This document shows positions 1 to 44,752 of a DNA stretch of 44,752 nt, piece by piece. Both the position numbers and the translations under genes were made by a program. This stretch comes from Clostridia bacterium (lineage in GTDB: Bacteria > Bacillota > Clostridia > Oscillospirales > CAG-272), in NCBI GenBank assembly GCA_017483125.1, contig JAFULU010000128.1, positions 1-44,752 of the forward strand, read 5' to 3'. The number at the start of each line of letters is the position of its first letter. Positions within the stretch are counted from its first letter, which is position 1. Below the pieces are notes generated by a model. That model saw only the letters and a program-made list of their open reading frames with translations, was not told where the DNA came from and did no database searches.

Positions 1-1260
1 CGTGGCGCTCCTGGCGTGGGCGGAGAGGCCCTCCCGCTCGGCAAAATAGGCCACCTTGTCGGCCACCTTGGCGAGAGCGTCGCGGGTGTAGTAGGTGACC
101 TGGGACTTCTTGACGAAGTCGTCCACCGACAGGGGAGAGGAGAAGCGGGCGGTGCCGCTGGTGGGCAGGGTGTGGTTGGGGCCCGCGAAGTAGTCTCCCA
201 GGGCCTCGGGGCAGTACTTGCCCATGAAGATGGAGCCGGCGTGCTTGACCTTGTCCAGGTAGTCGAAGGGATTGTCCATGGACAGCTCCAGATGCTCGGG
301 AGCGATCTCGTTGGCGATGTCGATGGCCAGCATGAGGTTGCCCTCGGCCACGATGATCTTGCCGTTCTTGTCGATGGACTCGCGGGCGATGTCGGCGCGG
401 GGGAGCAGGGGGATCTGGCGCTCCAGCTCGGCGGAGACGGCCTCGGCCAGCTCGTAGGTATCGGTGACCAGTACGGCGGAGGCCATGCGGTCGTGCTCGG
501 CCTGGGACAAAAGATCGGCGGCCACGAACTTGGGGTCGCAGGTAGCGTCGGCCACCACCAAAATCTCGCTGGGGCCCGCGATCATGTCAATGGAGACTCT
601 ACCGAAGACCTGCTTCTTGGCCTCGGCCACGTAGGCGTTCCCGGGGCCCACGATCTTATCCACGCGGGGCACGCTCTCGGTGCCGTAGGCCAGGGCGGCG
701 ATGGCTTGCGCTCCGCCCATCTTGAAGATACGGGTCACACCCGCCACCTTGGCGGCGGCGAGAATGACGGGGTTGACCTTGCCCGACGCGGAGGGGGGCG
801 TCACCATGACGATCTCGGAGCAGCCCGCGATCTTGGCGGGGATGGCGTCCATCAGCACGGTGGAGGGGTAAGCGGCGGTGCCGCCGGGGACGTAGAGGCC
901 CACCTTCTCAATGGGGGTCACCTTCTGACCCACCACCACGCCGTCCTTTTCGCTGATGATGAAGCTGTTTCTGACCTGCTTTTCATGGAAGGCGCGAATG
1001 TTGACGGCGGCCTCGCGGAGGATATCCAGGAACTCGGGGGCAACGGATGCCACGGCCTCCTCGATCTCCTCGGGGGTGACCTCCAGAGAGGTCAGATCGG
1101 CCTTGTCGAACTTTTTGGCGTAGGCGTACAGAGCCTTGTCACCGTTCTCGATCACGTCGGCGATGATGCCTGTCACCACGCCTTCTACGTTGGATGCGAT
1201 ATTGTCACGGGCGAATATCTCGTCGTTGGATACCTCGCCGTACTTGTAGATTTTAATCAT
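1..1260 (-). CDS. hisD: Histidinol dehydrogenase (3' end just outside window)
   Basis: Not in ORF track (open at window edge). Read manually from ATG at 1260: MIKIYKYGEVSNDEIFARDNIAS...GLYVPGGTAAYPSTVLM...IVGPGNAYVAEAKK...IDMIAGPSEI...LLSQAEHD...AEREGLSAHARSAT; overlaps hisG stop. Confidence 0.95.
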   Translation of the reverse strand, partial: MIKIYKYGEVSNDEIFARDNIASNVEGVVTGIIADVIENGDKALYAYAKKFDKADLTSLEVTPEEIEEAVASVAPEFLDILREAAVNIRAFHEKQVRNSFIISEKDGVVVGQKVTPIEKVGLYVPGGTAAYPSTVLMDAIPAKIAGCSEIVMVTPPSASGKVNPVILAAAKVAGVTRIFKMGGAQAIAALAYGTESVPRVDKIVGPGNAYVAEAKKQVFGRVSIDMIAGPSEILVVADATCDPKFVAADLLSQAEHDRMASAVLVTDTYELAEAVSAELERQIPLLPRADIARESIDKNGKIIVAEGNLMLAIDIANEIAPEHLELSMDNPFDYLDKVKHAGSIFMGKYCPEALGDYFAGPNHTLPTSGTARFSSPLSVDDFVKKSQVTYYTRDALAKVADKVAYFAEREGLSAHARSAT

Positions 1261-1882
1261 GGGCTTCTACCTGGGCTTTCATATAGGATGTGATTTTCTC
1301 GATCTCCGCGGTCTTGAAGCGGAAGGAGGCTTTGTTGCAGATGAGGCGGGCCGAGATGGGGAGGATGGTCTCCTTGACCTCCAGGTCATTCTCCACCAGA
1401 GTCTTGCCCGTCTCCACGATGTCCACGATGACGTCGGACAGCCCCAGGATGGGGGCGATCTCGATGGAGCCGTTGAGCTTGATGATGTCGATCTCACGGC
1501 ACTTGGAGGCGTAGTAGCGGGCGGCGATATTGGTGAACTTGGTGGCCACGCGGAGGGTGCGCTGACCGTCGTCGTAAAAGTCCCTCTTGGTGGCCACCGC
1601 CATACGGCACTTGCCGAGGTTCAGGTCCAGCAGCTCGAAGACGTCGGGCTCGTATTCCAACAGAATATCCTTACCTGCCACGCCGATGTCGGCGGCGCCT
1701 CGCTCCACGTAGATGGCCACGTCGGAGGGCTTGACCCAGAAGTAGCGGACTCCTGCCTCGGGGTTCTCAAAAATGAGCTTGCGGGAGGGCTCCAGCAGGG
1801 CGGGGCACTCATAGCCCGCCTCGGCGAACATGGCGTAGACCTTTTCACCCAGTCTGCCCTTGGGAAGAGCGATATTGATCAT
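1253..1882 (-). CDS. hisG: ATP phosphoribosyltransferase, short form (HisGS)
   Basis: MINIALPKGRL, ADIGVAGKDIL, VATKF, GSIEIAPILGLSDVIVDIVETGKTL motifs; start trimmed to ATG 1882 behind AAAGGAGG RBS; 209 aa, lacks C-terminal regulatory domain, consistent with a hisZ partner. Confidence 0.95.
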   Translation of the reverse strand: MINIALPKGRLGEKVYAMFAEAGYECPALLEPSRKLIFENPEAGVRYFWVKPSDVAIYVERGAADIGVAGKDILLEYEPDVFELLDLNLGKCRMAVATKRDFYDDGQRTLRVATKFTNIAARYYASKCREIDIIKLNGSIEIAPILGLSDVIVDIVETGKTLVENDLEVKETILPISARLICNKASFRFKTAEIEKITSYMKAQVEAHD

Positions 1883-2985
1883 CTTGTCTCCTCCTTTCGC
1901 AGGTCGCACAGGGCGGCGTAGCGGAGCTTTTCGGGGATGCTTCGCTGGGCGGATACCGTCTTGCCCTGGTTGCGGAGGGCTTCTACCTTGGCGGTGACGG
2001 CCGAGACCGGTACGGTCTCATCATACAGCACCAGCATATCCACATCGTAGGCGGGAGCGGTGTGAGGCAGTCCCTCCAAGAGGTCAAGGTACAGGGCAAA
2101 GCCGATGGCCCCCGACCTGCGTCCCATGCGCTTCATGAGCTTGTTGTACTGACCGCCCGACAGCACACACTCGCAGATGCCGTCCAGGTAGCCGCAGAAC
2201 ACCACGCCGTTGTAGTAGGACATATCGTTCATGATGGAGAAATCGAACCGCACGCGGCTTCCGTAGGGGGTGGCCTTCAGGTGATCCCGCAGGGCGGTCA
2301 GCTCGGAGATGGCCACTGAGACCGCCTCGTAGCGGCGGGCCAGAGGAGCCAGACGGGTCAGCACCGTATCCATGTCACCGTAAATGCTCACGAAATCCCG
2401 CAGGGCGGCGGTGTCGGTCTCGCTGACCCCCGCCTCGGCGCAGATGCGGCCCAGATCGTGGGTGTTCTTCTCCGAGATACAGCGGGCGATCTCACGGCGC
2501 ATGTTCGTGTCGGCGGTGATCTCGTCCAGCATGGCGGAGAGGATGCCCATGTGGGAAATATCCAGCGCGTAATTCTCGCTGACGGTGGCCAGGGAAGCGG
2601 CGGCCAGAGTCACCACCTCGCAGACGTCGTAGCTGTCCAGATCCCCGATGCACTCCAGACCCGTTTGCAGGATCTCCTTGAACTGATGGGTGCTCCCCGA
2701 CACGCGATAGACGTTCTCGTTGTAGCAGACCTTCTGCTTTTCCCCGGGGCGGTCCTCCCCGTTCTTGATGATGGAGAGGGTGACGTCGGGCTTGAGGGCC
2801 AGGAGCTTCCCCCCCACGTCGGTGAAGGTGATGATACGGTCGCTGACCAGAAAATCCTTGTTGCGGACGTAGAGGTCATACTCCTCAAATTTGCTCATTT
2901 TAAAGGGCAGATACCCGTAGCCGCGGTAGAGAGAGCGCAGAGCGAATACGGCTCTCTCCTCGGGCTTGAGATAGGTGGTGTTCAT
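1879..2985 (-). CDS. hisZ: ATP phosphoribosyltransferase regulatory subunit
   Basis: HisRS-like motifs LALKPDVTLSI, QTGLECIG, YYNGVVF, LSGGQY, AIGF; directly upstream of short hisG; AGGAG RBS before ATG 2985. Confidence 0.92.
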   Translation of the reverse strand: MNTTYLKPEERAVFALRSLYRGYGYLPFKMSKFEEYDLYVRNKDFLVSDRIITFTDVGGKLLALKPDVTLSIIKNGEDRPGEKQKVCYNENVYRVSGSTHQFKEILQTGLECIGDLDSYDVCEVVTLAAASLATVSENYALDISHMGILSAMLDEITADTNMRREIARCISEKNTHDLGRICAEAGVSETDTAALRDFVSIYGDMDTVLTRLAPLARRYEAVSVAISELTALRDHLKATPYGSRVRFDFSIMNDMSYYNGVVFCGYLDGICECVLSGGQYNKLMKRMGRRSGAIGFALYLDLLEGLPHTAPAYDVDMLVLYDETVPVSAVTAKVEALRNQGKTVSAQRSIPEKLRYAALCDLRKEETR

Positions 2986-3003
2986 AGGATGACTCCTTGA
3001 GTT

Positions 3004-3549
3004 GAAATGCAAAATGCAAAATGCAAAATTTATGAAGACTTTCGCTTAGGCGAAAGACAATCTTTGGGTATGGTCCATACATCAGGATACCCGAGAGGGG
3101 ACGTCCCATAGAAGTGTGTGTGGAACTTTTTTCTTCTCTCAATTACTTGATTATTGAATTGGGTTTTTCTTGCAAATAGCCGTAAGAAGAGCGATAATCT
3201 CTTTCGTGTCTGTTTCCACACTGAAAAACTGTTGGTCGGTCAGGTAATCGGTTGCGTGAAGTAACCGAAGCCAGTATCTTGTCTCGTTCGCTTCCTTAAG
3301 AGCAATATTCATCTTTGCGTAGAAATCCGCTGAAGATTGTGCTTTTTCTGCTTCTGCAATGTTGGCACCTATGCTTGTTCCGCTACGTAGAAGCTGTTTA
3401 GAAAGAACAAATTCTTTCTTACTGTCAGTCATGAAGCGGTACAGCTTAACGACTCTGATAGCAAAATGAAAGCTCTTTTCGTAGATCACATTCATGCGGG
3501 CTTATTCCTCGTTCTCCGATTTTGCATTTTGCATTTTTCATTTTGAATT
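3004..3549. mobile_element. Heptamer-array-bracketed cassette carrying a four-helix-bundle gene
   Basis: (AAAATGC)n at 3004-3030 and the inverted (ATTTTGC)n at 3519-3549 flank a low-GC ORF inside the his operon; CTTTCGC-ttag-GCGAAAG hairpin at 3039-3056. Mobility is inferred. Confidence 0.6.
3151..3495 (-). CDS. Four helix bundle protein (23S rRNA IVS-protein-like family)
   Basis: 114 aa with family signature KSFHFAIRVV...QLLRSGTSIGANIAEA...S.ADF..KMNIALKEANETRYWLRLL; visibly lower GC than neighbours. Confidence 0.9.
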   Translation of the reverse strand: MNVIYEKSFHFAIRVVKLYRFMTDSKKEFVLSKQLLRSGTSIGANIAEAEKAQSSADFYAKMNIALKEANETRYWLRLLHATDYLTDQQFFSVETDTKEIIALLTAICKKNPIQ

Positions 3550-3822
3550 TATGGCGATAGACAGCTTGTAGCCCCCCGCGCCGTATTCCAGACACTTGGA
3601 CACACGGCTGATGGTGGCGGTGCTCATGCCGGTCTCGCGGCTGATATCGGCGTAGTTGGCCCCCGCCGAGAGCATACCCGCGGCCTTGAGGCGCTGGGAA
3701 ATATCCAGGATCTCCTTGACGGTGCAGGCGTCCTCAAAGAAGGCGTAGCACTCGTCTCTGTCCTTCAGGGACAGGATGGCGTCGAACAGGGCGTCCACGT
3801 CGGGATTGTGAAGAGGTTTCAT
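3538..3822 (-). CDS. yerC: TrpR-like YerC/YecD protein, probable his-operon repressor (HisR)
   Basis: LFDAILSL..DECYAFFEDACTVKEI..ISQRL...GMSTATISRVSKCLEYG.GGY is the YerC signature; first gene of the his operon. Confidence 0.88.
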   Translation of the reverse strand: MKPLHNPDVDALFDAILSLKDRDECYAFFEDACTVKEILDISQRLKAAGMLSAGANYADISRETGMSTATISRVSKCLEYGAGGYKLSIAINSK

Positions 3823-3857
3823 AGTGTCCTTGCCGATGGCCTCGGCGTCTCCTTTAT

Positions 3858-3877
3858 CACTTTAGTGTGGTAAAAAC
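3858..3877. promoter_or_regulatory. Candidate HisR (YerC) operator
   Basis: Imperfect palindrome CACTTTAGTGTGGTAAAAAC just downstream of the his promoter start region; resembles the CACTTTA-N6-TAAAGTG-type HisR motif as I recall it. Confidence 0.55.
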
Positions 3878-3886
3878 TATTGCACC

Positions 3887-3915
3887 ATTATAATACAAAT
3901 CGTCGGTTTTGTCAA
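3887..3915 (-). promoter_or_regulatory. SigA promoter of his operon
   Basis: Minus strand TTGACA (3915-3910) - 17 nt - TATAAT (3892-3887), perfect consensus. Confidence 0.85.
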
Positions 3916-4031
3916 GCCTTTCCCGAAAAGCAGTTTGCACGAAAAGCAGGGCTTGGTTTTGTGCGAGGTGACGAAACTGTTGCGTGCGACCGAAATCTGA
4001 CTCATCCTTATATATTATTCACGAAAAATCC

Positions 4032-4060
4032 TTGCAATTTGCGAGGGGTTATGCTATAAT
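4032..4060 (+). promoter_or_regulatory. SigA promoter for lipoprotein gene
   Basis: TTGCAA - 17 nt - TATAAT with extended TG. Confidence 0.75.
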
Positions 4061-4159
4061 AGTACCATATAAGCCGGCGGGACACCTGTTTGGAGGCATT
4101 CTCTCCCCGTGACCGCCCGCTCATACCCCGACTCCGGGGCCTCAGAAAGGAGACCATCC

Positions 4160-7100
4160 ATGAAGCGCAGAAGCATTCTGATCCTTATCGCGCTGTTGAC
4201 CCTCACCCTCTGTCTGGGCCTTGCCGCCTGCAGAGGTGACGATCCCACAGCCGACACCACCGACGCCCCCACTTCCCCCGATACTCCCGACGAGAGCGGG
4301 GAAGCACCCACCGACGAGAGCACCGAGGCCCCCACTGAGGTCCCTACCGAGGAGCCCGAGCCCGATCCCGTCCCCGAGCCCATCAACCGCTCTGAGTATC
4401 CCAAGGAGCAGGCGGGTGCCAAGTCCGAGGTGGTGCTGAAGGCCGCCGACTTCGGGGTCAAGGGTGACGGCGTGACCAACGACGGTCCCGCCATTGGCCG
4501 CGCCATTGAGGCCGCCATGGAGCAGCAGGCTACCCTGCAGTTTGAGTCGGGTAAGGTCTACTACATCGGCTCCACAGACCGCAGCGCGGGTCCCTTCGGC
4601 TCTCCCTTTGCCATGCAGGGCGCTGACGGCGTCACCGTGGACGGCGGCGGCTCTGTGTTCCGCTTCGCCCCCGGTATCAGCTATTTCGCTATGACCGATA
4701 ACAGGGATGTCCGCATCTGCAACATGAAGCTGGATCTGTCGGTGTCCCCCTACCTTGTGGGTACCGTCAAGGCGGTGAACGGCGCGTACGTCACCTACAC
4801 CACCGACATCGAGCCCAACCAGGGCTTCAACGACAGCCGCGGCTACACCAATTTCTCCATTGAGTACAACGAGGGCAAGCAGGAGAGACCTCACCGGTTC
4901 ATCAACACCATGACCAAAACCGCCTCCAAGGAGATCAAGGTGGAGTACCAGACCGAGAGCCACGGTTACGCCGTGGGGGACAAGGTGTTCGTCCCCAATC
5001 CCGGCATTGGTAACGCCCTGAGCGAGATCATGTACATCGCCTCCAACACGGGCTGTATGGTCTTTGAGAACATCGAGGTCTGGGCGGCCCCCAGCTTCAT
5101 CGCCAATATCCGCGATAACGACGCCGAGCTCTACTTCGAGAACGTGGACTACATCCCCGGCGAGGAGAATGACCGCGAGATCAAGATGGTCTCCTGGCGC
5201 GACGGCTACCACGTCAAGGATAACCGCCGTCCCATCCATTGGAACGAGTGCGACGTGGGGGTTCTGTTCGACGACGTCTTCAACGTCAGCAACACCCTCG
5301 GCTACATCACCTCGGTCAAGAACGGCAACCAGATGACCGTCACCCAGTACGAGATGTACACCCACGGCTCCTACCATCCCTTCAACTGCCGCGTGGGCGA
5401 CGTCATCGAGGTGTTCAGCACCAAGGGCGTGTACGCGGGTCTGGCCACCGTTCGCCGCGTGACCCAAAACTCCAACGGCACCACGGATCTGGTGCTGGAG
5501 TACGGCGACAACCTCAAGAAGATGGAAACGGGCTGGCTGGTGGGCAACCGCGACACCTGCGCCCCCGGCTCCACCGTCACCAACTCCCGCTTCACGGGTA
5601 CCTTCCGCTTCCGCCGCGATATCCGCATCGAGAACTGCGTCTTCGATATGCTCATCACCTGGATCCGTGAGGACGGCAGCGTGGAGGGCCCCATTCCCGG
5701 TAACATCGACTACGTGGGCTGCACCTTCAACGGAGGCAGTCTCGACATCGGCGCGGCGGGCACCTCGGTGAGATCCGCCATGAAGGACATCGGCTTCTGG
5801 GGCTGTACCTTCAACGACGGGGCCAAGATCGCCAAGGGCCGTAACGTCACGGTCACCGAGGCCGACACCTGGACCGAGGAGGAGCTGTACACCTACAAGA
5901 ACCGCAAGCTGACCAAGGTTCCCGTGAACGTGGTGCCCACCGAAATGGACCTCGTCAACACCGTCACCTACGACTGGTCCTACATCCGTATGCAGGTGGA
6001 GGGCGGTAAGCTTCTGTCCCTTTCCAAGCTGGAGGATACCGCCATCCGCGAAAAGCTTCTGGCCAACGACGGCTTTGCCGACCGTGTGCTGGTGCTGACG
6101 GGCGGTGAGAACGGCACCCGCTACCTGCTGGGCGGTCTGTCCGCCGAGTTCCTCCCCGGGTTCCACGCCGAGGGCAAGTCCTATATGTTCTCCATCAACT
6201 ACTACGCCACCGCCGCGGGCGGTACCGCGGGCTTCCTCAAGGGAGACACCGCCACCGCCGTCAAGAGTAATCTCTTCGACACGGCCAACGCCATCGGGAA
6301 CGCCGCCTGCCTCTACAACCCCGAGGAGGGTGCTACGGGCTTCTATATCGAGGTTCCCGCGGGGGCTACGGTGTATATCGGTAAGGTCAATATCACCGCC
6401 ACCTCCTCCAAGAACCCCTCCACGGATCAGCTCTACAACGGCCATACCTTCATCTGGTCCAAGGATCTGACCATCGGTAAGAAGGGCGAGGCCCTGACCT
6501 ACGACGCCATTTCCGACGAGACCGTGAGAAATGCCATCCTGAACGCCGAGAGCGGCTTTACCTCGGGCGTGGTGCTCCACGTCAATGGCGCTATGGGCGA
6601 TTTCACGGGCTTTACCGACAAGGAATACTACGTGCAGGGCAAGACCTACCACCTCTCCATCGACGCCTACATCGCCTCCCCCATGGTTCCTCAGGACGGC
6701 ACCAAGATCTACCTCCTGGCCATGGACGATACCCCCGGCAACCGCTTGCTGGCCGAGGGCCTGTTCACGGGTGAGGGCTTCTACCACTTCGAGATGGACT
6801 GGACCGTGGGCAGTACCGGGGAGAAGAGCCTCAAGTTCTTCATCAACAATACCCCCGCCGCCTATGCCGACATCTACATCGGTGACTTCACCGTCACCAT
6901 GGCCAAGTCCCTCAAGCCCGACGTCTTCCTCTCCCGCAACGACTTCCACACCCTCACCCAGGAGGAGCTGAAGGCGGGCTACACCTTCGACTTCACCGAG
7001 GGCAAGCTTATGGATACGGGTGTTCTCGCCTACGCCTCCACCGCCCTTCTGCCCGAGAAGACCGCCACGCTCCTGCGCGAGAACGGCTTCGGGGATACCT

Positions 7101-7432
7101 TCTACTACGCCAACGAGAACTTTACCTTCGGCTCTCTGCCCAACAATCTGACGGGCGGCCGCAAGCTCCGCATTACCATGCAGGTCTACGACGTGCTGGG
7201 TAATCTGGCCAACACCCTGCCCCGCGGTGCCTTCGTCATGCTCCATATGCAGGGTGGCGTCCAGAACTCCGCCGAGGTCAGCTACAAGATCGAGACGGAT
7301 CCCGACAACAGCCGACTGCTGACCGTCACCTTTGATACCAACACCCCCGGCGGTACCGACGATCTGTTGTTCTACGGCCTGACCACCGTGGAGTATCTGA
7401 TCGGGTCTATCACCATCCAGCAGTTGAATTGA
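4160..7432 (+). CDS. Large lipoprotein with parallel beta-helix glycoside hydrolase-like domain (GH110-like) and repeated C-terminal modules
   Basis: Start at ATG 4160 after GAAAGGAG; lipobox LAAC; T/E/P-rich linker; DFGVKGDGVTND beta-helix N-cap; DGYH...DDVFNV resembles GH110 catalytic motif. Confidence 0.7.
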   Translation: MKRRSILILIALLTLTLCLGLAACRGDDPTADTTDAPTSPDTPDESGEAPTDESTEAPTEVPTEEPEPDPVPEPINRSEYPKEQAGAKSEVVLKAADFGVKGDGVTNDGPAIGRAIEAAMEQQATLQFESGKVYYIGSTDRSAGPFGSPFAMQGADGVTVDGGGSVFRFAPGISYFAMTDNRDVRICNMKLDLSVSPYLVGTVKAVNGAYVTYTTDIEPNQGFNDSRGYTNFSIEYNEGKQERPHRFINTMTKTASKEIKVEYQTESHGYAVGDKVFVPNPGIGNALSEIMYIASNTGCMVFENIEVWAAPSFIANIRDNDAELYFENVDYIPGEENDREIKMVSWRDGYHVKDNRRPIHWNECDVGVLFDDVFNVSNTLGYITSVKNGNQMTVTQYEMYTHGSYHPFNCRVGDVIEVFSTKGVYAGLATVRRVTQNSNGTTDLVLEYGDNLKKMETGWLVGNRDTCAPGSTVTNSRFTGTFRFRRDIRIENCVFDMLITWIREDGSVEGPIPGNIDYVGCTFNGGSLDIGAAGTSVRSAMKDIGFWGCTFNDGAKIAKGRNVTVTEADTWTEEELYTYKNRKLTKVPVNVVPTEMDLVNTVTYDWSYIRMQVEGGKLLSLSKLEDTAIREKLLANDGFADRVLVLTGGENGTRYLLGGLSAEFLPGFHAEGKSYMFSINYYATAAGGTAGFLKGDTATAVKSNLFDTANAIGNAACLYNPEEGATGFYIEVPAGATVYIGKVNITATSSKNPSTDQLYNGHTFIWSKDLTIGKKGEALTYDAISDETVRNAILNAESGFTSGVVLHVNGAMGDFTGFTDKEYYVQGKTYHLSIDAYIASPMVPQDGTKIYLLAMDDTPGNRLLAEGLFTGEGFYHFEMDWTVGSTGEKSLKFFINNTPAAYADIYIGDFTVTMAKSLKPDVFLSRNDFHTLTQEELKAGYTFDFTEGKLMDTGVLAYASTALLPEKTATLLRENGFGDTFYYANENFTFGSLPNNLTGGRKLRITMQVYDVLGNLANTLPRGAFVMLHMQGGVQNSAEVSYKIETDPDNSRLLTVTFDTNTPGGTDDLLFYGLTTVEYLIGSITIQQLN

Positions 7433-7451
7433 TCCAACACCCCTACCCCTT

Positions 7452-7483
7452 GGGACGGCAGAAATGCCGTCCCGCGTTTTTTT
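7452..7483 (+). terminator. Rho-independent terminator
   Basis: GGGACGGCA-gaaa-TGCCGTCCC followed by a T7 run. Confidence 0.85.
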
Positions 7484-7603
7484 GAAAAAAGTTTTAAGAA
7501 AACGGACAGAATCCGAAAATTTTCCTGTCCTTGTAGATGGACGGCTGATAAAGAGCCGTTCACGGTGAACGCGTTCATTCAGAGTGTATCGGTCTCATGG
7601 GAT

Positions 7604-7862
7604 TTCAAATTTGGGTTTGTCGGTGGGTTGGGTTTCCTCGTTCTATGCCTTCCCCAGCGGGGAAGGGGGACCGCAAAGCGGTGGATGAGGAGAGCAAGTT
7701 TCCGCTCGGTATCGGGTATGATTTTTCTTGGTATATCAAGGGGTTTCCGTATACATCCGTACGAAAAAACAAACCCGCTCTCCTCATCCACCACCTACGG
7801 TGGTCCCCCTTCCCCGCTGGGGAAGGCTCACGAGGAAACCCACCGCTAAACCCCAATTTGAA
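7604..7862. mobile_element. MITE/REPIN-like palindromic element (copy A)
   Basis: 24-bp imperfect terminal inverted repeats (TTCAAATTTGGGTTTGTCGGTGGG / CCCACCGCTAAACCCCAATTTGAA) enclosing an inverted REP doublet at 7647-7695 and 7777-7827. Confidence 0.75.
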
Positions 7863-7920
7863 GCCCTCCCGACCGTATACAAATCAATTTTTCGGGGGAC
7901 GCCCCGAGAAAGGAGAGACC

Positions 7921-8463
7921 ATGACCGACAGCGACATCATCCGCCTGTTCTTCGACCGTGACGAGCAGGCCATCGCCGAGACGGCGGAAAAGTACGGCAA
8001 ATACTGCATGACCATCGCCCGGGACATCCTGGACAGCGAGCAGGACGCCGAGGAGTGTGTCAGCGACGTCTACCTCAAGGCGTGGAACAGCATCCCGCCC
8101 GACGAGCCTGCCTCCCTCAAGGCCTATATCGCCGTCCTGACCCGCCGCCTGTCCATCAACCGCTACCACGAGAGCCGCGCCGCCAAGCGCAACCGGGAGC
8201 TGGAGGTGGCCTTTGAGGAGCTGGAGGCCTGCATCCCCGCTCCCGAGGAGGCGGCGGAGGAGCTGCCCGAGCTGCTCAACGAATTCCTGGCGGGGCTGAA
8301 GGAAACCGACCGCCGCCTCTTCGTCCGCCGCTACTGGTACGCCATGATGCCCGCCGAGCTGGCAAAGCGCGAGGGCATGACCGTCAACGCCGTCACGGTG
8401 AGGCTCTACAAGACGAGAAACAAGCTCCGAAAATTTTTGGAAGAAAGGGGTTATAAAGTATGA
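7921..8463 (+). CDS. ECF RNA polymerase sigma factor
   Basis: MTDSDIIRLFFDRDEQAI...DAEECVSDVYLKAWNSIPP...DRRLFVRRYWY...VTVRLYKTRNKLRKFLE; GAAAGGAG RBS before ATG 7921 (the ORF-track extension runs through the repeat element). Confidence 0.92.
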   Translation: MTDSDIIRLFFDRDEQAIAETAEKYGKYCMTIARDILDSEQDAEECVSDVYLKAWNSIPPDEPASLKAYIAVLTRRLSINRYHESRAAKRNRELEVAFEELEACIPAPEEAAEELPELLNEFLAGLKETDRRLFVRRYWYAMMPAELAKREGMTVNAVTVRLYKTRNKLRKFLEERGYKV

Positions 8464-9554
8464 AAGGAAAGACTGCATTCAATGCCATGGAGGGCATCGA
8501 CCCTCGGTATATTCTGGAGGCCGCGCCGGATGCGGCTGTCCGCAAGGGAAGCAAGGCTCCCTATATCCGTATCCTTGCCGTGGCCGCGACGGTGGCCGTC
8601 CTGACGGCTGTGGCTGTGCTGGGGGCGGGGATCATGAAGCAGAGCGGGGAGAACCCGCCCGTGGTGCCGCCCGTAGGGGAGACGCAGGACGCGCAGACTC
8701 CCGCCGAGGGGGAGGGCGAGACCGCCGCGCCCGCAGATGGTTCTTACGCTACCGATCTGTATACGGTGACAGAGATCGACGGGAAGCATTATATCAGCTT
8801 TGTGGATGGGAATGAGAAGCCACAAGAAGGAAGTAGCGGAAACGCCATGATCGTTAAGGGAATTTACTTCAACTCCATCGAGGAAATGAAGCAAAAGTTC
8901 TTAAAGGGCAATTTCACTACGGCCGAGGTGAAGAATCTAAAATTCCAGCTCACACTGACGGATAAGGGATTCGAGATTCCCGATATGACCCAACTGTATG
9001 ATGTCGTTTTGCCGGATGGGTGGAGTGTTTCTTATGTAACCTTGACGGAAACAGATATTCAGATCGCATTTCGAAATGAAGCGACTTACAATGAGAAGAT
9101 AGAGGATTTTTCCGGTGAATCCGGGTATATGATTCTGCTTACTGACGAGCAGTATGAAAAGAAATACCAAAAGGATATTGTCTCTTATATCGAAGAGATT
9201 GAGGACAACAAAATTCAAGACAAAACGGAGTATCTCGGTTATCCATGCTCCATGTACGAAGATGTGAACGATGATGTTCGACTGCGAGTTGTTCTTATGA
9301 AATTGGAGCGGGAAGGAAGCACCTTTGAGATTATGCTCACATACTGTGTAGAGCATCCCAAAAAAGAATATGTGAGTGATACCGTTCCTTACAGTGTTTG
9401 TATGTACGGTAGTGCAAACGACCAAAAGTTTAGGGTTTACCTTAGCGGTTTTGAGAATGGACCCAATCTGGAATTGTTGGCTTCTTTCGGCATCAAGCCT
9501 CTCGATCCCATGACCGCGGCTCCCGCCGAAACCGCATCTGCCCCCGCCTCTTGA
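8460..9554 (+). CDS. Putative membrane-anchored anti-sigma factor
   Basis: Overlaps sigma stop (ATGA); N-terminal AMEGIDPRYILEA typical of clostridial anti-sigma N-termini, one TM helix, extracellular domain. Confidence 0.75.
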   Translation: MKGKTAFNAMEGIDPRYILEAAPDAAVRKGSKAPYIRILAVAATVAVLTAVAVLGAGIMKQSGENPPVVPPVGETQDAQTPAEGEGETAAPADGSYATDLYTVTEIDGKHYISFVDGNEKPQEGSSGNAMIVKGIYFNSIEEMKQKFLKGNFTTAEVKNLKFQLTLTDKGFEIPDMTQLYDVVLPDGWSVSYVTLTETDIQIAFRNEATYNEKIEDFSGESGYMILLTDEQYEKKYQKDIVSYIEEIEDNKIQDKTEYLGYPCSMYEDVNDDVRLRVVLMKLEREGSTFEIMLTYCVEHPKKEYVSDTVPYSVCMYGSANDQKFRVYLSGFENGPNLELLASFGIKPLDPMTAAPAETASAPAS

Positions 9555-9570
9555 TCCTCCGCATGACCCC

Positions 9571-9604
9571 ATACCCCCATCCCTCCGAGGATGGGGGTAT
9601 TTTT
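9571..9604 (+). terminator. Rho-independent terminator
   Basis: ATACCCCCATCC / GGATGGGGGTAT 12-bp stem followed by T run. Confidence 0.8.
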
Positions 9605-9634
9605 CCTTATTTCAAAAAAATCTTCCAAAACCTC

Positions 9635-9663
9635 TTGTAAATACAGAGATTCTGTGCTATAAT
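9635..9663 (+). promoter_or_regulatory. SigA promoter of asnS
   Basis: TTGTAA - 17 nt - TATAAT with extended TG. Confidence 0.75.
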
Positions 9664-9707
9664 AAAAGGTGATAATTTGCAAAAATCCAAGATTGGAGTA
9701 ACATACC

Positions 9708-11084
9708 ATGAAACACACCGACATCAAAAAGCTGTTTGCCGAGTCCGAGTCCTTCGTGGGCACCGCCCCCGTCATCTGCGGCTGGGTGCGTACCGCCAGA
9801 GATTCCAAGAACGTCTCCTTCCTGGAGGTCAACGACGGCTCCTGCTTCAGAAGCCTTCAGCTGGTTATCGACAAGGAGAAGATGGACGAGAGCGTCTACC
9901 GCGACGCCATGGCCGTGGGCGCATCCCTCACCGCTACGGGTACCGTCGTCGCCTCCGACCGCAACGGGATCGAGATGAACGTGGAGACCCTGACCGTTCT
10001 GGGTAAGTGCCCCTCCGACTATCCCCTCCAGAAGAAGCGCCATACCCTGGAGTACCTCCGCACCATCCCCCACCTCCGTGTCCGCGCCCGCTACTTTGAG
10101 GCGGTCTTCGCCGTCCGCGATCAGCTGGCCCAGTCCATCCATCAGTACTTCCACAAGAACGGCTACCGCTACGTCCATCCCCCCATCATCACCGGCTCCG
10201 ACTGCGAGGGCGCGGGTGAGATGTTCCGCGTCACCACTCTGCCCTGGAACGCCACCGCCGAGAGCGAGGCTGAGTACTACGCAAACGATTTCTTCGGCCG
10301 CAAGGCAGGCCTGACCGTCTCCGCCCAGCTGGAGGGTGAGATGGCCGCCATGGGTCTGGGCCGTATCTACACCTTCGGCCCCACCTTCCGCGCCGAGAAC
10401 TCCAACACCACCCGCCACGTGGCCGAGTTCTGGCACGTGGAGCCCGAGGTCTGCTTCTGCGATATCCACGACATCATCGAGATCGCCGAGGACTTCATCA
10501 AGTACATCGTCAAGGATGTTATGGATCATTGCCCCGAGGAGATGGAGTTCTTCAACCAGTGGGTGGAGAAGGGCGTCATTGAGAAGCTGAACAGGATGCT
10601 GGAGAACGATTTCGTCAAGCTGGACTACACCGACGCCATCGAGATCCTCAAGGCATCGGGCAAGGACTTCAAGTTCCCCGTGGAGTGGGGCTGCGATCTC
10701 CAGACCGAGCATGAGAAGTACCTCACCGACGAGCACTTCGGCCGTCCCGTCTTCGTGGTCAACTATCCCGCCGCCATCAAGTCCTTCTACATGAAGCAGA
10801 ACCCCGACGGCAAGACCGTGGCCGCCACCGACCTGCTGGTCCCCGGCATCGGTGAGATCATCGGCTGCTCCGAGCGTGAGGCTGACTACGACAAGCTGGT
10901 GGCCGCCATGACCGCCCGCAATATGCCTCTGGAGAGCTACGAGGCCTACCTGGATACCCGTAAGTACGGTTCCGTCCCCCACAGCGGCTTCGGCCTGGGC
11001 TTTGAGCGTATGCTCATGTATATCACGGGCGTGCAGAATATCCGCGACGTGCTGATGTACCCCAGAACCGTCGGCTCCATGTGA
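9708..11084 (+). CDS. asnS: Asparagine--tRNA ligase
   Basis: GWVRT OB fold, YPLQKKRHTLEYLR, LTVSAQL, FGPTFRAENSNTTRH, GCDLQTEHE, RKYGSVPHSGFGLGFER. Confidence 0.97.
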   Translation: MKHTDIKKLFAESESFVGTAPVICGWVRTARDSKNVSFLEVNDGSCFRSLQLVIDKEKMDESVYRDAMAVGASLTATGTVVASDRNGIEMNVETLTVLGKCPSDYPLQKKRHTLEYLRTIPHLRVRARYFEAVFAVRDQLAQSIHQYFHKNGYRYVHPPIITGSDCEGAGEMFRVTTLPWNATAESEAEYYANDFFGRKAGLTVSAQLEGEMAAMGLGRIYTFGPTFRAENSNTTRHVAEFWHVEPEVCFCDIHDIIEIAEDFIKYIVKDVMDHCPEEMEFFNQWVEKGVIEKLNRMLENDFVKLDYTDAIEILKASGKDFKFPVEWGCDLQTEHEKYLTDEHFGRPVFVVNYPAAIKSFYMKQNPDGKTVAATDLLVPGIGEIIGCSEREADYDKLVAAMTARNMPLESYEAYLDTRKYGSVPHSGFGLGFERMLMYITGVQNIRDVLMYPRTVGSM

Positions 11085-11115
11085 TCCATCCCCCATACAG
11101 TAAGGAGATAATACC

Positions 11116-11910
11116 ATGAAAAAGCTGTTGCTCTTCGCCCTGATCCTGACCCTCGCCCTGTGCGTGGCCGCTTGCGATAAGGCTCCCGCCGAGACTCCCA
11201 CCGATGCTCCTACGGAGACCCCCACCGAGGCACCCACCGAAGCACCCACCGACGCCCCCACCGAGGAGCCTACCGAAGCTCCTACCGAGGCCCCCACCGA
11301 GGCTCCTACCGAGACCCCCACCGAGGAGCCCACCGAGGAGCCCACCGAGGCTCCCACCGACGCGCCCGCCGATCCCGTTGAGCCTACTGCCCTCTACACC
11401 GCCGAGCAGCTGGCCGCCATGGTGCCCGCCAACGCCACCGTGACCCTGGAGGGGGACTACGCCCACTTCCTCACCGGCACCGCCGACACCATGACCAACC
11501 CCTCCGTCACCCTCGTGGCCGATGAGGAGGCCTTCAGCGATATCATCGTCATCAAGTACCGCACCAACTGCGGCAGCTACGGCTCCAACTTCTGGGGCAC
11601 CCTCCTGCTCAACGGCACCGCCGAGTTCAACGGCAACCGCCGCGACAGCGATAACTGGTTCTACTACGCCACCGACGGCTCCTGGAACGTTCTGATCCTG
11701 GACATGAGAAAGAACAAGCAGGGCTCCGAGGGCACTCCCGACACCGACGTGACGGGCGGCGCGGCCATTGATTCGGTGGTCTACAACTTCTTTGACTATG
11801 CCGGCAACGACGGCAAGCTCGCCACCGCCGACGGCGGCGAGGAGTACTTCGATATCGAGTACATCGCCTTCTTCAACACCAAGGAGGAGGCCCAGTCCTA
11901 CGCGGGCTGA
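11116..11910 (+). CDS. Lipoprotein with (PTEA)n linker and C-terminal beta-sandwich-like domain
   Basis: Signal peptide with lipobox VAAC; tandem PTEA/PTEE repeats; IIVIKYRT ... YFDIEYIAFF C-terminal domain; AAGGAG RBS. Confidence 0.8.
   Translation: MKKLLLFALILTLALCVAACDKAPAETPTDAPTETPTEAPTEAPTDAPTEEPTEAPTEAPTEAPTETPTEEPTEEPTEAPTDAPADPVEPTALYTAEQLAAMVPANATVTLEGDYAHFLTGTADTMTNPSVTLVADEEAFSDIIVIKYRTNCGSYGSNFWGTLLLNGTAEFNGNRRDSDNWFYYATDGSWNVLILDMRKNKQGSEGTPDTDVTGGAAIDSVVYNFFDYAGNDGKLATADGGEEYFDIEYIAFFNTKEEAQSYAG
11185..11370 (+). repeat. 12-bp coding tandem repeat (PTEA/PTEE/PTDA)
   Basis: About 14-15 degenerate CCCACCGAGGCN units in the lipoprotein linker. Confidence 0.85.
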
Positions 11911-11929
11911 TCCCATACGGTCATACCCC

Positions 11930-11975
11930 AAGCAGGGTGTCTCTGCCATACAGGCGGGAGGCACCCTGCTTTTTT
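11930..11975 (+). terminator. Rho-independent terminator
   Basis: AAGCAGGGTG...CACCCTGCTT stem plus T run. Confidence 0.8.
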
Positions 11976-12016
11976 GGCGGAGAAGATGAAGAATCATGAA
12001 GAATGCTCCTAAATCC

Positions 12017-12124
12017 TTGACAGCCCTCCCAAGGGGTGGTACAATGGAGCTACCGATACCGATCGTCCCAAAACGCGACCGATTATCCCGCTTTTTCGCC
12101 AAACGAGGGAAAGTATGCTATAAT
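12017..12124 (+). promoter_or_regulatory. Two tandem SigA-like promoters
   Basis: TTGACA-17-TACAAT (12017-12045) and TCGCCA-17-TATAAT with extended TG (12096-12124). Confidence 0.6.
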
Positions 12125-12152
12125 GGAGCCATCGACCGAAAGGAGTATCACC

Positions 12153-12479
12153 ATGGAACAAAACCGCATCATCCGCCTGTCCACCAAAGTTTTCGCCATT
12201 GTCTTCGCCGTCCTGTACGCCGCCATTACCGTCGTGGGGACCGTCGGGTACAGCATCTGGTACGGCCTGCTCATCGCCACCGCTCTGCTCTTGCCCGTGG
12301 CCATCCCGACCTGGTTCATCCTCTCCCTGATCCTCTACCTCCGCGCCAGGAAGCGGGGGGGCGACGACCTGCCCGCGCTGAAGCACCGCCTGAAGACCTC
12401 GGTCATCCTCCTGATCTTCCTGGCCATCATGATCGCCCTGCTCTTCGCCTTCTTCGCCTGCGCCATCAGCCATATGTGA
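12153..12479 (+). CDS. Small integral membrane protein (about 3 TM)
   Basis: ATG 12153 after GAAAGGAG; hydrophobic segments; host-like codon usage. Confidence 0.75.
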   Translation: MEQNRIIRLSTKVFAIVFAVLYAAITVVGTVGYSIWYGLLIATALLLPVAIPTWFILSLILYLRARKRGGDDLPALKHRLKTSVILLIFLAIMIALLFAFFACAISHM

Positions 12480-12520
12480 CGAAAAGTCAATGACCGTTGA
12501 TAGTAAAGGAGAATTTCACC

Positions 12521-12661
12521 ATGACCGATAAGATCTACCGCCGCCTCGTCGCCCTGGTCCTGGCTCTGGGGATGCTGACCACCACGGCGCTGGTGGCCTA
12601 TACCGCCTACCTCCACAGTAACGTGTCCATCATCACCTACGTGGCAAAGGAGGGGTACTGA
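12521..12661 (+). CDS. 46-aa single-TM small protein (below ORF-track cutoff)
   Basis: AAAGGAG RBS, MTDKIYRRLVALVLALGMLTTTALVAYTAYLHSNVSIITYVAKEGY*, stop 1 nt before next start; GC3-rich codons. Confidence 0.7.
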   Translation: MTDKIYRRLVALVLALGMLTTTALVAYTAYLHSNVSIITYVAKEGY

Positions 12662-12662
12662 T

Positions 12663-13664
12663 ATGGCCAAGACTACCGCAAAAGCCCCCCTCGACCGCCG
12701 CAAGCTCACGGGCCAGCTCCTCTCCCTCGGCACGCTGGTTTTGCTGTTCGTGATGCTGAACCTCACCGTGTTCTTCGTCTTCACCCGCCGCTGTCTCCCC
12801 GCCACCAGCGAGGGGATGCAGGCCAAGTCGGTGGAGCTGGGGGCCTACCTGCCCTTTGAGGAGGACTCCAGGATCGTCAAGCTCGACGGCTCCCTGAAAC
12901 TCACCGAAGACCTCCCCGTCATCGACGGCGCGGCGGCCCTCTACCCCATTTTCTCGGGCTTCGTGAACGCCGTCTACCCCGACGACAGCGTCCATTTTGA
13001 CGGCGAAAACTTCACCCCCGACAGCGCACTCCAATACACCAACACCCGCGGCGCCTACAAGGGCATCGTAGACGGCACCGTGGATATCGCCATCTGCGTA
13101 GCCCCCTCGGAGGAGCAGCTGGCCTATGCCAAGGAGAAGGGCGTGGAGCTGGAATTCACCCCCATCGGCAGGGAAGCCTTCGTGTTCTTTGTCAACAAGG
13201 ACAATCCCGTGGACGGTCTCACCACCGAGCAGCTGCGGGGCATCTACGCGGGGGAGTACCGCAACTGGTCGGAGGTGGGAGGCGACAACACCCACATTGC
13301 CGTCCTCCAGAGAAACGCGGGGAGCGGCAGTCAGTCCGCCCTCCTGAACTTCATGGGGGACACCCCCGTGAAGACCGACTATCTCACCTTCATGGGCCGC
13401 TCCATCGGCTTCTCCTTCCGCTTCTACGTGGAGGGCATGGTGGGAAAAGACTCCCCCGAGGGCGGAGTGAAGCTCCTGGCTCTGGATGGGGTCTATCCCG
13501 ACACCGAGAACATCAAGAACGGCTCTTACCCCATCATCAACGAGCTGTACGCTGTTACCCGCAAGGGGGAGGAAAACCCCAATGTACAGGCCTTCGTGGA
13601 TTGGATGCTGACCGAGGAGGGGCAGGCCATCGTGGAGGGGTCGGGGTACGTGGGGATGGAGTAA
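12663..13664 (+). CDS. PstS-like phosphate-binding (PBP superfamily) membrane-anchored protein
   Basis: IDGAAALYP, PIGREAFVFFVNKDNPV..LT.EQLRGIYAG...NWSEVGG, QRNAGSGSQ, ENIKNGSYP motifs; N-terminal TM. Confidence 0.85.
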   Translation: MAKTTAKAPLDRRKLTGQLLSLGTLVLLFVMLNLTVFFVFTRRCLPATSEGMQAKSVELGAYLPFEEDSRIVKLDGSLKLTEDLPVIDGAAALYPIFSGFVNAVYPDDSVHFDGENFTPDSALQYTNTRGAYKGIVDGTVDIAICVAPSEEQLAYAKEKGVELEFTPIGREAFVFFVNKDNPVDGLTTEQLRGIYAGEYRNWSEVGGDNTHIAVLQRNAGSGSQSALLNFMGDTPVKTDYLTFMGRSIGFSFRFYVEGMVGKDSPEGGVKLLALDGVYPDTENIKNGSYPIINELYAVTRKGEENPNVQAFVDWMLTEEGQAIVEGSGYVGME

Positions 13665-13714
13665 ATGCAAAATGCAAAATGTCCTCGCTTCGCTCGGCGG
13701 AACGGCTGAAACGT

Positions 13715-13754
13715 AAAAAGAGGTGTCTTACCCGATGGGGCGAGACACCTTTTT
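13715..13754. terminator. Bidirectional terminator
   Basis: A5-g-AGGTGTCT...AGACACCT-T4 between convergent genes. Confidence 0.75.
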
Positions 13755-13756
13755 CG

Positions 13757-14272
13757 TTATTGGATATGGAGCTTTTTCGGGTCGATCACCGTCCGCAGGA
13801 GGGTGCGGAAGTCGGCTTCGTTGCCCTCGGTGAAGCCGTTCTTCGCCACAAGCTGGGCTTGTTTTTCGGCTATGTACAGGAAATAATAGTCGGGGCACTC
13901 GGTGACGCGCAGGATCGCATCATACGTATGTGGCGTGGGCTCGCGGCCCTGCTCTCCGTAGGTGTAGCCGTCCTGCGTAAAGGTAAAGGTGAATACCAAT
14001 TTGCGGGAAGCGATCCGCCAAGCCGTGATCTTGGGCAAAAGCATGAGAATCGGGCACCCCAGCGTTACGATGGAGGTGCAGATCACCACGAGATAGGTGA
14101 TAAGATCTCCCCATCCCCACGCGATGGACAGAAGCCCACGCACGGCGGGAATCGCGCTGAGGATCATCAGCACGGTCAGGAGTATCAGCGTCTTTTTGTC
14201 GGAGGCGTTGCTTTGAGACAAAAAGGCTGTGACGGCTTTATACGTCATGGGGGTGGTGTTTCGGATCTCCAT
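13757..14272 (-). CDS. YcxB-like membrane protein (paralog 2)
   Basis: Two TM helices then FTFT.DG...Y..I.RVTE..DYYFLYI....AQLV.KNGF; start at ATG 14272 behind GAAAGGAA. Confidence 0.8.
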   Translation of the reverse strand: MEIRNTTPMTYKAVTAFLSQSNASDKKTLILLTVLMILSAIPAVRGLLSIAWGWGDLITYLVVICTSIVTLGCPILMLLPKITAWRIASRKLVFTFTFTQDGYTYGEQGREPTPHTYDAILRVTECPDYYFLYIAEKQAQLVAKNGFTEGNEADFRTLLRTVIDPKKLHIQ

Positions 14273-14292
14273 AGCGGTTCCTTTCGTGGTAC

Positions 14293-14832
14293 TCAATGAA
14301 TATGGAGCTTTTTGGGGTCGATCACCGTCCGCAGGAGGGTGCGGAAATCGGCTTCGTTGCCCTCGGTAAAGCCGTTCTTGTCCACGATGTGGGCGGCGTT
14401 GGGGGCGATGAATAGGTAGAAGTAGTGCTCGGATTCGGTGACCTTGACGATGACGCTATAGCCACACTGCTGCTGCTCCTTGAGGGCCTTGGAGACGGTG
14501 GACTGCTCGAAGCCTTCCTCGGTGAAGATGTAGTCGACCACGCTCTCCTGGTCAGCCTGCTTGCAGGCGGTGCGCTTGACGGTAATGGGGACGACGGTGC
14601 TGTAGCCGATATAGATGATGAGGAGGACGATCATCGCGGCGATCATGGTGGGGGACAGGTAGGGATCTTCACCCAAAAGGAATAAGAGACACTGACTGAA
14701 CAGGAAAAACACCAGAGCGCCTATGGCGATCAGGCAAAGGATGTTGATCAACCTGCGGGTCTTGCGGCGGAAGGTCTTGTTGAACTCAATGATACAGTCG
14801 TGGGTGTAGGGGGTGGTGTTTTTGATTTCCAT
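14293..14832 (-). CDS. YcxB-like membrane protein (paralog 1)
   Basis: Two TM helices then YIFTEEG...YS.IVKVTESEHYFYLFI....AHIVDKNGF; GAAAGGAG RBS. Confidence 0.8.
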   Translation of the reverse strand: MEIKNTTPYTHDCIIEFNKTFRRKTRRLINILCLIAIGALVFFLFSQCLLFLLGEDPYLSPTMIAAMIVLLIIYIGYSTVVPITVKRTACKQADQESVVDYIFTEEGFEQSTVSKALKEQQQCGYSVIVKVTESEHYFYLFIAPNAAHIVDKNGFTEGNEADFRTLLRTVIDPKKLHIH

Positions 14833-14866
14833 GGGTTTCTCCTTTCAAAGGGGGTACACTATATAA

Positions 14867-14892
14867 GACGTAAAAGGATAGCGAAATCTTTC
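14867..14892 (-). promoter_or_regulatory. Candidate ECF-sigma promoter
   Basis: Minus strand GAAAG - 17 nt - CGTC(TTATATAG) upstream of the YcxB pair. Confidence 0.5.
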
Positions 14893-14939
14893 GGATTTTG
14901 CGAAAAAAGTTGAAAAAATTTGGCTGGGTGTCTTACCCG

Positions 14940-14968
14940 ATTATACCACACTCCGCTCATCCTGTCAA
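14940..14968 (-). promoter_or_regulatory. SigA promoter for YcxB pair
   Basis: Minus strand TTGACA - 17 nt - TATAAT with extended TG. Confidence 0.8.
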
Positions 14969-15033
14969 CTCTCTATTGTCCGTATCCGTTCCCCAATTTT
15001 GCATTTTGCATTCTGCATTTTGCATTCTAACAA

Positions 15034-15062
15034 GAAAACCACCCCTTCCCGGAGTGGTTTTC
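15034..15062 (-). terminator. Probable terminator of the VTC/DUF4956 operon
   Basis: GAAAACCAC...GTGGTTTTC stem just past the 15080 stop. Confidence 0.55.
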
Positions 15063-15079
15063 CCTTATGTATCAACGCC

Positions 15080-15757
15080 TTACAGCGTCTCCATGGTATT
15101 CTGCACCAGAGAGATATTCAGGTTGCCGTTACGCATACGGAGCTCGTCGAGGAACTCCTTTTCCTGCTTCTTGTCCTTCATGACGATGCGGTAGTCCAGC
15201 TCCAGAAGGGTGCCGTAGTCCTGGGTCTTGATGCGGTTGAGGTGGTAGTAGCGGCAGTAGGTCTTCAGCACGGGGTCGAAAACGCCGTCATAGTCCAGGG
15301 ACTCGGGGATGAGGATGCGGAGTCGCTTGCCGGTGCCGCCGAAGCGGTCGATGCCGATGAGGTTGAGCAGGATGATGAAGAGGAGGAGCAGGCCGATGGC
15401 GATAGCGCCGAAGCCGATGAAGCCCACGCCACAGGCGATACCGGCGGCGATGGAGATGTAGTAGTAGATGATGTCGCGGGGATCCTCCACCGTGTTACGG
15501 AAGCGGATCAGCGCCAGACCGCCGCCGATGGAGATAGCGCGGGCGATATTGGAGCCGATACAGATGACGATGATGGCCACGGCAGGGCCCAGGAGCATCA
15601 TGGTGAAGAGCATGGCGGGGCGGAAGCCGGTGCGGCGGTGGGTGAACATATAGACCAGCATGATGGCCACCGAGAGGCCGAGGGCACAGCCCATGACGGT
15701 GAGGGCGTGGCCGAGGGTGATGACGGTGATATCAATGGATTCCAGAATGTGATTCAT
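15080..15757 (-). CDS. DUF4956-family membrane protein
   Basis: IGSNIARAISIGGGLALIRFRNTVEDPRDI; C-terminal EFLDELRMRNGNL; usual partner of VTC-domain genes; GGAGG RBS before ATG 15757. Confidence 0.85.
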   Translation of the reverse strand: MNHILESIDITVITLGHALTVMGCALGLSVAIMLVYMFTHRRTGFRPAMLFTMMLLGPAVAIIVICIGSNIARAISIGGGLALIRFRNTVEDPRDIIYYYISIAAGIACGVGFIGFGAIAIGLLLLFIILLNLIGIDRFGGTGKRLRILIPESLDYDGVFDPVLKTYCRYYHLNRIKTQDYGTLLELDYRIVMKDKKQEKEFLDELRMRNGNLNISLVQNTMETL

Positions 15758-15774
15758 GGTAGCTTCCTCCAAAT

Positions 15775-16533
15775 TTAGTGTATCAGGCGCAGATAGTGGT
15801 CTTCGTCGGGATGCTCGGTACAGGCTTTCTCGTAGGTATGGAGCTTGAAGTCTGTACCCACCTTGGAGAAGGTGTGGAAGGAAAGGCCGAAGTCGCTCAT
15901 GACGCGGCAGAACCAGAAGGGAACCGCCCCCGCGAACTTGACCTCCAGGAGGGTGGTACCCTCGGTGAGGATGGGGGTGCCGTAGCGGCCCAGAGTGAGA
16001 TCCAGGTCGTAGCGGCGGGTGAGGATATCGCTGTCAAAGGTGAGACGGAAGGAAGGGTCCTCACGCCCGTGGTAGGCATTGCGTAGATAGCTGACGTAGA
16101 CTCTGGGCTCCACCGTCTCGTGGGAGCGGTAGTAGTCGATCTCCCGGAGCACCTGCTCGTCGATGTAGGACAGCCCCGCGGGGTGGATGCCCGTGTCGAG
16201 GTAGTGCTTGAGGTCACCGTAACGGAGCTTGGTGCGGCGCTTGGTGCCCACGCCGTAGTATTTCTTTTTCAGCTCCAGAAATACCTTGGTGTCCTCGGTG
16301 GGGACGCCGTAGCTGCGCAGTCGGAGCTTTTCCTTGTACTTGGGGAGCTGGACCGAGCCGCGGATGACGTGGTCGTCAAAGTCATCGTAGTAGAGGTTGC
16401 AGATCATGTAGGGCTTGCCGTCCACGTTGTAGGGGTCGTCCTTCATGTAGGGGGCGATCCGCGCCTTCAGCTCCTCTACCCGCTCGGTGGGCAGAGTGGT
16501 CTTTTTTTCCATGCGCTTGAAGGTATTGGCCAT
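15775..16533 (-). CDS. VTC (polyphosphate polymerase) domain protein
   Basis: FKRMEKK, ICNLYYD, KEKLRLRSYG, VFLELKKK, KRR, FRLTFD, LLEVK, FSK motifs; AAAGGAGG RBS before ATG 16533. Confidence 0.9.
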   Translation of the reverse strand: MANTFKRMEKKTTLPTERVEELKARIAPYMKDDPYNVDGKPYMICNLYYDDFDDHVIRGSVQLPKYKEKLRLRSYGVPTEDTKVFLELKKKYYGVGTKRRTKLRYGDLKHYLDTGIHPAGLSYIDEQVLREIDYYRSHETVEPRVYVSYLRNAYHGREDPSFRLTFDSDILTRRYDLDLTLGRYGTPILTEGTTLLEVKFAGAVPFWFCRVMSDFGLSFHTFSKVGTDFKLHTYEKACTEHPDEDHYLRLIH

Positions 16534-16810
16534 GCTGCCTCCTTTCCGCTTTTTTAGAGCCGCTCGGTATTCTGCTTGGTGGGGTACAAGAGACCCCAAT
16601 TAAGCACATTATATAGGTAATATGTGACGAAAATTTGAACAATCATGGAAAAAGGTGCGAATTTACAGATTATTTACCGAATTTCAAAGCCTCGGCGGCA
16701 GATACGGATGATTTCGGCTTGACCGCCATGTTTTTCAAGGGCTACCGAGACCGAAACGGCGCACACTAACGGATGCAAACACCGTTTTTGACCGAAAGGA
16801 GCCTCAAACC

Positions 16811-17620
16811 ATGTACGATCCCGATCCCATTTCCCGCTTCCATAAGCTCATAGCCGCCCTGCTCTCGGCCCTCTTCCTGCTCTCGACCCTGGCCCTCCCC
16901 GCCCAGGCCAAGGGGACGGGCTGGTACTGCGTCCGCGCCAAAAACCACCTCCAGCCCGTGGCCGACCCGCCCCTTCGGGAGGTGGAGAAGTACGGCGGCT
17001 ACTATATTGACCACAGCCACACCGACCCGAAGGGCGACGACAAGGTGGTCTACCTCACCTTTGACGCGGGCTACGAGAACGGCAACGTAGCCAAGGTGTT
17101 GGACGTCTTGCAGGCCGAGGGGACCACGGGGGCCTTCTTCATCCTGGGTAACCTCCCCGAAAAGAACCCCGATTTGGTGCGCCGTATGGCTACCGAGGGG
17201 CATCTGGTCTGCAACCATACCTTCACCCATAAGAACCTCTGCGGGGCCTCCGCGGGGGCGCTGACCGCCGAGCTGAAGCGGTTGGAGGAGGCCTGTACCG
17301 CCATCGGGGTGAATGTCGCCCCCTACTACCGTCCCCCCGAGGGATGCTTCGACGAGGCCATGCTCCGCGAGGCCCAGACGGCGGGGTACAAGACGGTCTT
17401 CTGGAGCTTCGCCTACGCCGATTGGGACAACCAAAAGCAGCCCGATCCCGCCGCCGCGAAGGCTCGGATCCTGGACAATCTCCACAACGGCGCGGTGATC
17501 CTGCTCCACCCCACCTCGGCTACCAACGCCGCCATTCTGGGGGAGGTTCTGCGGGAGATGAAGACCCTGGGCTACCGCTTCGGGACCCTGGACGAGCTGA
17601 CGGGAGGTGAGGGAAATTGA
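16811..17620 (+). CDS. pdaA: Polysaccharide deacetylase, PdaA-like (spore cortex delta-lactam N-deacetylase)
   Basis: VYLTFDAGYENG, NHTFTH, YYRPPEG, FWSFAYADW, LHNGAVILLH..S.TNA are PdaA-type motifs; signal peptide. Confidence 0.8.
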   Translation: MYDPDPISRFHKLIAALLSALFLLSTLALPAQAKGTGWYCVRAKNHLQPVADPPLREVEKYGGYYIDHSHTDPKGDDKVVYLTFDAGYENGNVAKVLDVLQAEGTTGAFFILGNLPEKNPDLVRRMATEGHLVCNHTFTHKNLCGASAGALTAELKRLEEACTAIGVNVAPYYRPPEGCFDEAMLREAQTAGYKTVFWSFAYADWDNQKQPDPAAAKARILDNLHNGAVILLHPTSATNAAILGEVLREMKTLGYRFGTLDELTGGEGN

Positions 17621-18582
17621 CACCGGATCGAAACGGCGGAAAAGCGAATTCCATCAATGACTTTTCAAGCTACGGAAAAGGGCGGCTCGGCTGGATATCG
17701 GCGGCGGTTCTGTTCACCGCGCTGGTAGTTTTGGCCCTCCTTGTAGCCGTCCGCACAAGGGCTGACGGGGGGGTGGAAAACGGCTGGCGGGTGCACCATA
17801 TCGGGGAGGAGGGATCGGTGTCCGACGCCGTCTCCGAGTCGGTGGTAGAGGGCATTCCCGCCGCCCTGTATCCTGCCTATCCCTCCCCCTTCCGCCCCCT
17901 GCCCGAGCCCGCCGAGAGCGAGTCGGTGACCGTGCCCGAAACCGAGACCGAAACGGTCAAGGACGGGGATGAGATGATCTACCACAGCCGCCACAACGAC
18001 CGAATGGAGATCGCCCTGTCCTTCGACGACGGCCCCCACCCGCGGCTGACCCCCGTCATTCTGGACATCCTCGCGGAGTACGGCATCAGGGCCACCTTCT
18101 TCATGGTGGGGGAGAACGTGGGCTACTACCCCGCCGCCGCCCGCGCTGTGGCCGAGGCGGGTCACGAGATCGGCAACCACACCTTCTCCCACCGCAAGTT
18201 CGACCGCATGGGGGAGGAGGATCTCCGCCGTGAGATCAGCTCCTGCGAGGAGGCCATCGCCTCGGTATCCGACACCCCCGTCCGCTTCATCCGTCCTCCC
18301 GAGGGGCAGATGAGCGACACCATGCGGCGGGTCATCGGAGCCTCGGACTATCGGGTCATCCTCTGGGACGTGGATACCCGCGACTGGGCCCACACCCCGC
18401 CCGCCGAGATCACCCGCCACATTCTGGATACGGTACAGGCGGGGGACATCATCCTCATGCACGATTTCATCGGCTACGACAGCCCCACCCCCGAGGCCCT
18501 GCGCCTTGTGATCCCCGCCCTCCTGGAGCGCGGATACCGCTTTGTCACGGTGGGAGAGCTGGTGGACGAGGGACGTCCGTGA
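17617..18582 (+). CDS. Polysaccharide deacetylase (CE4), membrane anchored
   Basis: ALSFDDGP, ATFFMVG, HEIGNHTFSH, IRPPEG, WDVDTRDW, GDIILMHD. Confidence 0.9.
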   Translation: MTPDRNGGKANSINDFSSYGKGRLGWISAAVLFTALVVLALLVAVRTRADGGVENGWRVHHIGEEGSVSDAVSESVVEGIPAALYPAYPSPFRPLPEPAESESVTVPETETETVKDGDEMIYHSRHNDRMEIALSFDDGPHPRLTPVILDILAEYGIRATFFMVGENVGYYPAAARAVAEAGHEIGNHTFSHRKFDRMGEEDLRREISSCEEAIASVSDTPVRFIRPPEGQMSDTMRRVIGASDYRVILWDVDTRDWAHTPPAEITRHILDTVQAGDIILMHDFIGYDSPTPEALRLVIPALLERGYRFVTVGELVDEGRP

Positions 18583-18589
18583 TCCCGAT

Positions 18590-18644
18590 ACCGCTTCCGA
18601 CCGTTCGGCACACCGAGCCGTATGGTTGGGAGCGGTTTTCTTTT
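18590..18644 (+). terminator. Rho-independent terminator
   Basis: ACCGCTTCCGACC / GGTTGGGAGCGGT stem plus TTTCTTTT. Confidence 0.7.
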
Positions 18645-18697
18645 GCGGATAAATGTAAATATTATATAAATTTTTTATCAGTCGCCCGCATAGGGTG

Positions 18698-18726
18698 TTG
18701 CAAAACGTAGATGCTTATGGTATAAT
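18698..18726 (+). promoter_or_regulatory. SigA promoter of cdaA operon
   Basis: TTGCAA - 17 nt - TATAAT with extended TG. Confidence 0.7.
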
Positions 18727-18795
18727 AAAAATTACCTTTTATGATGGGTAAATATGTATAATAATATACAAAATACAGGGAAAGGCGGTGGCGTG

Positions 18796-20007
18796 ATGAC
18801 CGAAACTACCATGAATTTTCAAACCTTTATTGACCAGTACATACTGTACCCGTGGGAGACCTTCCGCTTCATAGACGTGCTGGATTGGCTGCTCATGACG
18901 CTGCTGATCTACTGCGTGTGTATGCTGTTCCGAGGCCGTGCGGCGGCCCGTATGGGGGGCGGCCTTCTGGCCATTTTCGCGGTTTCCCTCATTGCCGAGC
19001 AGTTGGGTATGTCGGGACTCCACTCCATTATGGCCGCTGTCACTCCCTACACCGTCATCCTCCTGGCGGTCATCTACCAGCCCGAGCTTCGTGACGCCCT
19101 GGCCCGTATCGGCAGCTTCATCACCATGTTCCGCAAGAAGAAGCATCCCCGCGAGGCCGAGATGGAGAACACCATCCACGTTGTGGTGGACGCCGCCTGC
19201 CAGATCGCCCAGACCGAAAAGGACGGCGCCCTCATCGTCCTGGAGCTGTTCCAGAACGTGGACGAGTACATCGACAAGGGCTACGCCCTGGATATGGAGG
19301 TAGACCGCCACATCCTCTGCCAGATGTTCAAGGACAAGACCCTGTTCCACGACGGAGCCGTGGTGGTCCGCAACAACCGCATCGTCATGGCGGGCTGTAA
19401 GCTCCCCCTCCGCAAGAACGGAGAGGTGGTGGACGGTCTGGGTACCCGTCACCGCGCCGCCGTGGGGATCACCGACGTCACCGACTGCGTGGTGGTGGTG
19501 GTATCCGAGGAGAGCCACAAGATCTCCATTGCCAACCACGGTAACATCGAGCGTGACTTCAACCAGTCGGGAGACGAGCTTCGCAACCCCGAGGCCCGTC
19601 AGCGAATCGAAAAGAGTCTTCGCCGCGCTCTGTACAATATGCTCATCGGTCTGGAGATCGCCGACCGCACCAATGCCGAGGAGAGCCGCGTGCAGGTGCG
19701 CTTCAAGTGGGGCTTCAATCTGGACGCCGAGGACCGCGAGCGTATCAACAAGGAGCGCGAGAAGCAGAACACCGATCTGGAGAAGTTCGAGAAGACCTAC
19801 AACAGATTGGCCAAGAAAAAGGCGACCCGTACCGTGACCGTGGAGGTCACCGACGAGGAGGACGCCGAAGAAATCACCGAGGAGACCGTGACAGTACCCG
19901 CCCCTCCCTCCGAGGACAACGCGGGGATGCCCTCCATCTCCCTGACTCCCCCCGATCTGACCACCGCCGCCAAGGAAGCGGACGGCGACGCCTCGGACGA
20001 GGCATGA
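18796..20007 (+). CDS. cdaA: Diadenylate cyclase CdaA (DacA) with long C-terminal extension
   Basis: N-terminal TMs, YQPELRDAL, GALIV, FHDGA and GTRHRAAVG catalytic motifs, VVVSEE. Confidence 0.88.
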   Translation: MTETTMNFQTFIDQYILYPWETFRFIDVLDWLLMTLLIYCVCMLFRGRAAARMGGGLLAIFAVSLIAEQLGMSGLHSIMAAVTPYTVILLAVIYQPELRDALARIGSFITMFRKKKHPREAEMENTIHVVVDAACQIAQTEKDGALIVLELFQNVDEYIDKGYALDMEVDRHILCQMFKDKTLFHDGAVVVRNNRIVMAGCKLPLRKNGEVVDGLGTRHRAAVGITDVTDCVVVVVSEESHKISIANHGNIERDFNQSGDELRNPEARQRIEKSLRRALYNMLIGLEIADRTNAEESRVQVRFKWGFNLDAEDRERINKEREKQNTDLEKFEKTYNRLAKKKATRTVTVEVTDEEDAEEITEETVTVPAPPSEDNAGMPSISLTPPDLTTAAKEADGDASDEA

Positions 20008-20037
20008 TCGCCCCCATTTTGGAAAGGACCAACACAT

Positions 20038-20286
20038 ATGGCACGTTTGAAGCTGTACCGCAAGCCCGGCAAGAAGTACAAGACCGAGCTGCGCCCCTCC
20101 CGTATTGATATTCTGATACTCCCCCTCCTGCTCTGCTTTCTGGGGTCCATCGTGCTCTGGTGCTACGTAACGGGACATAACCGCCCCGAGACCGAGACCG
20201 AGCCTCCCGCCGCGGAGACCACCGTTCCCGCCGAGGAGACCGAGGAGTCCGCTCCCGAGACCGAGGCCCGGCCCTCCGAGGTATGA
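20038..20286 (+). CDS. Small single-TM protein, CdaR N-terminus-like without YbbR domains
   Basis: LLCFLGSIVLWCYVTGHNRP resembles the CdaR anchor; sits directly after cdaA; E/T/P-rich tail; GAAAGGA RBS. Confidence 0.65.
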   Translation: MARLKLYRKPGKKYKTELRPSRIDILILPLLLCFLGSIVLWCYVTGHNRPETETEPPAAETTVPAEETEESAPETEARPSEV

Positions 20287-21917
20287 GCGGTAGCCTTTGC
20301 CGCGAGGCCATGATCGAGGGCGTGTCGGTGCCCGTGGGAACCCCCGAGGCCGATGTCCTCCAAAGAGCCTTGCAGAAGCTGAAAAAGAGCGGACTCCCCC
20401 ACAAGGGGGTGACCCTCCGCCTCTACAAAAAGTCGGTGGACGCCCGTAAGCGGGAGGAGATCCGACTGGTCTACTCGGTGCTGGCCACCCTCCCCGAGGG
20501 GAAGACCTTCTCCGAGGATCAGCTGACCCGAGCGGGCTTCAAGCCCCACTCCCCCACAGCCCTGACCCTGACCCACGGCACGGCGGTGCTCCCCGCCCGT
20601 CCCCTGGTGGTGGGCATGGGCCCCGCGGGTCTGTTCTGCGCCTACATCCTGGCCAAGGAGGGCTATGCCCCTATCCTCATCGACCGCGGAGACAGCGTAG
20701 CCGACCGTGTGAAGTCGGTGGAGACCTTCTACACCGAGGGACGGCTGGACACCGAGTCCAACATCCAGTTCGGCGCGGGAGGAGCGGGCACCTTTTCCGA
20801 CGGTAAGCTCCTGACCCGCATCAACGACGCCCGCTGCGCCTTCGCGCTGGAGACCCTCCGTGACATGGGGGCACCCGCCGACATCACCCTCCAGGCCAAG
20901 CCCCATGTGGGCACCGACGTGCTCCGTACCGTGGTGCAGACCATGCTGGATACCGTCGCCTCTCTGGGCGGTGAGGTGATCTACCGCTGTCGGCTGGACG
21001 GCTTTGACCGTCACCCCGACGGAAGCTTTACCGCCAAGACCTCCAAGGGGGACATCCCCTGCGGCGTGATCGTCCTCGCCCCCGGGCACAGCGCCAGAGA
21101 TACCTACCGTATGCTGCTGGAAAAAAACGTCATGCTGGAGCCCAAGCCCATTTCGGTGGGGGTGCGCATCGAGCATTTGCGAAGCGATATGGATGCCATG
21201 CTCTACGGCTCCATGGCGGGTCATCCCGATCTGGGGGCCGCCGAGTACCACCTGTCCGACACCAAGGGGGAGAGAGGGGTCTACACCTTCTGCATGTGTC
21301 CCGGCGGTGAGGTGGTGGCCGCCGCCTCCGAGGAGGATACCGTGGTGGTCAACGGCATGAGCCACCGCGCCCGCAACGGGATGAACTCCAACGCCGCCAT
21401 CGCGGTGTCGGTCCGCACCACCGATTACGAGCCCGTAGAGGGGAGCCTCGTGCTGGGTGCCATTGCCTACCAACGCCGTATTGAGCGAGCCGCCTTCGTA
21501 GCGGGAGGGGGAGACTACTCCGCCCCCGTCCAGACCGTGGGGGACTTTCTGGAGGGTGACCGCGCCATCCACGAGCCGACCCGCGTCAAGCCCTCCTACA
21601 TGGGAGGTGACCGCTACCGCCTCGCTCCCGTCAGCAAGACCCTGCCCGAGTACGTCTGTCAGTCCCTGCGCTACGGCCTGCGCTCCTTTGACCGCAAGGT
21701 CAGGGGCTACGCCATGCCCGAGGCTGTTCTGTCCGCCGCCGAGACCCGTACCTCGGCTCCCGTCCGCATCCTGCGCGGTAGCGACTTCTGCGCCGTAGGC
21801 AACCCCGGCATCTACCCCTGCGGGGAGGGCGCGGGCTACGCGGGAGGCATCACCTCCGCCGCCGTGGACGGCATCAAGGTGGCCGAGGCCATTCTGTCGG
21901 TCTACGCGCCGCTGTAA
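20283..21917 (+). CDS. FAD-dependent oxidoreductase (COG2509-like)
   Basis: VVGMGPAGLF, NIQFGAGGAGTFSDGKL, KPHVGTD, TFCMCPGG, ETRTSAPVRI, YPCGEGAGYAGGITSAAVDG. Confidence 0.9.
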   Translation: MSGSLCREAMIEGVSVPVGTPEADVLQRALQKLKKSGLPHKGVTLRLYKKSVDARKREEIRLVYSVLATLPEGKTFSEDQLTRAGFKPHSPTALTLTHGTAVLPARPLVVGMGPAGLFCAYILAKEGYAPILIDRGDSVADRVKSVETFYTEGRLDTESNIQFGAGGAGTFSDGKLLTRINDARCAFALETLRDMGAPADITLQAKPHVGTDVLRTVVQTMLDTVASLGGEVIYRCRLDGFDRHPDGSFTAKTSKGDIPCGVIVLAPGHSARDTYRMLLEKNVMLEPKPISVGVRIEHLRSDMDAMLYGSMAGHPDLGAAEYHLSDTKGERGVYTFCMCPGGEVVAAASEEDTVVVNGMSHRARNGMNSNAAIAVSVRTTDYEPVEGSLVLGAIAYQRRIERAAFVAGGGDYSAPVQTVGDFLEGDRAIHEPTRVKPSYMGGDRYRLAPVSKTLPEYVCQSLRYGLRSFDRKVRGYAMPEAVLSAAETRTSAPVRILRGSDFCAVGNPGIYPCGEGAGYAGGITSAAVDGIKVAEAILSVYAPL

Positions 21918-21950
21918 GGACGGCGATCGGAGATGAGTCACGTTTCGTTG

Positions 21951-22171
21951 AATTCGCAATTCGTAATGCGTAATTCGTAATTGCGGGAGCCTTTCGCTGA
22001 AGCGAAAGCCGATTCATTAGTGATTCGAAAGAAATTCTGTTCTTGAAAATTTGTTGTCCATCAGGGGAAATTCCGCTATATGGAGTTAGCCCCCTTGCCA
22101 TACGATCATATTTTACCAACGGCAAGATGTTTCGTTCATTACGAATTACGAATTGCGAATTGCGAATTGCG
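21951..22171. repeat. Heptamer-array-bracketed non-coding element
   Basis: Five AATTCGY-type units at 21951-21985 and inverted (RCGAATT)4 within 22137-22171; CTTTCGC-tgaa-GCGAAAG hairpin at 21991-22008. Confidence 0.8.
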
Positions 22172-22319
22172 CCAATAGCCTGCACCTGAAAATAACGAGT
22201 ATCCGCTTTTGCAGATCCCGATCGGAGAACGAGCATCGGGCTGTGGGGCGGTTGGAATAGTCCCGCCGTAGGGGCGGGAGGCACCCGCAGATGGGGTGCT
22301 TTGAAGAAAGGATCACGTT

Positions 22320-24557
22320 TTGAAAGACACCGAAATCAAGCAGTCTCCTGCCAGAGAGCGCATATGGAGCCTCCCCACGGGAGGAGACGAGACCATACAG
22401 AAGGAAGCGGTGGAAGCCCTCGGAAGTGCTCTGGGGATCACCCCCCTGACCGCTCGCCTGCTTTGCAACCGCGGCTACACCGACCCCGCCTCCGCCGAGC
22501 TGTTTTTCGGCAACGACGCGCGGGTCTGGCACGACCCCATGCTCATGGCGGATATGAAGTACGCCGTGACGCGGGTGCTGGAGGCCGTGGAGCAGCATGA
22601 ATCCATCGTCATCTACGGCGACTACGACGTGGACGGCGTGACCTCGGTCACCTCCCTGTACCTTTACCTCACGGGGCTGGGAGCCAAGGTGACCTGCTAT
22701 ATCCCCAACCGACTGGGGGAGGGCTACGGTATGTCGGTAGCCGCCGTGGACCAGCTGGCCGCCGATGGGGTCAGCCTCATCATCACGGTGGATACGGGCA
22801 TCACCGCCCATACCGAGATCGCCCACGCCGCCGCGCTGGGGGTGGACACCGTGGTCACCGACCACCACGAGTGCCACGCCGATATTCCCCTGTGCTGTGC
22901 CGTGGTCAACCCCCACCGCCCCGATTGCCCCTACCCCTTCAAGGAGCTGGCGGGCGTTGGTGTGGTCTTCAAGCTCATCTGCGCCTGCGAGGCCACCCGC
23001 ATGGGGATCTCCCCCGCCGAGGCTCTGGAGCGGATGGGCAACCGCCTCATTGATCTGGTGGCCATCGGCACCATCGCCGACGTTATGCCCCTGGTCGGAG
23101 AGAACCGCTACATCGTCACCCGCGGTCTTGCCATGCTGGACCACACCGACCGCCCCGGCCTCGTCGCCCTGCTGGACGCCATTTCGGGGAGCGGAAACAG
23201 TAAGTCCGCCTCGGCGGGCGGGAAGAAGCCCCGCCGCAAGGTCAATTCGGGACTGGTGGGCTTTGGCATCGCCCCCCGTATCAACGCCGCCGGCCGCATC
23301 GCCCACGCCATGATGGCGGTGGATCTTCTGCTGGCCGATACCCCCGAGCACGCCGAGGAGATGGCCGCCGAGCTCTGCGCCATCAACACCCACCGCCAGA
23401 CCGAGGAGAACGCCATCGCCGAGCAGGCCTACGCCATGATCGACGCCCAGCTGGAGGACGCCCGCAAGAGCGGGGAAGCACCGCCCTCGGTCATCGTTCT
23501 GGAGGACGACGGCTGGATGCAGGGCGTGGTGGGCATCGTGGCCTCCCGCATTACCGAAAAGTACGGTCTGCCCTCCATCCTTATCTCCTTTGAGGGAGCC
23601 GTGGACGGAGTGCCCAGCGAATACGATCTGGGCAAGGGCTCGGGCCGCAGCATCAAGGGACTCAATCTGGTGGAGGCTCTGGCCGACAGCCGTGAGCTTC
23701 TGGCCCGCTTCGGCGGTCACGAGCTGGCCGCGGGTCTGACCATCCGCCGCAAAGATATTCCCGCCTTCCGCAAGCGCATCAACGAGTACGCCGCCGCCCT
23801 GCTTACCGAGGAAATGACCGCCGTTCGCTACGAGGCGGACGCCGTCTGTGAGGCGGGGGAGCTGACCATGCGGCAGGCCGAGGAGCTGGAGCGATTGGAG
23901 CCCTTCGGCGTGGGGAATCCTACCCCTACCCTCATTCTCAAGGACGCCGTCATTCATCGGGTCATCCCCCTGGGCGGAGGCCGCCACACCAAGCTCACCG
24001 CCTTCAAGGACGGCCAGATGCTCCAGGCCATCTGGTTTGGCATCGCCCCCTCCAAGCTGCCCGTGGCGGCAGGGGATACGGCCGACCTGCTCTTCCAGCT
24101 CAACATCAACGACTACCAGGGGGTGCGGAGCCTTCAGCTCATTCTGCAGGATATGCGCCCCGCCGAGTCTGCCACCCTTGCCCGCCGCATGGAGGACACC
24201 CGCCTCTCCCAGGTGCTGGAGGGCGCGCCCATCTCCCCCTCGGAGGAGCTTGTCCCCGACCGTGAGGAGATCGCCGCGGTCTTTACCGTCCTGCGCTCGG
24301 ACGCCCGTCTGGGAAATATGACGGTCAGTGAGCGGAGCCTTCTGGAGCGTGCCAACCGCGCCCCCGGGGCCTCCATCAACCGCGTCAAGCTCAACCTTAT
24401 CCTGCGCATTCTCACCGAAATGGGCGTCTGCCGCGTGGAGGACCCCACCGAGGGCTACTTCGTCTTTGAGGTGAACTTCGCCACCCAAAAGACCTCCATC
24501 GACGCCTCTCCCCTCCTCTGCCGCCTGCGAGGCCAGCTGAAGGCGGGGAACGCCTGA
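22320..24557 (+). CDS. recJ: Single-stranded DNA exonuclease RecJ
   Basis: YGDYDVDG, ITVDTG, TDHH, ELAGVGV, GTIADVMPL..ENR, PRINAAGR, GSGRS, FGGHELAAG, EPFGVGNP. Confidence 0.96.
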   Translation: MKDTEIKQSPARERIWSLPTGGDETIQKEAVEALGSALGITPLTARLLCNRGYTDPASAELFFGNDARVWHDPMLMADMKYAVTRVLEAVEQHESIVIYGDYDVDGVTSVTSLYLYLTGLGAKVTCYIPNRLGEGYGMSVAAVDQLAADGVSLIITVDTGITAHTEIAHAAALGVDTVVTDHHECHADIPLCCAVVNPHRPDCPYPFKELAGVGVVFKLICACEATRMGISPAEALERMGNRLIDLVAIGTIADVMPLVGENRYIVTRGLAMLDHTDRPGLVALLDAISGSGNSKSASAGGKKPRRKVNSGLVGFGIAPRINAAGRIAHAMMAVDLLLADTPEHAEEMAAELCAINTHRQTEENAIAEQAYAMIDAQLEDARKSGEAPPSVIVLEDDGWMQGVVGIVASRITEKYGLPSILISFEGAVDGVPSEYDLGKGSGRSIKGLNLVEALADSRELLARFGGHELAAGLTIRRKDIPAFRKRINEYAAALLTEEMTAVRYEADAVCEAGELTMRQAEELERLEPFGVGNPTPTLILKDAVIHRVIPLGGGRHTKLTAFKDGQMLQAIWFGIAPSKLPVAAGDTADLLFQLNINDYQGVRSLQLILQDMRPAESATLARRMEDTRLSQVLEGAPISPSEELVPDREEIAAVFTVLRSDARLGNMTVSERSLLERANRAPGASINRVKLNLILRILTEMGVCRVEDPTEGYFVFEVNFATQKTSIDASPLLCRLRGQLKAGNA

Positions 24558-24594
24558 TACCTACGCCGCTATACCCTTCGTGAAAGGAACCCAT

Positions 24595-26835
24595 ATGGAA
24601 CAAACACCATCCGTCAGTACAGACAGACTATTTGAAATACTCCGCGCCACCGGCAAGAAGTACGACCTTGCTAAGATCCAGGCCGCCTTTGCCTATGCGG
24701 ATGCCCTCCACGCGGGCCAGTTCCGCAAGAGCGGTGACGCCTACATCACCCACCCCATTGCCGTGGCCGAGATCGTGGCCAGCCTCGAGCTGGATACCGA
24801 CTCCATCTGCGCCGCCCTGCTCCACGACACCGTGGAGGACTGCGGTGAGAAGACCAACATTCAGGAGATTGCCAAGCGCTTCGGTGCCGACGTGGCCATG
24901 CTGGTGGAGGGTCTGACCAAGATCGTGGCTCTCCAGATCGACGACAAGGAGGAGGCCCACATCGAGACCCTCCGTAAGATGCTCCTGGCCATGTCCAAGG
25001 ACGTCCGCGTCATCTTCATCAAGCTCTGCGACCGCCTCCACAATATGCGCACCCTGGACGCCAAGCCCGACCACAAGCGCCGCATCACCGCCCTGGAGAC
25101 CATGCAGGTCTACGCTCCCCTGGCCCACCGCCTGGGTATGCAGAAGATCAAGCAGGAGCTGGAGAATCTGGGTATGCAGTACCTGGACCCCATCGGCTAC
25201 GTGGAGGTGCGGGACGAGATCGAGCGCAAGTACGGTATGAGCCTGGGCTTCATCGAGAACATCCGCAGCATCGTGGCGGAAAAGCTCACAGAGAACGGCA
25301 TCAAGTTCCATCTGGAGGGGCGCATCAAGACCGCCTACTCCATCTACCGTAAGATGTTCAAGCAGAACAAGTCCTTCGACGAGATCTACGACTTCTACGC
25401 CATGCGTATCATCGTGGACACCGAGCTGGAATGCTACACCGTTCTGGGTATCATCCACGAAATGTTCAATTCCATCCCCGGCCGCTTCAAGGACTATATC
25501 TCCATCCCCAAGCCCAATATGTACCGCTCCCTCCATACCACCGTCATCGGTCGGGACGGTATTCCCTTTGAGGTCCAGATCCGTACCTGGGAGATGCACC
25601 ACATCGCCGAGTACGGTATCGCCGCCCACTGGAAGTATAAGTCGGGTGCCACCTCCAAGGAGGACATGGACAAGAAGCTGGAGTGGATCGCCCGCCTCAT
25701 CGAGACCGAGGACGGCACCCGCGACCCCGAGGAGTTCATGACCGCCCTGAAGATCGACATCTTCCACGACGAGGTCTTCGTCTTCACCCCTAAGGGAGAC
25801 GTCCGCGCCCTGCCCCAGGGTGCCACCGTCATCGACTTCGCCTACGCCATCCACTCCGAGGTGGGCAACAAGATGCTGGGTGCCAAGATCAACGGCAGCA
25901 TCGTCCCCATTGACCGCGTGCTGGAGAACGGCGAGATCGTGGAGATCCTCACCTCCTCCGCCGCCAAGGGACCCAGCCGCGACTGGCTGAACATCGTCCG
26001 CACCGGTGAGGCCCGCAATAAGATCCGCCAGTGGTTCAAGCGGGAAAAGAGAGCCGACAACATCATCGTGGGTAAGGCCGCCATTGACGCCGAGGTCAAG
26101 AAGCTGGCCCCCGGTCTGCCCGAGTCCAAGCGGGCCGAGGCCGTGGCCGCCGTGGCCTCCCGTATGGGCTACTCCACCGTGGAGGATATGTACAACTCCA
26201 TCGGCTACGGAGAGCTGCCCGTGACCAAGACCCTCCGCCGCCTCAAGGACGAGGTGGAGGCCATGACCCCTCCCGAGATCCCCGAGGAGGTGGCCTCTTC
26301 CGCCAAGATGACCGCCGAGGACGTGTCCCAGGTGGTCACCGCCGCCCGCCCCCACAATCTCAAGCATAACAGCGGTATCGTGGTGGACGGAGCCGAGGGC
26401 TGTGCCGTCAAGTTCGCCAAGTGCTGTAACCCCCTCCCCGGCGACGAGGTGGTGGGCTTTGTCACCAAGGGCTTCGGCATCTCCATCCACAAGCAGGACT
26501 GTCCCAACTACGTCCAGAGCCGTGACAACATGGATCTGGTGGACCGCTGGAAGCCCGCCCACTGGGAGGGAGCCGCCAACGAGTCCAGAGGAAGCGTCTA
26601 CGAGGCCCTTCTCCAGATCCATACCCTGGATACCGTGGGTGTGCTGGCCGACATCACCGCGGCTCTGGCCGACATGAAGGTGTCCATCCTCCAGATCAAC
26701 TCCCAGAAGGCAGGGTCTGACCGCGTCATCATCAACCTCAAGGTCAGCTGTAAGAACGTGGATCACTACTACTCCATCGTGTCCCGCCTCCGCTCCCTGA
26801 AGAACGTTCTGGACGTCATCCGCGGATTCTCGTAA
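24595..26835 (+). CDS. relA: Bifunctional (p)ppGpp synthetase/hydrolase Rel
   Basis: H.GQFRKSG..YITHP, LLHDTVED, DRLHNMRT, RFKDYI, YRSLHT, EVQIRT, VFVFTPKG (TGS), KCCNP and ACT domain. Confidence 0.97.
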   Translation: MEQTPSVSTDRLFEILRATGKKYDLAKIQAAFAYADALHAGQFRKSGDAYITHPIAVAEIVASLELDTDSICAALLHDTVEDCGEKTNIQEIAKRFGADVAMLVEGLTKIVALQIDDKEEAHIETLRKMLLAMSKDVRVIFIKLCDRLHNMRTLDAKPDHKRRITALETMQVYAPLAHRLGMQKIKQELENLGMQYLDPIGYVEVRDEIERKYGMSLGFIENIRSIVAEKLTENGIKFHLEGRIKTAYSIYRKMFKQNKSFDEIYDFYAMRIIVDTELECYTVLGIIHEMFNSIPGRFKDYISIPKPNMYRSLHTTVIGRDGIPFEVQIRTWEMHHIAEYGIAAHWKYKSGATSKEDMDKKLEWIARLIETEDGTRDPEEFMTALKIDIFHDEVFVFTPKGDVRALPQGATVIDFAYAIHSEVGNKMLGAKINGSIVPIDRVLENGEIVEILTSSAAKGPSRDWLNIVRTGEARNKIRQWFKREKRADNIIVGKAAIDAEVKKLAPGLPESKRAEAVAAVASRMGYSTVEDMYNSIGYGELPVTKTLRRLKDEVEAMTPPEIPEEVASSAKMTAEDVSQVVTAARPHNLKHNSGIVVDGAEGCAVKFAKCCNPLPGDEVVGFVTKGFGISIHKQDCPNYVQSRDNMDLVDRWKPAHWEGAANESRGSVYEALLQIHTLDTVGVLADITAALADMKVSILQINSQKAGSDRVIINLKVSCKNVDHYYSIVSRLRSLKNVLDVIRGFS

Positions 26836-26863
26836 ATCTACCGAACAGTAAGGAATCAATCAT

Positions 26864-27328
26864 ATGAAAGCAGTCATTCAACGCGTGACCTCCGCCTCGG
26901 TGGAGGTGGACGGAGAAAAAATCGGCTCCTGCGGCCACGGCCTGCTCATCCTTTTGGGCGTGGCCACGGGGGACACCGAGGAGGATCTGGACCGTATGCT
27001 CCAGAAGACCGTCAAGCTCCGCATCTTCGAGGACGAAAACGGCAAGATGAACAAGTCGGTGCAGGACATCGACGGCGAGATGCTGGTGGTGTCCCAGTTC
27101 ACCCTGCTGGCCAACTACAAGCACGGCAACCGCCCCGACTATCTGGGTGCCGCCGCCCCTTCTGAGGCCAACCGCCTCTACGAGCTGTTCGTGGAAAAAG
27201 CCAAGGCCTGCGTCAAGCACGTAGGGCACGGGCAGTTCGGCGCGGACATGAAGGTGAGCCTTCTCAACGACGGACCCGTGACCATCGTCATGGAGAGTGA
27301 GGTTTTGAAGCCCGCCGCAAAGGGGTAA
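26864..27328 (+). CDS. dtd: D-aminoacyl-tRNA deacylase
   Basis: MKAVIQRV, LRIFED..GKMN.S, VSQFTL, FGADMKVSLLNDGPVT. Confidence 0.97.
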   Translation: MKAVIQRVTSASVEVDGEKIGSCGHGLLILLGVATGDTEEDLDRMLQKTVKLRIFEDENGKMNKSVQDIDGEMLVVSQFTLLANYKHGNRPDYLGAAAPSEANRLYELFVEKAKACVKHVGHGQFGADMKVSLLNDGPVTIVMESEVLKPAAKG

Positions 27329-27599
27329 ATTGCAGTTTTGCGGTGTGTTTGCGCAGGCGGAAGATAACACTCACCTAAATGCCCGCGTTCTCCCCCACCC
27401 GCTTCGCGGGAGCCCCCTCCCGGAGGGGGCCTCATACCTTGCCCCGCGGAAATCTGTTACCCGATAAGTAATTTTGCCCCGCGCCCCAAGGCTCCCTCCG
27501 GGAGGGAGCTCCCGCCCGCAGGCGGGTGAGGGAGAACGCGCACATAGAAACACGCAATTCGCTACGGGTAGCAAACTCACCGACAAACCCAAATTTGAA
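27327..27599. mobile_element. MITE/REPIN-like palindromic element (copy B)
   Basis: Imperfect termini AAATTGCAGTTTTGCGGTGTGTTTGC / GCAAACTCACCGACAAACCCAAATTT; inverted REP doublet at 27385-27432 and 27489-27539; right end is the exact 22-nt reverse complement of the copy A left end. Confidence 0.75.
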
Positions 27600-27766
27600 T
27601 ATAGCAAACCATTTCCTTTACCCAACCAAAGAAAGATACAAGCATGAACCAAAACCGCAAAGCCTCTCTTCGCAATACCCCTTCGCCTGATCCCCGCATG
27701 ACCCCTGCTACGGAGGGAACGCCCTCCGCCAATGCGACCAAAATTCAGGAATATTCGGAGAAAATC

Positions 27767-29275
27767 ATGAGACTCTATATAGAAGGACCCGTCAACAAAT
27801 ACTACATACAGACCCTCTGTATGATCTTTTTCCCGGGCTCCAAATTCTCGGACGACGAGCCTGTTACCGAGAATACCCCCGAAATGTGGGTCACCCTGAC
27901 CAAATCCCCCGAAACGGGTATTGACGTCACCGCCAAGCTCTCCTACCGCGGCCAGACCGCCGAGGTAGCCCGCCACTACGACTACGACGAGAATTACACC
28001 AAGGAACGCCGTGAGAAGATCGCTTTGGGCGACGCCGTGACCTCGGTCTGTGAGCAGGTCATGGGCTACCGCTCCTCCTGGGGTATGCTGACGGGTGTCC
28101 GTCCCTCCAAGGTGGCCACGGAATTACTCCAGAAGGGCATGAGCAAGACCCGCATCCGCAAGGAGCTGACCAAGGATTACTTCGTCATCCCCAAGAAGGC
28201 GGCCCTGGCCACCGACGTAGCCATCAACGAGGCCCGCCTCATCGGCACCCCCGGCAGAAAGGATTGCTCGGTCTACATCTCCATCCCCTTCTGCCCCACC
28301 CGCTGTGCCTACTGCTCCTTCGTCTCCTATACCTCCAAGCGGCTCCTCTCCCTCATTCCCGATTACCTGATCCGTCTGGTGAAGGATCTGGAGGAGACCT
28401 TTGCCACCATTGACCGTCTGGGTCTGCGCCTGCGCACCATCTACGTGGGCGGCGGTACCCCCACCATCCTGGAGCCGGATCAGCTGGCCTACCTTCTGGG
28501 GGCTGTGGAGCGCATGACCGACGTCCGCGCCCTGGAGGAGTACACCCTGGAGTCGGGCCGTCCCGACACCATCACCGCCGAGAAGCTGGCGGTGGCCAGA
28601 GAGTACGGCGTGGGCCGCGTCAGTGTCAATCCCCAGACCCTCTGCGATGACGTGCTCCGCAACATCGGCCGCGCCCACAACACCGAGATGTTCTACAAGG
28701 CCTACGAGACCGCCCGTGCCTCGGGGATCCCCGTCATCAACACCGATCTCATCGCGGGTCTTCCCGGGGACAGCTTCAAGACCTTCTCGGCCTCCTTCGA
28801 CGGCATCATGGCCCTGCGCCCCGAGAACGTTACGGTACATACCTTCTGCGTGAAAAAATCCGCCGAGCTGCGGAAGGAGGGACCGGACGTCTACTCCATG
28901 CGGGGCGGCGACACGGGTAAGTGCGTGGACTACTCCCAGATCCAGTGCGCTCACGAGGGGTATATTCCTTACTATATGTACCGCCAAAAGAATACCGTGG
29001 GCAACTTCGAGAACGTGGGCTTTGCCCTCCCCGGCTACGAGGGACTCTACAACATCTACATGATGGAGGAGGTCCACTCCATCTTCGCCGCGGGCGCGGG
29101 TGCCGTCACCAAGCTGGTGGATTACGCCCCCGTGGACGGCTCTCCCCGCTTCATCGAGCGGCTGTTCAACCCCAAGTATCCCTTTGAGTATCTGGACGAG
29201 TCGGGGGAGAACGCCAACCGCGAGAAGCTGGCCCGCGCCGAGGCCTTCTACCGCGAGCGGAATATGCTGGACTGA
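27767..29275 (+). CDS. hemZ: Radical SAM HemZ-family (coproporphyrinogen dehydrogenase-like) protein
   Basis: WGMLTGVRP.K, YISIPFCPTRCAYCSF (CX3CX2C), YVGGGTPT, GRPDTIT, SVNPQT, PYYMYRQKN, ENVG; usual position after dtd. Confidence 0.9.
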   Translation: MRLYIEGPVNKYYIQTLCMIFFPGSKFSDDEPVTENTPEMWVTLTKSPETGIDVTAKLSYRGQTAEVARHYDYDENYTKERREKIALGDAVTSVCEQVMGYRSSWGMLTGVRPSKVATELLQKGMSKTRIRKELTKDYFVIPKKAALATDVAINEARLIGTPGRKDCSVYISIPFCPTRCAYCSFVSYTSKRLLSLIPDYLIRLVKDLEETFATIDRLGLRLRTIYVGGGTPTILEPDQLAYLLGAVERMTDVRALEEYTLESGRPDTITAEKLAVAREYGVGRVSVNPQTLCDDVLRNIGRAHNTEMFYKAYETARASGIPVINTDLIAGLPGDSFKTFSASFDGIMALRPENVTVHTFCVKKSAELRKEGPDVYSMRGGDTGKCVDYSQIQCAHEGYIPYYMYRQKNTVGNFENVGFALPGYEGLYNIYMMEEVHSIFAAGAGAVTKLVDYAPVDGSPRFIERLFNPKYPFEYLDESGENANREKLARAEAFYRERNMLD

Positions 29276-29318
29276 TCCCCACGCCAACGGCTATTCTCCC
29301 CGAAAGGAGACTCCCAAC

Positions 29319-30287
29319 ATGAAACTGTTTTCTTCTCCCGATCCCGTCCGCCTGCCCCTGACCTTTGACAGCCCCGCCCAAGGGGTGGCTCTGGTCAAGG
29401 AGAACGAGGAGGACTTCGATGCCCGTCTGAACGCCGCCGCCGAGGCTATCTGCGCCGACTGCGTGGCCCACGGCGTGAAGGTCATCCGCCTGTCGGGTCC
29501 CACCTGCGCGGGCAAGACCACCACCGCCGACAAGCTGACCGCCGTGCTGGAGGCCGCGGGACGGGTGGTGTACCCCATTTCCATCGACGATTTCTTCTAT
29601 GGCCGCGACGTGCTGGAGGCCATGGCCGAGAGCCGCCCCGACGGCAAGCTGGACTACGATTCGGTGGCCGCCATTGACCTCCCCGCCCTGGCCGCCTGCG
29701 TCCGTGACCTCATGGAGAAGGGAAGCGCGAAGATTCCCGTGTTTGATTTCGTCACGGGCTACACCGAGGATTACCGCGACCTCACCGTCCCCGAGGGAGT
29801 GGAGCCCATCTTCCTCTTCGAGGGCATCCAGGCGGTCTACCCCGAGGTGGCGGCCCTCTTCGCGGGCATCCCCGAGCGGAGCATCTTCATCAACGTCATG
29901 AAGGAGACGGTCCTGGTCGCCCCCGACGGCACCGAGCGGGTCTTCGCACCCGACGAGATCCGACTCCTCCGCAGACTGGTGCGGGACGAGGCCAAGCGGG
30001 GCACCTCCCCCGACTTCACCCTCACCCTGTGGCACAGCGTCCGGGACAACGAGGTGAACTCCATCTACCCCTACGCCCACACCTGCGACTACGGCATCGA
30101 CTCCAACATGGAGTTTGACGTGCATATGCTGGCACCCCATCTCCGCCGCATCTTCGCCGAGCAGCCCTGCGACGGGTTGGAGGTGGAGTGGTCCCGGCGC
30201 ATCCTCGCCTCCGTGGAGGGAGTGGAGGGCATTGATCCCACTTGCCTCGCGGAGAATTCCCTGTACCACGAGTTCATTCTGCTCTAA
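29319..30287 (+). CDS. Uridine-kinase-like nucleoside kinase
   Basis: P-loop LSGPTCAGKTTT, ISIDDFF, FEGIQ, RLLRRLVRD..RG, SLYHEF; GAAAGGAG RBS before ATG 29319. Confidence 0.8.
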   Translation: MKLFSSPDPVRLPLTFDSPAQGVALVKENEEDFDARLNAAAEAICADCVAHGVKVIRLSGPTCAGKTTTADKLTAVLEAAGRVVYPISIDDFFYGRDVLEAMAESRPDGKLDYDSVAAIDLPALAACVRDLMEKGSAKIPVFDFVTGYTEDYRDLTVPEGVEPIFLFEGIQAVYPEVAALFAGIPERSIFINVMKETVLVAPDGTERVFAPDEIRLLRRLVRDEAKRGTSPDFTLTLWHSVRDNEVNSIYPYAHTCDYGIDSNMEFDVHMLAPHLRRIFAEQPCDGLEVEWSRRILASVEGVEGIDPTCLAENSLYHEFILL

Positions 30288-30338
30288 AATCACGGCTGAC
30301 CGCATACCCTGTAGGGAATCCTTTCCGCGAGGTATGCT

Positions 30339-31940
30339 ATGCTTCAAAACCGCACGACCAAACGCCCCTCCTTCCTCTCGGGGGTGGGGATCCTGACCCT
30401 GTCCTCCCTGATTGTCAAGGTCATCGGGCTTTTCTACCGCATCCCCCTTTTGAACTACCTCGGCACCGAGGGCATGGGGTACTTCAACACCGCCTACGAG
30501 CTGTACGCCCTGTTCTGCGTCATCTCCACGGCGGGGCTTCCCGTGGCCATGTCGGTGCTCATCGCCGCCTTTGAGGCGGAGGGAAACACACGGGACGCGG
30601 GGCGGGTCTTTCGGGTGTCTCTCGCCCTCTTTGCGGGGGTAGGGGGCATGGGGACTCTCCTGCTGTGGGGCTTGTCCGCTCCCTTTGCATCCCTTTTGGG
30701 CAGTCCCCTGTCTGCCGCCTGCATGCGGGCCATCTCCCCCACCGTGTTCCTCATCTGCCTGTCCTCGGCCTTTCGGGGCTACTTCCAAGGCAGGGGGCAA
30801 ATGCTCCCCACCGCCCTCTCCCAGGTCATGGAGGCGGCGGGAAAGCTGTTTCTGGGGCTGGCCTTCGCAGGCTTGGCTCTCTCAAGGGGGGAGTCCCTGC
30901 CCGTGACCGCCGCCTATGCCGTCATGGGGCTGACCGTGGGTACCGCCTTGTCGGTGGTGTACCTCCTCTGCCACAAGACCCTGACCGACCGCCGCGCCCC
31001 TCTTCCTGCCGCCTCTGCGGACGGTGGGACTCGCCCCGTCCTGAAGCCCTTGCTGGCCACCGCCATTCCCGTCACGGTGAGCGCGGGGATCATCAGCCTC
31101 ACCAAATGCATTGACCTCGCCCTCATCCTGCGCCGCCTTCAGGCCGTGGGCTATACCGCAACCGAGGCCACCGCCCTGTACGGATGCTACTCCACCCTGG
31201 CGGTGCCCGTGTTCAACATCCTGCCCTCTCTGACCACCTCGGTGGCCCTCTCCGCCACCCCCGCCCTGTCGGCGGCTCTGCAAAAGGGAAAGGAGGGGAT
31301 TCCCACCCTCAAAAAGACTGCCTCCTCGGCCTTGGGACTCACCCTGACGCTGGCGATCCCCGCCGCGCTGGGGCTTTCGGTTTTTTCGGAGGATATTCTG
31401 TCCCTGCTCTTTCGGGGTCAGCCCGCCGCCGTGGCCCAGGCCGCGCCCTGGCTCTCCTGCCTGGGGCTTTCGGTCCCCGCCGCCTGCCTCATTACGGTCA
31501 CGGGAGCCATGCTCCAGGCCGCGGGAAAGGCCCACAAGCCCATTGTCTCCATGCTCTGCGGCGTTACGGTGAAGGTGATCGTTGCCTATATCCTCTTGGG
31601 CCGCGACGGCTGGGGCATGGCGGGGGCACCCGTCAGCTCTCTGCTCTGCGATACCGTCATTGTGGTCTGCAATCTCGTTTTCATTGCCAAATACGCCCCC
31701 ACTATGCTCCCTACCCTCCGTCAGAGTGTGTCCCTCGTGGCTCTCCCTGCGGGTTTGGCGGTGGGAGCGGTGGCCTTGACCAAGCTGTTGCGCTCCCTGC
31801 TGGGCTGGCAGACCGTGACCTCACTTCATACGGTGGCTTCTGTTGCCTGCGTGGCCTGTCTGTACGGCGCGGGGCTTCTGACCGCCCTCTTACTCGGAAA
31901 ACAATTACCTATAGATAAAAAAGAAGGAACTACATCATGA
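30339..31940 (+). CDS. MOP flippase, MurJ/SpoVB/YabM family
   Basis: KVIGLFYRIPL...GTEGMGY, AGLPVAMS, FRGYFQG...PTALSQ.ME; many TMs; precedes mazG as yabM precedes yabN. Confidence 0.88.
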   Translation: MLQNRTTKRPSFLSGVGILTLSSLIVKVIGLFYRIPLLNYLGTEGMGYFNTAYELYALFCVISTAGLPVAMSVLIAAFEAEGNTRDAGRVFRVSLALFAGVGGMGTLLLWGLSAPFASLLGSPLSAACMRAISPTVFLICLSSAFRGYFQGRGQMLPTALSQVMEAAGKLFLGLAFAGLALSRGESLPVTAAYAVMGLTVGTALSVVYLLCHKTLTDRRAPLPAASADGGTRPVLKPLLATAIPVTVSAGIISLTKCIDLALILRRLQAVGYTATEATALYGCYSTLAVPVFNILPSLTTSVALSATPALSAALQKGKEGIPTLKKTASSALGLTLTLAIPAALGLSVFSEDILSLLFRGQPAAVAQAAPWLSCLGLSVPAACLITVTGAMLQAAGKAHKPIVSMLCGVTVKVIVAYILLGRDGWGMAGAPVSSLLCDTVIVVCNLVFIAKYAPTMLPTLRQSVSLVALPAGLAVGAVALTKLLRSLLGWQTVTSLHTVASVACVACLYGAGLLTALLLGKQLPIDKKEGTTS

Positions 31941-32767
31941 ATCGACTGACCAAAGAACAGCGGGACGCCAACGTCCGCTACCTGCTGGAAAAGACCACTC
32001 CCTATACCTTTGAGGATCTTGTGACCGTCGTGGAGCTGCTTCGCTCCGAGGGCGGTTGTCCCTGGGACATGGAGCAGACCCACAAGTCCATCCGCAACGA
32101 CTTCATCGAGGAGACCTACGAGGTTATTGAGGCCATCGACACCGAGGATCCCGTTCTGCTTCGGGAGGAGCTGGGCGACGTGCTGCTGCAGGTGGTCTTC
32201 CACGCCCGCATCGAGCAGGAGAAGGACGTCTTCGGCATGGAGGAGGTCTCCAACGACATCTGCGCCAAGCTCATCCACCGCCATCCCCACGTGTTCGGCA
32301 CCGTCGAGGTGGAGAATTCCGCCGAGGTGCTGAGGAACTGGGAGGCCATCAAGGGGGAGGAGAAGCAGAGAGTCACCGTCACCGACAAGCTCCGCGCCAT
32401 CCCCCCCATGTACCCCGCCCTCATGCGGGCCCAGAAGGTGGGCAAGAAGGCCGCTTGCTTCGATTTCGCCAACGCCGACGAGGTATACAGAAAGCTGGAC
32501 GAGGAGATCGCCGAGGTGAAGGCCGCCGCCGCGTCGGGAGACCAGGCCGCCGTGGAGGAGGAGCTGGGCGACCTGCTCCTGACCGTTACGTCCCTGGCCC
32601 GCAAGCTGGGGGTCAAGTCCGAGGAGGCTCTGTACCACGCCACCAATAAGTTCATCGACCGCTTTGAGCGCGTGGAGAACGCCGTGATGGACGCGGGGAA
32701 GGATATGGAGACTCTGACCATGGCCGAGCTGGACGAGATCTGGGACGGGATCAAGCACCGGAAATGA
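31937..32767 (+). CDS. mazG: Nucleoside triphosphate pyrophosphohydrolase
   Basis: LRSEGGCPWD.EQTH.S, EETYE, EELGDVLLQVVFH, KLIHRHPHVFG, second EELGDLL domain. Confidence 0.95.
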   Translation: MNRLTKEQRDANVRYLLEKTTPYTFEDLVTVVELLRSEGGCPWDMEQTHKSIRNDFIEETYEVIEAIDTEDPVLLREELGDVLLQVVFHARIEQEKDVFGMEEVSNDICAKLIHRHPHVFGTVEVENSAEVLRNWEAIKGEEKQRVTVTDKLRAIPPMYPALMRAQKVGKKAACFDFANADEVYRKLDEEIAEVKAAAASGDQAAVEEELGDLLLTVTSLARKLGVKSEEALYHATNKFIDRFERVENAVMDAGKDMETLTMAELDEIWDGIKHRK

Positions 32768-34089
32768 CCGAGACCACCCGAACCCTCAACCCCGCCGCCA
32801 CCCTCCGCCACACCCGTGACGGACGCTTCAAGACGGCGCGGCTCAGCCTCTTTACGGTGATGCCCGCCCACCCCGACGGCTCCCCTTTGACCACCTTGCT
32901 CTTCGGCATCTACCGTCGGGGCAGTGAGCATTACCCCCGCCTGGCCCTCCTCAACCGCCGCCTGGACGAGCTCTACGGCACCACCCTCACCATCCGCAAC
33001 TACCTCCACGGGGACAGCCACGTGGTGGTCTACACCGCCGAAATGCCCGAGCAGGCCTTCCTGCCCCCCGCCGATTCCCACATGGACATTCTGGGCGGGG
33101 TCATGGAGCTGCTGGCCGATATGATCCTGCGTCCTCTGCGGGACGGGGACGGCTGTCTCCGCAGAGCCGCCGTGGAGGCCGAGAAGACCGCCCTCTGCGA
33201 CAGTCTCCGCTCCCTGCGCAACGATACCCGTGCCTACGCGGGCAACCGCCTCCGCGAGATCATGTGCGCGGGGGAGCCCTACGGTCTGTCCATCGGCGGC
33301 ACCGTGGAGCAGGTGGAGGCCATGACCGTCCATGAGGTCACCAACCACCACAAGGCGTTGCTGAACGCCACCCGCATGGAGGTCTTCTACACGGGACGGG
33401 CCTCGGCCGAGACCGTGGCCGCCGCGTGGGACAAGGCCTTTGGCGGTTGGAATCCCATCTTGATCCAAACCCCGCCCACGCTCCCCCACAAGCCCCCCGT
33501 CACCCCCCGCGCCCATACCGAGGACATGGAGGTGAGTCAGGGCAAGCTCTGCATGGGCTGGTCCTGCGGGGAGAATTTCACCACCCTGCGCGATCGCCCC
33601 GACGAGCTGGCGGCCTACACCGTCTGCAACGAGCTCTTCGGGGTCATGCAAAGCTCGCGGCTCTTCCGTCACGTGCGGGAGGAGCGGGGACTCTGCTACT
33701 TCTGCGATTCCGCCCTGGACATGACCAAGGGCATTCTGTGGGTCTCCTGCGGCATCAGCCCTGAGAGCCGCGCCGAGGCCGAGACCGCCATCCGCGCCGA
33801 GCTGACCACCATCCAAGAGGGGAACATCACCCCCGAGGAGGTGGAGCTGGCCAAGCTCTCGTTGCGAAACGCCTACCGCCAGATGGGGGACAGCCAGTCC
33901 TCCCTGGAGGTCTTCGCCCTGAACCGTATGCTGGGCGGTACTCACGACACCCCCGAGGCCGAGCTTTCCCGTATCATGGCGGTGACCCCCGCCGACGTGG
34001 CGCGGGTGGCCAAGACCTTTGTACCCGACACGGTATTCTTCCTCAACGGCACCGCCCGCGGGGAAGGGGAGGAGGACTACGATGACTGA
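32764..34089 (+). CDS. M16 peptidase-like protein, inactive subunit (YmfF-like)
   Basis: RFKT, LDELYG, SQGKL.MG, SRLF..VREE.GLCY; lacks HXXEH. Confidence 0.85.
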   Translation: MTETTRTLNPAATLRHTRDGRFKTARLSLFTVMPAHPDGSPLTTLLFGIYRRGSEHYPRLALLNRRLDELYGTTLTIRNYLHGDSHVVVYTAEMPEQAFLPPADSHMDILGGVMELLADMILRPLRDGDGCLRRAAVEAEKTALCDSLRSLRNDTRAYAGNRLREIMCAGEPYGLSIGGTVEQVEAMTVHEVTNHHKALLNATRMEVFYTGRASAETVAAAWDKAFGGWNPILIQTPPTLPHKPPVTPRAHTEDMEVSQGKLCMGWSCGENFTTLRDRPDELAAYTVCNELFGVMQSSRLFRHVREERGLCYFCDSALDMTKGILWVSCGISPESRAEAETAIRAELTTIQEGNITPEEVELAKLSLRNAYRQMGDSQSSLEVFALNRMLGGTHDTPEAELSRIMAVTPADVARVAKTFVPDTVFFLNGTARGEGEEDYDD

Positions 34090-35413
34090 TCCCATCCTGC
34101 ATACCTGCGAGTGGCTGGAGGAGAGCTACACCGAGGTTCGCCTTCCCTGCGGTCTCCGTGTTCTGATCTGCCCCAAGGACAGACACACCTACCACGCCGC
34201 GGTGAGCGTGGGCTACGGCTCCATGGATCGCTTCGCGGGGGGACGGACCCTCCCCATGGGCACCGCCCACTTTCTGGAGCACAAGATGTTTGAGCGTGAC
34301 CCCGCCCTCTACGGGGGAAGCGACAGCTTTGACGACGATTTCGCCGCCATGGGTGCCGAGTCCAACGCCTACACCTCCCACGACCGCACCGTCTACTACT
34401 TTTCCTGCACCGACTCCTTCGCCGAGGGGCTGAAGACCCTCCTTTCCATGGTCTCCTCCCTGTACGTCACCCCCGAATCGGTGGCCCGTGAGAGGGGCAT
34501 CATCGCCGAGGAGATCCGCATGAACGCCGACGACCCGTGGGAGCGGTGCTCCGCCGCGGCCAGGACGGCACTCTTTGGCCGTCACCCCGTCCGCGAGGAG
34601 ATCTGTGGCAGTCTCTCCTCCATCCGCCGCATCACCCCCGCCGTTCTGCGGGAGGCCTTCGACGCCTTCTACCGCCCCGACAACATGATTCTGACGGTCT
34701 GCGGTCGGGTGGATACCGAGGAGGTCCTGTCGGTCGTGGAGGCCGCTGTGGCGGGCTTTACCGTAAAGGAACCCCTCCCCGTGGGTATTTCCGCCCCCCG
34801 TGTGCGGGTGTCTCCCGCCGCCTTTACCCCCCGCACCGAGTCTTTCCGTCAGGTGGCCAAGCCCCTGTTCTCCATCGGCATCAAGTACCCCGACCCGCCC
34901 GCAGGCACCGAGGCTCTGTGGAAGCGGGACATGACGGTCTCGGTGCTCTGCGAGACTCTGTTCTCCCATGCGGGGGACTTTTACAGCGACCTCTTTGAGC
35001 GGGGTCTGGTCAGCCCCGGGATGTCCTATGGCTTTCTGGTGGGGGACTCCCCCCGCCTGCCCGCCTCCTTCGCCTACGGCTACTTCGATCTGTCGGGGGA
35101 ATGCGACGATCCCGATGAGGTCATGGCCGCCTTTCTGGCCTTCGTGGAGAAAATCCGTGAAAGCGGACTGCCCCGCGAGGACTTTGAGCGGGCCAAGCGG
35201 GTGGTCTACGCCGATTTCGTGGCCACCTTCGACACCACCGAGGATATCGCCTCACTTCTGGGCAGCTACGCCGCCGACGGCCTCTGCGCCTACGATTTCT
35301 TTGACGTGATGGATAACATCACCTACCGCGACGCCACGGAGCTTTTCCACAAGGCCTTCCGTGACAGTCAGTATACCCTGTCGGTCATCCTCCCCACCGA
35401 GGCGGCCGATTGA
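34082..35413 (+). CDS. M16 zinc peptidase (YmfH-like)
   Basis: GTAHFLEHKMFE, NAYTS.DRT.YYF, ERGIIAEEI.M, FYRPDNM; ATG 34082 overlaps the upstream gene. Confidence 0.9.
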   Translation: MTDPILHTCEWLEESYTEVRLPCGLRVLICPKDRHTYHAAVSVGYGSMDRFAGGRTLPMGTAHFLEHKMFERDPALYGGSDSFDDDFAAMGAESNAYTSHDRTVYYFSCTDSFAEGLKTLLSMVSSLYVTPESVARERGIIAEEIRMNADDPWERCSAAARTALFGRHPVREEICGSLSSIRRITPAVLREAFDAFYRPDNMILTVCGRVDTEEVLSVVEAAVAGFTVKEPLPVGISAPRVRVSPAAFTPRTESFRQVAKPLFSIGIKYPDPPAGTEALWKRDMTVSVLCETLFSHAGDFYSDLFERGLVSPGMSYGFLVGDSPRLPASFAYGYFDLSGECDDPDEVMAAFLAFVEKIRESGLPREDFERAKRVVYADFVATFDTTEDIASLLGSYAADGLCAYDFFDVMDNITYRDATELFHKAFRDSQYTLSVILPTEAAD

Positions 35414-35440
35414 TCCCAAAAGGATCAGAAAGGAGTGCCT

Positions 35441-36454
35441 ATGAGCACCACAGTATCCTTCCCCGGCCTGGGCATCGGCGAGTTTTCGGTCGACCGCGTG
35501 GCCTTTGAGCTCTTCGGTAAGCCCATCTACTGGTACGGCGTCATCATCATGCTGGGCATTGTCGCCGCCTTTATCCACGCCATCATCCGCTCCAAGAGAG
35601 AGGGCTTTACCACCGACGACGTGCTGGATATGGGCATCTTTACCGTCCTGTTCGGTGTCTTGGGTGCCCGCCTCTACTACGTGGTGACCACCCTGGATAC
35701 CCATGAATACAAGAATTTCATTGACGTCATCGCTGTCTGGGAGGGCGGTCTTGCCATCTACGGCGGCATCATCGCGGGCTGTACCGCTCTGGTGCTGACG
35801 GCGGTGTACAAGAAGATCAACCCCCTGAAGGTCATGGACGCCGTGGGCCCCGGTGTCATGCTGGCCCAGGCCATCGGCCGTTGGGGCAATTTCATGAACG
35901 GTGAGGCCTTCGGCTACGAGGTGACCGAGGGGAGCCTGCTGTACCCCTTCCGCATGGGGCTGATCTCGGACTACACCCACACGGGCAGTACCATGCACTA
36001 CTACCACCCCACCTTCCTCTACGAATCCCTGTGGAATATCGTGGGCTTCGTGTTCATCTGCCTCATCTACCGCAAGAAGAAATTCAACGGTCAGATGGCC
36101 CTCACCTACTTCGCGTGGTACGGATTTGGTCGGTTCTTCATCGAGGGTCTGCGCACCGACAGCCTGTACGTGGGTCCCTTCCGCATCTCCCAGGTGGTGG
36201 GTCTTGTCTGCTTCGTGGCGGGTATTACGCTCATGGTGGTCGGATCTGTTCTGACCCGAAACGGTAAGCTGGATAAGTGGCTGAACGTCCGCTGGGCGGA
36301 GGCCGTTCCCGCCGAGGGGGAGGCCGTGACCGAGACCGCCGAGGGCGGGGATACCGCTACCGACGAGGCTGCCGAGACTGCTGAGACCGCCGAGGAGACC
36401 GAACAGCCCTCCGAGGAGGAGGCTCCCGCTCCCGACAATACCGATACCGAATAA
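35441..36454 (+). CDS. lgt: Prolipoprotein diacylglyceryl transferase
   Basis: IYWYG, GARLYYV, WEGGLAIYGG, QAIGRWGNFMNGE, HPTFLYES, RFFIEGLRTD; acidic C-terminal tail. Confidence 0.96.
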   Translation: MSTTVSFPGLGIGEFSVDRVAFELFGKPIYWYGVIIMLGIVAAFIHAIIRSKREGFTTDDVLDMGIFTVLFGVLGARLYYVVTTLDTHEYKNFIDVIAVWEGGLAIYGGIIAGCTALVLTAVYKKINPLKVMDAVGPGVMLAQAIGRWGNFMNGEAFGYEVTEGSLLYPFRMGLISDYTHTGSTMHYYHPTFLYESLWNIVGFVFICLIYRKKKFNGQMALTYFAWYGFGRFFIEGLRTDSLYVGPFRISQVVGLVCFVAGITLMVVGSVLTRNGKLDKWLNVRWAEAVPAEGEAVTETAEGGDTATDEAAETAETAEETEQPSEEEAPAPDNTDTE

Positions 36455-36468
36455 AGGAGAACCAGACC

Positions 36469-37323
36469 ATGGCCAACATCATAGACGGAAAAGCCATCTC
36501 CGCCGCCGTCCGCGGGGAGATCAAGGAAAACACCCAAAAATTCATTGCCGAAACCGGCATCACCCCCGGTCTGGCGGTCATCATCGTAGGCACCGACCCC
36601 GCCTCCCAGGTCTACGTCCGCAACAAGCGCCGCGCCTGTGAGGAGGTGGGCTTCTACTCCGAGGCCTACGAGCTGCCTGAGGCCACCACCCAGGCCGAGC
36701 TGGAGGCCCTGGTGGACAAGCTCAACGCCGATCCCGCCATCCACGGCATCCTCTGCCAGCTCCCCCTTCCCAAGCATCTGGATGAGGAGTCCATCCTCCT
36801 CCGCATCGACCCCAAAAAGGACGTGGACGCCTTCCATCCTTACAATGTCGGCAGGATCATGATCGGCAACCAGAAGTTCCTGCCCTGCACCCCCGCAGGC
36901 GTCATGGAGCTGATCCGCCGCTCGGGCATCGACTGCAGCGGCAAGGAGTGCGTGGTGGTGGGCCGCTCCAACATCGTGGGCAAGCCCATGGCCATGCTCC
37001 TGCTCCAGGCCAACGGCACCGTCACGGTCTGCCACAGCCGCACCAAGGATCTCTCCGAGGTGACCCGCCGCGCCGACATTCTGGTGGTGGCCATCGGTAA
37101 GGCCGATTTCGTCACGGGCGACATGGTGAAGGACGGTGCCGTGGTCATCGACGTGGGCATGAACCGCCGCGCTGACGGCAAGCTGACGGGAGACGTGGAC
37201 TTTGCCACGGTTGCGCCCAAGGCCGCCTACATCACCCCCGTGCCCGGCGGCGTGGGCCCCATGACCATCACCATGCTCATGCAGAACACCCTGACGGCGG
37301 CTACCGAGGCTGTCCGCGCCTGA
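36469..37323 (+). CDS. folD: Methylenetetrahydrofolate dehydrogenase/cyclohydrolase
   Basis: IIDGK, YVRNK, QLPLP, KDVD.FHP, PCTPAG, GRSNIVGKP, IDVG, TPVPGGVGPMT. Confidence 0.97.
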   Translation: MANIIDGKAISAAVRGEIKENTQKFIAETGITPGLAVIIVGTDPASQVYVRNKRRACEEVGFYSEAYELPEATTQAELEALVDKLNADPAIHGILCQLPLPKHLDEESILLRIDPKKDVDAFHPYNVGRIMIGNQKFLPCTPAGVMELIRRSGIDCSGKECVVVGRSNIVGKPMAMLLLQANGTVTVCHSRTKDLSEVTRRADILVVAIGKADFVTGDMVKDGAVVIDVGMNRRADGKLTGDVDFATVAPKAAYITPVPGGVGPMTITMLMQNTLTAATEAVRA

Positions 37324-37335
37324 CGGAGGCACGCC

Positions 37336-37608
37336 ATGGCCAAAACCACCGTATGGCGCATCCCCGCCGAGGAGCCTGTGCATACCGTTACCTATTCCCT
37401 CAATAAATTCACGGGAAAAATGACCGTGACCCTGGACGGGGACGAGTTTATCCTGTCCGCGGGCTTTCTGTCCCTCAAGGCCGCCCGCCGTGAGCCCTTC
37501 CGCATTGTGGATGAGGAGGGGGAGGCCGAGCAGGCCATTCTTGTGGTGGATAGGAAGGGACGGGCGAGTTTGATCTTCCGCGCGAAAGAGGTTGCGGCGG
37601 AGCAGTAA
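37336..37608 (+). CDS. Hypothetical protein
   Basis: GGAGG RBS, 90 aa, host-like codon usage, in operon after folD. Confidence 0.7.
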   Translation: MAKTTVWRIPAEEPVHTVTYSLNKFTGKMTVTLDGDEFILSAGFLSLKAARREPFRIVDEEGEAEQAILVVDRKGRASLIFRAKEVAAEQ

Positions 37609-37762
37609 ATTGGGGTTTAACGGTGCGAAAACTATGGTTTGTAGGGGAGGGGTCTCCCCTCCCGCTTTTCAAAAAGTCAATGCTATCTTCAATTTTCGCA
37701 GATTTCGGGAGGGGAAACCCCTCCCCTACGGTGAAAAGAGTATCCCGATAAACTCAAATTTA
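37607..37762. mobile_element. MITE/REPIN-like palindromic element (copy C) with GTAG-type REP doublet
   Basis: Termini AAATTGGGGTTTAACGG / CCGATAAACTCAAATTT; inner GTAGGGGAGGGGTCTCCCCTCCC (37641-37663) and GGGAGGGGAAACCCCTCCCCTAC (37707-37729). Confidence 0.75.
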
Positions 37763-37790
37763 AACACCAATCACAGAAAGGAGACTGGCC

Positions 37791-38096
37791 ATGCTCTATT
37801 CGTACGAATTGGACTTGCGAATTCTTTTTAAAAAATTCTATTGTCCGAAATGCGGAGAAAGATTAAACGCTCGGATGGACAAAACCAAGATGACAGACGA
37901 GCAGAAGGAACGCTACTACAAGGAACTGTATCCCCATGGAATACCCATGAATATCGACGTTGGCGAAGCCAAGCAAGTGATGGCTTGTCCCGGATGCGAT
38001 TATCTGAACACGACGGATGGGCAACTGGCCATTCGTAAGATCCAAAAAAAGTTAAAAAAGATCATCCTGACACAGGAAGAACTGAATTCCAAATAA
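37791..38096 (+). CDS. Low-GC zinc-ribbon hypothetical protein
   Basis: CPKC...CPGC pairs, GAAAGGAG RBS, AT-rich codons unlike neighbours. Confidence 0.75.
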   Translation: MLYSYELDLRILFKKFYCPKCGERLNARMDKTKMTDEQKERYYKELYPHGIPMNIDVGEAKQVMACPGCDYLNTTDGQLAIRKIQKKLKKIILTQEELNSK

Positions 38097-38118
38097 TCCC
38101 CAAGAAAGGAGACCGCCC

Positions 38119-41100
38119 ATGGGCACCTTCGTCCATCTTCACCTCCACACCGAATACAGCCTCCTCGACGGTGCCTGCCGCATCGCCTATCTGCCCGCGC
38201 GGGTGAAGGAGTGCGGTCACGATGCCGTGGCCATTACGGATCACGGCGTGCTGTACGGCGCGGTCTCCTTTTACGAGGCCTGCAAGAAGGCAGGTGTAAA
38301 ACCGATCATCGGATGTGAGGTCTACGTCGCGCCCAATTCCCGCTTCGACAAGACGGGCATGCAGGGGCGTGAGGGGGCTTACAACCACTTGGTCCTCCTC
38401 TGCGAGAGCATGGAGGGATACCAAAACCTCATGACCCTGGTCTCGGCGGGCTTTACCGAGGGCTTTTACGGCCGTCCCCGCGTGGATATGGAGCTGTTAC
38501 GCCGTCACCACAAGGGTCTGATCGCCCTGTCGGCTTGCCTGTCGGGTGACATCCCCAAGCGGCTCTTGGCGGGGGACTACGAGGGTGCCAAGAACGCCGC
38601 CCTCACCATGTCCGCCATCTTCGGGGCAGGGAACTACTACATCGAGATCCAGAACCACAACCTCCCCGAGGAGCGGCAGATCCTCCCCGCCCTTTTGCGG
38701 CTGGCGCGGGAGTGCGACCTGCCCGTGGTGGCCACCAACGATTGCCACTACCTCCGCCGTGAGGACGCCTACATGCAGGAAGTGCTGACCTGCATCCAGA
38801 CGGGGCGCACCGTGGGCGAGGACGGCAAGGTGGGCTTTGCCACCGACGAGTTCTACTACAAGGACACGGGGGAAATGGAAATGCTCTTTTCCCGCTACCC
38901 TGGGGCCATGGAGAATACCGTCCGCATCGCCGAGAGGTGTGATCTGGAGTTTGATTTCACCAAGACCTACCTGCCCAAGTTCCCCTGCCCCGACGGGCTG
39001 ACCGCGGGGGAGTACCTGGCCCGCCTCACCGAGGAGGGTCTTGCCCGCCGCGTACAGGCGGGTCAGATCGTCTTTGATGATGGCAAGCACTCCGAGACCG
39101 CCTACCGCGACCGCATCGCCTACGAGCTGGGCGTGATCGGCAGCATGGGCTACGACGACTACTTCCTCATCGTGCAGGACTATGTCAACTTCGCCAAGTC
39201 CAGGGACATTCCCGTAGGCCCCGGCCGTGGCTCGGGCGCGGGTTCTCTCGTTGCCTACTGCATCGGCATCACCGAGGTGGATTCCATCGCCTTTGACCTG
39301 CTCTTTGAGCGATTCCTCAACCCCGAGCGTGTGTCCATGCCCGATATCGACGTGGATTTCTGCTACAACCGCCGCGACGAGGTGATCGCCTACGTAGCCG
39401 ACAAGTATGGCCGAGATCACGTCTCCCAGATCATCACCTTCGGTACCCTGGCCGCCCGCGCCGCCATTCGGGATTCGGGCCGCGCCATGGGCATGAGCTA
39501 CGCCGACGTGGACGTGGTGGCCCGCGCTGTGCCCCAGGAGCTGGGCATCACCATTAAAGAGGCTCTGCGCCTGCCCGACCTGAAGGCCTTATATGAAGGC
39601 TCCGAGGAGGTCAAAAAGCTGGTGGATACCGCCATGTCCTTGGAGGGTATGCCCCGCAACGCCTCGGTCCACGCCGCGGGCATCGTCATCACCGACCGCC
39701 CCGTGTGCGATTTCGTTCCTTTGGCCGTCAACAACGGCACCACCGTCACCCAGTACGATATGGACACCGTGGCCAAGCTGGGTGTGTTGAAATTCGACTT
39801 TTTGGGTCTGCGTTACCTCACCATCATGCACGACGCCGAGGAGCAGGTGAAGGAGTCGGATCCCGACTTCGCCCTTGACCGTGTGCCTCTGGACGATGCC
39901 GAGACCTACGAGCTCATCAGCCGCGGCCAGACCCTGGGCGTGTTCCAGCTGGAATCGGGGGGGATGAGGCAAATGCTGACAGGGCTGAAGCCCCGCGCAA
40001 TCGGGGATATCGAGGCCGCCATCGCCCTCTACCGCCCCGGCCCCATGGAGGCCATCCCCCGCTACATCGCCAACCGCGAAAATCCCTCCCTTGTCAAGTA
40101 CCCCTCCCCTCTGCTTGAACCCGTCCTGTCCTCCACCTACGGCGTGACGGTGTACCAGGAGCAGGTCATGAGCATCTTCCGCGTCATGGCGGGGTATACC
40201 TACGGTCACGCGGACATCGTCCGCCGCGCCATGTCCAAGAAAAAGGCTTCTGTTCTGGAGGCCGAGCGGGCGGATTTTGTGGCGGGGGCGGAAAAGAACG
40301 GCATGACCCACGCCGAGGCCGAAAAGCTCTTCGACGATATGGGGAGCTTTGCCAACTACGCCTTCAACAAGTCCCACGCCGCCGCCTACGCCCTCATTTC
40401 CTACCGCACCGCCTACCTCAAAGCCCACCACCCCGGGGCCTATTTTGCCGCGCTCCTCACCTCGGTGCTGGGCAACCAGCCCAAGATGGCGGAGTACACC
40501 GCCGAGTGCGCCAAGTACGACATTCAGGTGCTCCCCCCCGACATCAACGAGAGCCAGATGGACTTCCACGCCACCAAGACGGGGCGGGGCGGTCACATCC
40601 GTTACGGTCTGCTGGCCCTGAAGAACGTGGGCGAGGCCTTCCTCCGCGCCATCCTGAACGAACGCAAGCGCAAGCCCTTCACATCTTTCGAGGACTTCCT
40701 CGACCGCCTGTCGGGTCACGATCTCAACAAGCGGCAGGTGGAGGCCCTCATCAAGGCAGGGGCCTTCGACAGCCTCCCCCACCACCGCGCCCAGCTCCTG
40801 GCGGTCTTTGAGACCATGATCGACACCCTGTCCGCCAAGAACCGCGCCAACCTGGAGGGGCAGATGGATATGTTCTCCATGGCCGAGGATATCATGGACA
40901 CTACCCCCTCCTTCAGCTATCCCGAGGTGCGGCCCTACACCCTCCGCGAGATGCTCATGCTGGAGAAGGAGGCCTCGGGTATGTTCTTCTCGGGGCAGCT
41001 GCTGGACGATTTCTCCAAGTGCGTGGAGGCTTTGGCCCCCATGCAGATCGTGGAGATCGCGCCCTCCGACGAGGACGGCGAGACCGACACCCCCGCCCTC

Positions 41101-41910
41101 CCCGACCGCGCCAAGGTGAGGATTGCGGGTATCATCAATGGCGTGACCCTCAAGACCACTAAGAAGGAGGAGCGCATGGCCTTCTTCACGGTGGAGGATT
41201 CGGGGGGCGTCATCGAGTGTCTGGCCTTCCCCAAGACCTTTACCCAGTACGGGGAGATCATCAAGGTTGACAAAGCCGTGTTTGTGGAAGGGAATCTGTC
41301 GGTCCGCGAGGAGGAGTCTCCGAAAATTTTGGCTTCGGTGATGGGTCTGCTGGTGGATAACGACCACTTCAGCGGCGCGCCCAAGCCCGCCGAGAAGCCC
41401 GCGCCCAAGCCCGCGCCCGCTCCCACGGTCAAGCCCCAACAGGCTACCCCTACGCCCAAGCCCGCCGCCGAGAGTAAGCCCGCGTATAACCCTTATGAGT
41501 CCATGCCCTCGGCACGGACTCCCAAGCCCGCATACAATCCCTACGAATCCATGCCCTCGTCGCAGACTCCGAAGCCTGCATACAATCCCTACGAATCCAT
41601 GCCATCGGCACAGGCTCCCAAGCCCGCGTACAACCCTTATGAGTCTATGCCCGCGCCCAAGCCCGCTCCCAAGCCTACCCCCGCCGCCCCCCCGCAAAAG
41701 CTCTACCTCCGCGTCCCCGACCGAGAGGGTGAGCCGTACCGGAAAGCCCTCAACCTCGCCGAGATCTTCTGCGACGGGACCACCGCCGTGATATTCTACG
41801 ATATGAGCGACGGGAAGTACTACGCGTCCAACCTCCGCATGAAGGCCACCCCCTTCGTGCTGACGAGACTGGAGGGGATCTTGGGGAAGGAAAACGTGGT
41901 GGCGAAATAA
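38119..41910 (+). CDS. dnaE: DNA polymerase III alpha subunit
   Basis: FVHLHLHTEYSLLDG (PHP), GPGRGSGAGS, FERFLNPERVSMPDIDVDF, KFDFLGL, YQEQVM, YAFNKSHAAAY, QMDMF clamp-binding motif, OB fold. Confidence 0.98.
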   Translation: MGTFVHLHLHTEYSLLDGACRIAYLPARVKECGHDAVAITDHGVLYGAVSFYEACKKAGVKPIIGCEVYVAPNSRFDKTGMQGREGAYNHLVLLCESMEGYQNLMTLVSAGFTEGFYGRPRVDMELLRRHHKGLIALSACLSGDIPKRLLAGDYEGAKNAALTMSAIFGAGNYYIEIQNHNLPEERQILPALLRLARECDLPVVATNDCHYLRREDAYMQEVLTCIQTGRTVGEDGKVGFATDEFYYKDTGEMEMLFSRYPGAMENTVRIAERCDLEFDFTKTYLPKFPCPDGLTAGEYLARLTEEGLARRVQAGQIVFDDGKHSETAYRDRIAYELGVIGSMGYDDYFLIVQDYVNFAKSRDIPVGPGRGSGAGSLVAYCIGITEVDSIAFDLLFERFLNPERVSMPDIDVDFCYNRRDEVIAYVADKYGRDHVSQIITFGTLAARAAIRDSGRAMGMSYADVDVVARAVPQELGITIKEALRLPDLKALYEGSEEVKKLVDTAMSLEGMPRNASVHAAGIVITDRPVCDFVPLAVNNGTTVTQYDMDTVAKLGVLKFDFLGLRYLTIMHDAEEQVKESDPDFALDRVPLDDAETYELISRGQTLGVFQLESGGMRQMLTGLKPRAIGDIEAAIALYRPGPMEAIPRYIANRENPSLVKYPSPLLEPVLSSTYGVTVYQEQVMSIFRVMAGYTYGHADIVRRAMSKKKASVLEAERADFVAGAEKNGMTHAEAEKLFDDMGSFANYAFNKSHAAAYALISYRTAYLKAHHPGAYFAALLTSVLGNQPKMAEYTAECAKYDIQVLPPDINESQMDFHATKTGRGGHIRYGLLALKNVGEAFLRAILNERKRKPFTSFEDFLDRLSGHDLNKRQVEALIKAGAFDSLPHHRAQLLAVFETMIDTLSAKNRANLEGQMDMFSMAEDIMDTTPSFSYPEVRPYTLREMLMLEKEASGMFFSGQLLDDFSKCVEALAPMQIVEIAPSDEDGETDTPALPDRAKVRIAGIINGVTLKTTKKEERMAFFTVEDSGGVIECLAFPKTFTQYGEIIKVDKAVFVEGNLSVREEESPKILASVMGLLVDNDHFSGAPKPAEKPAPKPAPAPTVKPQQATPTPKPAAESKPAYNPYESMPSARTPKPAYNPYESMPSSQTPKPAYNPYESMPSAQAPKPAYNPYESMPAPKPAPKPTPAAPPQKLYLRVPDREGEPYRKALNLAEIFCDGTTAVIFYDMSDGKYYASNLRMKATPFVLTRLEGILGKENVVAK
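41476..41667 (+). repeat. Four 48-bp coding tandem repeats in dnaE (KPAYNPYESMPS...)
   Basis: Units start at 41476, 41524, 41572, 41620; KPAYNPYESMP invariant at protein level with synonymous nucleotide differences. Confidence 0.95.
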
Positions 41911-41917
41911 AAGAATG

Positions 41918-41946
41918 ACCGTCCTCCCCGTGGGGACGGTTTTCTT
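41918..41946 (+). terminator. Rho-independent terminator after dnaE
   Basis: ACCGTCC...GGACGGT stem plus TTTCTT. Confidence 0.75.
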
Positions 41947-41994
41947 ACCCCTCAACGTTAACCAACTCTTAACCCCGCAACAACCAATTAATAA

Positions 41995-42023
41995 TTGATT
42001 TCCGCACATTTTTGTGGTATGAT
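41995..42023 (+). promoter_or_regulatory. SigA-like promoter for XRE regulator
   Basis: TTGATT - 17 nt - TATGAT with extended TG. Confidence 0.6.
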
Positions 42024-42234
42024 AAAGGCGTAAGCTTACAACACACCATTCCACCATACACGAAACACAGAATAAGGAGATAGCGTGAAAGCTCATAGAT
42101 TGGAAAAATCTACGGTTGCTGTTTCACGCCCCAATTCGACCTAAGCATGGACGAGGTCCATGCTTGTCGCCAGCGACACAGTCGAATTCCAAACCGAATT
42201 TGTGCCGCCGCAAGGCGGCGGAAAGGAAATGAAT

Positions 42235-43359
42235 ATGAACCTGAAGATCGGAACCACCATCAAAAGCCTCCGTGCCAAGCACAAGGTCACGCAGGATCAG
42301 CTCGCCACCTTCCTGGGCTGTACCCCCCAGGCCATCTCCCGCTGGGAGTCCGAGACCAGCTACCCCGATATCGAGCTTCTGCCCTCCATCGCTGAATTCT
42401 TTTCGGTCAGCACCGACGAGCTGCTGGGGCTGAAGCTGAGCGAGCGGGAGCAGCGCCGTGCCGAGATCTACGATACCATCGCCCGCTGTTGCGAGATGGG
42501 CGCGGACGGCGAGGAAGACATCCGCACCGCCCGCAGCTTTGCCGCTGAGTTCCCCTCGGACGAAAAGATCCAAGCCCACCTGGCCGATACCCTCTGCCGC
42601 GCCTACATGTGGGACGGGAAGGCTCCCGACCACCAAAAGGAGCTGGAGGAGGCCGAAAGGATCTATCTGGCGCTCATCGAGCGCACCGACGACCAGGAGT
42701 TCCGCAACGGCACCCTGGAGACCCTGGCCACCCTGTACGTGGTGGGCTTTCAGGATAAGCTCCGCGCGGAGCGGGCTATCCGTCAGCTCCCGTCCATGCG
42801 GTACTGCCAAGAGGGGGTGCGCTCCAGTCTGTTCAGCTATTTTTTGGGTGACGATCCCCTCCCTGCCCAGGACTACATCCTGCGGCTGACCGAGACCCTG
42901 TGCAGTCAGCTGACCGAGTACGTGGCCTATGTCATGCCCAACGAGCCCGAGGGCTGGGACCGAAAGATCGAATACTTTGAAAAGATCCTTGACCTCTACC
43001 GCACGGTGTTCGGGGATGACCTGAACTACTTCCATGCCAGCGTAGCCTACGTCCACCGCGTCATCGCCACCTATCTGATCGCCCAGGGCAAGACCGACGA
43101 GACCCTGGATCGGCTGGAGCTGATGTACGATCACGTCATAGCCGCCGACAAAGCCAAGCCCGGGGATCCCTTCACCTCGCCCTTTACCGACCGCCTGGTC
43201 TATCCCGAGGCAAGCGACGAGTTCGACGATCTGCGGTGCGCCAATCACGCCTACTACTTCGCCGCCAAGATGAAGCAGGAGCGGTACGATCCCATCCGTG
43301 AGCATCCTCGATTTATCGCGCTCTGCGAGAGATTGCGGGAGGCGGCGCGGGAGTTTTGA
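42235..43359 (+). CDS. XRE-family HTH transcriptional regulator with helical (TPR-like) C-terminal domain
   Basis: IKSLR...TQDQLA.FLG.TPQAISRWE...YPDIELLPSIAEFFSVSTDELLG; AAAGGA RBS (start 42229 or 42235). Confidence 0.9.
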   Translation: MNLKIGTTIKSLRAKHKVTQDQLATFLGCTPQAISRWESETSYPDIELLPSIAEFFSVSTDELLGLKLSEREQRRAEIYDTIARCCEMGADGEEDIRTARSFAAEFPSDEKIQAHLADTLCRAYMWDGKAPDHQKELEEAERIYLALIERTDDQEFRNGTLETLATLYVVGFQDKLRAERAIRQLPSMRYCQEGVRSSLFSYFLGDDPLPAQDYILRLTETLCSQLTEYVAYVMPNEPEGWDRKIEYFEKILDLYRTVFGDDLNYFHASVAYVHRVIATYLIAQGKTDETLDRLELMYDHVIAADKAKPGDPFTSPFTDRLVYPEASDEFDDLRCANHAYYFAAKMKQERYDPIREHPRFIALCERLREAAREF

Positions 43360-43399
43360 GGCGGTTTCACTTGAACAACTGTATTGTCTGACCGCTGAA

Positions 43400-43445
43400 A
43401 GAAAAATACCGCAAAGGGGTTGACAAATCAGTCCCTTTGCGGTAT
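43400..43445 (-). terminator. Terminator of toxin mRNA overlapping antitoxin promoter
   Basis: ATACCGCAAAGGG (43406-43418) / CCCTTTGCGGTAT (43433-43445), followed by a T run on the minus strand. Confidence 0.7.
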
Positions 43446-43448
43446 AAT
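43420..43448 (+). promoter_or_regulatory. Perfect SigA promoter (antitoxin sRNA)
   Basis: TTGACA - 17 nt - TATAAT with no convincing downstream ORF before a terminator. Confidence 0.85.
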
Positions 43449-43454
43449 AAGGGT

Positions 43455-43545
43455 ACGAAGGGGCCGTCGATGACGGTTGCTTCCTAAGCAAGAAAAGAGA
43501 TAATCACCTTAACTTGGAAGGAGCGGGCGGTTATCTCTTTTTATT
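43455..43545 (+). ncRNA. Putative type I antitoxin sRNA (about 90 nt)
   Basis: Starts at the perfect promoter and ends in hairpin AAAAGAGATAATCACC / GGCGGTTATCTCTTTT plus T run; antisense to the toxin 3' end and 3' UTR. Confidence 0.7.
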
Positions 43546-43629
43546 ATCATGACGAATAACGACAATGATCAAGGTAATGATATCGACGATCAACGCGCAA
43601 AGCGTAAAAAGTTCGATCCATGAAACCAT
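43531..43629 (-). CDS. Putative type I toxin (holin-like single-TM peptide, 32 aa)
   Basis: MVSWIELFTLCALIVDIITLIIVVIRHDNKKR; strong AGAGGAGGTG RBS; hydrophobic core with basic C-terminus. Confidence 0.75.
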   Translation of the reverse strand: MVSWIELFTLCALIVDIITLIIVVIRHDNKKR

Positions 43630-43788
43630 GAGCCTCACCTCCTCTGCGGAACGGATGTACACACCGAGGAAGGAGCATAAAAAGAATTTCACTTCCCCGA
43701 TGGAGAGGAAGCAACCGCGCACCGCGGATCAACAACAGTTGGACTGAAAGTAGATCGACAAGCCCCTAAGGGTCCTAAGACCGCCTAT

Positions 43789-43817
43789 ATTCTACCACAG
43801 ATCCCCCAATATGTCAA
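43789..43817 (-). promoter_or_regulatory. SigA promoter of toxin gene
   Basis: Minus strand TTGACA - 17 nt - TAGAAT with extended TG; gives an approx. 150-nt 5' UTR. Confidence 0.75.
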
Positions 43818-43867
43818 GATGTTCGGGAAAAGTCCTCCATCCAACCAAAATTTTGTATGCCCCACCA

Positions 43868-43896
43868 TTGACATCCGCCCCATTTTCGGCTATAAT
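43868..43896 (+). promoter_or_regulatory. SigA promoter of prfC
   Basis: TTGACA - 17 nt - TATAAT. Confidence 0.85.
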
Positions 43897-43948
43897 AAAT
43901 GAGATTGATACTTGTATTGAGACATACCGAATATTGCGAGCTCCCATG

Positions 43949-43996
43949 CAAGGCTCTCCCTCCGGGAGAGCTCCCGCCAAGGGCGGGTGAGAGGGC
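43949..43996 (+). repeat. Solo REP, same class as element B right arm
   Basis: CAAGGCTCTCCCTCCGGGAGAGCTCCCGCCAAGGGCGGGTGAG closely matches 27487-27530; lies in the prfC 5' UTR. Confidence 0.75.
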
Positions 43997-44020
43997 ATAG
44001 AAAGAAAGGAAACCACCCAC

Positions 44021-44752
44021 ATGGCAGACTTCAAGCAGGAGATCGAGCGTCGTCGGACGTTCGCCATCATTTCCCACCCCGACGCGGGTAAGACCACCCT
44101 TACTGAGAAATTCCTCCTTTACGGCGGCGCCATTCAGAGTGCCGGCACGGTGAAGGGCAAGGCATCAGACCGCCACGCCGTATCCGACTGGATGGAGCTT
44201 GAAAAGCAGAGGGGTATCTCGGTGACCTCCTCGGTTCTGCAGTTTGAATACGACGGCTACTGCATCAACATCCGGGACACCCCCGGTCACCAGGACTTCT
44301 CGTAGGATACCGACCGCACCCTCATGGCCGCCGACAGCGCGGTCATGGTCATCGACGGCGCCAAGGGTATCGAGCCCCAGACCCGCAAGCTCTTCAAAAT
44401 ATGCGCCATGCGCCATATTCCCATCTTCACCTTTATCAATAAACTCGACCGCGAGGCCCGCAGTCCCTTTGAGCTTATCGAGGAGCTGGAGAAGGAGTTC
44501 GGTATCGGCACCTATCCCATGAACTGGCCCATTGGCTGCGGTATCGACTTCAAGGGCGTTTACGACCGTGAGAAAAAGGCCATTCTCGCTTTCAACGAGT
44601 TCCACCGCGGCCAGAACCGTATTCAGGCCATTGAGTGCGACCTGAACGACGCGGAAGCAGTGGACGACCTTATCGGCGAGAACCTGCGCAAAACTCTGGT
44701 AGACGATGTTGAGCTGCTGGACGGCGCAAGCTACGAGTTCGATCTGGACGAG
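44021..44752 (+). CDS. prfC: Peptide chain release factor 3 (partial; in-frame TAG at 44303-44305)
   Basis: [60 protein letters not shown]; frame stays open after the TAG to the window end. Confidence 0.93.

Follow-up and report, generated by a model that had tools for sequence, protein, structure and literature searches.

Proteins of the S23p family, also called the '23S rRNA intervening sequence protein' family, have solved structures and thousands of members; to our knowledge, no function has been assigned to them. Pfam places the intervening sequence (IVS) proteins in PF05635, a family that is reportedly mentioned in a review of DGRs. Avd, the DGR accessory protein, is a small basic oligomer of the four-helix-bundle fold family and works with a reverse transcriptase. 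The Correia elements of Neisseria are miniature inverted-repeat elements that become RNase III substrates once transcribed. We know of no accepted explanation for the period-7 repeats that dominate prokaryotic intergenic DNA; the cyanobacterial heptamer repeats we take to be those named 'STRR'.

The available text on the Coxiella 23S rRNA IVS describes a unit of 428–444 nt whose ends form a stem of 28 bp around a loop with an S23p ORF, reports 3–4 tandem copies of the heptamer GACAGAT in the 5' arm and maps RNase III cleavage to the stem; it also places 23S rRNA IVSs with S23p ORFs in Leptospira and Brucella (PMC4990558). Tandem heptamer repeats are documented, in the available part of another source, as paired GGGAATC arrays in Xanthomonas and as GGGGAYT arrays in cyanobacteria (PMC4692102), and the accessible portion of a third ranks such arrays first in abundance among the intergenic tandem repeats of prokaryotes and finds 'no clear clue' to their function (10.1101/309039). 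In the literature searched, no published link between the S23p gene family and heptamer arms was found.

Inverted heptamer arrays at three loci

The window analysed here is a whole stretch of 44,752 nt of Clostridia DNA, in which a sequence-only reading had described six inverted heptamer arrays at three loci. Tandem Repeats Finder recovered all six period-7 arrays from the window, and the two arrays of each pair (loci 1, 2 and 3) are reverse complements of one another (Table 1). The motif said to be shared by loci 1 and 3, in which an array-terminal AATT is followed by 8 nt and a hairpin, was confirmed in the sequence. In locus 1, AAAATT (ending at 3030) precedes 8 nt (3031–3038), CTTTCGC (3039–3045), TTAG and GCGAAAG (3050–3056), while in locus 3, AATT (ending at 21982) precedes 8 nt, CTTTCGC (21991–21997), TGAA and GCGAAAG (22002–22008). 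The 8-nt spacing is a trait of the family as a whole: of 46 hairpins next to an array, 29 are 8 nt away from it and 12 are 9 nt away. Past its left array, locus 2 has CGCTTCGC, and a hairpin equivalent to that of loci 1 and 3 is missing there. The described overlap of an array with the stop codon of a flanking gene is also real in two loci: the stop codon (3538–3540) of a TrpR-like ORF (3538–3822, − strand) lies inside the array at 3519–3550, and a PBP-like ORF (12663–13664, + strand) stops at 13662–13664, where an array begins at 13663.

Table 1. Repeats, hairpins and genes of the heptamer loci and outer-TIR elements in the window.
Feature	Position	Strand	Remarks
Locus 1 left arm, (AAATGCA) x3.6	3005..3030		Tandem Repeats Finder 3005-3029, 100% match
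Locus 1 hairpin, CTTTCGC-TTAG-GCGAAAG	3039..3056		8 nt from arm, in 3' UTR of cassette gene
Promoterless four-helix-bundle gene, 114 aa, S23p / 23S_rRNA_IVP family	3151..3495	-	RxxxSxxxNxxE motif
Leader and ribosome-binding stretch, 5' arm to start codon	3496..3518	-	CGTTCYYNG motif
Locus 1 right arm, (ATTTTGC) x4.6, + strand	3519..3550		Tandem Repeats Finder, 88% match
Outer-TIR element (TTCAAATTTGGGTTT..), GC-rich arms instead of heptamers	7604..7860		Outside the three loci
Locus 2 left array, (AAATGCA) x2.7	13663..13681		Tandem Repeats Finder, 100% match
Two YcxB-like genes	13757..14832	-	YcxB PF14317 profile
Locus 2 right array, (ATTTTGC) x4.4	14996..15026		Tandem Repeats Finder, 91% match
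Locus 3 left arm, (AATTCGT) x4.6	21951..21982		Tandem Repeats Finder, 88% match
Locus 3 ORF-less core	21983..22137		79-80% identity to 160-nt cores of AATTACG family on other contigs
Locus 3 hairpin, CTTTCGC-TGAA-GCGAAAG	21991..22008		8 nt from arm
Locus 3 right arm, (ATTGCGA/ATTACGA) x4.9	22138..22171		Tandem Repeats Finder, 96% match
Second outer-TIR element, short GC-rich arms	37605..37763		

A cassette at locus 1 and resident genes at locus 2

The ORF enclosed by the locus 1 arrays (3151–3495, − strand) matches PF05635 (E 2.8e-30, 105 bits; cut-off 33.8), TIGR02436 (1.2e-33) and PDB entry 2rld (5.4e-39), which was deposited with 5 chains. The neighbours of the unit are two housekeeping genes, one TrpR-like and the other HisRS-like/hisZ-like, and it is not inserted in a 23S rRNA gene; Rfam gave 0 matches in the window, to rRNA or otherwise. 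Relative to the cassette gene, 3519–3550 is the 5' arm and 3005–3030 the 3' arm, the latter separated by 17 nt from the start codon (ATG) of the HisRS-like/hisZ-like gene that follows downstream. A true cassette is thus present at locus 1, a unit of ~550 nt with heptamer arms of ~25–32 nt; it is oriented in the same sense as the host genes on both sides and replaces the end of the upstream one. The four remaining PF05635 genes of the genome have no enclosing tandem arrays and adjoin fold-backs of heptamers interspersed with mini-hairpins.

The sequence-only reading had taken the cargo to differ between loci, and this was not borne out at locus 2. Both of its ORFs match PF14317 (13757–14296, − strand, 7.9e-11; 14293–14832, − strand, 2.2e-12), and the pair has its own TTGACA-17-TATAAT promoter (~14950–14978, − strand) and terminator (~13715–13755). 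Among congeners, the left array is of AAAATGC type, of AATGCAG type or absent; the right array is present in genome G005 and absent in G017 and G002, where a left array accompanies the YcxB gene. Across relatives, variation in one array is independent of the other. Because the YcxB pair keeps its place in congeners without the right array, and the left array differs or is absent, a YcxB-carrying cassette was ruled out; on this comparison of sequences, the YcxB genes are resident host genes and locus 2 is not a unit but two family arrays that flank them.

Cassettes in other bacteria

A four-helix-bundle gene, claimed as cargo from locus 1, is characteristic of the family: inverted period-7 arms surround 64 of 78 loci encoding relatives of 51–79% identity, with a median arm of 33 nt (IQR 32–35) and a median unit of 464 nt. 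The arm test was passed by 57 of 80 full-flank loci versus 2 of 160 control intervals shifted by 1 kb, and by 13 of 28 loci in an evenly drawn phylum-wide sample; it was failed by 14 of the 78 related loci and by 15 of the 28 phylum-wide loci. Genes of this kind inside inverted heptamer arms of ~33 nt occur in Bacillota, Bacteroidota, Spirochaetota, Cyanobacteriota and Chloroflexota. Inverted arms are found on isolate plasmids of Treponema, Euhalothece, Bernardetia and Nostoc punctiforme, with unrelated heptamers, and Anabaena cylindrica has arrays of a further unrelated heptamer on both sides of the gene, the adjacent pair not being inverted. Of 32 distinct host sites, 19 have an upstream gene oriented like the cassette and 2 an opposite one, with 11 unclear; for the downstream gene the counts are 19 co-oriented, 3 opposite and 10 unclear. 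Cassettes sit in sense orientation in operons, whereas ORF-less copies are without such a bias (9 versus 7).

ORF-less miniatures throughout the genome

Period-7 arrays of at least three copies number 249 in the whole genome and 2 in a shuffled copy. At least 87 same-family inverted array pairs were found, all of fixed polarity (43:0, 29:0, 10:0, 4:0 and 1:0), and the median paired array spans 32 nt with 4.6 copies, as in cassette arms elsewhere. The proposal that the loci represent one family of fold-back units is upheld, but the three loci are not special within it, being 3 of at least 87 paired elements.

Locus 3 is ORF-free and is an ORF-less derivative. Like 85 other ORF-less pairs, it is short and has terminal inverted repeats, with inner spacers of 13–197 nt across this group. 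The canonical ORF-less copy can be aligned with the cassettes across the arm, the hairpin and ~30 nt (90% to genome G011) and across the leader stub and arm, and the CGTTCYYNG leader motif is retained beside one arm in ORF-less copies. The miniatures share the ends of the cassettes, with arms, leader stub and hairpin end retained.

ORF-less copies may number in the hundreds per genome. The outer TIR of the element at 7604–7860 also surrounds many heptamer-armed copies elsewhere, 246 of 539 outer-repeat termini lie ≤400 nt from contig ends, and assembled contigs of public runs break at heptamer arrays. Heptamer repeats fragment short-read assemblies, rewrite the 3' ends of host genes and might be mistaken for CRISPR-like arrays or cas-associated genes.

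A mobilase or transposase partner was not found: the only transposase beside the repeat system is an IS30-like gene on contig C3, a single-copy insertion that interrupts one element between its outer repeats. A MITE with a transposase-encoding parent was rejected: heptamer-armed units of full length code for nothing but the four-helix-bundle protein, and the IS30-like gene has inserted into an element.

Occupied, decayed and empty alleles

The site of locus 1 is occupied in G000, G011 and G015, holds one arm and the leader fused to the hisZ-like start in G013, and is empty in six of nine anchored loci. Thirty anchored loci at one Ruminococcus site include 11 full cassettes and 5 short alleles, 2 of which have a palindromic heptamer scar; at this site the right arm stands alone in 3 loci and the left arm in 1, and 1 internal deletion retained the 3' end of the ORF. 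Presence and absence vary among congeners, in which different elements also use one intergenic site. The empty sites that the sequence-only reading had anticipated in sister genomes were thus found, together with occupied and decayed alleles at the same site, but the precise junctions were not: neither these nor a target-site duplication was seen where occupied and empty alleles could be compared. Small target duplications may have been erased, because the compared genomes are 77–93% identical.

A model for the cassettes and its rivals

We think it probable, if well short of assured, that locus 1 is an extra-ribosomal S23p IVS-type element, that locus 3 and ~85 other pairs are ORF-less miniatures and that locus 2 is no unit, with the following working. 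The unit opens with a 5' arm of ~4.6 heptamers, continues through a short leader with its ribosome-binding site into the promoterless gene of ~114 aa, and has a 3' UTR that closes in a short hairpin, spaced by exactly 8 nt from the 3' arm, the reverse complement of the 5' arm. From this anatomy, read-through from the host operon would transcribe the cassette, and folding shows that the two arms are able to pair as a stem of ~25–33 bp. By analogy with the rRNA-borne relatives, for which cleavage was demonstrated experimentally, RNase III, a gene for which is present in the genome, would cut this stem, which would release the cassette RNA and split the flanking cistrons. At the DNA level, comparison of alleles shows gain and loss of the unit as a block and later decay by deletion between or within arms, which leaves ORF-less forms, single arms or palindromic scars behind.

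The arms pair on folding at locus 3 (z −5.1) and at locus 1 (z −3.0), where 3005–3030 and 3519–3550 are paired in the minimum-free-energy fold. RNAalifold predicted no long-range arm–arm stem for 13 orthologous cassettes and gave local hairpins within each arm instead. When the arms of the 78 related loci are aligned, Watson–Crick pairs make up 2318 of 2578 positions; the 260 mismatches show no G·U excess on the sense strand (GT+TG 30 versus AC+CA 41) and are mostly uncompensated G/T differences at one unit position (G-A 79, T-C 60), a spectrum that a purely RNA-stem model does not predict.

The uncompensated position and the missing G·U bias favour a rival that we nevertheless regard as unlikely, namely that the arms are not an RNA stem but iterated DNA sites, about five heptamers per end, for the pentameric four-helix-bundle protein or a recombinase, and that the ends seem complementary only because one protein reads both inverted, as in transposon terminal repeats. 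It would account for an arm length that stays near 4.6 units even where lineages are distant and their heptamers unrelated, and relatives of the protein crystallise as pentamers, as in the five chains of 2rld and, in the available text on a Xanthomonas homologue, a homopentamer (PMC4990558). At the Ruminococcus site, moreover, three heptamer types track three protein lineages (74–99% identity within a type, 66–76% between the GAATKCG type and the others), and each altered unit position is altered in all units of both arms. Such co-variation is, however, expected without binding, since the protein and its arms are linked and evolve together. Also weighing against DNA sites are the 74 AAGATAC and 26 AATTACG arrays, with no four-helix-bundle gene enclosed by either type in this genome, and the compatibility of RNA processing with the model.

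Distinctly improbable in our view is that the elements serve the host as structural repeats, be they terminators, insulators or mRNA-stability elements (as with REP and the Xanthomonas GGGAATC pairs), that they arose by slippage and inverted duplication, and that the four-helix-bundle gene is an occasional passenger. Orthologous ORF-less copies are ~98–100% identical, versus 87–95% for their flanks (G000 versus G011 or G005), and many copies are old and conserved in place, which fits host function as well as selfishness. The consensus hairpin of the family is terminator-like on either strand in a scan, 44 of the 53 paired elements that could be classified have co-directional genes on either side, and Xanthomonas has 70–75 convergent heptamer pairs that are kept between species and, in the available text, are not tied to mobile elements by the authors (PMC4692102). 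Passenger status is nonetheless at odds with the PF05635 association over controls, which crosses phyla and unrelated heptamers, with miniatures that carry the leader and 3' end of the cassette, with the variable presence of elements and their sharing of one intergenic site in congeners, and with a subfamily whose identity between G000 and G011 reaches 97% where that of the compared host DNA is 77–92%. A retro-mobile element, whose excised fold-back RNA would be copied by a reverse transcriptase via the Avd-like protein and integrated near stop codons, is very improbable: the protein shares the fold family of Avd, and the 4-nt-loop hairpin at a fixed distance from the arm resembles that beside DGR targets, but RVT_1 (PF00078) gave 0 hits in the 98.9%-complete genome, an A-tract, a target duplication and a template/variable repeat pair were all absent, and a protein search of a phage collection returned only two records (42–47% identity), of which MT835815, when examined, was without arms.

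The IVS-type family proposed here may explain many of the unexplained 7-base tandem repeats of bacterial genomes. A wider reading, which is possible if doubtful, is that heptamer arrays are largely the arms or relics of one ancient cross-phylum class of S23p/Avd-like cassettes, in which the pentamer would recognise its own ~5-unit arms, as DNA or as RNase III-cut RNA, to propagate or protect the element. The cross-phylum arms, the Coxiella IVS heptamers and the numerous ORF-less copies turn two puzzles into one testable hypothesis, that of a widespread selfish or domesticated RNA/DNA element. If the wider reading were true, the S23p family would gain its first function and the rRNA IVS would be only the best-known special case of the class.

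Comparison with known systems

An integron cassette has one attC in direct orientation and depends on IntI, whereas the unit described here has, by inspection, two inverted arms. DGRs differ in that a reverse transcriptase, template repeat and variable repeat are absent both nearby and genome-wide, with inverted heptamer arms in their place. Correia elements are closer: like the miniatures, they are short, ORF-less, intergenic, often co-transcribed and of high copy number, with terminal inverted repeats, and by analogy the arms would form a double-stranded RNA stem. Unlike them, the present elements show no target-site duplication and have no transposase-encoding parent, and their arms are tandem heptamers that differ between subfamilies with one common core.

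The heptamers of Xanthomonas and cyanobacteria resemble those reported here in forming genome-wide intergenic period-7 arrays, many as convergent inverted pairs, that keep their place from one species to the next while their copy number varies, as far as the available text goes (PMC4692102). That text reads them as G-quadruplex formers and does not link them to S23p genes or mobile units (PMC4692102), whereas the units here are A/T-rich in a genome of 58.5% G+C and unable to form quadruplexes, and a protein-coding full-length form was identified.

The likeness to RNase III-excised 23S rRNA IVSs, drawn by the sequence-only reading, turned out to be close. Differences are that the cassette lies between protein-coding genes in operons and not in helix 9, 25 or 45, that both of its arms consist wholly of heptamers, and that at least 87 paired ORF-less copies occur in one genome; RNase III cleavage is known for the IVS and would apply to the cassette by analogy. 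The two share the protein family, their size (428–444 nt for the IVS, a median of 464 nt for the cassettes) and terminal inverted repeats around the ORF (a 28-bp stem and arms of ~33 nt), and in both the tandem heptamers of the arm differ in copy number from strain to strain, for the IVS according to the available text (PMC4990558).

A probable cassette, miniature and chance pairing in the window

In our reading, which we regard as rather probable, the three heptamer-bounded loci of the window comprise a cassette of the type of the 23S rRNA intervening sequences (IVSs) at an extra-ribosomal position, one of its ORF-less miniatures, and a false third case. All six heptamer arrays described in the sequence-only reading are in place, the right array being the reverse complement of the left at each locus, and the AATT, 8 nt and CTTTCGC-4 nt-GCGAAAG arrangement that it had noticed in loci 1 and 3 is present in both. 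Its two overlaps between an array and a host stop codon are likewise real: the right array of locus 1 contains the end of a TrpR-like gene, and the first unit of the locus 2 left array contains that of a PBP-like gene. The 114-aa product of the locus 1 gene matches TIGR02436 'four helix bundle protein' (1.2e-33) and the solved chain 2rld (5.4e-39), an entry deposited as five chains, and it features the RxxxSxxxNxxE motif given for the four-helix-bundle family in PMC3936711. Between the 5' arm and the start codon of this gene lie only 23 nt, ribosome-binding site included, and no promoter fits within this stretch.

Pfam analysis assigned both locus 2 ORFs to the YcxB family. None of the three proteins matched a PADLOC defence family, the whole window had no Rfam match at gathering thresholds, and no reverse transcriptase was found in the source genome (G000). 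Two tandem repeats with in-frame periods (a 12-nt unit x16, 78% match, and a 48-nt unit x3.7) lie in G+C-rich, coding-looking sequence of the window and are unrelated to the cassettes.

Features of the window and their positions
Feature	Position	Strand	Assignment or remark
Locus 1	3004-3549		cassette
Locus 1 hairpin	3039-3056
Four-helix-bundle ORF (locus 1, 114 aa)	3151-3495	-	Pfam PF05635 (23S rRNA intervening sequence protein), E 2.8e-30
Stop codon, TrpR-like gene	3538-3540		in locus 1 right array
Outer-repeat site	7604-7860
Tandem repeat, 12-nt unit	11180-11372
Stop codon, PBP-like gene	13662-13664		in locus 2 left array
Locus 2	13663-15027		YcxB genes
CGATCGGAGAACGAGCATCGG motif or degenerate copy	21926-21945		beside locus 3
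Locus 3	21951-22171		miniature
Locus 3 hairpin	21991-22008
CGATCGGAGAACGAGCATCGG motif or degenerate copy	22186-22205		beside locus 3
CGATCGGAGAACGAGCATCGG motif or degenerate copy	22219-22240		beside locus 3
Outer-repeat site	27580-27596
Outer-repeat site	37605-37763
Tandem repeat, 48-nt unit	41476-41652

A genome-wide family of paired arrays

G000, of which the window is contig C67, is a fragmented, metagenome-type assembly (3.50 Mb in 384 contigs, 58.5% G+C, 98.9% complete, 4.4% contamination), so copy counts are lower bounds. Tandem Repeats Finder returned 361 period-7 rows, 249 of which have at least three copies, compared with 2 in a shuffled genome; at this copy number, period 7 is the commonest tandem-repeat period in the genome. 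The dominant A/T-rich units are AAAATGC (131 arrays), AAGATAC (74), AATTACG (26), AATAATG (16) and AAGAGTG (8). The genome-wide scan that the sequence-only reading had proposed yielded 87 adjacent same-unit inverted pairs of invariant polarity (43:0, 29:0, 10:0, 4:0 and 1:0). For paired arrays, the median copy number is 4.6 and the median length 32 nt. The 131 AAAATGC arrays comprise 86 paired ones, 29 close to contig ends and 16 solo arrays. In the 76 same-unit pairs with a listed spacer, the lengths of the inner spacers form clusters at 13-35 nt and 111-145 nt, and the only two longer than 200 nt are those of window loci 1 and 2.

One directional core is common to the AAAATGC and AATTACG families: on one side the arm is followed by 8-9 nt, the hairpin and TATTTTATGGTA, and on the other CGTTCYYNG precedes the arm. 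The distance from array to hairpin is 8 nt in 29 and 9 nt in 12 of 46 array-adjacent hairpins. A TATGGTA motif beside the hairpin was considered as a promoter and rejected, since a consensus scan of the canonical copy gave no promoter; the motif is therefore a promoter resemblance only. An AATTACG-type ORF-less element lies approximately 300 nt from the RNase III gene of G000 (C321:1286-1447 and 1740-2129). The remaining four PF05635 genes of this genome (C29:9590-10150, C49:1395-1950, C287:3800-4560 and C153:240-800) have no enclosing tandem arrays; each adjoins a fold-back in which the heptamers GTGAAAT, GTGAAGT and GTGATGT and their complements alternate with 12-17-nt mini-hairpins, as if small hairpins had been inserted between the units of an array.

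ORF-less copies

The canonical miniature aligns with cassettes at both ends, over arm, hairpin and approximately 30 nt (90% identity to the cassette of the congener G011 and 80% to locus 1) and over leader stub and arm, with no match to cassettes in its middle 75 nt. Five elements of relatives led to occupied orthologous sites in G000; two of these are approximately 98-100% identical, compared with 87-95% for their 420-nt flanks, and array copy number varies between orthologous ORF-less elements. Non-orthologous copies in G011 reach 97% identity to a G000 copy, and the host DNA compared between these two genomes is 77-92% identical. In one orthologous pair (G000 C46:2166-2384 and G011 C25, locus L166) the core is inverted between its arms, as expected from recombination between inverted arms.

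Gene context was called by GC3, checked on five Pfam-supported genes; ORF length left 59 of 84 pairs unclear at this high G+C. These 84 pairs, all with spacers below 250 nt, comprise 53 that could be classified, 11 that are unclear and 20 at contig edges. Forty-four of the classifiable pairs lie between co-directional genes, six between divergent and three between convergent genes. Core orientation showed no preference relative to the neighboring genes (9 vs 7).

An outer repeat and its contents

Many heptamer-armed copies are enclosed by a further inverted repeat, TTCAAATTTGGGTTTATCGG, which has 539 matches in G000 at up to 3 mismatches and none in 1 Mb of shuffled sequence. Almost half of these matches (246) lie within 400 nt of contig ends; this repeat family therefore fragments the assembly. 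No such repeat surrounds window loci 1-3, and its sites elsewhere in the window are listed in the table. It forms a second, larger system, with units of 35-350 nt that are nearly empty or contain either heptamer-armed cores or palindromic GC-rich arms, and a single query matches approximately 200 copies in the GC-arm subfamily. A single-copy IS30-like transposase gene (C3:101-1427; 334-aa open frame with a DWEGD motif) lies in the arm of one outer-repeat element; it was rejected as the parent transposon, as it represents an interruption of that element.

Presence, loss and decay at orthologous sites

Elements are present or absent as blocks, with intermediates that form a decay series. Nine loci have both anchors of the trpR-hisZ-like site of locus 1. 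The cassette is present in G000 and G011, whose copies share 83% identity. In G013 a single arm and the leader survive and have become joined to the hisZ-like start codon, and six congeners (G016, G005, G010, G018, G017 and G002) have 75-100 nt of spacer together with a TrpR that extends further at its C-terminus. The cassette of a further genome, G015, is split across two contigs. Sister genomes thus supplied the empty alleles anticipated by the sequence-only reading, at six of nine loci, but not the precise junctions, and the compared alleles at this site show no target duplication.

The site of locus 3, between a FAD-dependent gene and recJ (anchors 385 nt apart in G000), is a plain spacer without a repeat element in nine of 13 congeners anchored on both sides. 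An outer-repeat element with the stub of an AATTACG arm occupies it in G010, another heptamer-armed element (AAGTGAC/AAGATAC) in G044 and a solo 8-mer array in G018. In all congeners examined (loci L092-L106), the motif CGATCGGAGAACGAGCATCGG and then a GC-rich hairpin lie upstream of recJ; degenerate additional copies of this motif flank the G000 element, as if a local duplication had accompanied the insertion.

One Ruminococcus site provided 30 doubly anchored loci, and R. flavefaciens FD-1 has a cassette at this site. The full cassette is present in 11 (heptamer types TAATKCG in 5, TAATKCA in 2 and GAATKCG in 4), five have short alleles, two of these with a palindromic heptamer scar, three retain only the right arm and one only the left, and one has an internal deletion, after which remnants of the arms enclose the ORF's 3' end; the remaining loci have GC-rich palindromic repeats. 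Proteins at this site track heptamer type: those sharing a type are 74-99% identical, and comparison of the GAATKCG group with the remaining types gives 66-76%. The upstream gene takes its stop codon from the element in occupied alleles (GAT TAA vs GAC TGA).

More widely, the stop codon of the upstream gene is often the start of an arm or is supplied by it, both in relatives (L087/L205 and their kin) and at the two stop codons tabulated for the window. Because 7 is not a multiple of 3, TAA-containing units place a stop in every reading frame within 21 nt, and insertion at a gene end may thereby be harmless. Between orthologues at the Ruminococcus site (L206 and L209 vs L205 and L208), CG has become CA/TG in nearly every unit of both arms, which could reflect unit homogenization or parallel deamination at a methylated site.

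Resident YcxB genes at locus 2

Congeners as divergent as 77-79% identity retain the YcxB gene or genes, with their promoter and terminator, at the locus 2 site. On the left, the array is of AAAATGC type in G005, G010, G016 and G011 and of AATGCAG type in G017 and G002, and G008, G018 and G041 have none; the right-hand array occurs in G005, is missing from G017 and G002, and is replaced by an outer-repeat element in G018. At each of its two inner junctions, locus 2 has the leader type of sequence and no hairpin. The proposal that the YcxB genes are cassette cargo was therefore rejected, as they occupy the same site in the congeners without the right array (G017 and G002) while the flanking arrays vary independently. 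They are residents, and the 1.3-kb 'cassette' amounts to two separately evolving members of the array family that happen to flank them.

Spread of the cassette architecture

A scan of species genomes identified 78 loci encoding relatives of the 114-aa protein (51-79% identity) in Oscillospiraceae, Acutalibacteraceae, Ruminococcus (including the isolate R. flavefaciens FD-1), Bacteroidales, Cytophagales, Flexilinea/Leptolinea and Acidaminococcaceae. Arms were called from the best local alignment of the upstream flank with the reverse complement of the downstream flank (score of at least 35, 7-nt periodicity of at least 0.6), for which shuffled maxima were approximately 17-30. The cassette anatomy is general: 64 of the 78 loci passed, with a median arm of 33 nt (IQR 32-35) and a median arm-to-arm unit of 464 nt, and with heptamers that vary by lineage (AATGCGT, AATTCGG, AATGCGG, AAATGCG, AATTATG, AAATAAG and others). 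When the flanks extended the full 1.5 kb, the test was passed by 57 of 80 real intervals, compared with 2 of 160 intervals shifted by 1 kb. Because some of the related loci are orthologues of one another, we also count by host site, of which the 64 arm-bearing loci represent 32. Cassettes lie in sense orientation: the upstream gene is co-oriented at 19 host sites, opposite at 2 and unclear at 11, and the downstream gene at 19, 3 and 10, respectively.

In an even phylum-wide sample, the four-helix-bundle family was found in 32 of 151 genomes; 13 of 28 testable best loci passed the arm test and about six more have weaker period-7 arms. Inverted heptamer arrays also surround annotated 'four helix bundle protein' genes on finished plasmids of Treponema saccharophilum, Euhalothece natronophila, Bernardetia sp. 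and Nostoc punctiforme PCC 73102 (pNPUN01). On the Anabaena cylindrica PCC 7122 plasmid pANACY.01 (L174), the gene lies between cas2 and cas1 with GTAAAAA-type heptamer arrays on both sides, the adjacent pair not being inverted; insertions of this kind may explain why surveys list the four-helix-bundle family as CRISPR-associated. A phage collection gave two matching records (42-47% identity), and the one examined (42%) has no heptamer arms.

Arms as a stem or as binding sites

The arms are able to pair, and 2318 of 2578 arm positions are Watson-Crick. The cassette would be transcribed by read-through and, by analogy with its rRNA-borne relatives, its arm stem would be cut by RNase III, a gene for which is present in G000. 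Alternatively, the approximately five units per arm may be binding sites for a pentameric four-helix-bundle protein. A strand-specific wobble test on the arms of aligned loci detected no G.U excess (GT+TG 30 vs AC+CA 41), arm mismatches concentrate at one unit position as an uncompensated G/T, and RNAalifold on 13 orthologous cassettes preferred local arm hairpins and did not recover the arm-arm stem. Together, these three results speak against an explanation at the RNA level alone and keep the binding-site explanation alive beside RNase III processing. Four public runs (two labelled RNA and two DNA) all consist of assembled contigs that break at arrays; one RNA-library contig spans 3005-3545, which is not proof of transcription, and joints that skip approximately 480-700 nt are compatible with other copies or with relatives that have empty sites. 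As a means of copying, no transposase, reverse transcriptase or target duplication was found for the cassette family.

Comparison with known systems

According to a preprint, tandem heptamers rank as the most abundant intergenic repeat over 7,006 genomes, with no clue as to what they do (10.1101/309039). Xanthomonas has 70-75 convergent GGGAATC array pairs that are conserved in place, described in the pertinent part of PMC4692102 without a link to mobile elements. Eighteen four-helix-bundle genes have been reported within cas loci, for example between cmr3 and cmr2 (PMC3936711), and these positions are consistent with an element landing between operon genes. Our literature search found no text that joins PF05635 genes to flanking inverted heptamer arrays; an earlier description may exist in subscription journals or supplements, which lay outside that search. 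The closest counterpart is the Coxiella IVS, a 428-444-nt element in helix 45 of 23S rRNA, where RNase III cleavage was mapped inside the stem and the 5' part features three tandem heptameric repeats (GACAGAT) and a degenerate fourth (PMC4990558). Its anatomy is that of the cassettes described here, but the cassettes sit outside rRNA.

Follow-up and report, generated by a model that had tools for sequence, protein, structure and literature searches.

The histidine operon described here raises the question of why a small, GC-poor gene lies between two of its members, enclosed by inverted arrays of heptanucleotide repeats. The window, meaning the whole stretch of DNA that was analyzed, comprises 44,752 nt of contig JAFULU010000128.1 from a Clostridia bacterium (assembly GCA_017483125.1). 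Its own genome (G000; 3.5 Mb in 384 contigs, 98.9% complete) was compared with other genomes of the genus, which are given by number, and with homologous loci from further genomes. We consider it likely that positions 3005-3550 are an old, vertically inherited cassette of the intervening sequence (IVS) type, that is, DNA inserted at the end of yerC and co-transcribed with the operon.

Anatomy of the cassette and its protein

On the minus strand, the order is promoter, yerC, 5′ array, leader, ORF, trailer, 3′ array, hisZ, hisG and hisD, and the cassette of 546 bp is situated at the junction of yerC and hisZ. The putative operon promoter (TTGACA-17 nt spacer-TATAAT; 3887..3915, on the minus strand like all features below) lies upstream of yerC and is a consensus match only (12/12 in the consensus scan). 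The yerC gene (3538..3822) encodes a TrpR-like protein of 94 aa (PF01371, E 3.6e-25). Its final codons (N S K) and the TGA stop (3540..3538) are located inside the left (5′) array, as had been claimed in a sequence-only reading of this DNA that preceded our analysis.

A repeat search placed the 5′ arm at 3519..3550, with about 4.5 tandem heptamers (AAATTCA, AAATGAA, AAATGCA and AAATGCA), and the 3′ arm at 3005..3029, with 3.5 tandem heptamers complementary to the 5′ arm. Over 25 nt (3005-3029 and 3519-3543), the arms are 96% complementary and are separated by 489 nt; in an alternative register (3526-3550), the complementarity is 92%. When up to three mismatches were allowed, the array 18-mer matched the window nine times, against 0.00 expected from 100 shuffles. 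The stem of about 25 bp proposed in the earlier reading is predicted, and its end would adjoin the ribosome-binding site (RBS) of hisZ, which that reading had also claimed. Since the 3′ arm ends at 3005 and the Shine-Dalgarno sequence of hisZ (AAGGAG, 2998..2993; ATG at 2985..2983; PF13393) begins at 2998, the right arm stops 6 nt before the RBS.

Between the arms, the leader (3496..3518) carries the Shine-Dalgarno sequence GAGGA of the enclosed ORF; in the alignments it is kept in G011 and G015, and it is common to the ORF-less copies described below. The ORF itself (3151..3495) encodes 114 aa. It is followed by an untranslated 3′ module of 121 nt (the trailer, 3030..3150), in which alignment with the ORF-less copies revealed a hairpin (arms 3037-3045 and 3050-3058, loop 3046-3049) and, beside the right arm, a short conserved motif; the remainder has diverged. 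The GC content is 0.385-0.445 over 3001-3500, compared with about 0.61-0.67 in hisZ and yerC. The minus strand scan of the cassette called neither promoter-like nor terminator-like sites, and the cassette matched no Rfam family. The cassette would have neither a promoter nor a terminator of its own. Its transcription would start at the yerC promoter, as part of the his operon mRNA, and the protein would be translated from its own Shine-Dalgarno sequence.

The ORF product matched PF05635 (‘23S rRNA intervening sequence protein’) with 105.1 bits (cut-off 33.8) and TIGR02436 (‘four helix bundle protein’) with 115.6 bits (cut-off 24). These matches and the GC content bear out the earlier description of a low-GC four-helix-bundle gene. 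Among structures, PDB 2RLD was matched with E 5.4e-39 over residues 2-110 and 2GSC with E 0.0042; both homologues are 5-chain entries. Judged by the profiles, the ORF belongs to the protein family that is encoded within 23S rRNA IVSs. The words ‘IVS-like’ in the earlier reading, used there for a likeness of shape, were therefore apt in a literal sense, because the ORF is of the IVS protein family itself, and in size, length of the arms and low GC the element matches the account given in PMC4990558. G000 has five PF05635 genes, of which only the his copy is array-flanked; the other four are without heptamer arrays.

To estimate selection on the ORF, dN/dS was calculated. Between G000 and G015, dN was 0.111 and dS was 1.78, giving a dN/dS of 0.062. 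Against a related cassette at another locus of G017, the ratio was 0.146 for G015 and 0.082 for G011. These are the three usable pairs, since dS was saturated in the other three and gave no ratio. By this measure, purifying selection on the ORF is strong (dN/dS 0.06-0.15 at a dS of about 1.8 or more).

Alleles of the yerC-hisZ junction

The junction is filled in three species (G000, G011 and G015), holds a one-array scar in two and is empty in nine; G044 stands outside these counts. G011 carries the orthologous cassette at the junction (80% identity over 1131 nt), and its yerC is translated across the entire 5′ arm. In G015, the filled junction is divided between two contigs that end in arrays. 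A three-way alignment of the filled alleles showed that the arrays, the leader with its Shine-Dalgarno sequence and the hairpin are conserved, whereas the other trailer sequence has diverged. These parts and the protein were retained over a time in which neutral sites became saturated.

In the scar alleles (G013 and G043), one array and the ORF leader are left and are joined at the ATG straight to hisZ. The old cassette RBS now serves hisZ. At the empty junctions (G005, G010, G016, G018, G002, G020, G017, G041 and G042), YerC has a native tail that is longer, and a short spacer separates its gene from hisZ, which is what the sequence-only reading had expected of relatives if the insertion took place at the yerC end. 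It had also allowed that the gene might be conserved at this position without arrays; instead, arrays accompany the gene in every relative that has it here, and gene and arrays are co-present or co-absent at the his junction.

The left and right junctions are identical among the filled alleles, and about 45 nt of native sequence (the yerC end and the spacer) is replaced. No target-site duplication was seen when filled and empty alleles were compared. Since the target is not duplicated and about 45 nt is missing, simple cut-and-paste transposition is a poor fit.

A HisZ tree of 17 rows was built with SH-aLRT support. The three filled alleles form a clade with modest support (81), within which G000 and G011 are grouped at 92. 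This clade lies within a clade of seven rows (93) that also holds the scar pair (100) and the empty G016 and G041 (94); the branching order of these three groups is not settled within the seven-row clade. One gain followed by one partial loss at the his junction would be the most parsimonious history of these alleles. The tree and the alleles fit an insertion of the cassette at the yerC end, probably once, in the common ancestor of the three species, with vertical inheritance thereafter.

G017, in which the his junction is empty, has a second locus with a 62%-identical gene and the same arm type, between signal-peptidase-like and TasA-like genes. There, the signal-peptidase-like gene is translated through the array.

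Heptamer arrays in this and other genomes

In G000, the array 18-mer with up to two mismatches gave 339 matches (177 forward and 162 reverse), and the reversed control gave none. A merging script yielded 165 arrays, which in most cases have 4 or 5 units. Neighboring arrays form 52 convergent pairs, 43 of which enclose 108-141 nt, and most AAATGCA arrays form ORF-less hairpin elements of about 190 bp. The his cassette is the sole protein-coding member of the AAATGCA family in this genome. Its ends are homologous to the ORF-less elements: both kinds have a common hairpin module beside one arm and a leader-like motif beside the other, and the hairpin stem is retained through compensatory changes among copies (for example, T-A to C-G). 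Solo arrays occur too, and about 20 of the 47 listed array pairs are nested in a further, outer inverted repeat.

Eight ORF-less copies are 94-97% alike. The hairpin module of the his cassette is about 76-87% identical to those of the ORF-less copies over 60-108 nt, array included; therefore, the cassette is not their recent parent, and its candidacy as a recent master copy was rejected. With respect to neighboring genes, 10 ORF-less copies lie in the same orientation and 13 in the opposite one, while 4 are mixed and 14 could not be assigned. Thus, the ORF-less copies have no orientation bias (10 versus 13). Array families of AAGATAC, AATKCGT and AATAATG units are also present in G000, and no four-helix-bundle cassette matching them was found in the assembly.

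The 18-mer was counted in 29 genomes of the genus. The genomes with an intact cassette occupy the top three ranks (339, 219 and 120). In the scar genomes the counts are 112 and 69, and in the empty ones 63, 55 and 30 or fewer; all of them vary with assembly quality. Since the three top-count genomes form one clade, their ranks amount to one evolutionary observation and do not serve as a test. By analogy, the ranking is suggestive of REPIN populations that track their RAYT gene. When the array type of the cassette was matched to that of ORF-less copies in other genomes, several types per genome were encountered, and control counts were high in two AT-rich genomes.

From the genomes of other gut bacteria, 78 homologue loci were collected (33-79% identity, all but one at least 51%). 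The hosts include Ruminococcus, Oscillospiraceae, Acutalibacteraceae, Bacteroidales, Flexilinea and others, among them the isolate Ruminococcus flavefaciens FD-1. Bracketing was scored when the flanking inverted repeat reached at least 15 and self-identity at lag 7 was at least 60%. By this test, inverted period-7 arrays flank the gene in 64 of the 77 testable loci but in 0 of 134 shifted controls. By eye, arrays are visible in several of the 13 loci that failed.

Where arrays were called on either side of the gene, which was the case in 59 loci, the element measures 290-582 bp (median 453), and the arms have 3-5 units save for three longer downstream arrays. Among 55 distinct cassettes, 43 have the same consensus unit on both arms; 13 unit types were found, with a common AATKC core. 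These arrays may be the cis sites of the element, in which a conserved AATKC core would be accompanied by two variable bases matched across the arms. The idea that every heptamer provides a stop in all frames was rejected, since it is true for AATKCGT only and not for AAATGCA, AATKCGG or AATKCGC.

The cassettes fill operon junctions: the upstream stop codon is mostly a few bases from the array, and the downstream start is about 12-20 nt past it. Of the neighbors whose strand was determinable, 52 of 54 upstream ones and 42 of 47 downstream ones are co-oriented with the cassette, with strands assigned by a crude longest-ORF rule (one of the two upstream exceptions is the miscalled yerC of G011). 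When 20 of the homologue loci were scanned with Rfam, none lay in rRNA. Searches of the literature outside supplements returned no description of heptamer-bracketed PF05635 cassettes.

Role of the arms and relation to known elements

ORF-bearing IVSs are found in 23S rRNA, including helix 45 of Coxiella burnetii, Leptospira and others (PMC4990558). As described there, they are 428-444 nt long, with terminal inverted repeats that form a stem of about 28 bp and a GC content below that of the host, and they are excised from rRNA by RNase III. The his cassette is like them in its S23p/PF05635 family, in its similar size (546 versus 428-444), in its stem (25 versus about 28 bp), in its GC content under that of the host, and in being carried on the host transcript with no promoter of its own. 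The likeness of the arms concerns length and pairing; those of the his cassette are tandem heptamer arrays.

In contrast to the rRNA elements, the his cassette lies between protein-coding genes of an mRNA operon and not in 23S rRNA, and ORF-less relatives of it are dispersed in the genome. Its ORF is selected, whereas that of the Coxiella IVS is reported as decaying (PMC4990558). RNase III excision is established for the rRNA elements according to the same source and would be a candidate step for the his cassette. Because it would work like an ORF-bearing rRNA IVS but does not reside in a 23S gene (helix 25 or 45), we did not file it as a member of that class. No 23S gene is assembled in G000. 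Among the 29 genomes, 23S genes were assembled in one (G022), as three uninterrupted copies with no large insert; G022 is without arrays and without the cassette gene.

In the account of PMC4990558, knowledge of the ORF-bearing IVSs goes back three decades; an old proposal that they originated as mobile elements was never explained, and their spread and the role of the protein are likewise left without explanation. The his locus presents an IVS-type unit that resides in an ordinary biosynthetic operon. Unlike the rRNA cases, it offers filled, scar and empty alleles, a selected protein and ORF-less relatives in the same genome. Array binding by the protein and cutting of the arms in mRNA thereby become testable by ordinary genetics and biochemistry. 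The window adds an allele series at one junction, evidence on selection and dating, the homology between cassette ends and ORF-less repeats, and a negative wobble test, which is given next.

The first alternative concerns RNA alone. According to it, the arrays serve to remove the cassette from the his mRNA by folding, with looping-out or excision by RNase III, so that the operon acts as though yerC stood next to hisZ; dispersal would be secondary, and so would the protein. RNAfold of 2975-3575 (minus strand) paired the arrays in the MFE structure (−152.1 kcal/mol; z = −2.6; none of 20 shuffles was as stable) and likewise in the centroid. The arms could therefore zip in the transcript into the 25-bp stem, with the right arm stopping just ahead of the hisZ RBS. 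An RNase III gene is present in G000, and cutting of stems of this kind by RNase III has been described both for rRNA IVSs (PMC4990558) and for Correia elements carried in mRNAs (PMC2649163). The co-orientation of the ORF-bearing cassettes and their position at operon junctions also agree with this alternative. Looping-out or RNase III excision of the cassette is plausible as a model. As a step within the reading that we prefer, it is by analogy quite possible, though we stop short of calling it probable, that the arms form a stem in the mRNA and that RNase III cuts or binds it.

The arms themselves were examined for traces of RNA pairing. In 51 cassettes, 1429 positions were Watson-Crick pairs, 35 were G.U, 33 were A.C and 156 were other mismatches, of which 104 were G.A or U.C at the variable fourth (K) position of the heptamer. 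G.U pairs were not in excess over A.C (35 versus 33), and mismatches recur at one heptamer position. Therefore, pairing of the sense RNA lacks specific support. Pairing alone needs neither a 7-nt period nor an AATKC core across 13 unit types. Furthermore, the translation of yerC ends in the 5′ arm here and crosses it in G011, so that ribosomes would compete with the stem. A promoter-less ORF that depends on transcription by the host accounts for the co-orientation equally well and is its best explanation, because the ORF-less copies lie both ways. Among contigs assembled from four sequencing runs, one of 551 nt from an RNA library spans 3005-3545 and another represents an empty-site allele; as assembled contigs they carry neither ends nor depth. 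On this evidence, the account by RNA folding alone is the strongest of the rivals, and we regard it as a tentative one.

The second alternative assigns the arrays to the protein. Here, the protein is a single-copy, vertically inherited trans factor that recognizes the arrays, as DNA or RNA, and maintains or disperses the ORF-less elements, and the 4-5 units would be accounted for if each subunit of a pentamer bound one heptamer. The model is the REPIN-RAYT system, in which a single-copy gene and its repeats are described as being vertically inherited over long times (PMC3116915, PMC3337134 and 10.1101/2021.07.10.451892). The his locus is like this system in that a single-copy gene is flanked by an inverted repeat that is also dispersed genome-wide as short ORF-less doublets, and in that the gene is inherited vertically under purifying selection though single-copy. 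The three top array counts among 29 genomes, the arm length held at 3-5 units and the 5-chain entries of both PDB homologues point in the same direction.

However, the enclosed protein is a 114-aa four-helix bundle (PF05635) and not a Y1 (RAYT) transposase; nucleic-acid binding or catalysis by it is hypothetical, and the repeats are heptamer arrays rather than REP palindromes. The top-count genomes are one clade with assembly-dependent counts, the AAGATAC, AATKCGT and AATAATG arrays of G000 lack a matching cassette, and the ORF-less copies are not close to the cassette ends. We therefore regard this alternative as unlikely in its general form. It is rather doubtful, though a little less so than the more detailed scheme below, that the heptamer arrays are read by the protein and that it is this reading which keeps both the arms and the ORF-less elements uniform. 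The detailed scheme would make it the trans-acting factor of an unrecognized replicator: a pentameric ring would read 4-5 AATKCNN heptamers, one per subunit, in DNA or RNA, and would maintain, homogenize or disperse its own cassette and the ORF-less elements. We hold this scheme to be speculative. If it were true, an array-reading protein would amount to a REPIN/RAYT-like partnership without a transposase and would explain the origin and spread of 23S rRNA IVSs.

The IVS-type cassette that we prefer also shares features with miniature elements. Like MITEs, the family has terminal inverted repeats and many ORF-less dispersed copies, although the his copy itself has an ORF. Correia elements, which are MITEs of Neisseria, are short elements bounded by inverted repeats before genes and within transcripts, and their hairpin arms in mRNA are bound or cleaved by RNase III (PMC2649163). 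As described in that report, Correia elements are without an ORF, duplicate a TA target and have arms that are not tandem; the his junction, in contrast, shows no duplication.

The enclosed protein shares a homologous four-helix-bundle fold with Avd of diversity-generating retroelements (DGRs), which acts on structured nucleic acid together with an enzyme (PMC10053308). A third alternative is that a resident reverse transcriptase copies the RNA of the cassette and uses the four-helix-bundle protein as a cofactor, in the manner of Avd; PF05635, which resembles Avd, is described as the commonest family beside DGR reverse transcriptases (PMC10053308). The neighbors of the cassette are yerC and hisZ, with no adjacent reverse transcriptase and no template or variable repeat nearby, and the examined cassettes (median 453 bp) are too small for a reverse transcriptase. 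Since no PF00078 reverse transcriptase was found in G000, a genome that is 98.9% complete, an Avd-like role with a resident enzyme is disfavored, and we consider it very improbable.

Heptameric simple sequence repeats (SSRs), tandem 7-nt units between genes, have been described in Xanthomonas and Nostoc (PMC4692102). Those units are G-rich and quadruplex-forming according to that report, whereas the units here are A/T-rich and are arranged in inverted pairs that enclose a gene or a hairpin. That ordinary arrays of this kind, which occur solo in G000 as well, and an unrelated, horizontally acquired gene came together by coincidence is hardly credible in view of the bracketing of the homologues against none of the controls, the matching units on both arms, and the coming and going of gene and arrays together at the his junction.

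For annotation, the cassettes shorten or lengthen neighboring genes, as in the yerC tail, and they break short-read assemblies. Numerous contigs of G000 end in heptamer arrays.

Scar alleles and further four-helix-bundle cassettes

Two scar alleles of the yerC-hisZ junction were detected, in loci L040 (genome G013, contig C223) and L166 (genome G043, contig C185). In both, all that is left of the cassette is one array and the leader, and the leader is joined to hisZ at the start codon. YerC carries an extra tail encoded by the array, and the RBS of hisZ is the one that formerly belonged to the cassette.

A second four-helix-bundle cassette (62% identity) was found in genome G017 (contig C93, L059 1345-1870), where a signal-peptidase-like gene lies on one side and a TasA-like gene on the other. 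The upstream ORF reads through the array and overlaps the start of the cassette ORF. At loci from other genomes, the neighbour is a stable RNA gene. The cassette at L151 1436-1876 is followed by a tmRNA gene (1882-2230), and that at L089 1446-1878 by a tRNA gene (1884-1963). The gap between cassette end and RNA gene is 5-6 nt. Thus, the four-helix-bundle cassettes also ride beside stable RNA genes.

PF05635 genes and Gut-1 RNA

The genome of the window (G000) possesses four other PF05635 genes; the loci concerned are on contigs C49 (L003 123-315), C29 (L004 1241-1437), C287 and C153. These four genes lack heptamer arrays. Each is preceded by a roughly 200-nt region with multiple hairpins, composed of a recurring 6-7-nt word and its complement, and tRNA genes are often adjacent. 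In two of these regions, Gut-1 RNA (RF01706; gathering score 50) gave four matches, on both strands; three scored 50.5-59.6 bits and the remaining one 44.5. A possible association of Gut-1 RNA with the four-helix-bundle gene may be worth separate attention.

Other arrays in the window and assembly breaks

Convergent AAATGCA arrays at 13663-13680 (+) and 14996-15027 (-), separated by 1316 nt, enclose two paralogous YcxB-like (PF14317) genes of 179 aa each (13757-14296 and 14293-14832, both on the minus strand). The left array extends into a PBP_like_2 gene (12663-13664), overlapping its TAA stop codon. These arrays may bound a larger cargo cassette, or else may be two solo arrays.

An ORF-less hairpin element at 21958-22154 has heptamer arms of the AATKCGT type, which differs from AAATGCA. 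This element has a small conserved hairpin module at each end, and is positioned directly 3' of the stop codon of a gene.

The G000 assembly is broken into 384 contigs, and the AAATGCA repeat family is a main cause; many contigs start or stop within these arrays (e.g., C14, C18, C161, C169 and C280).
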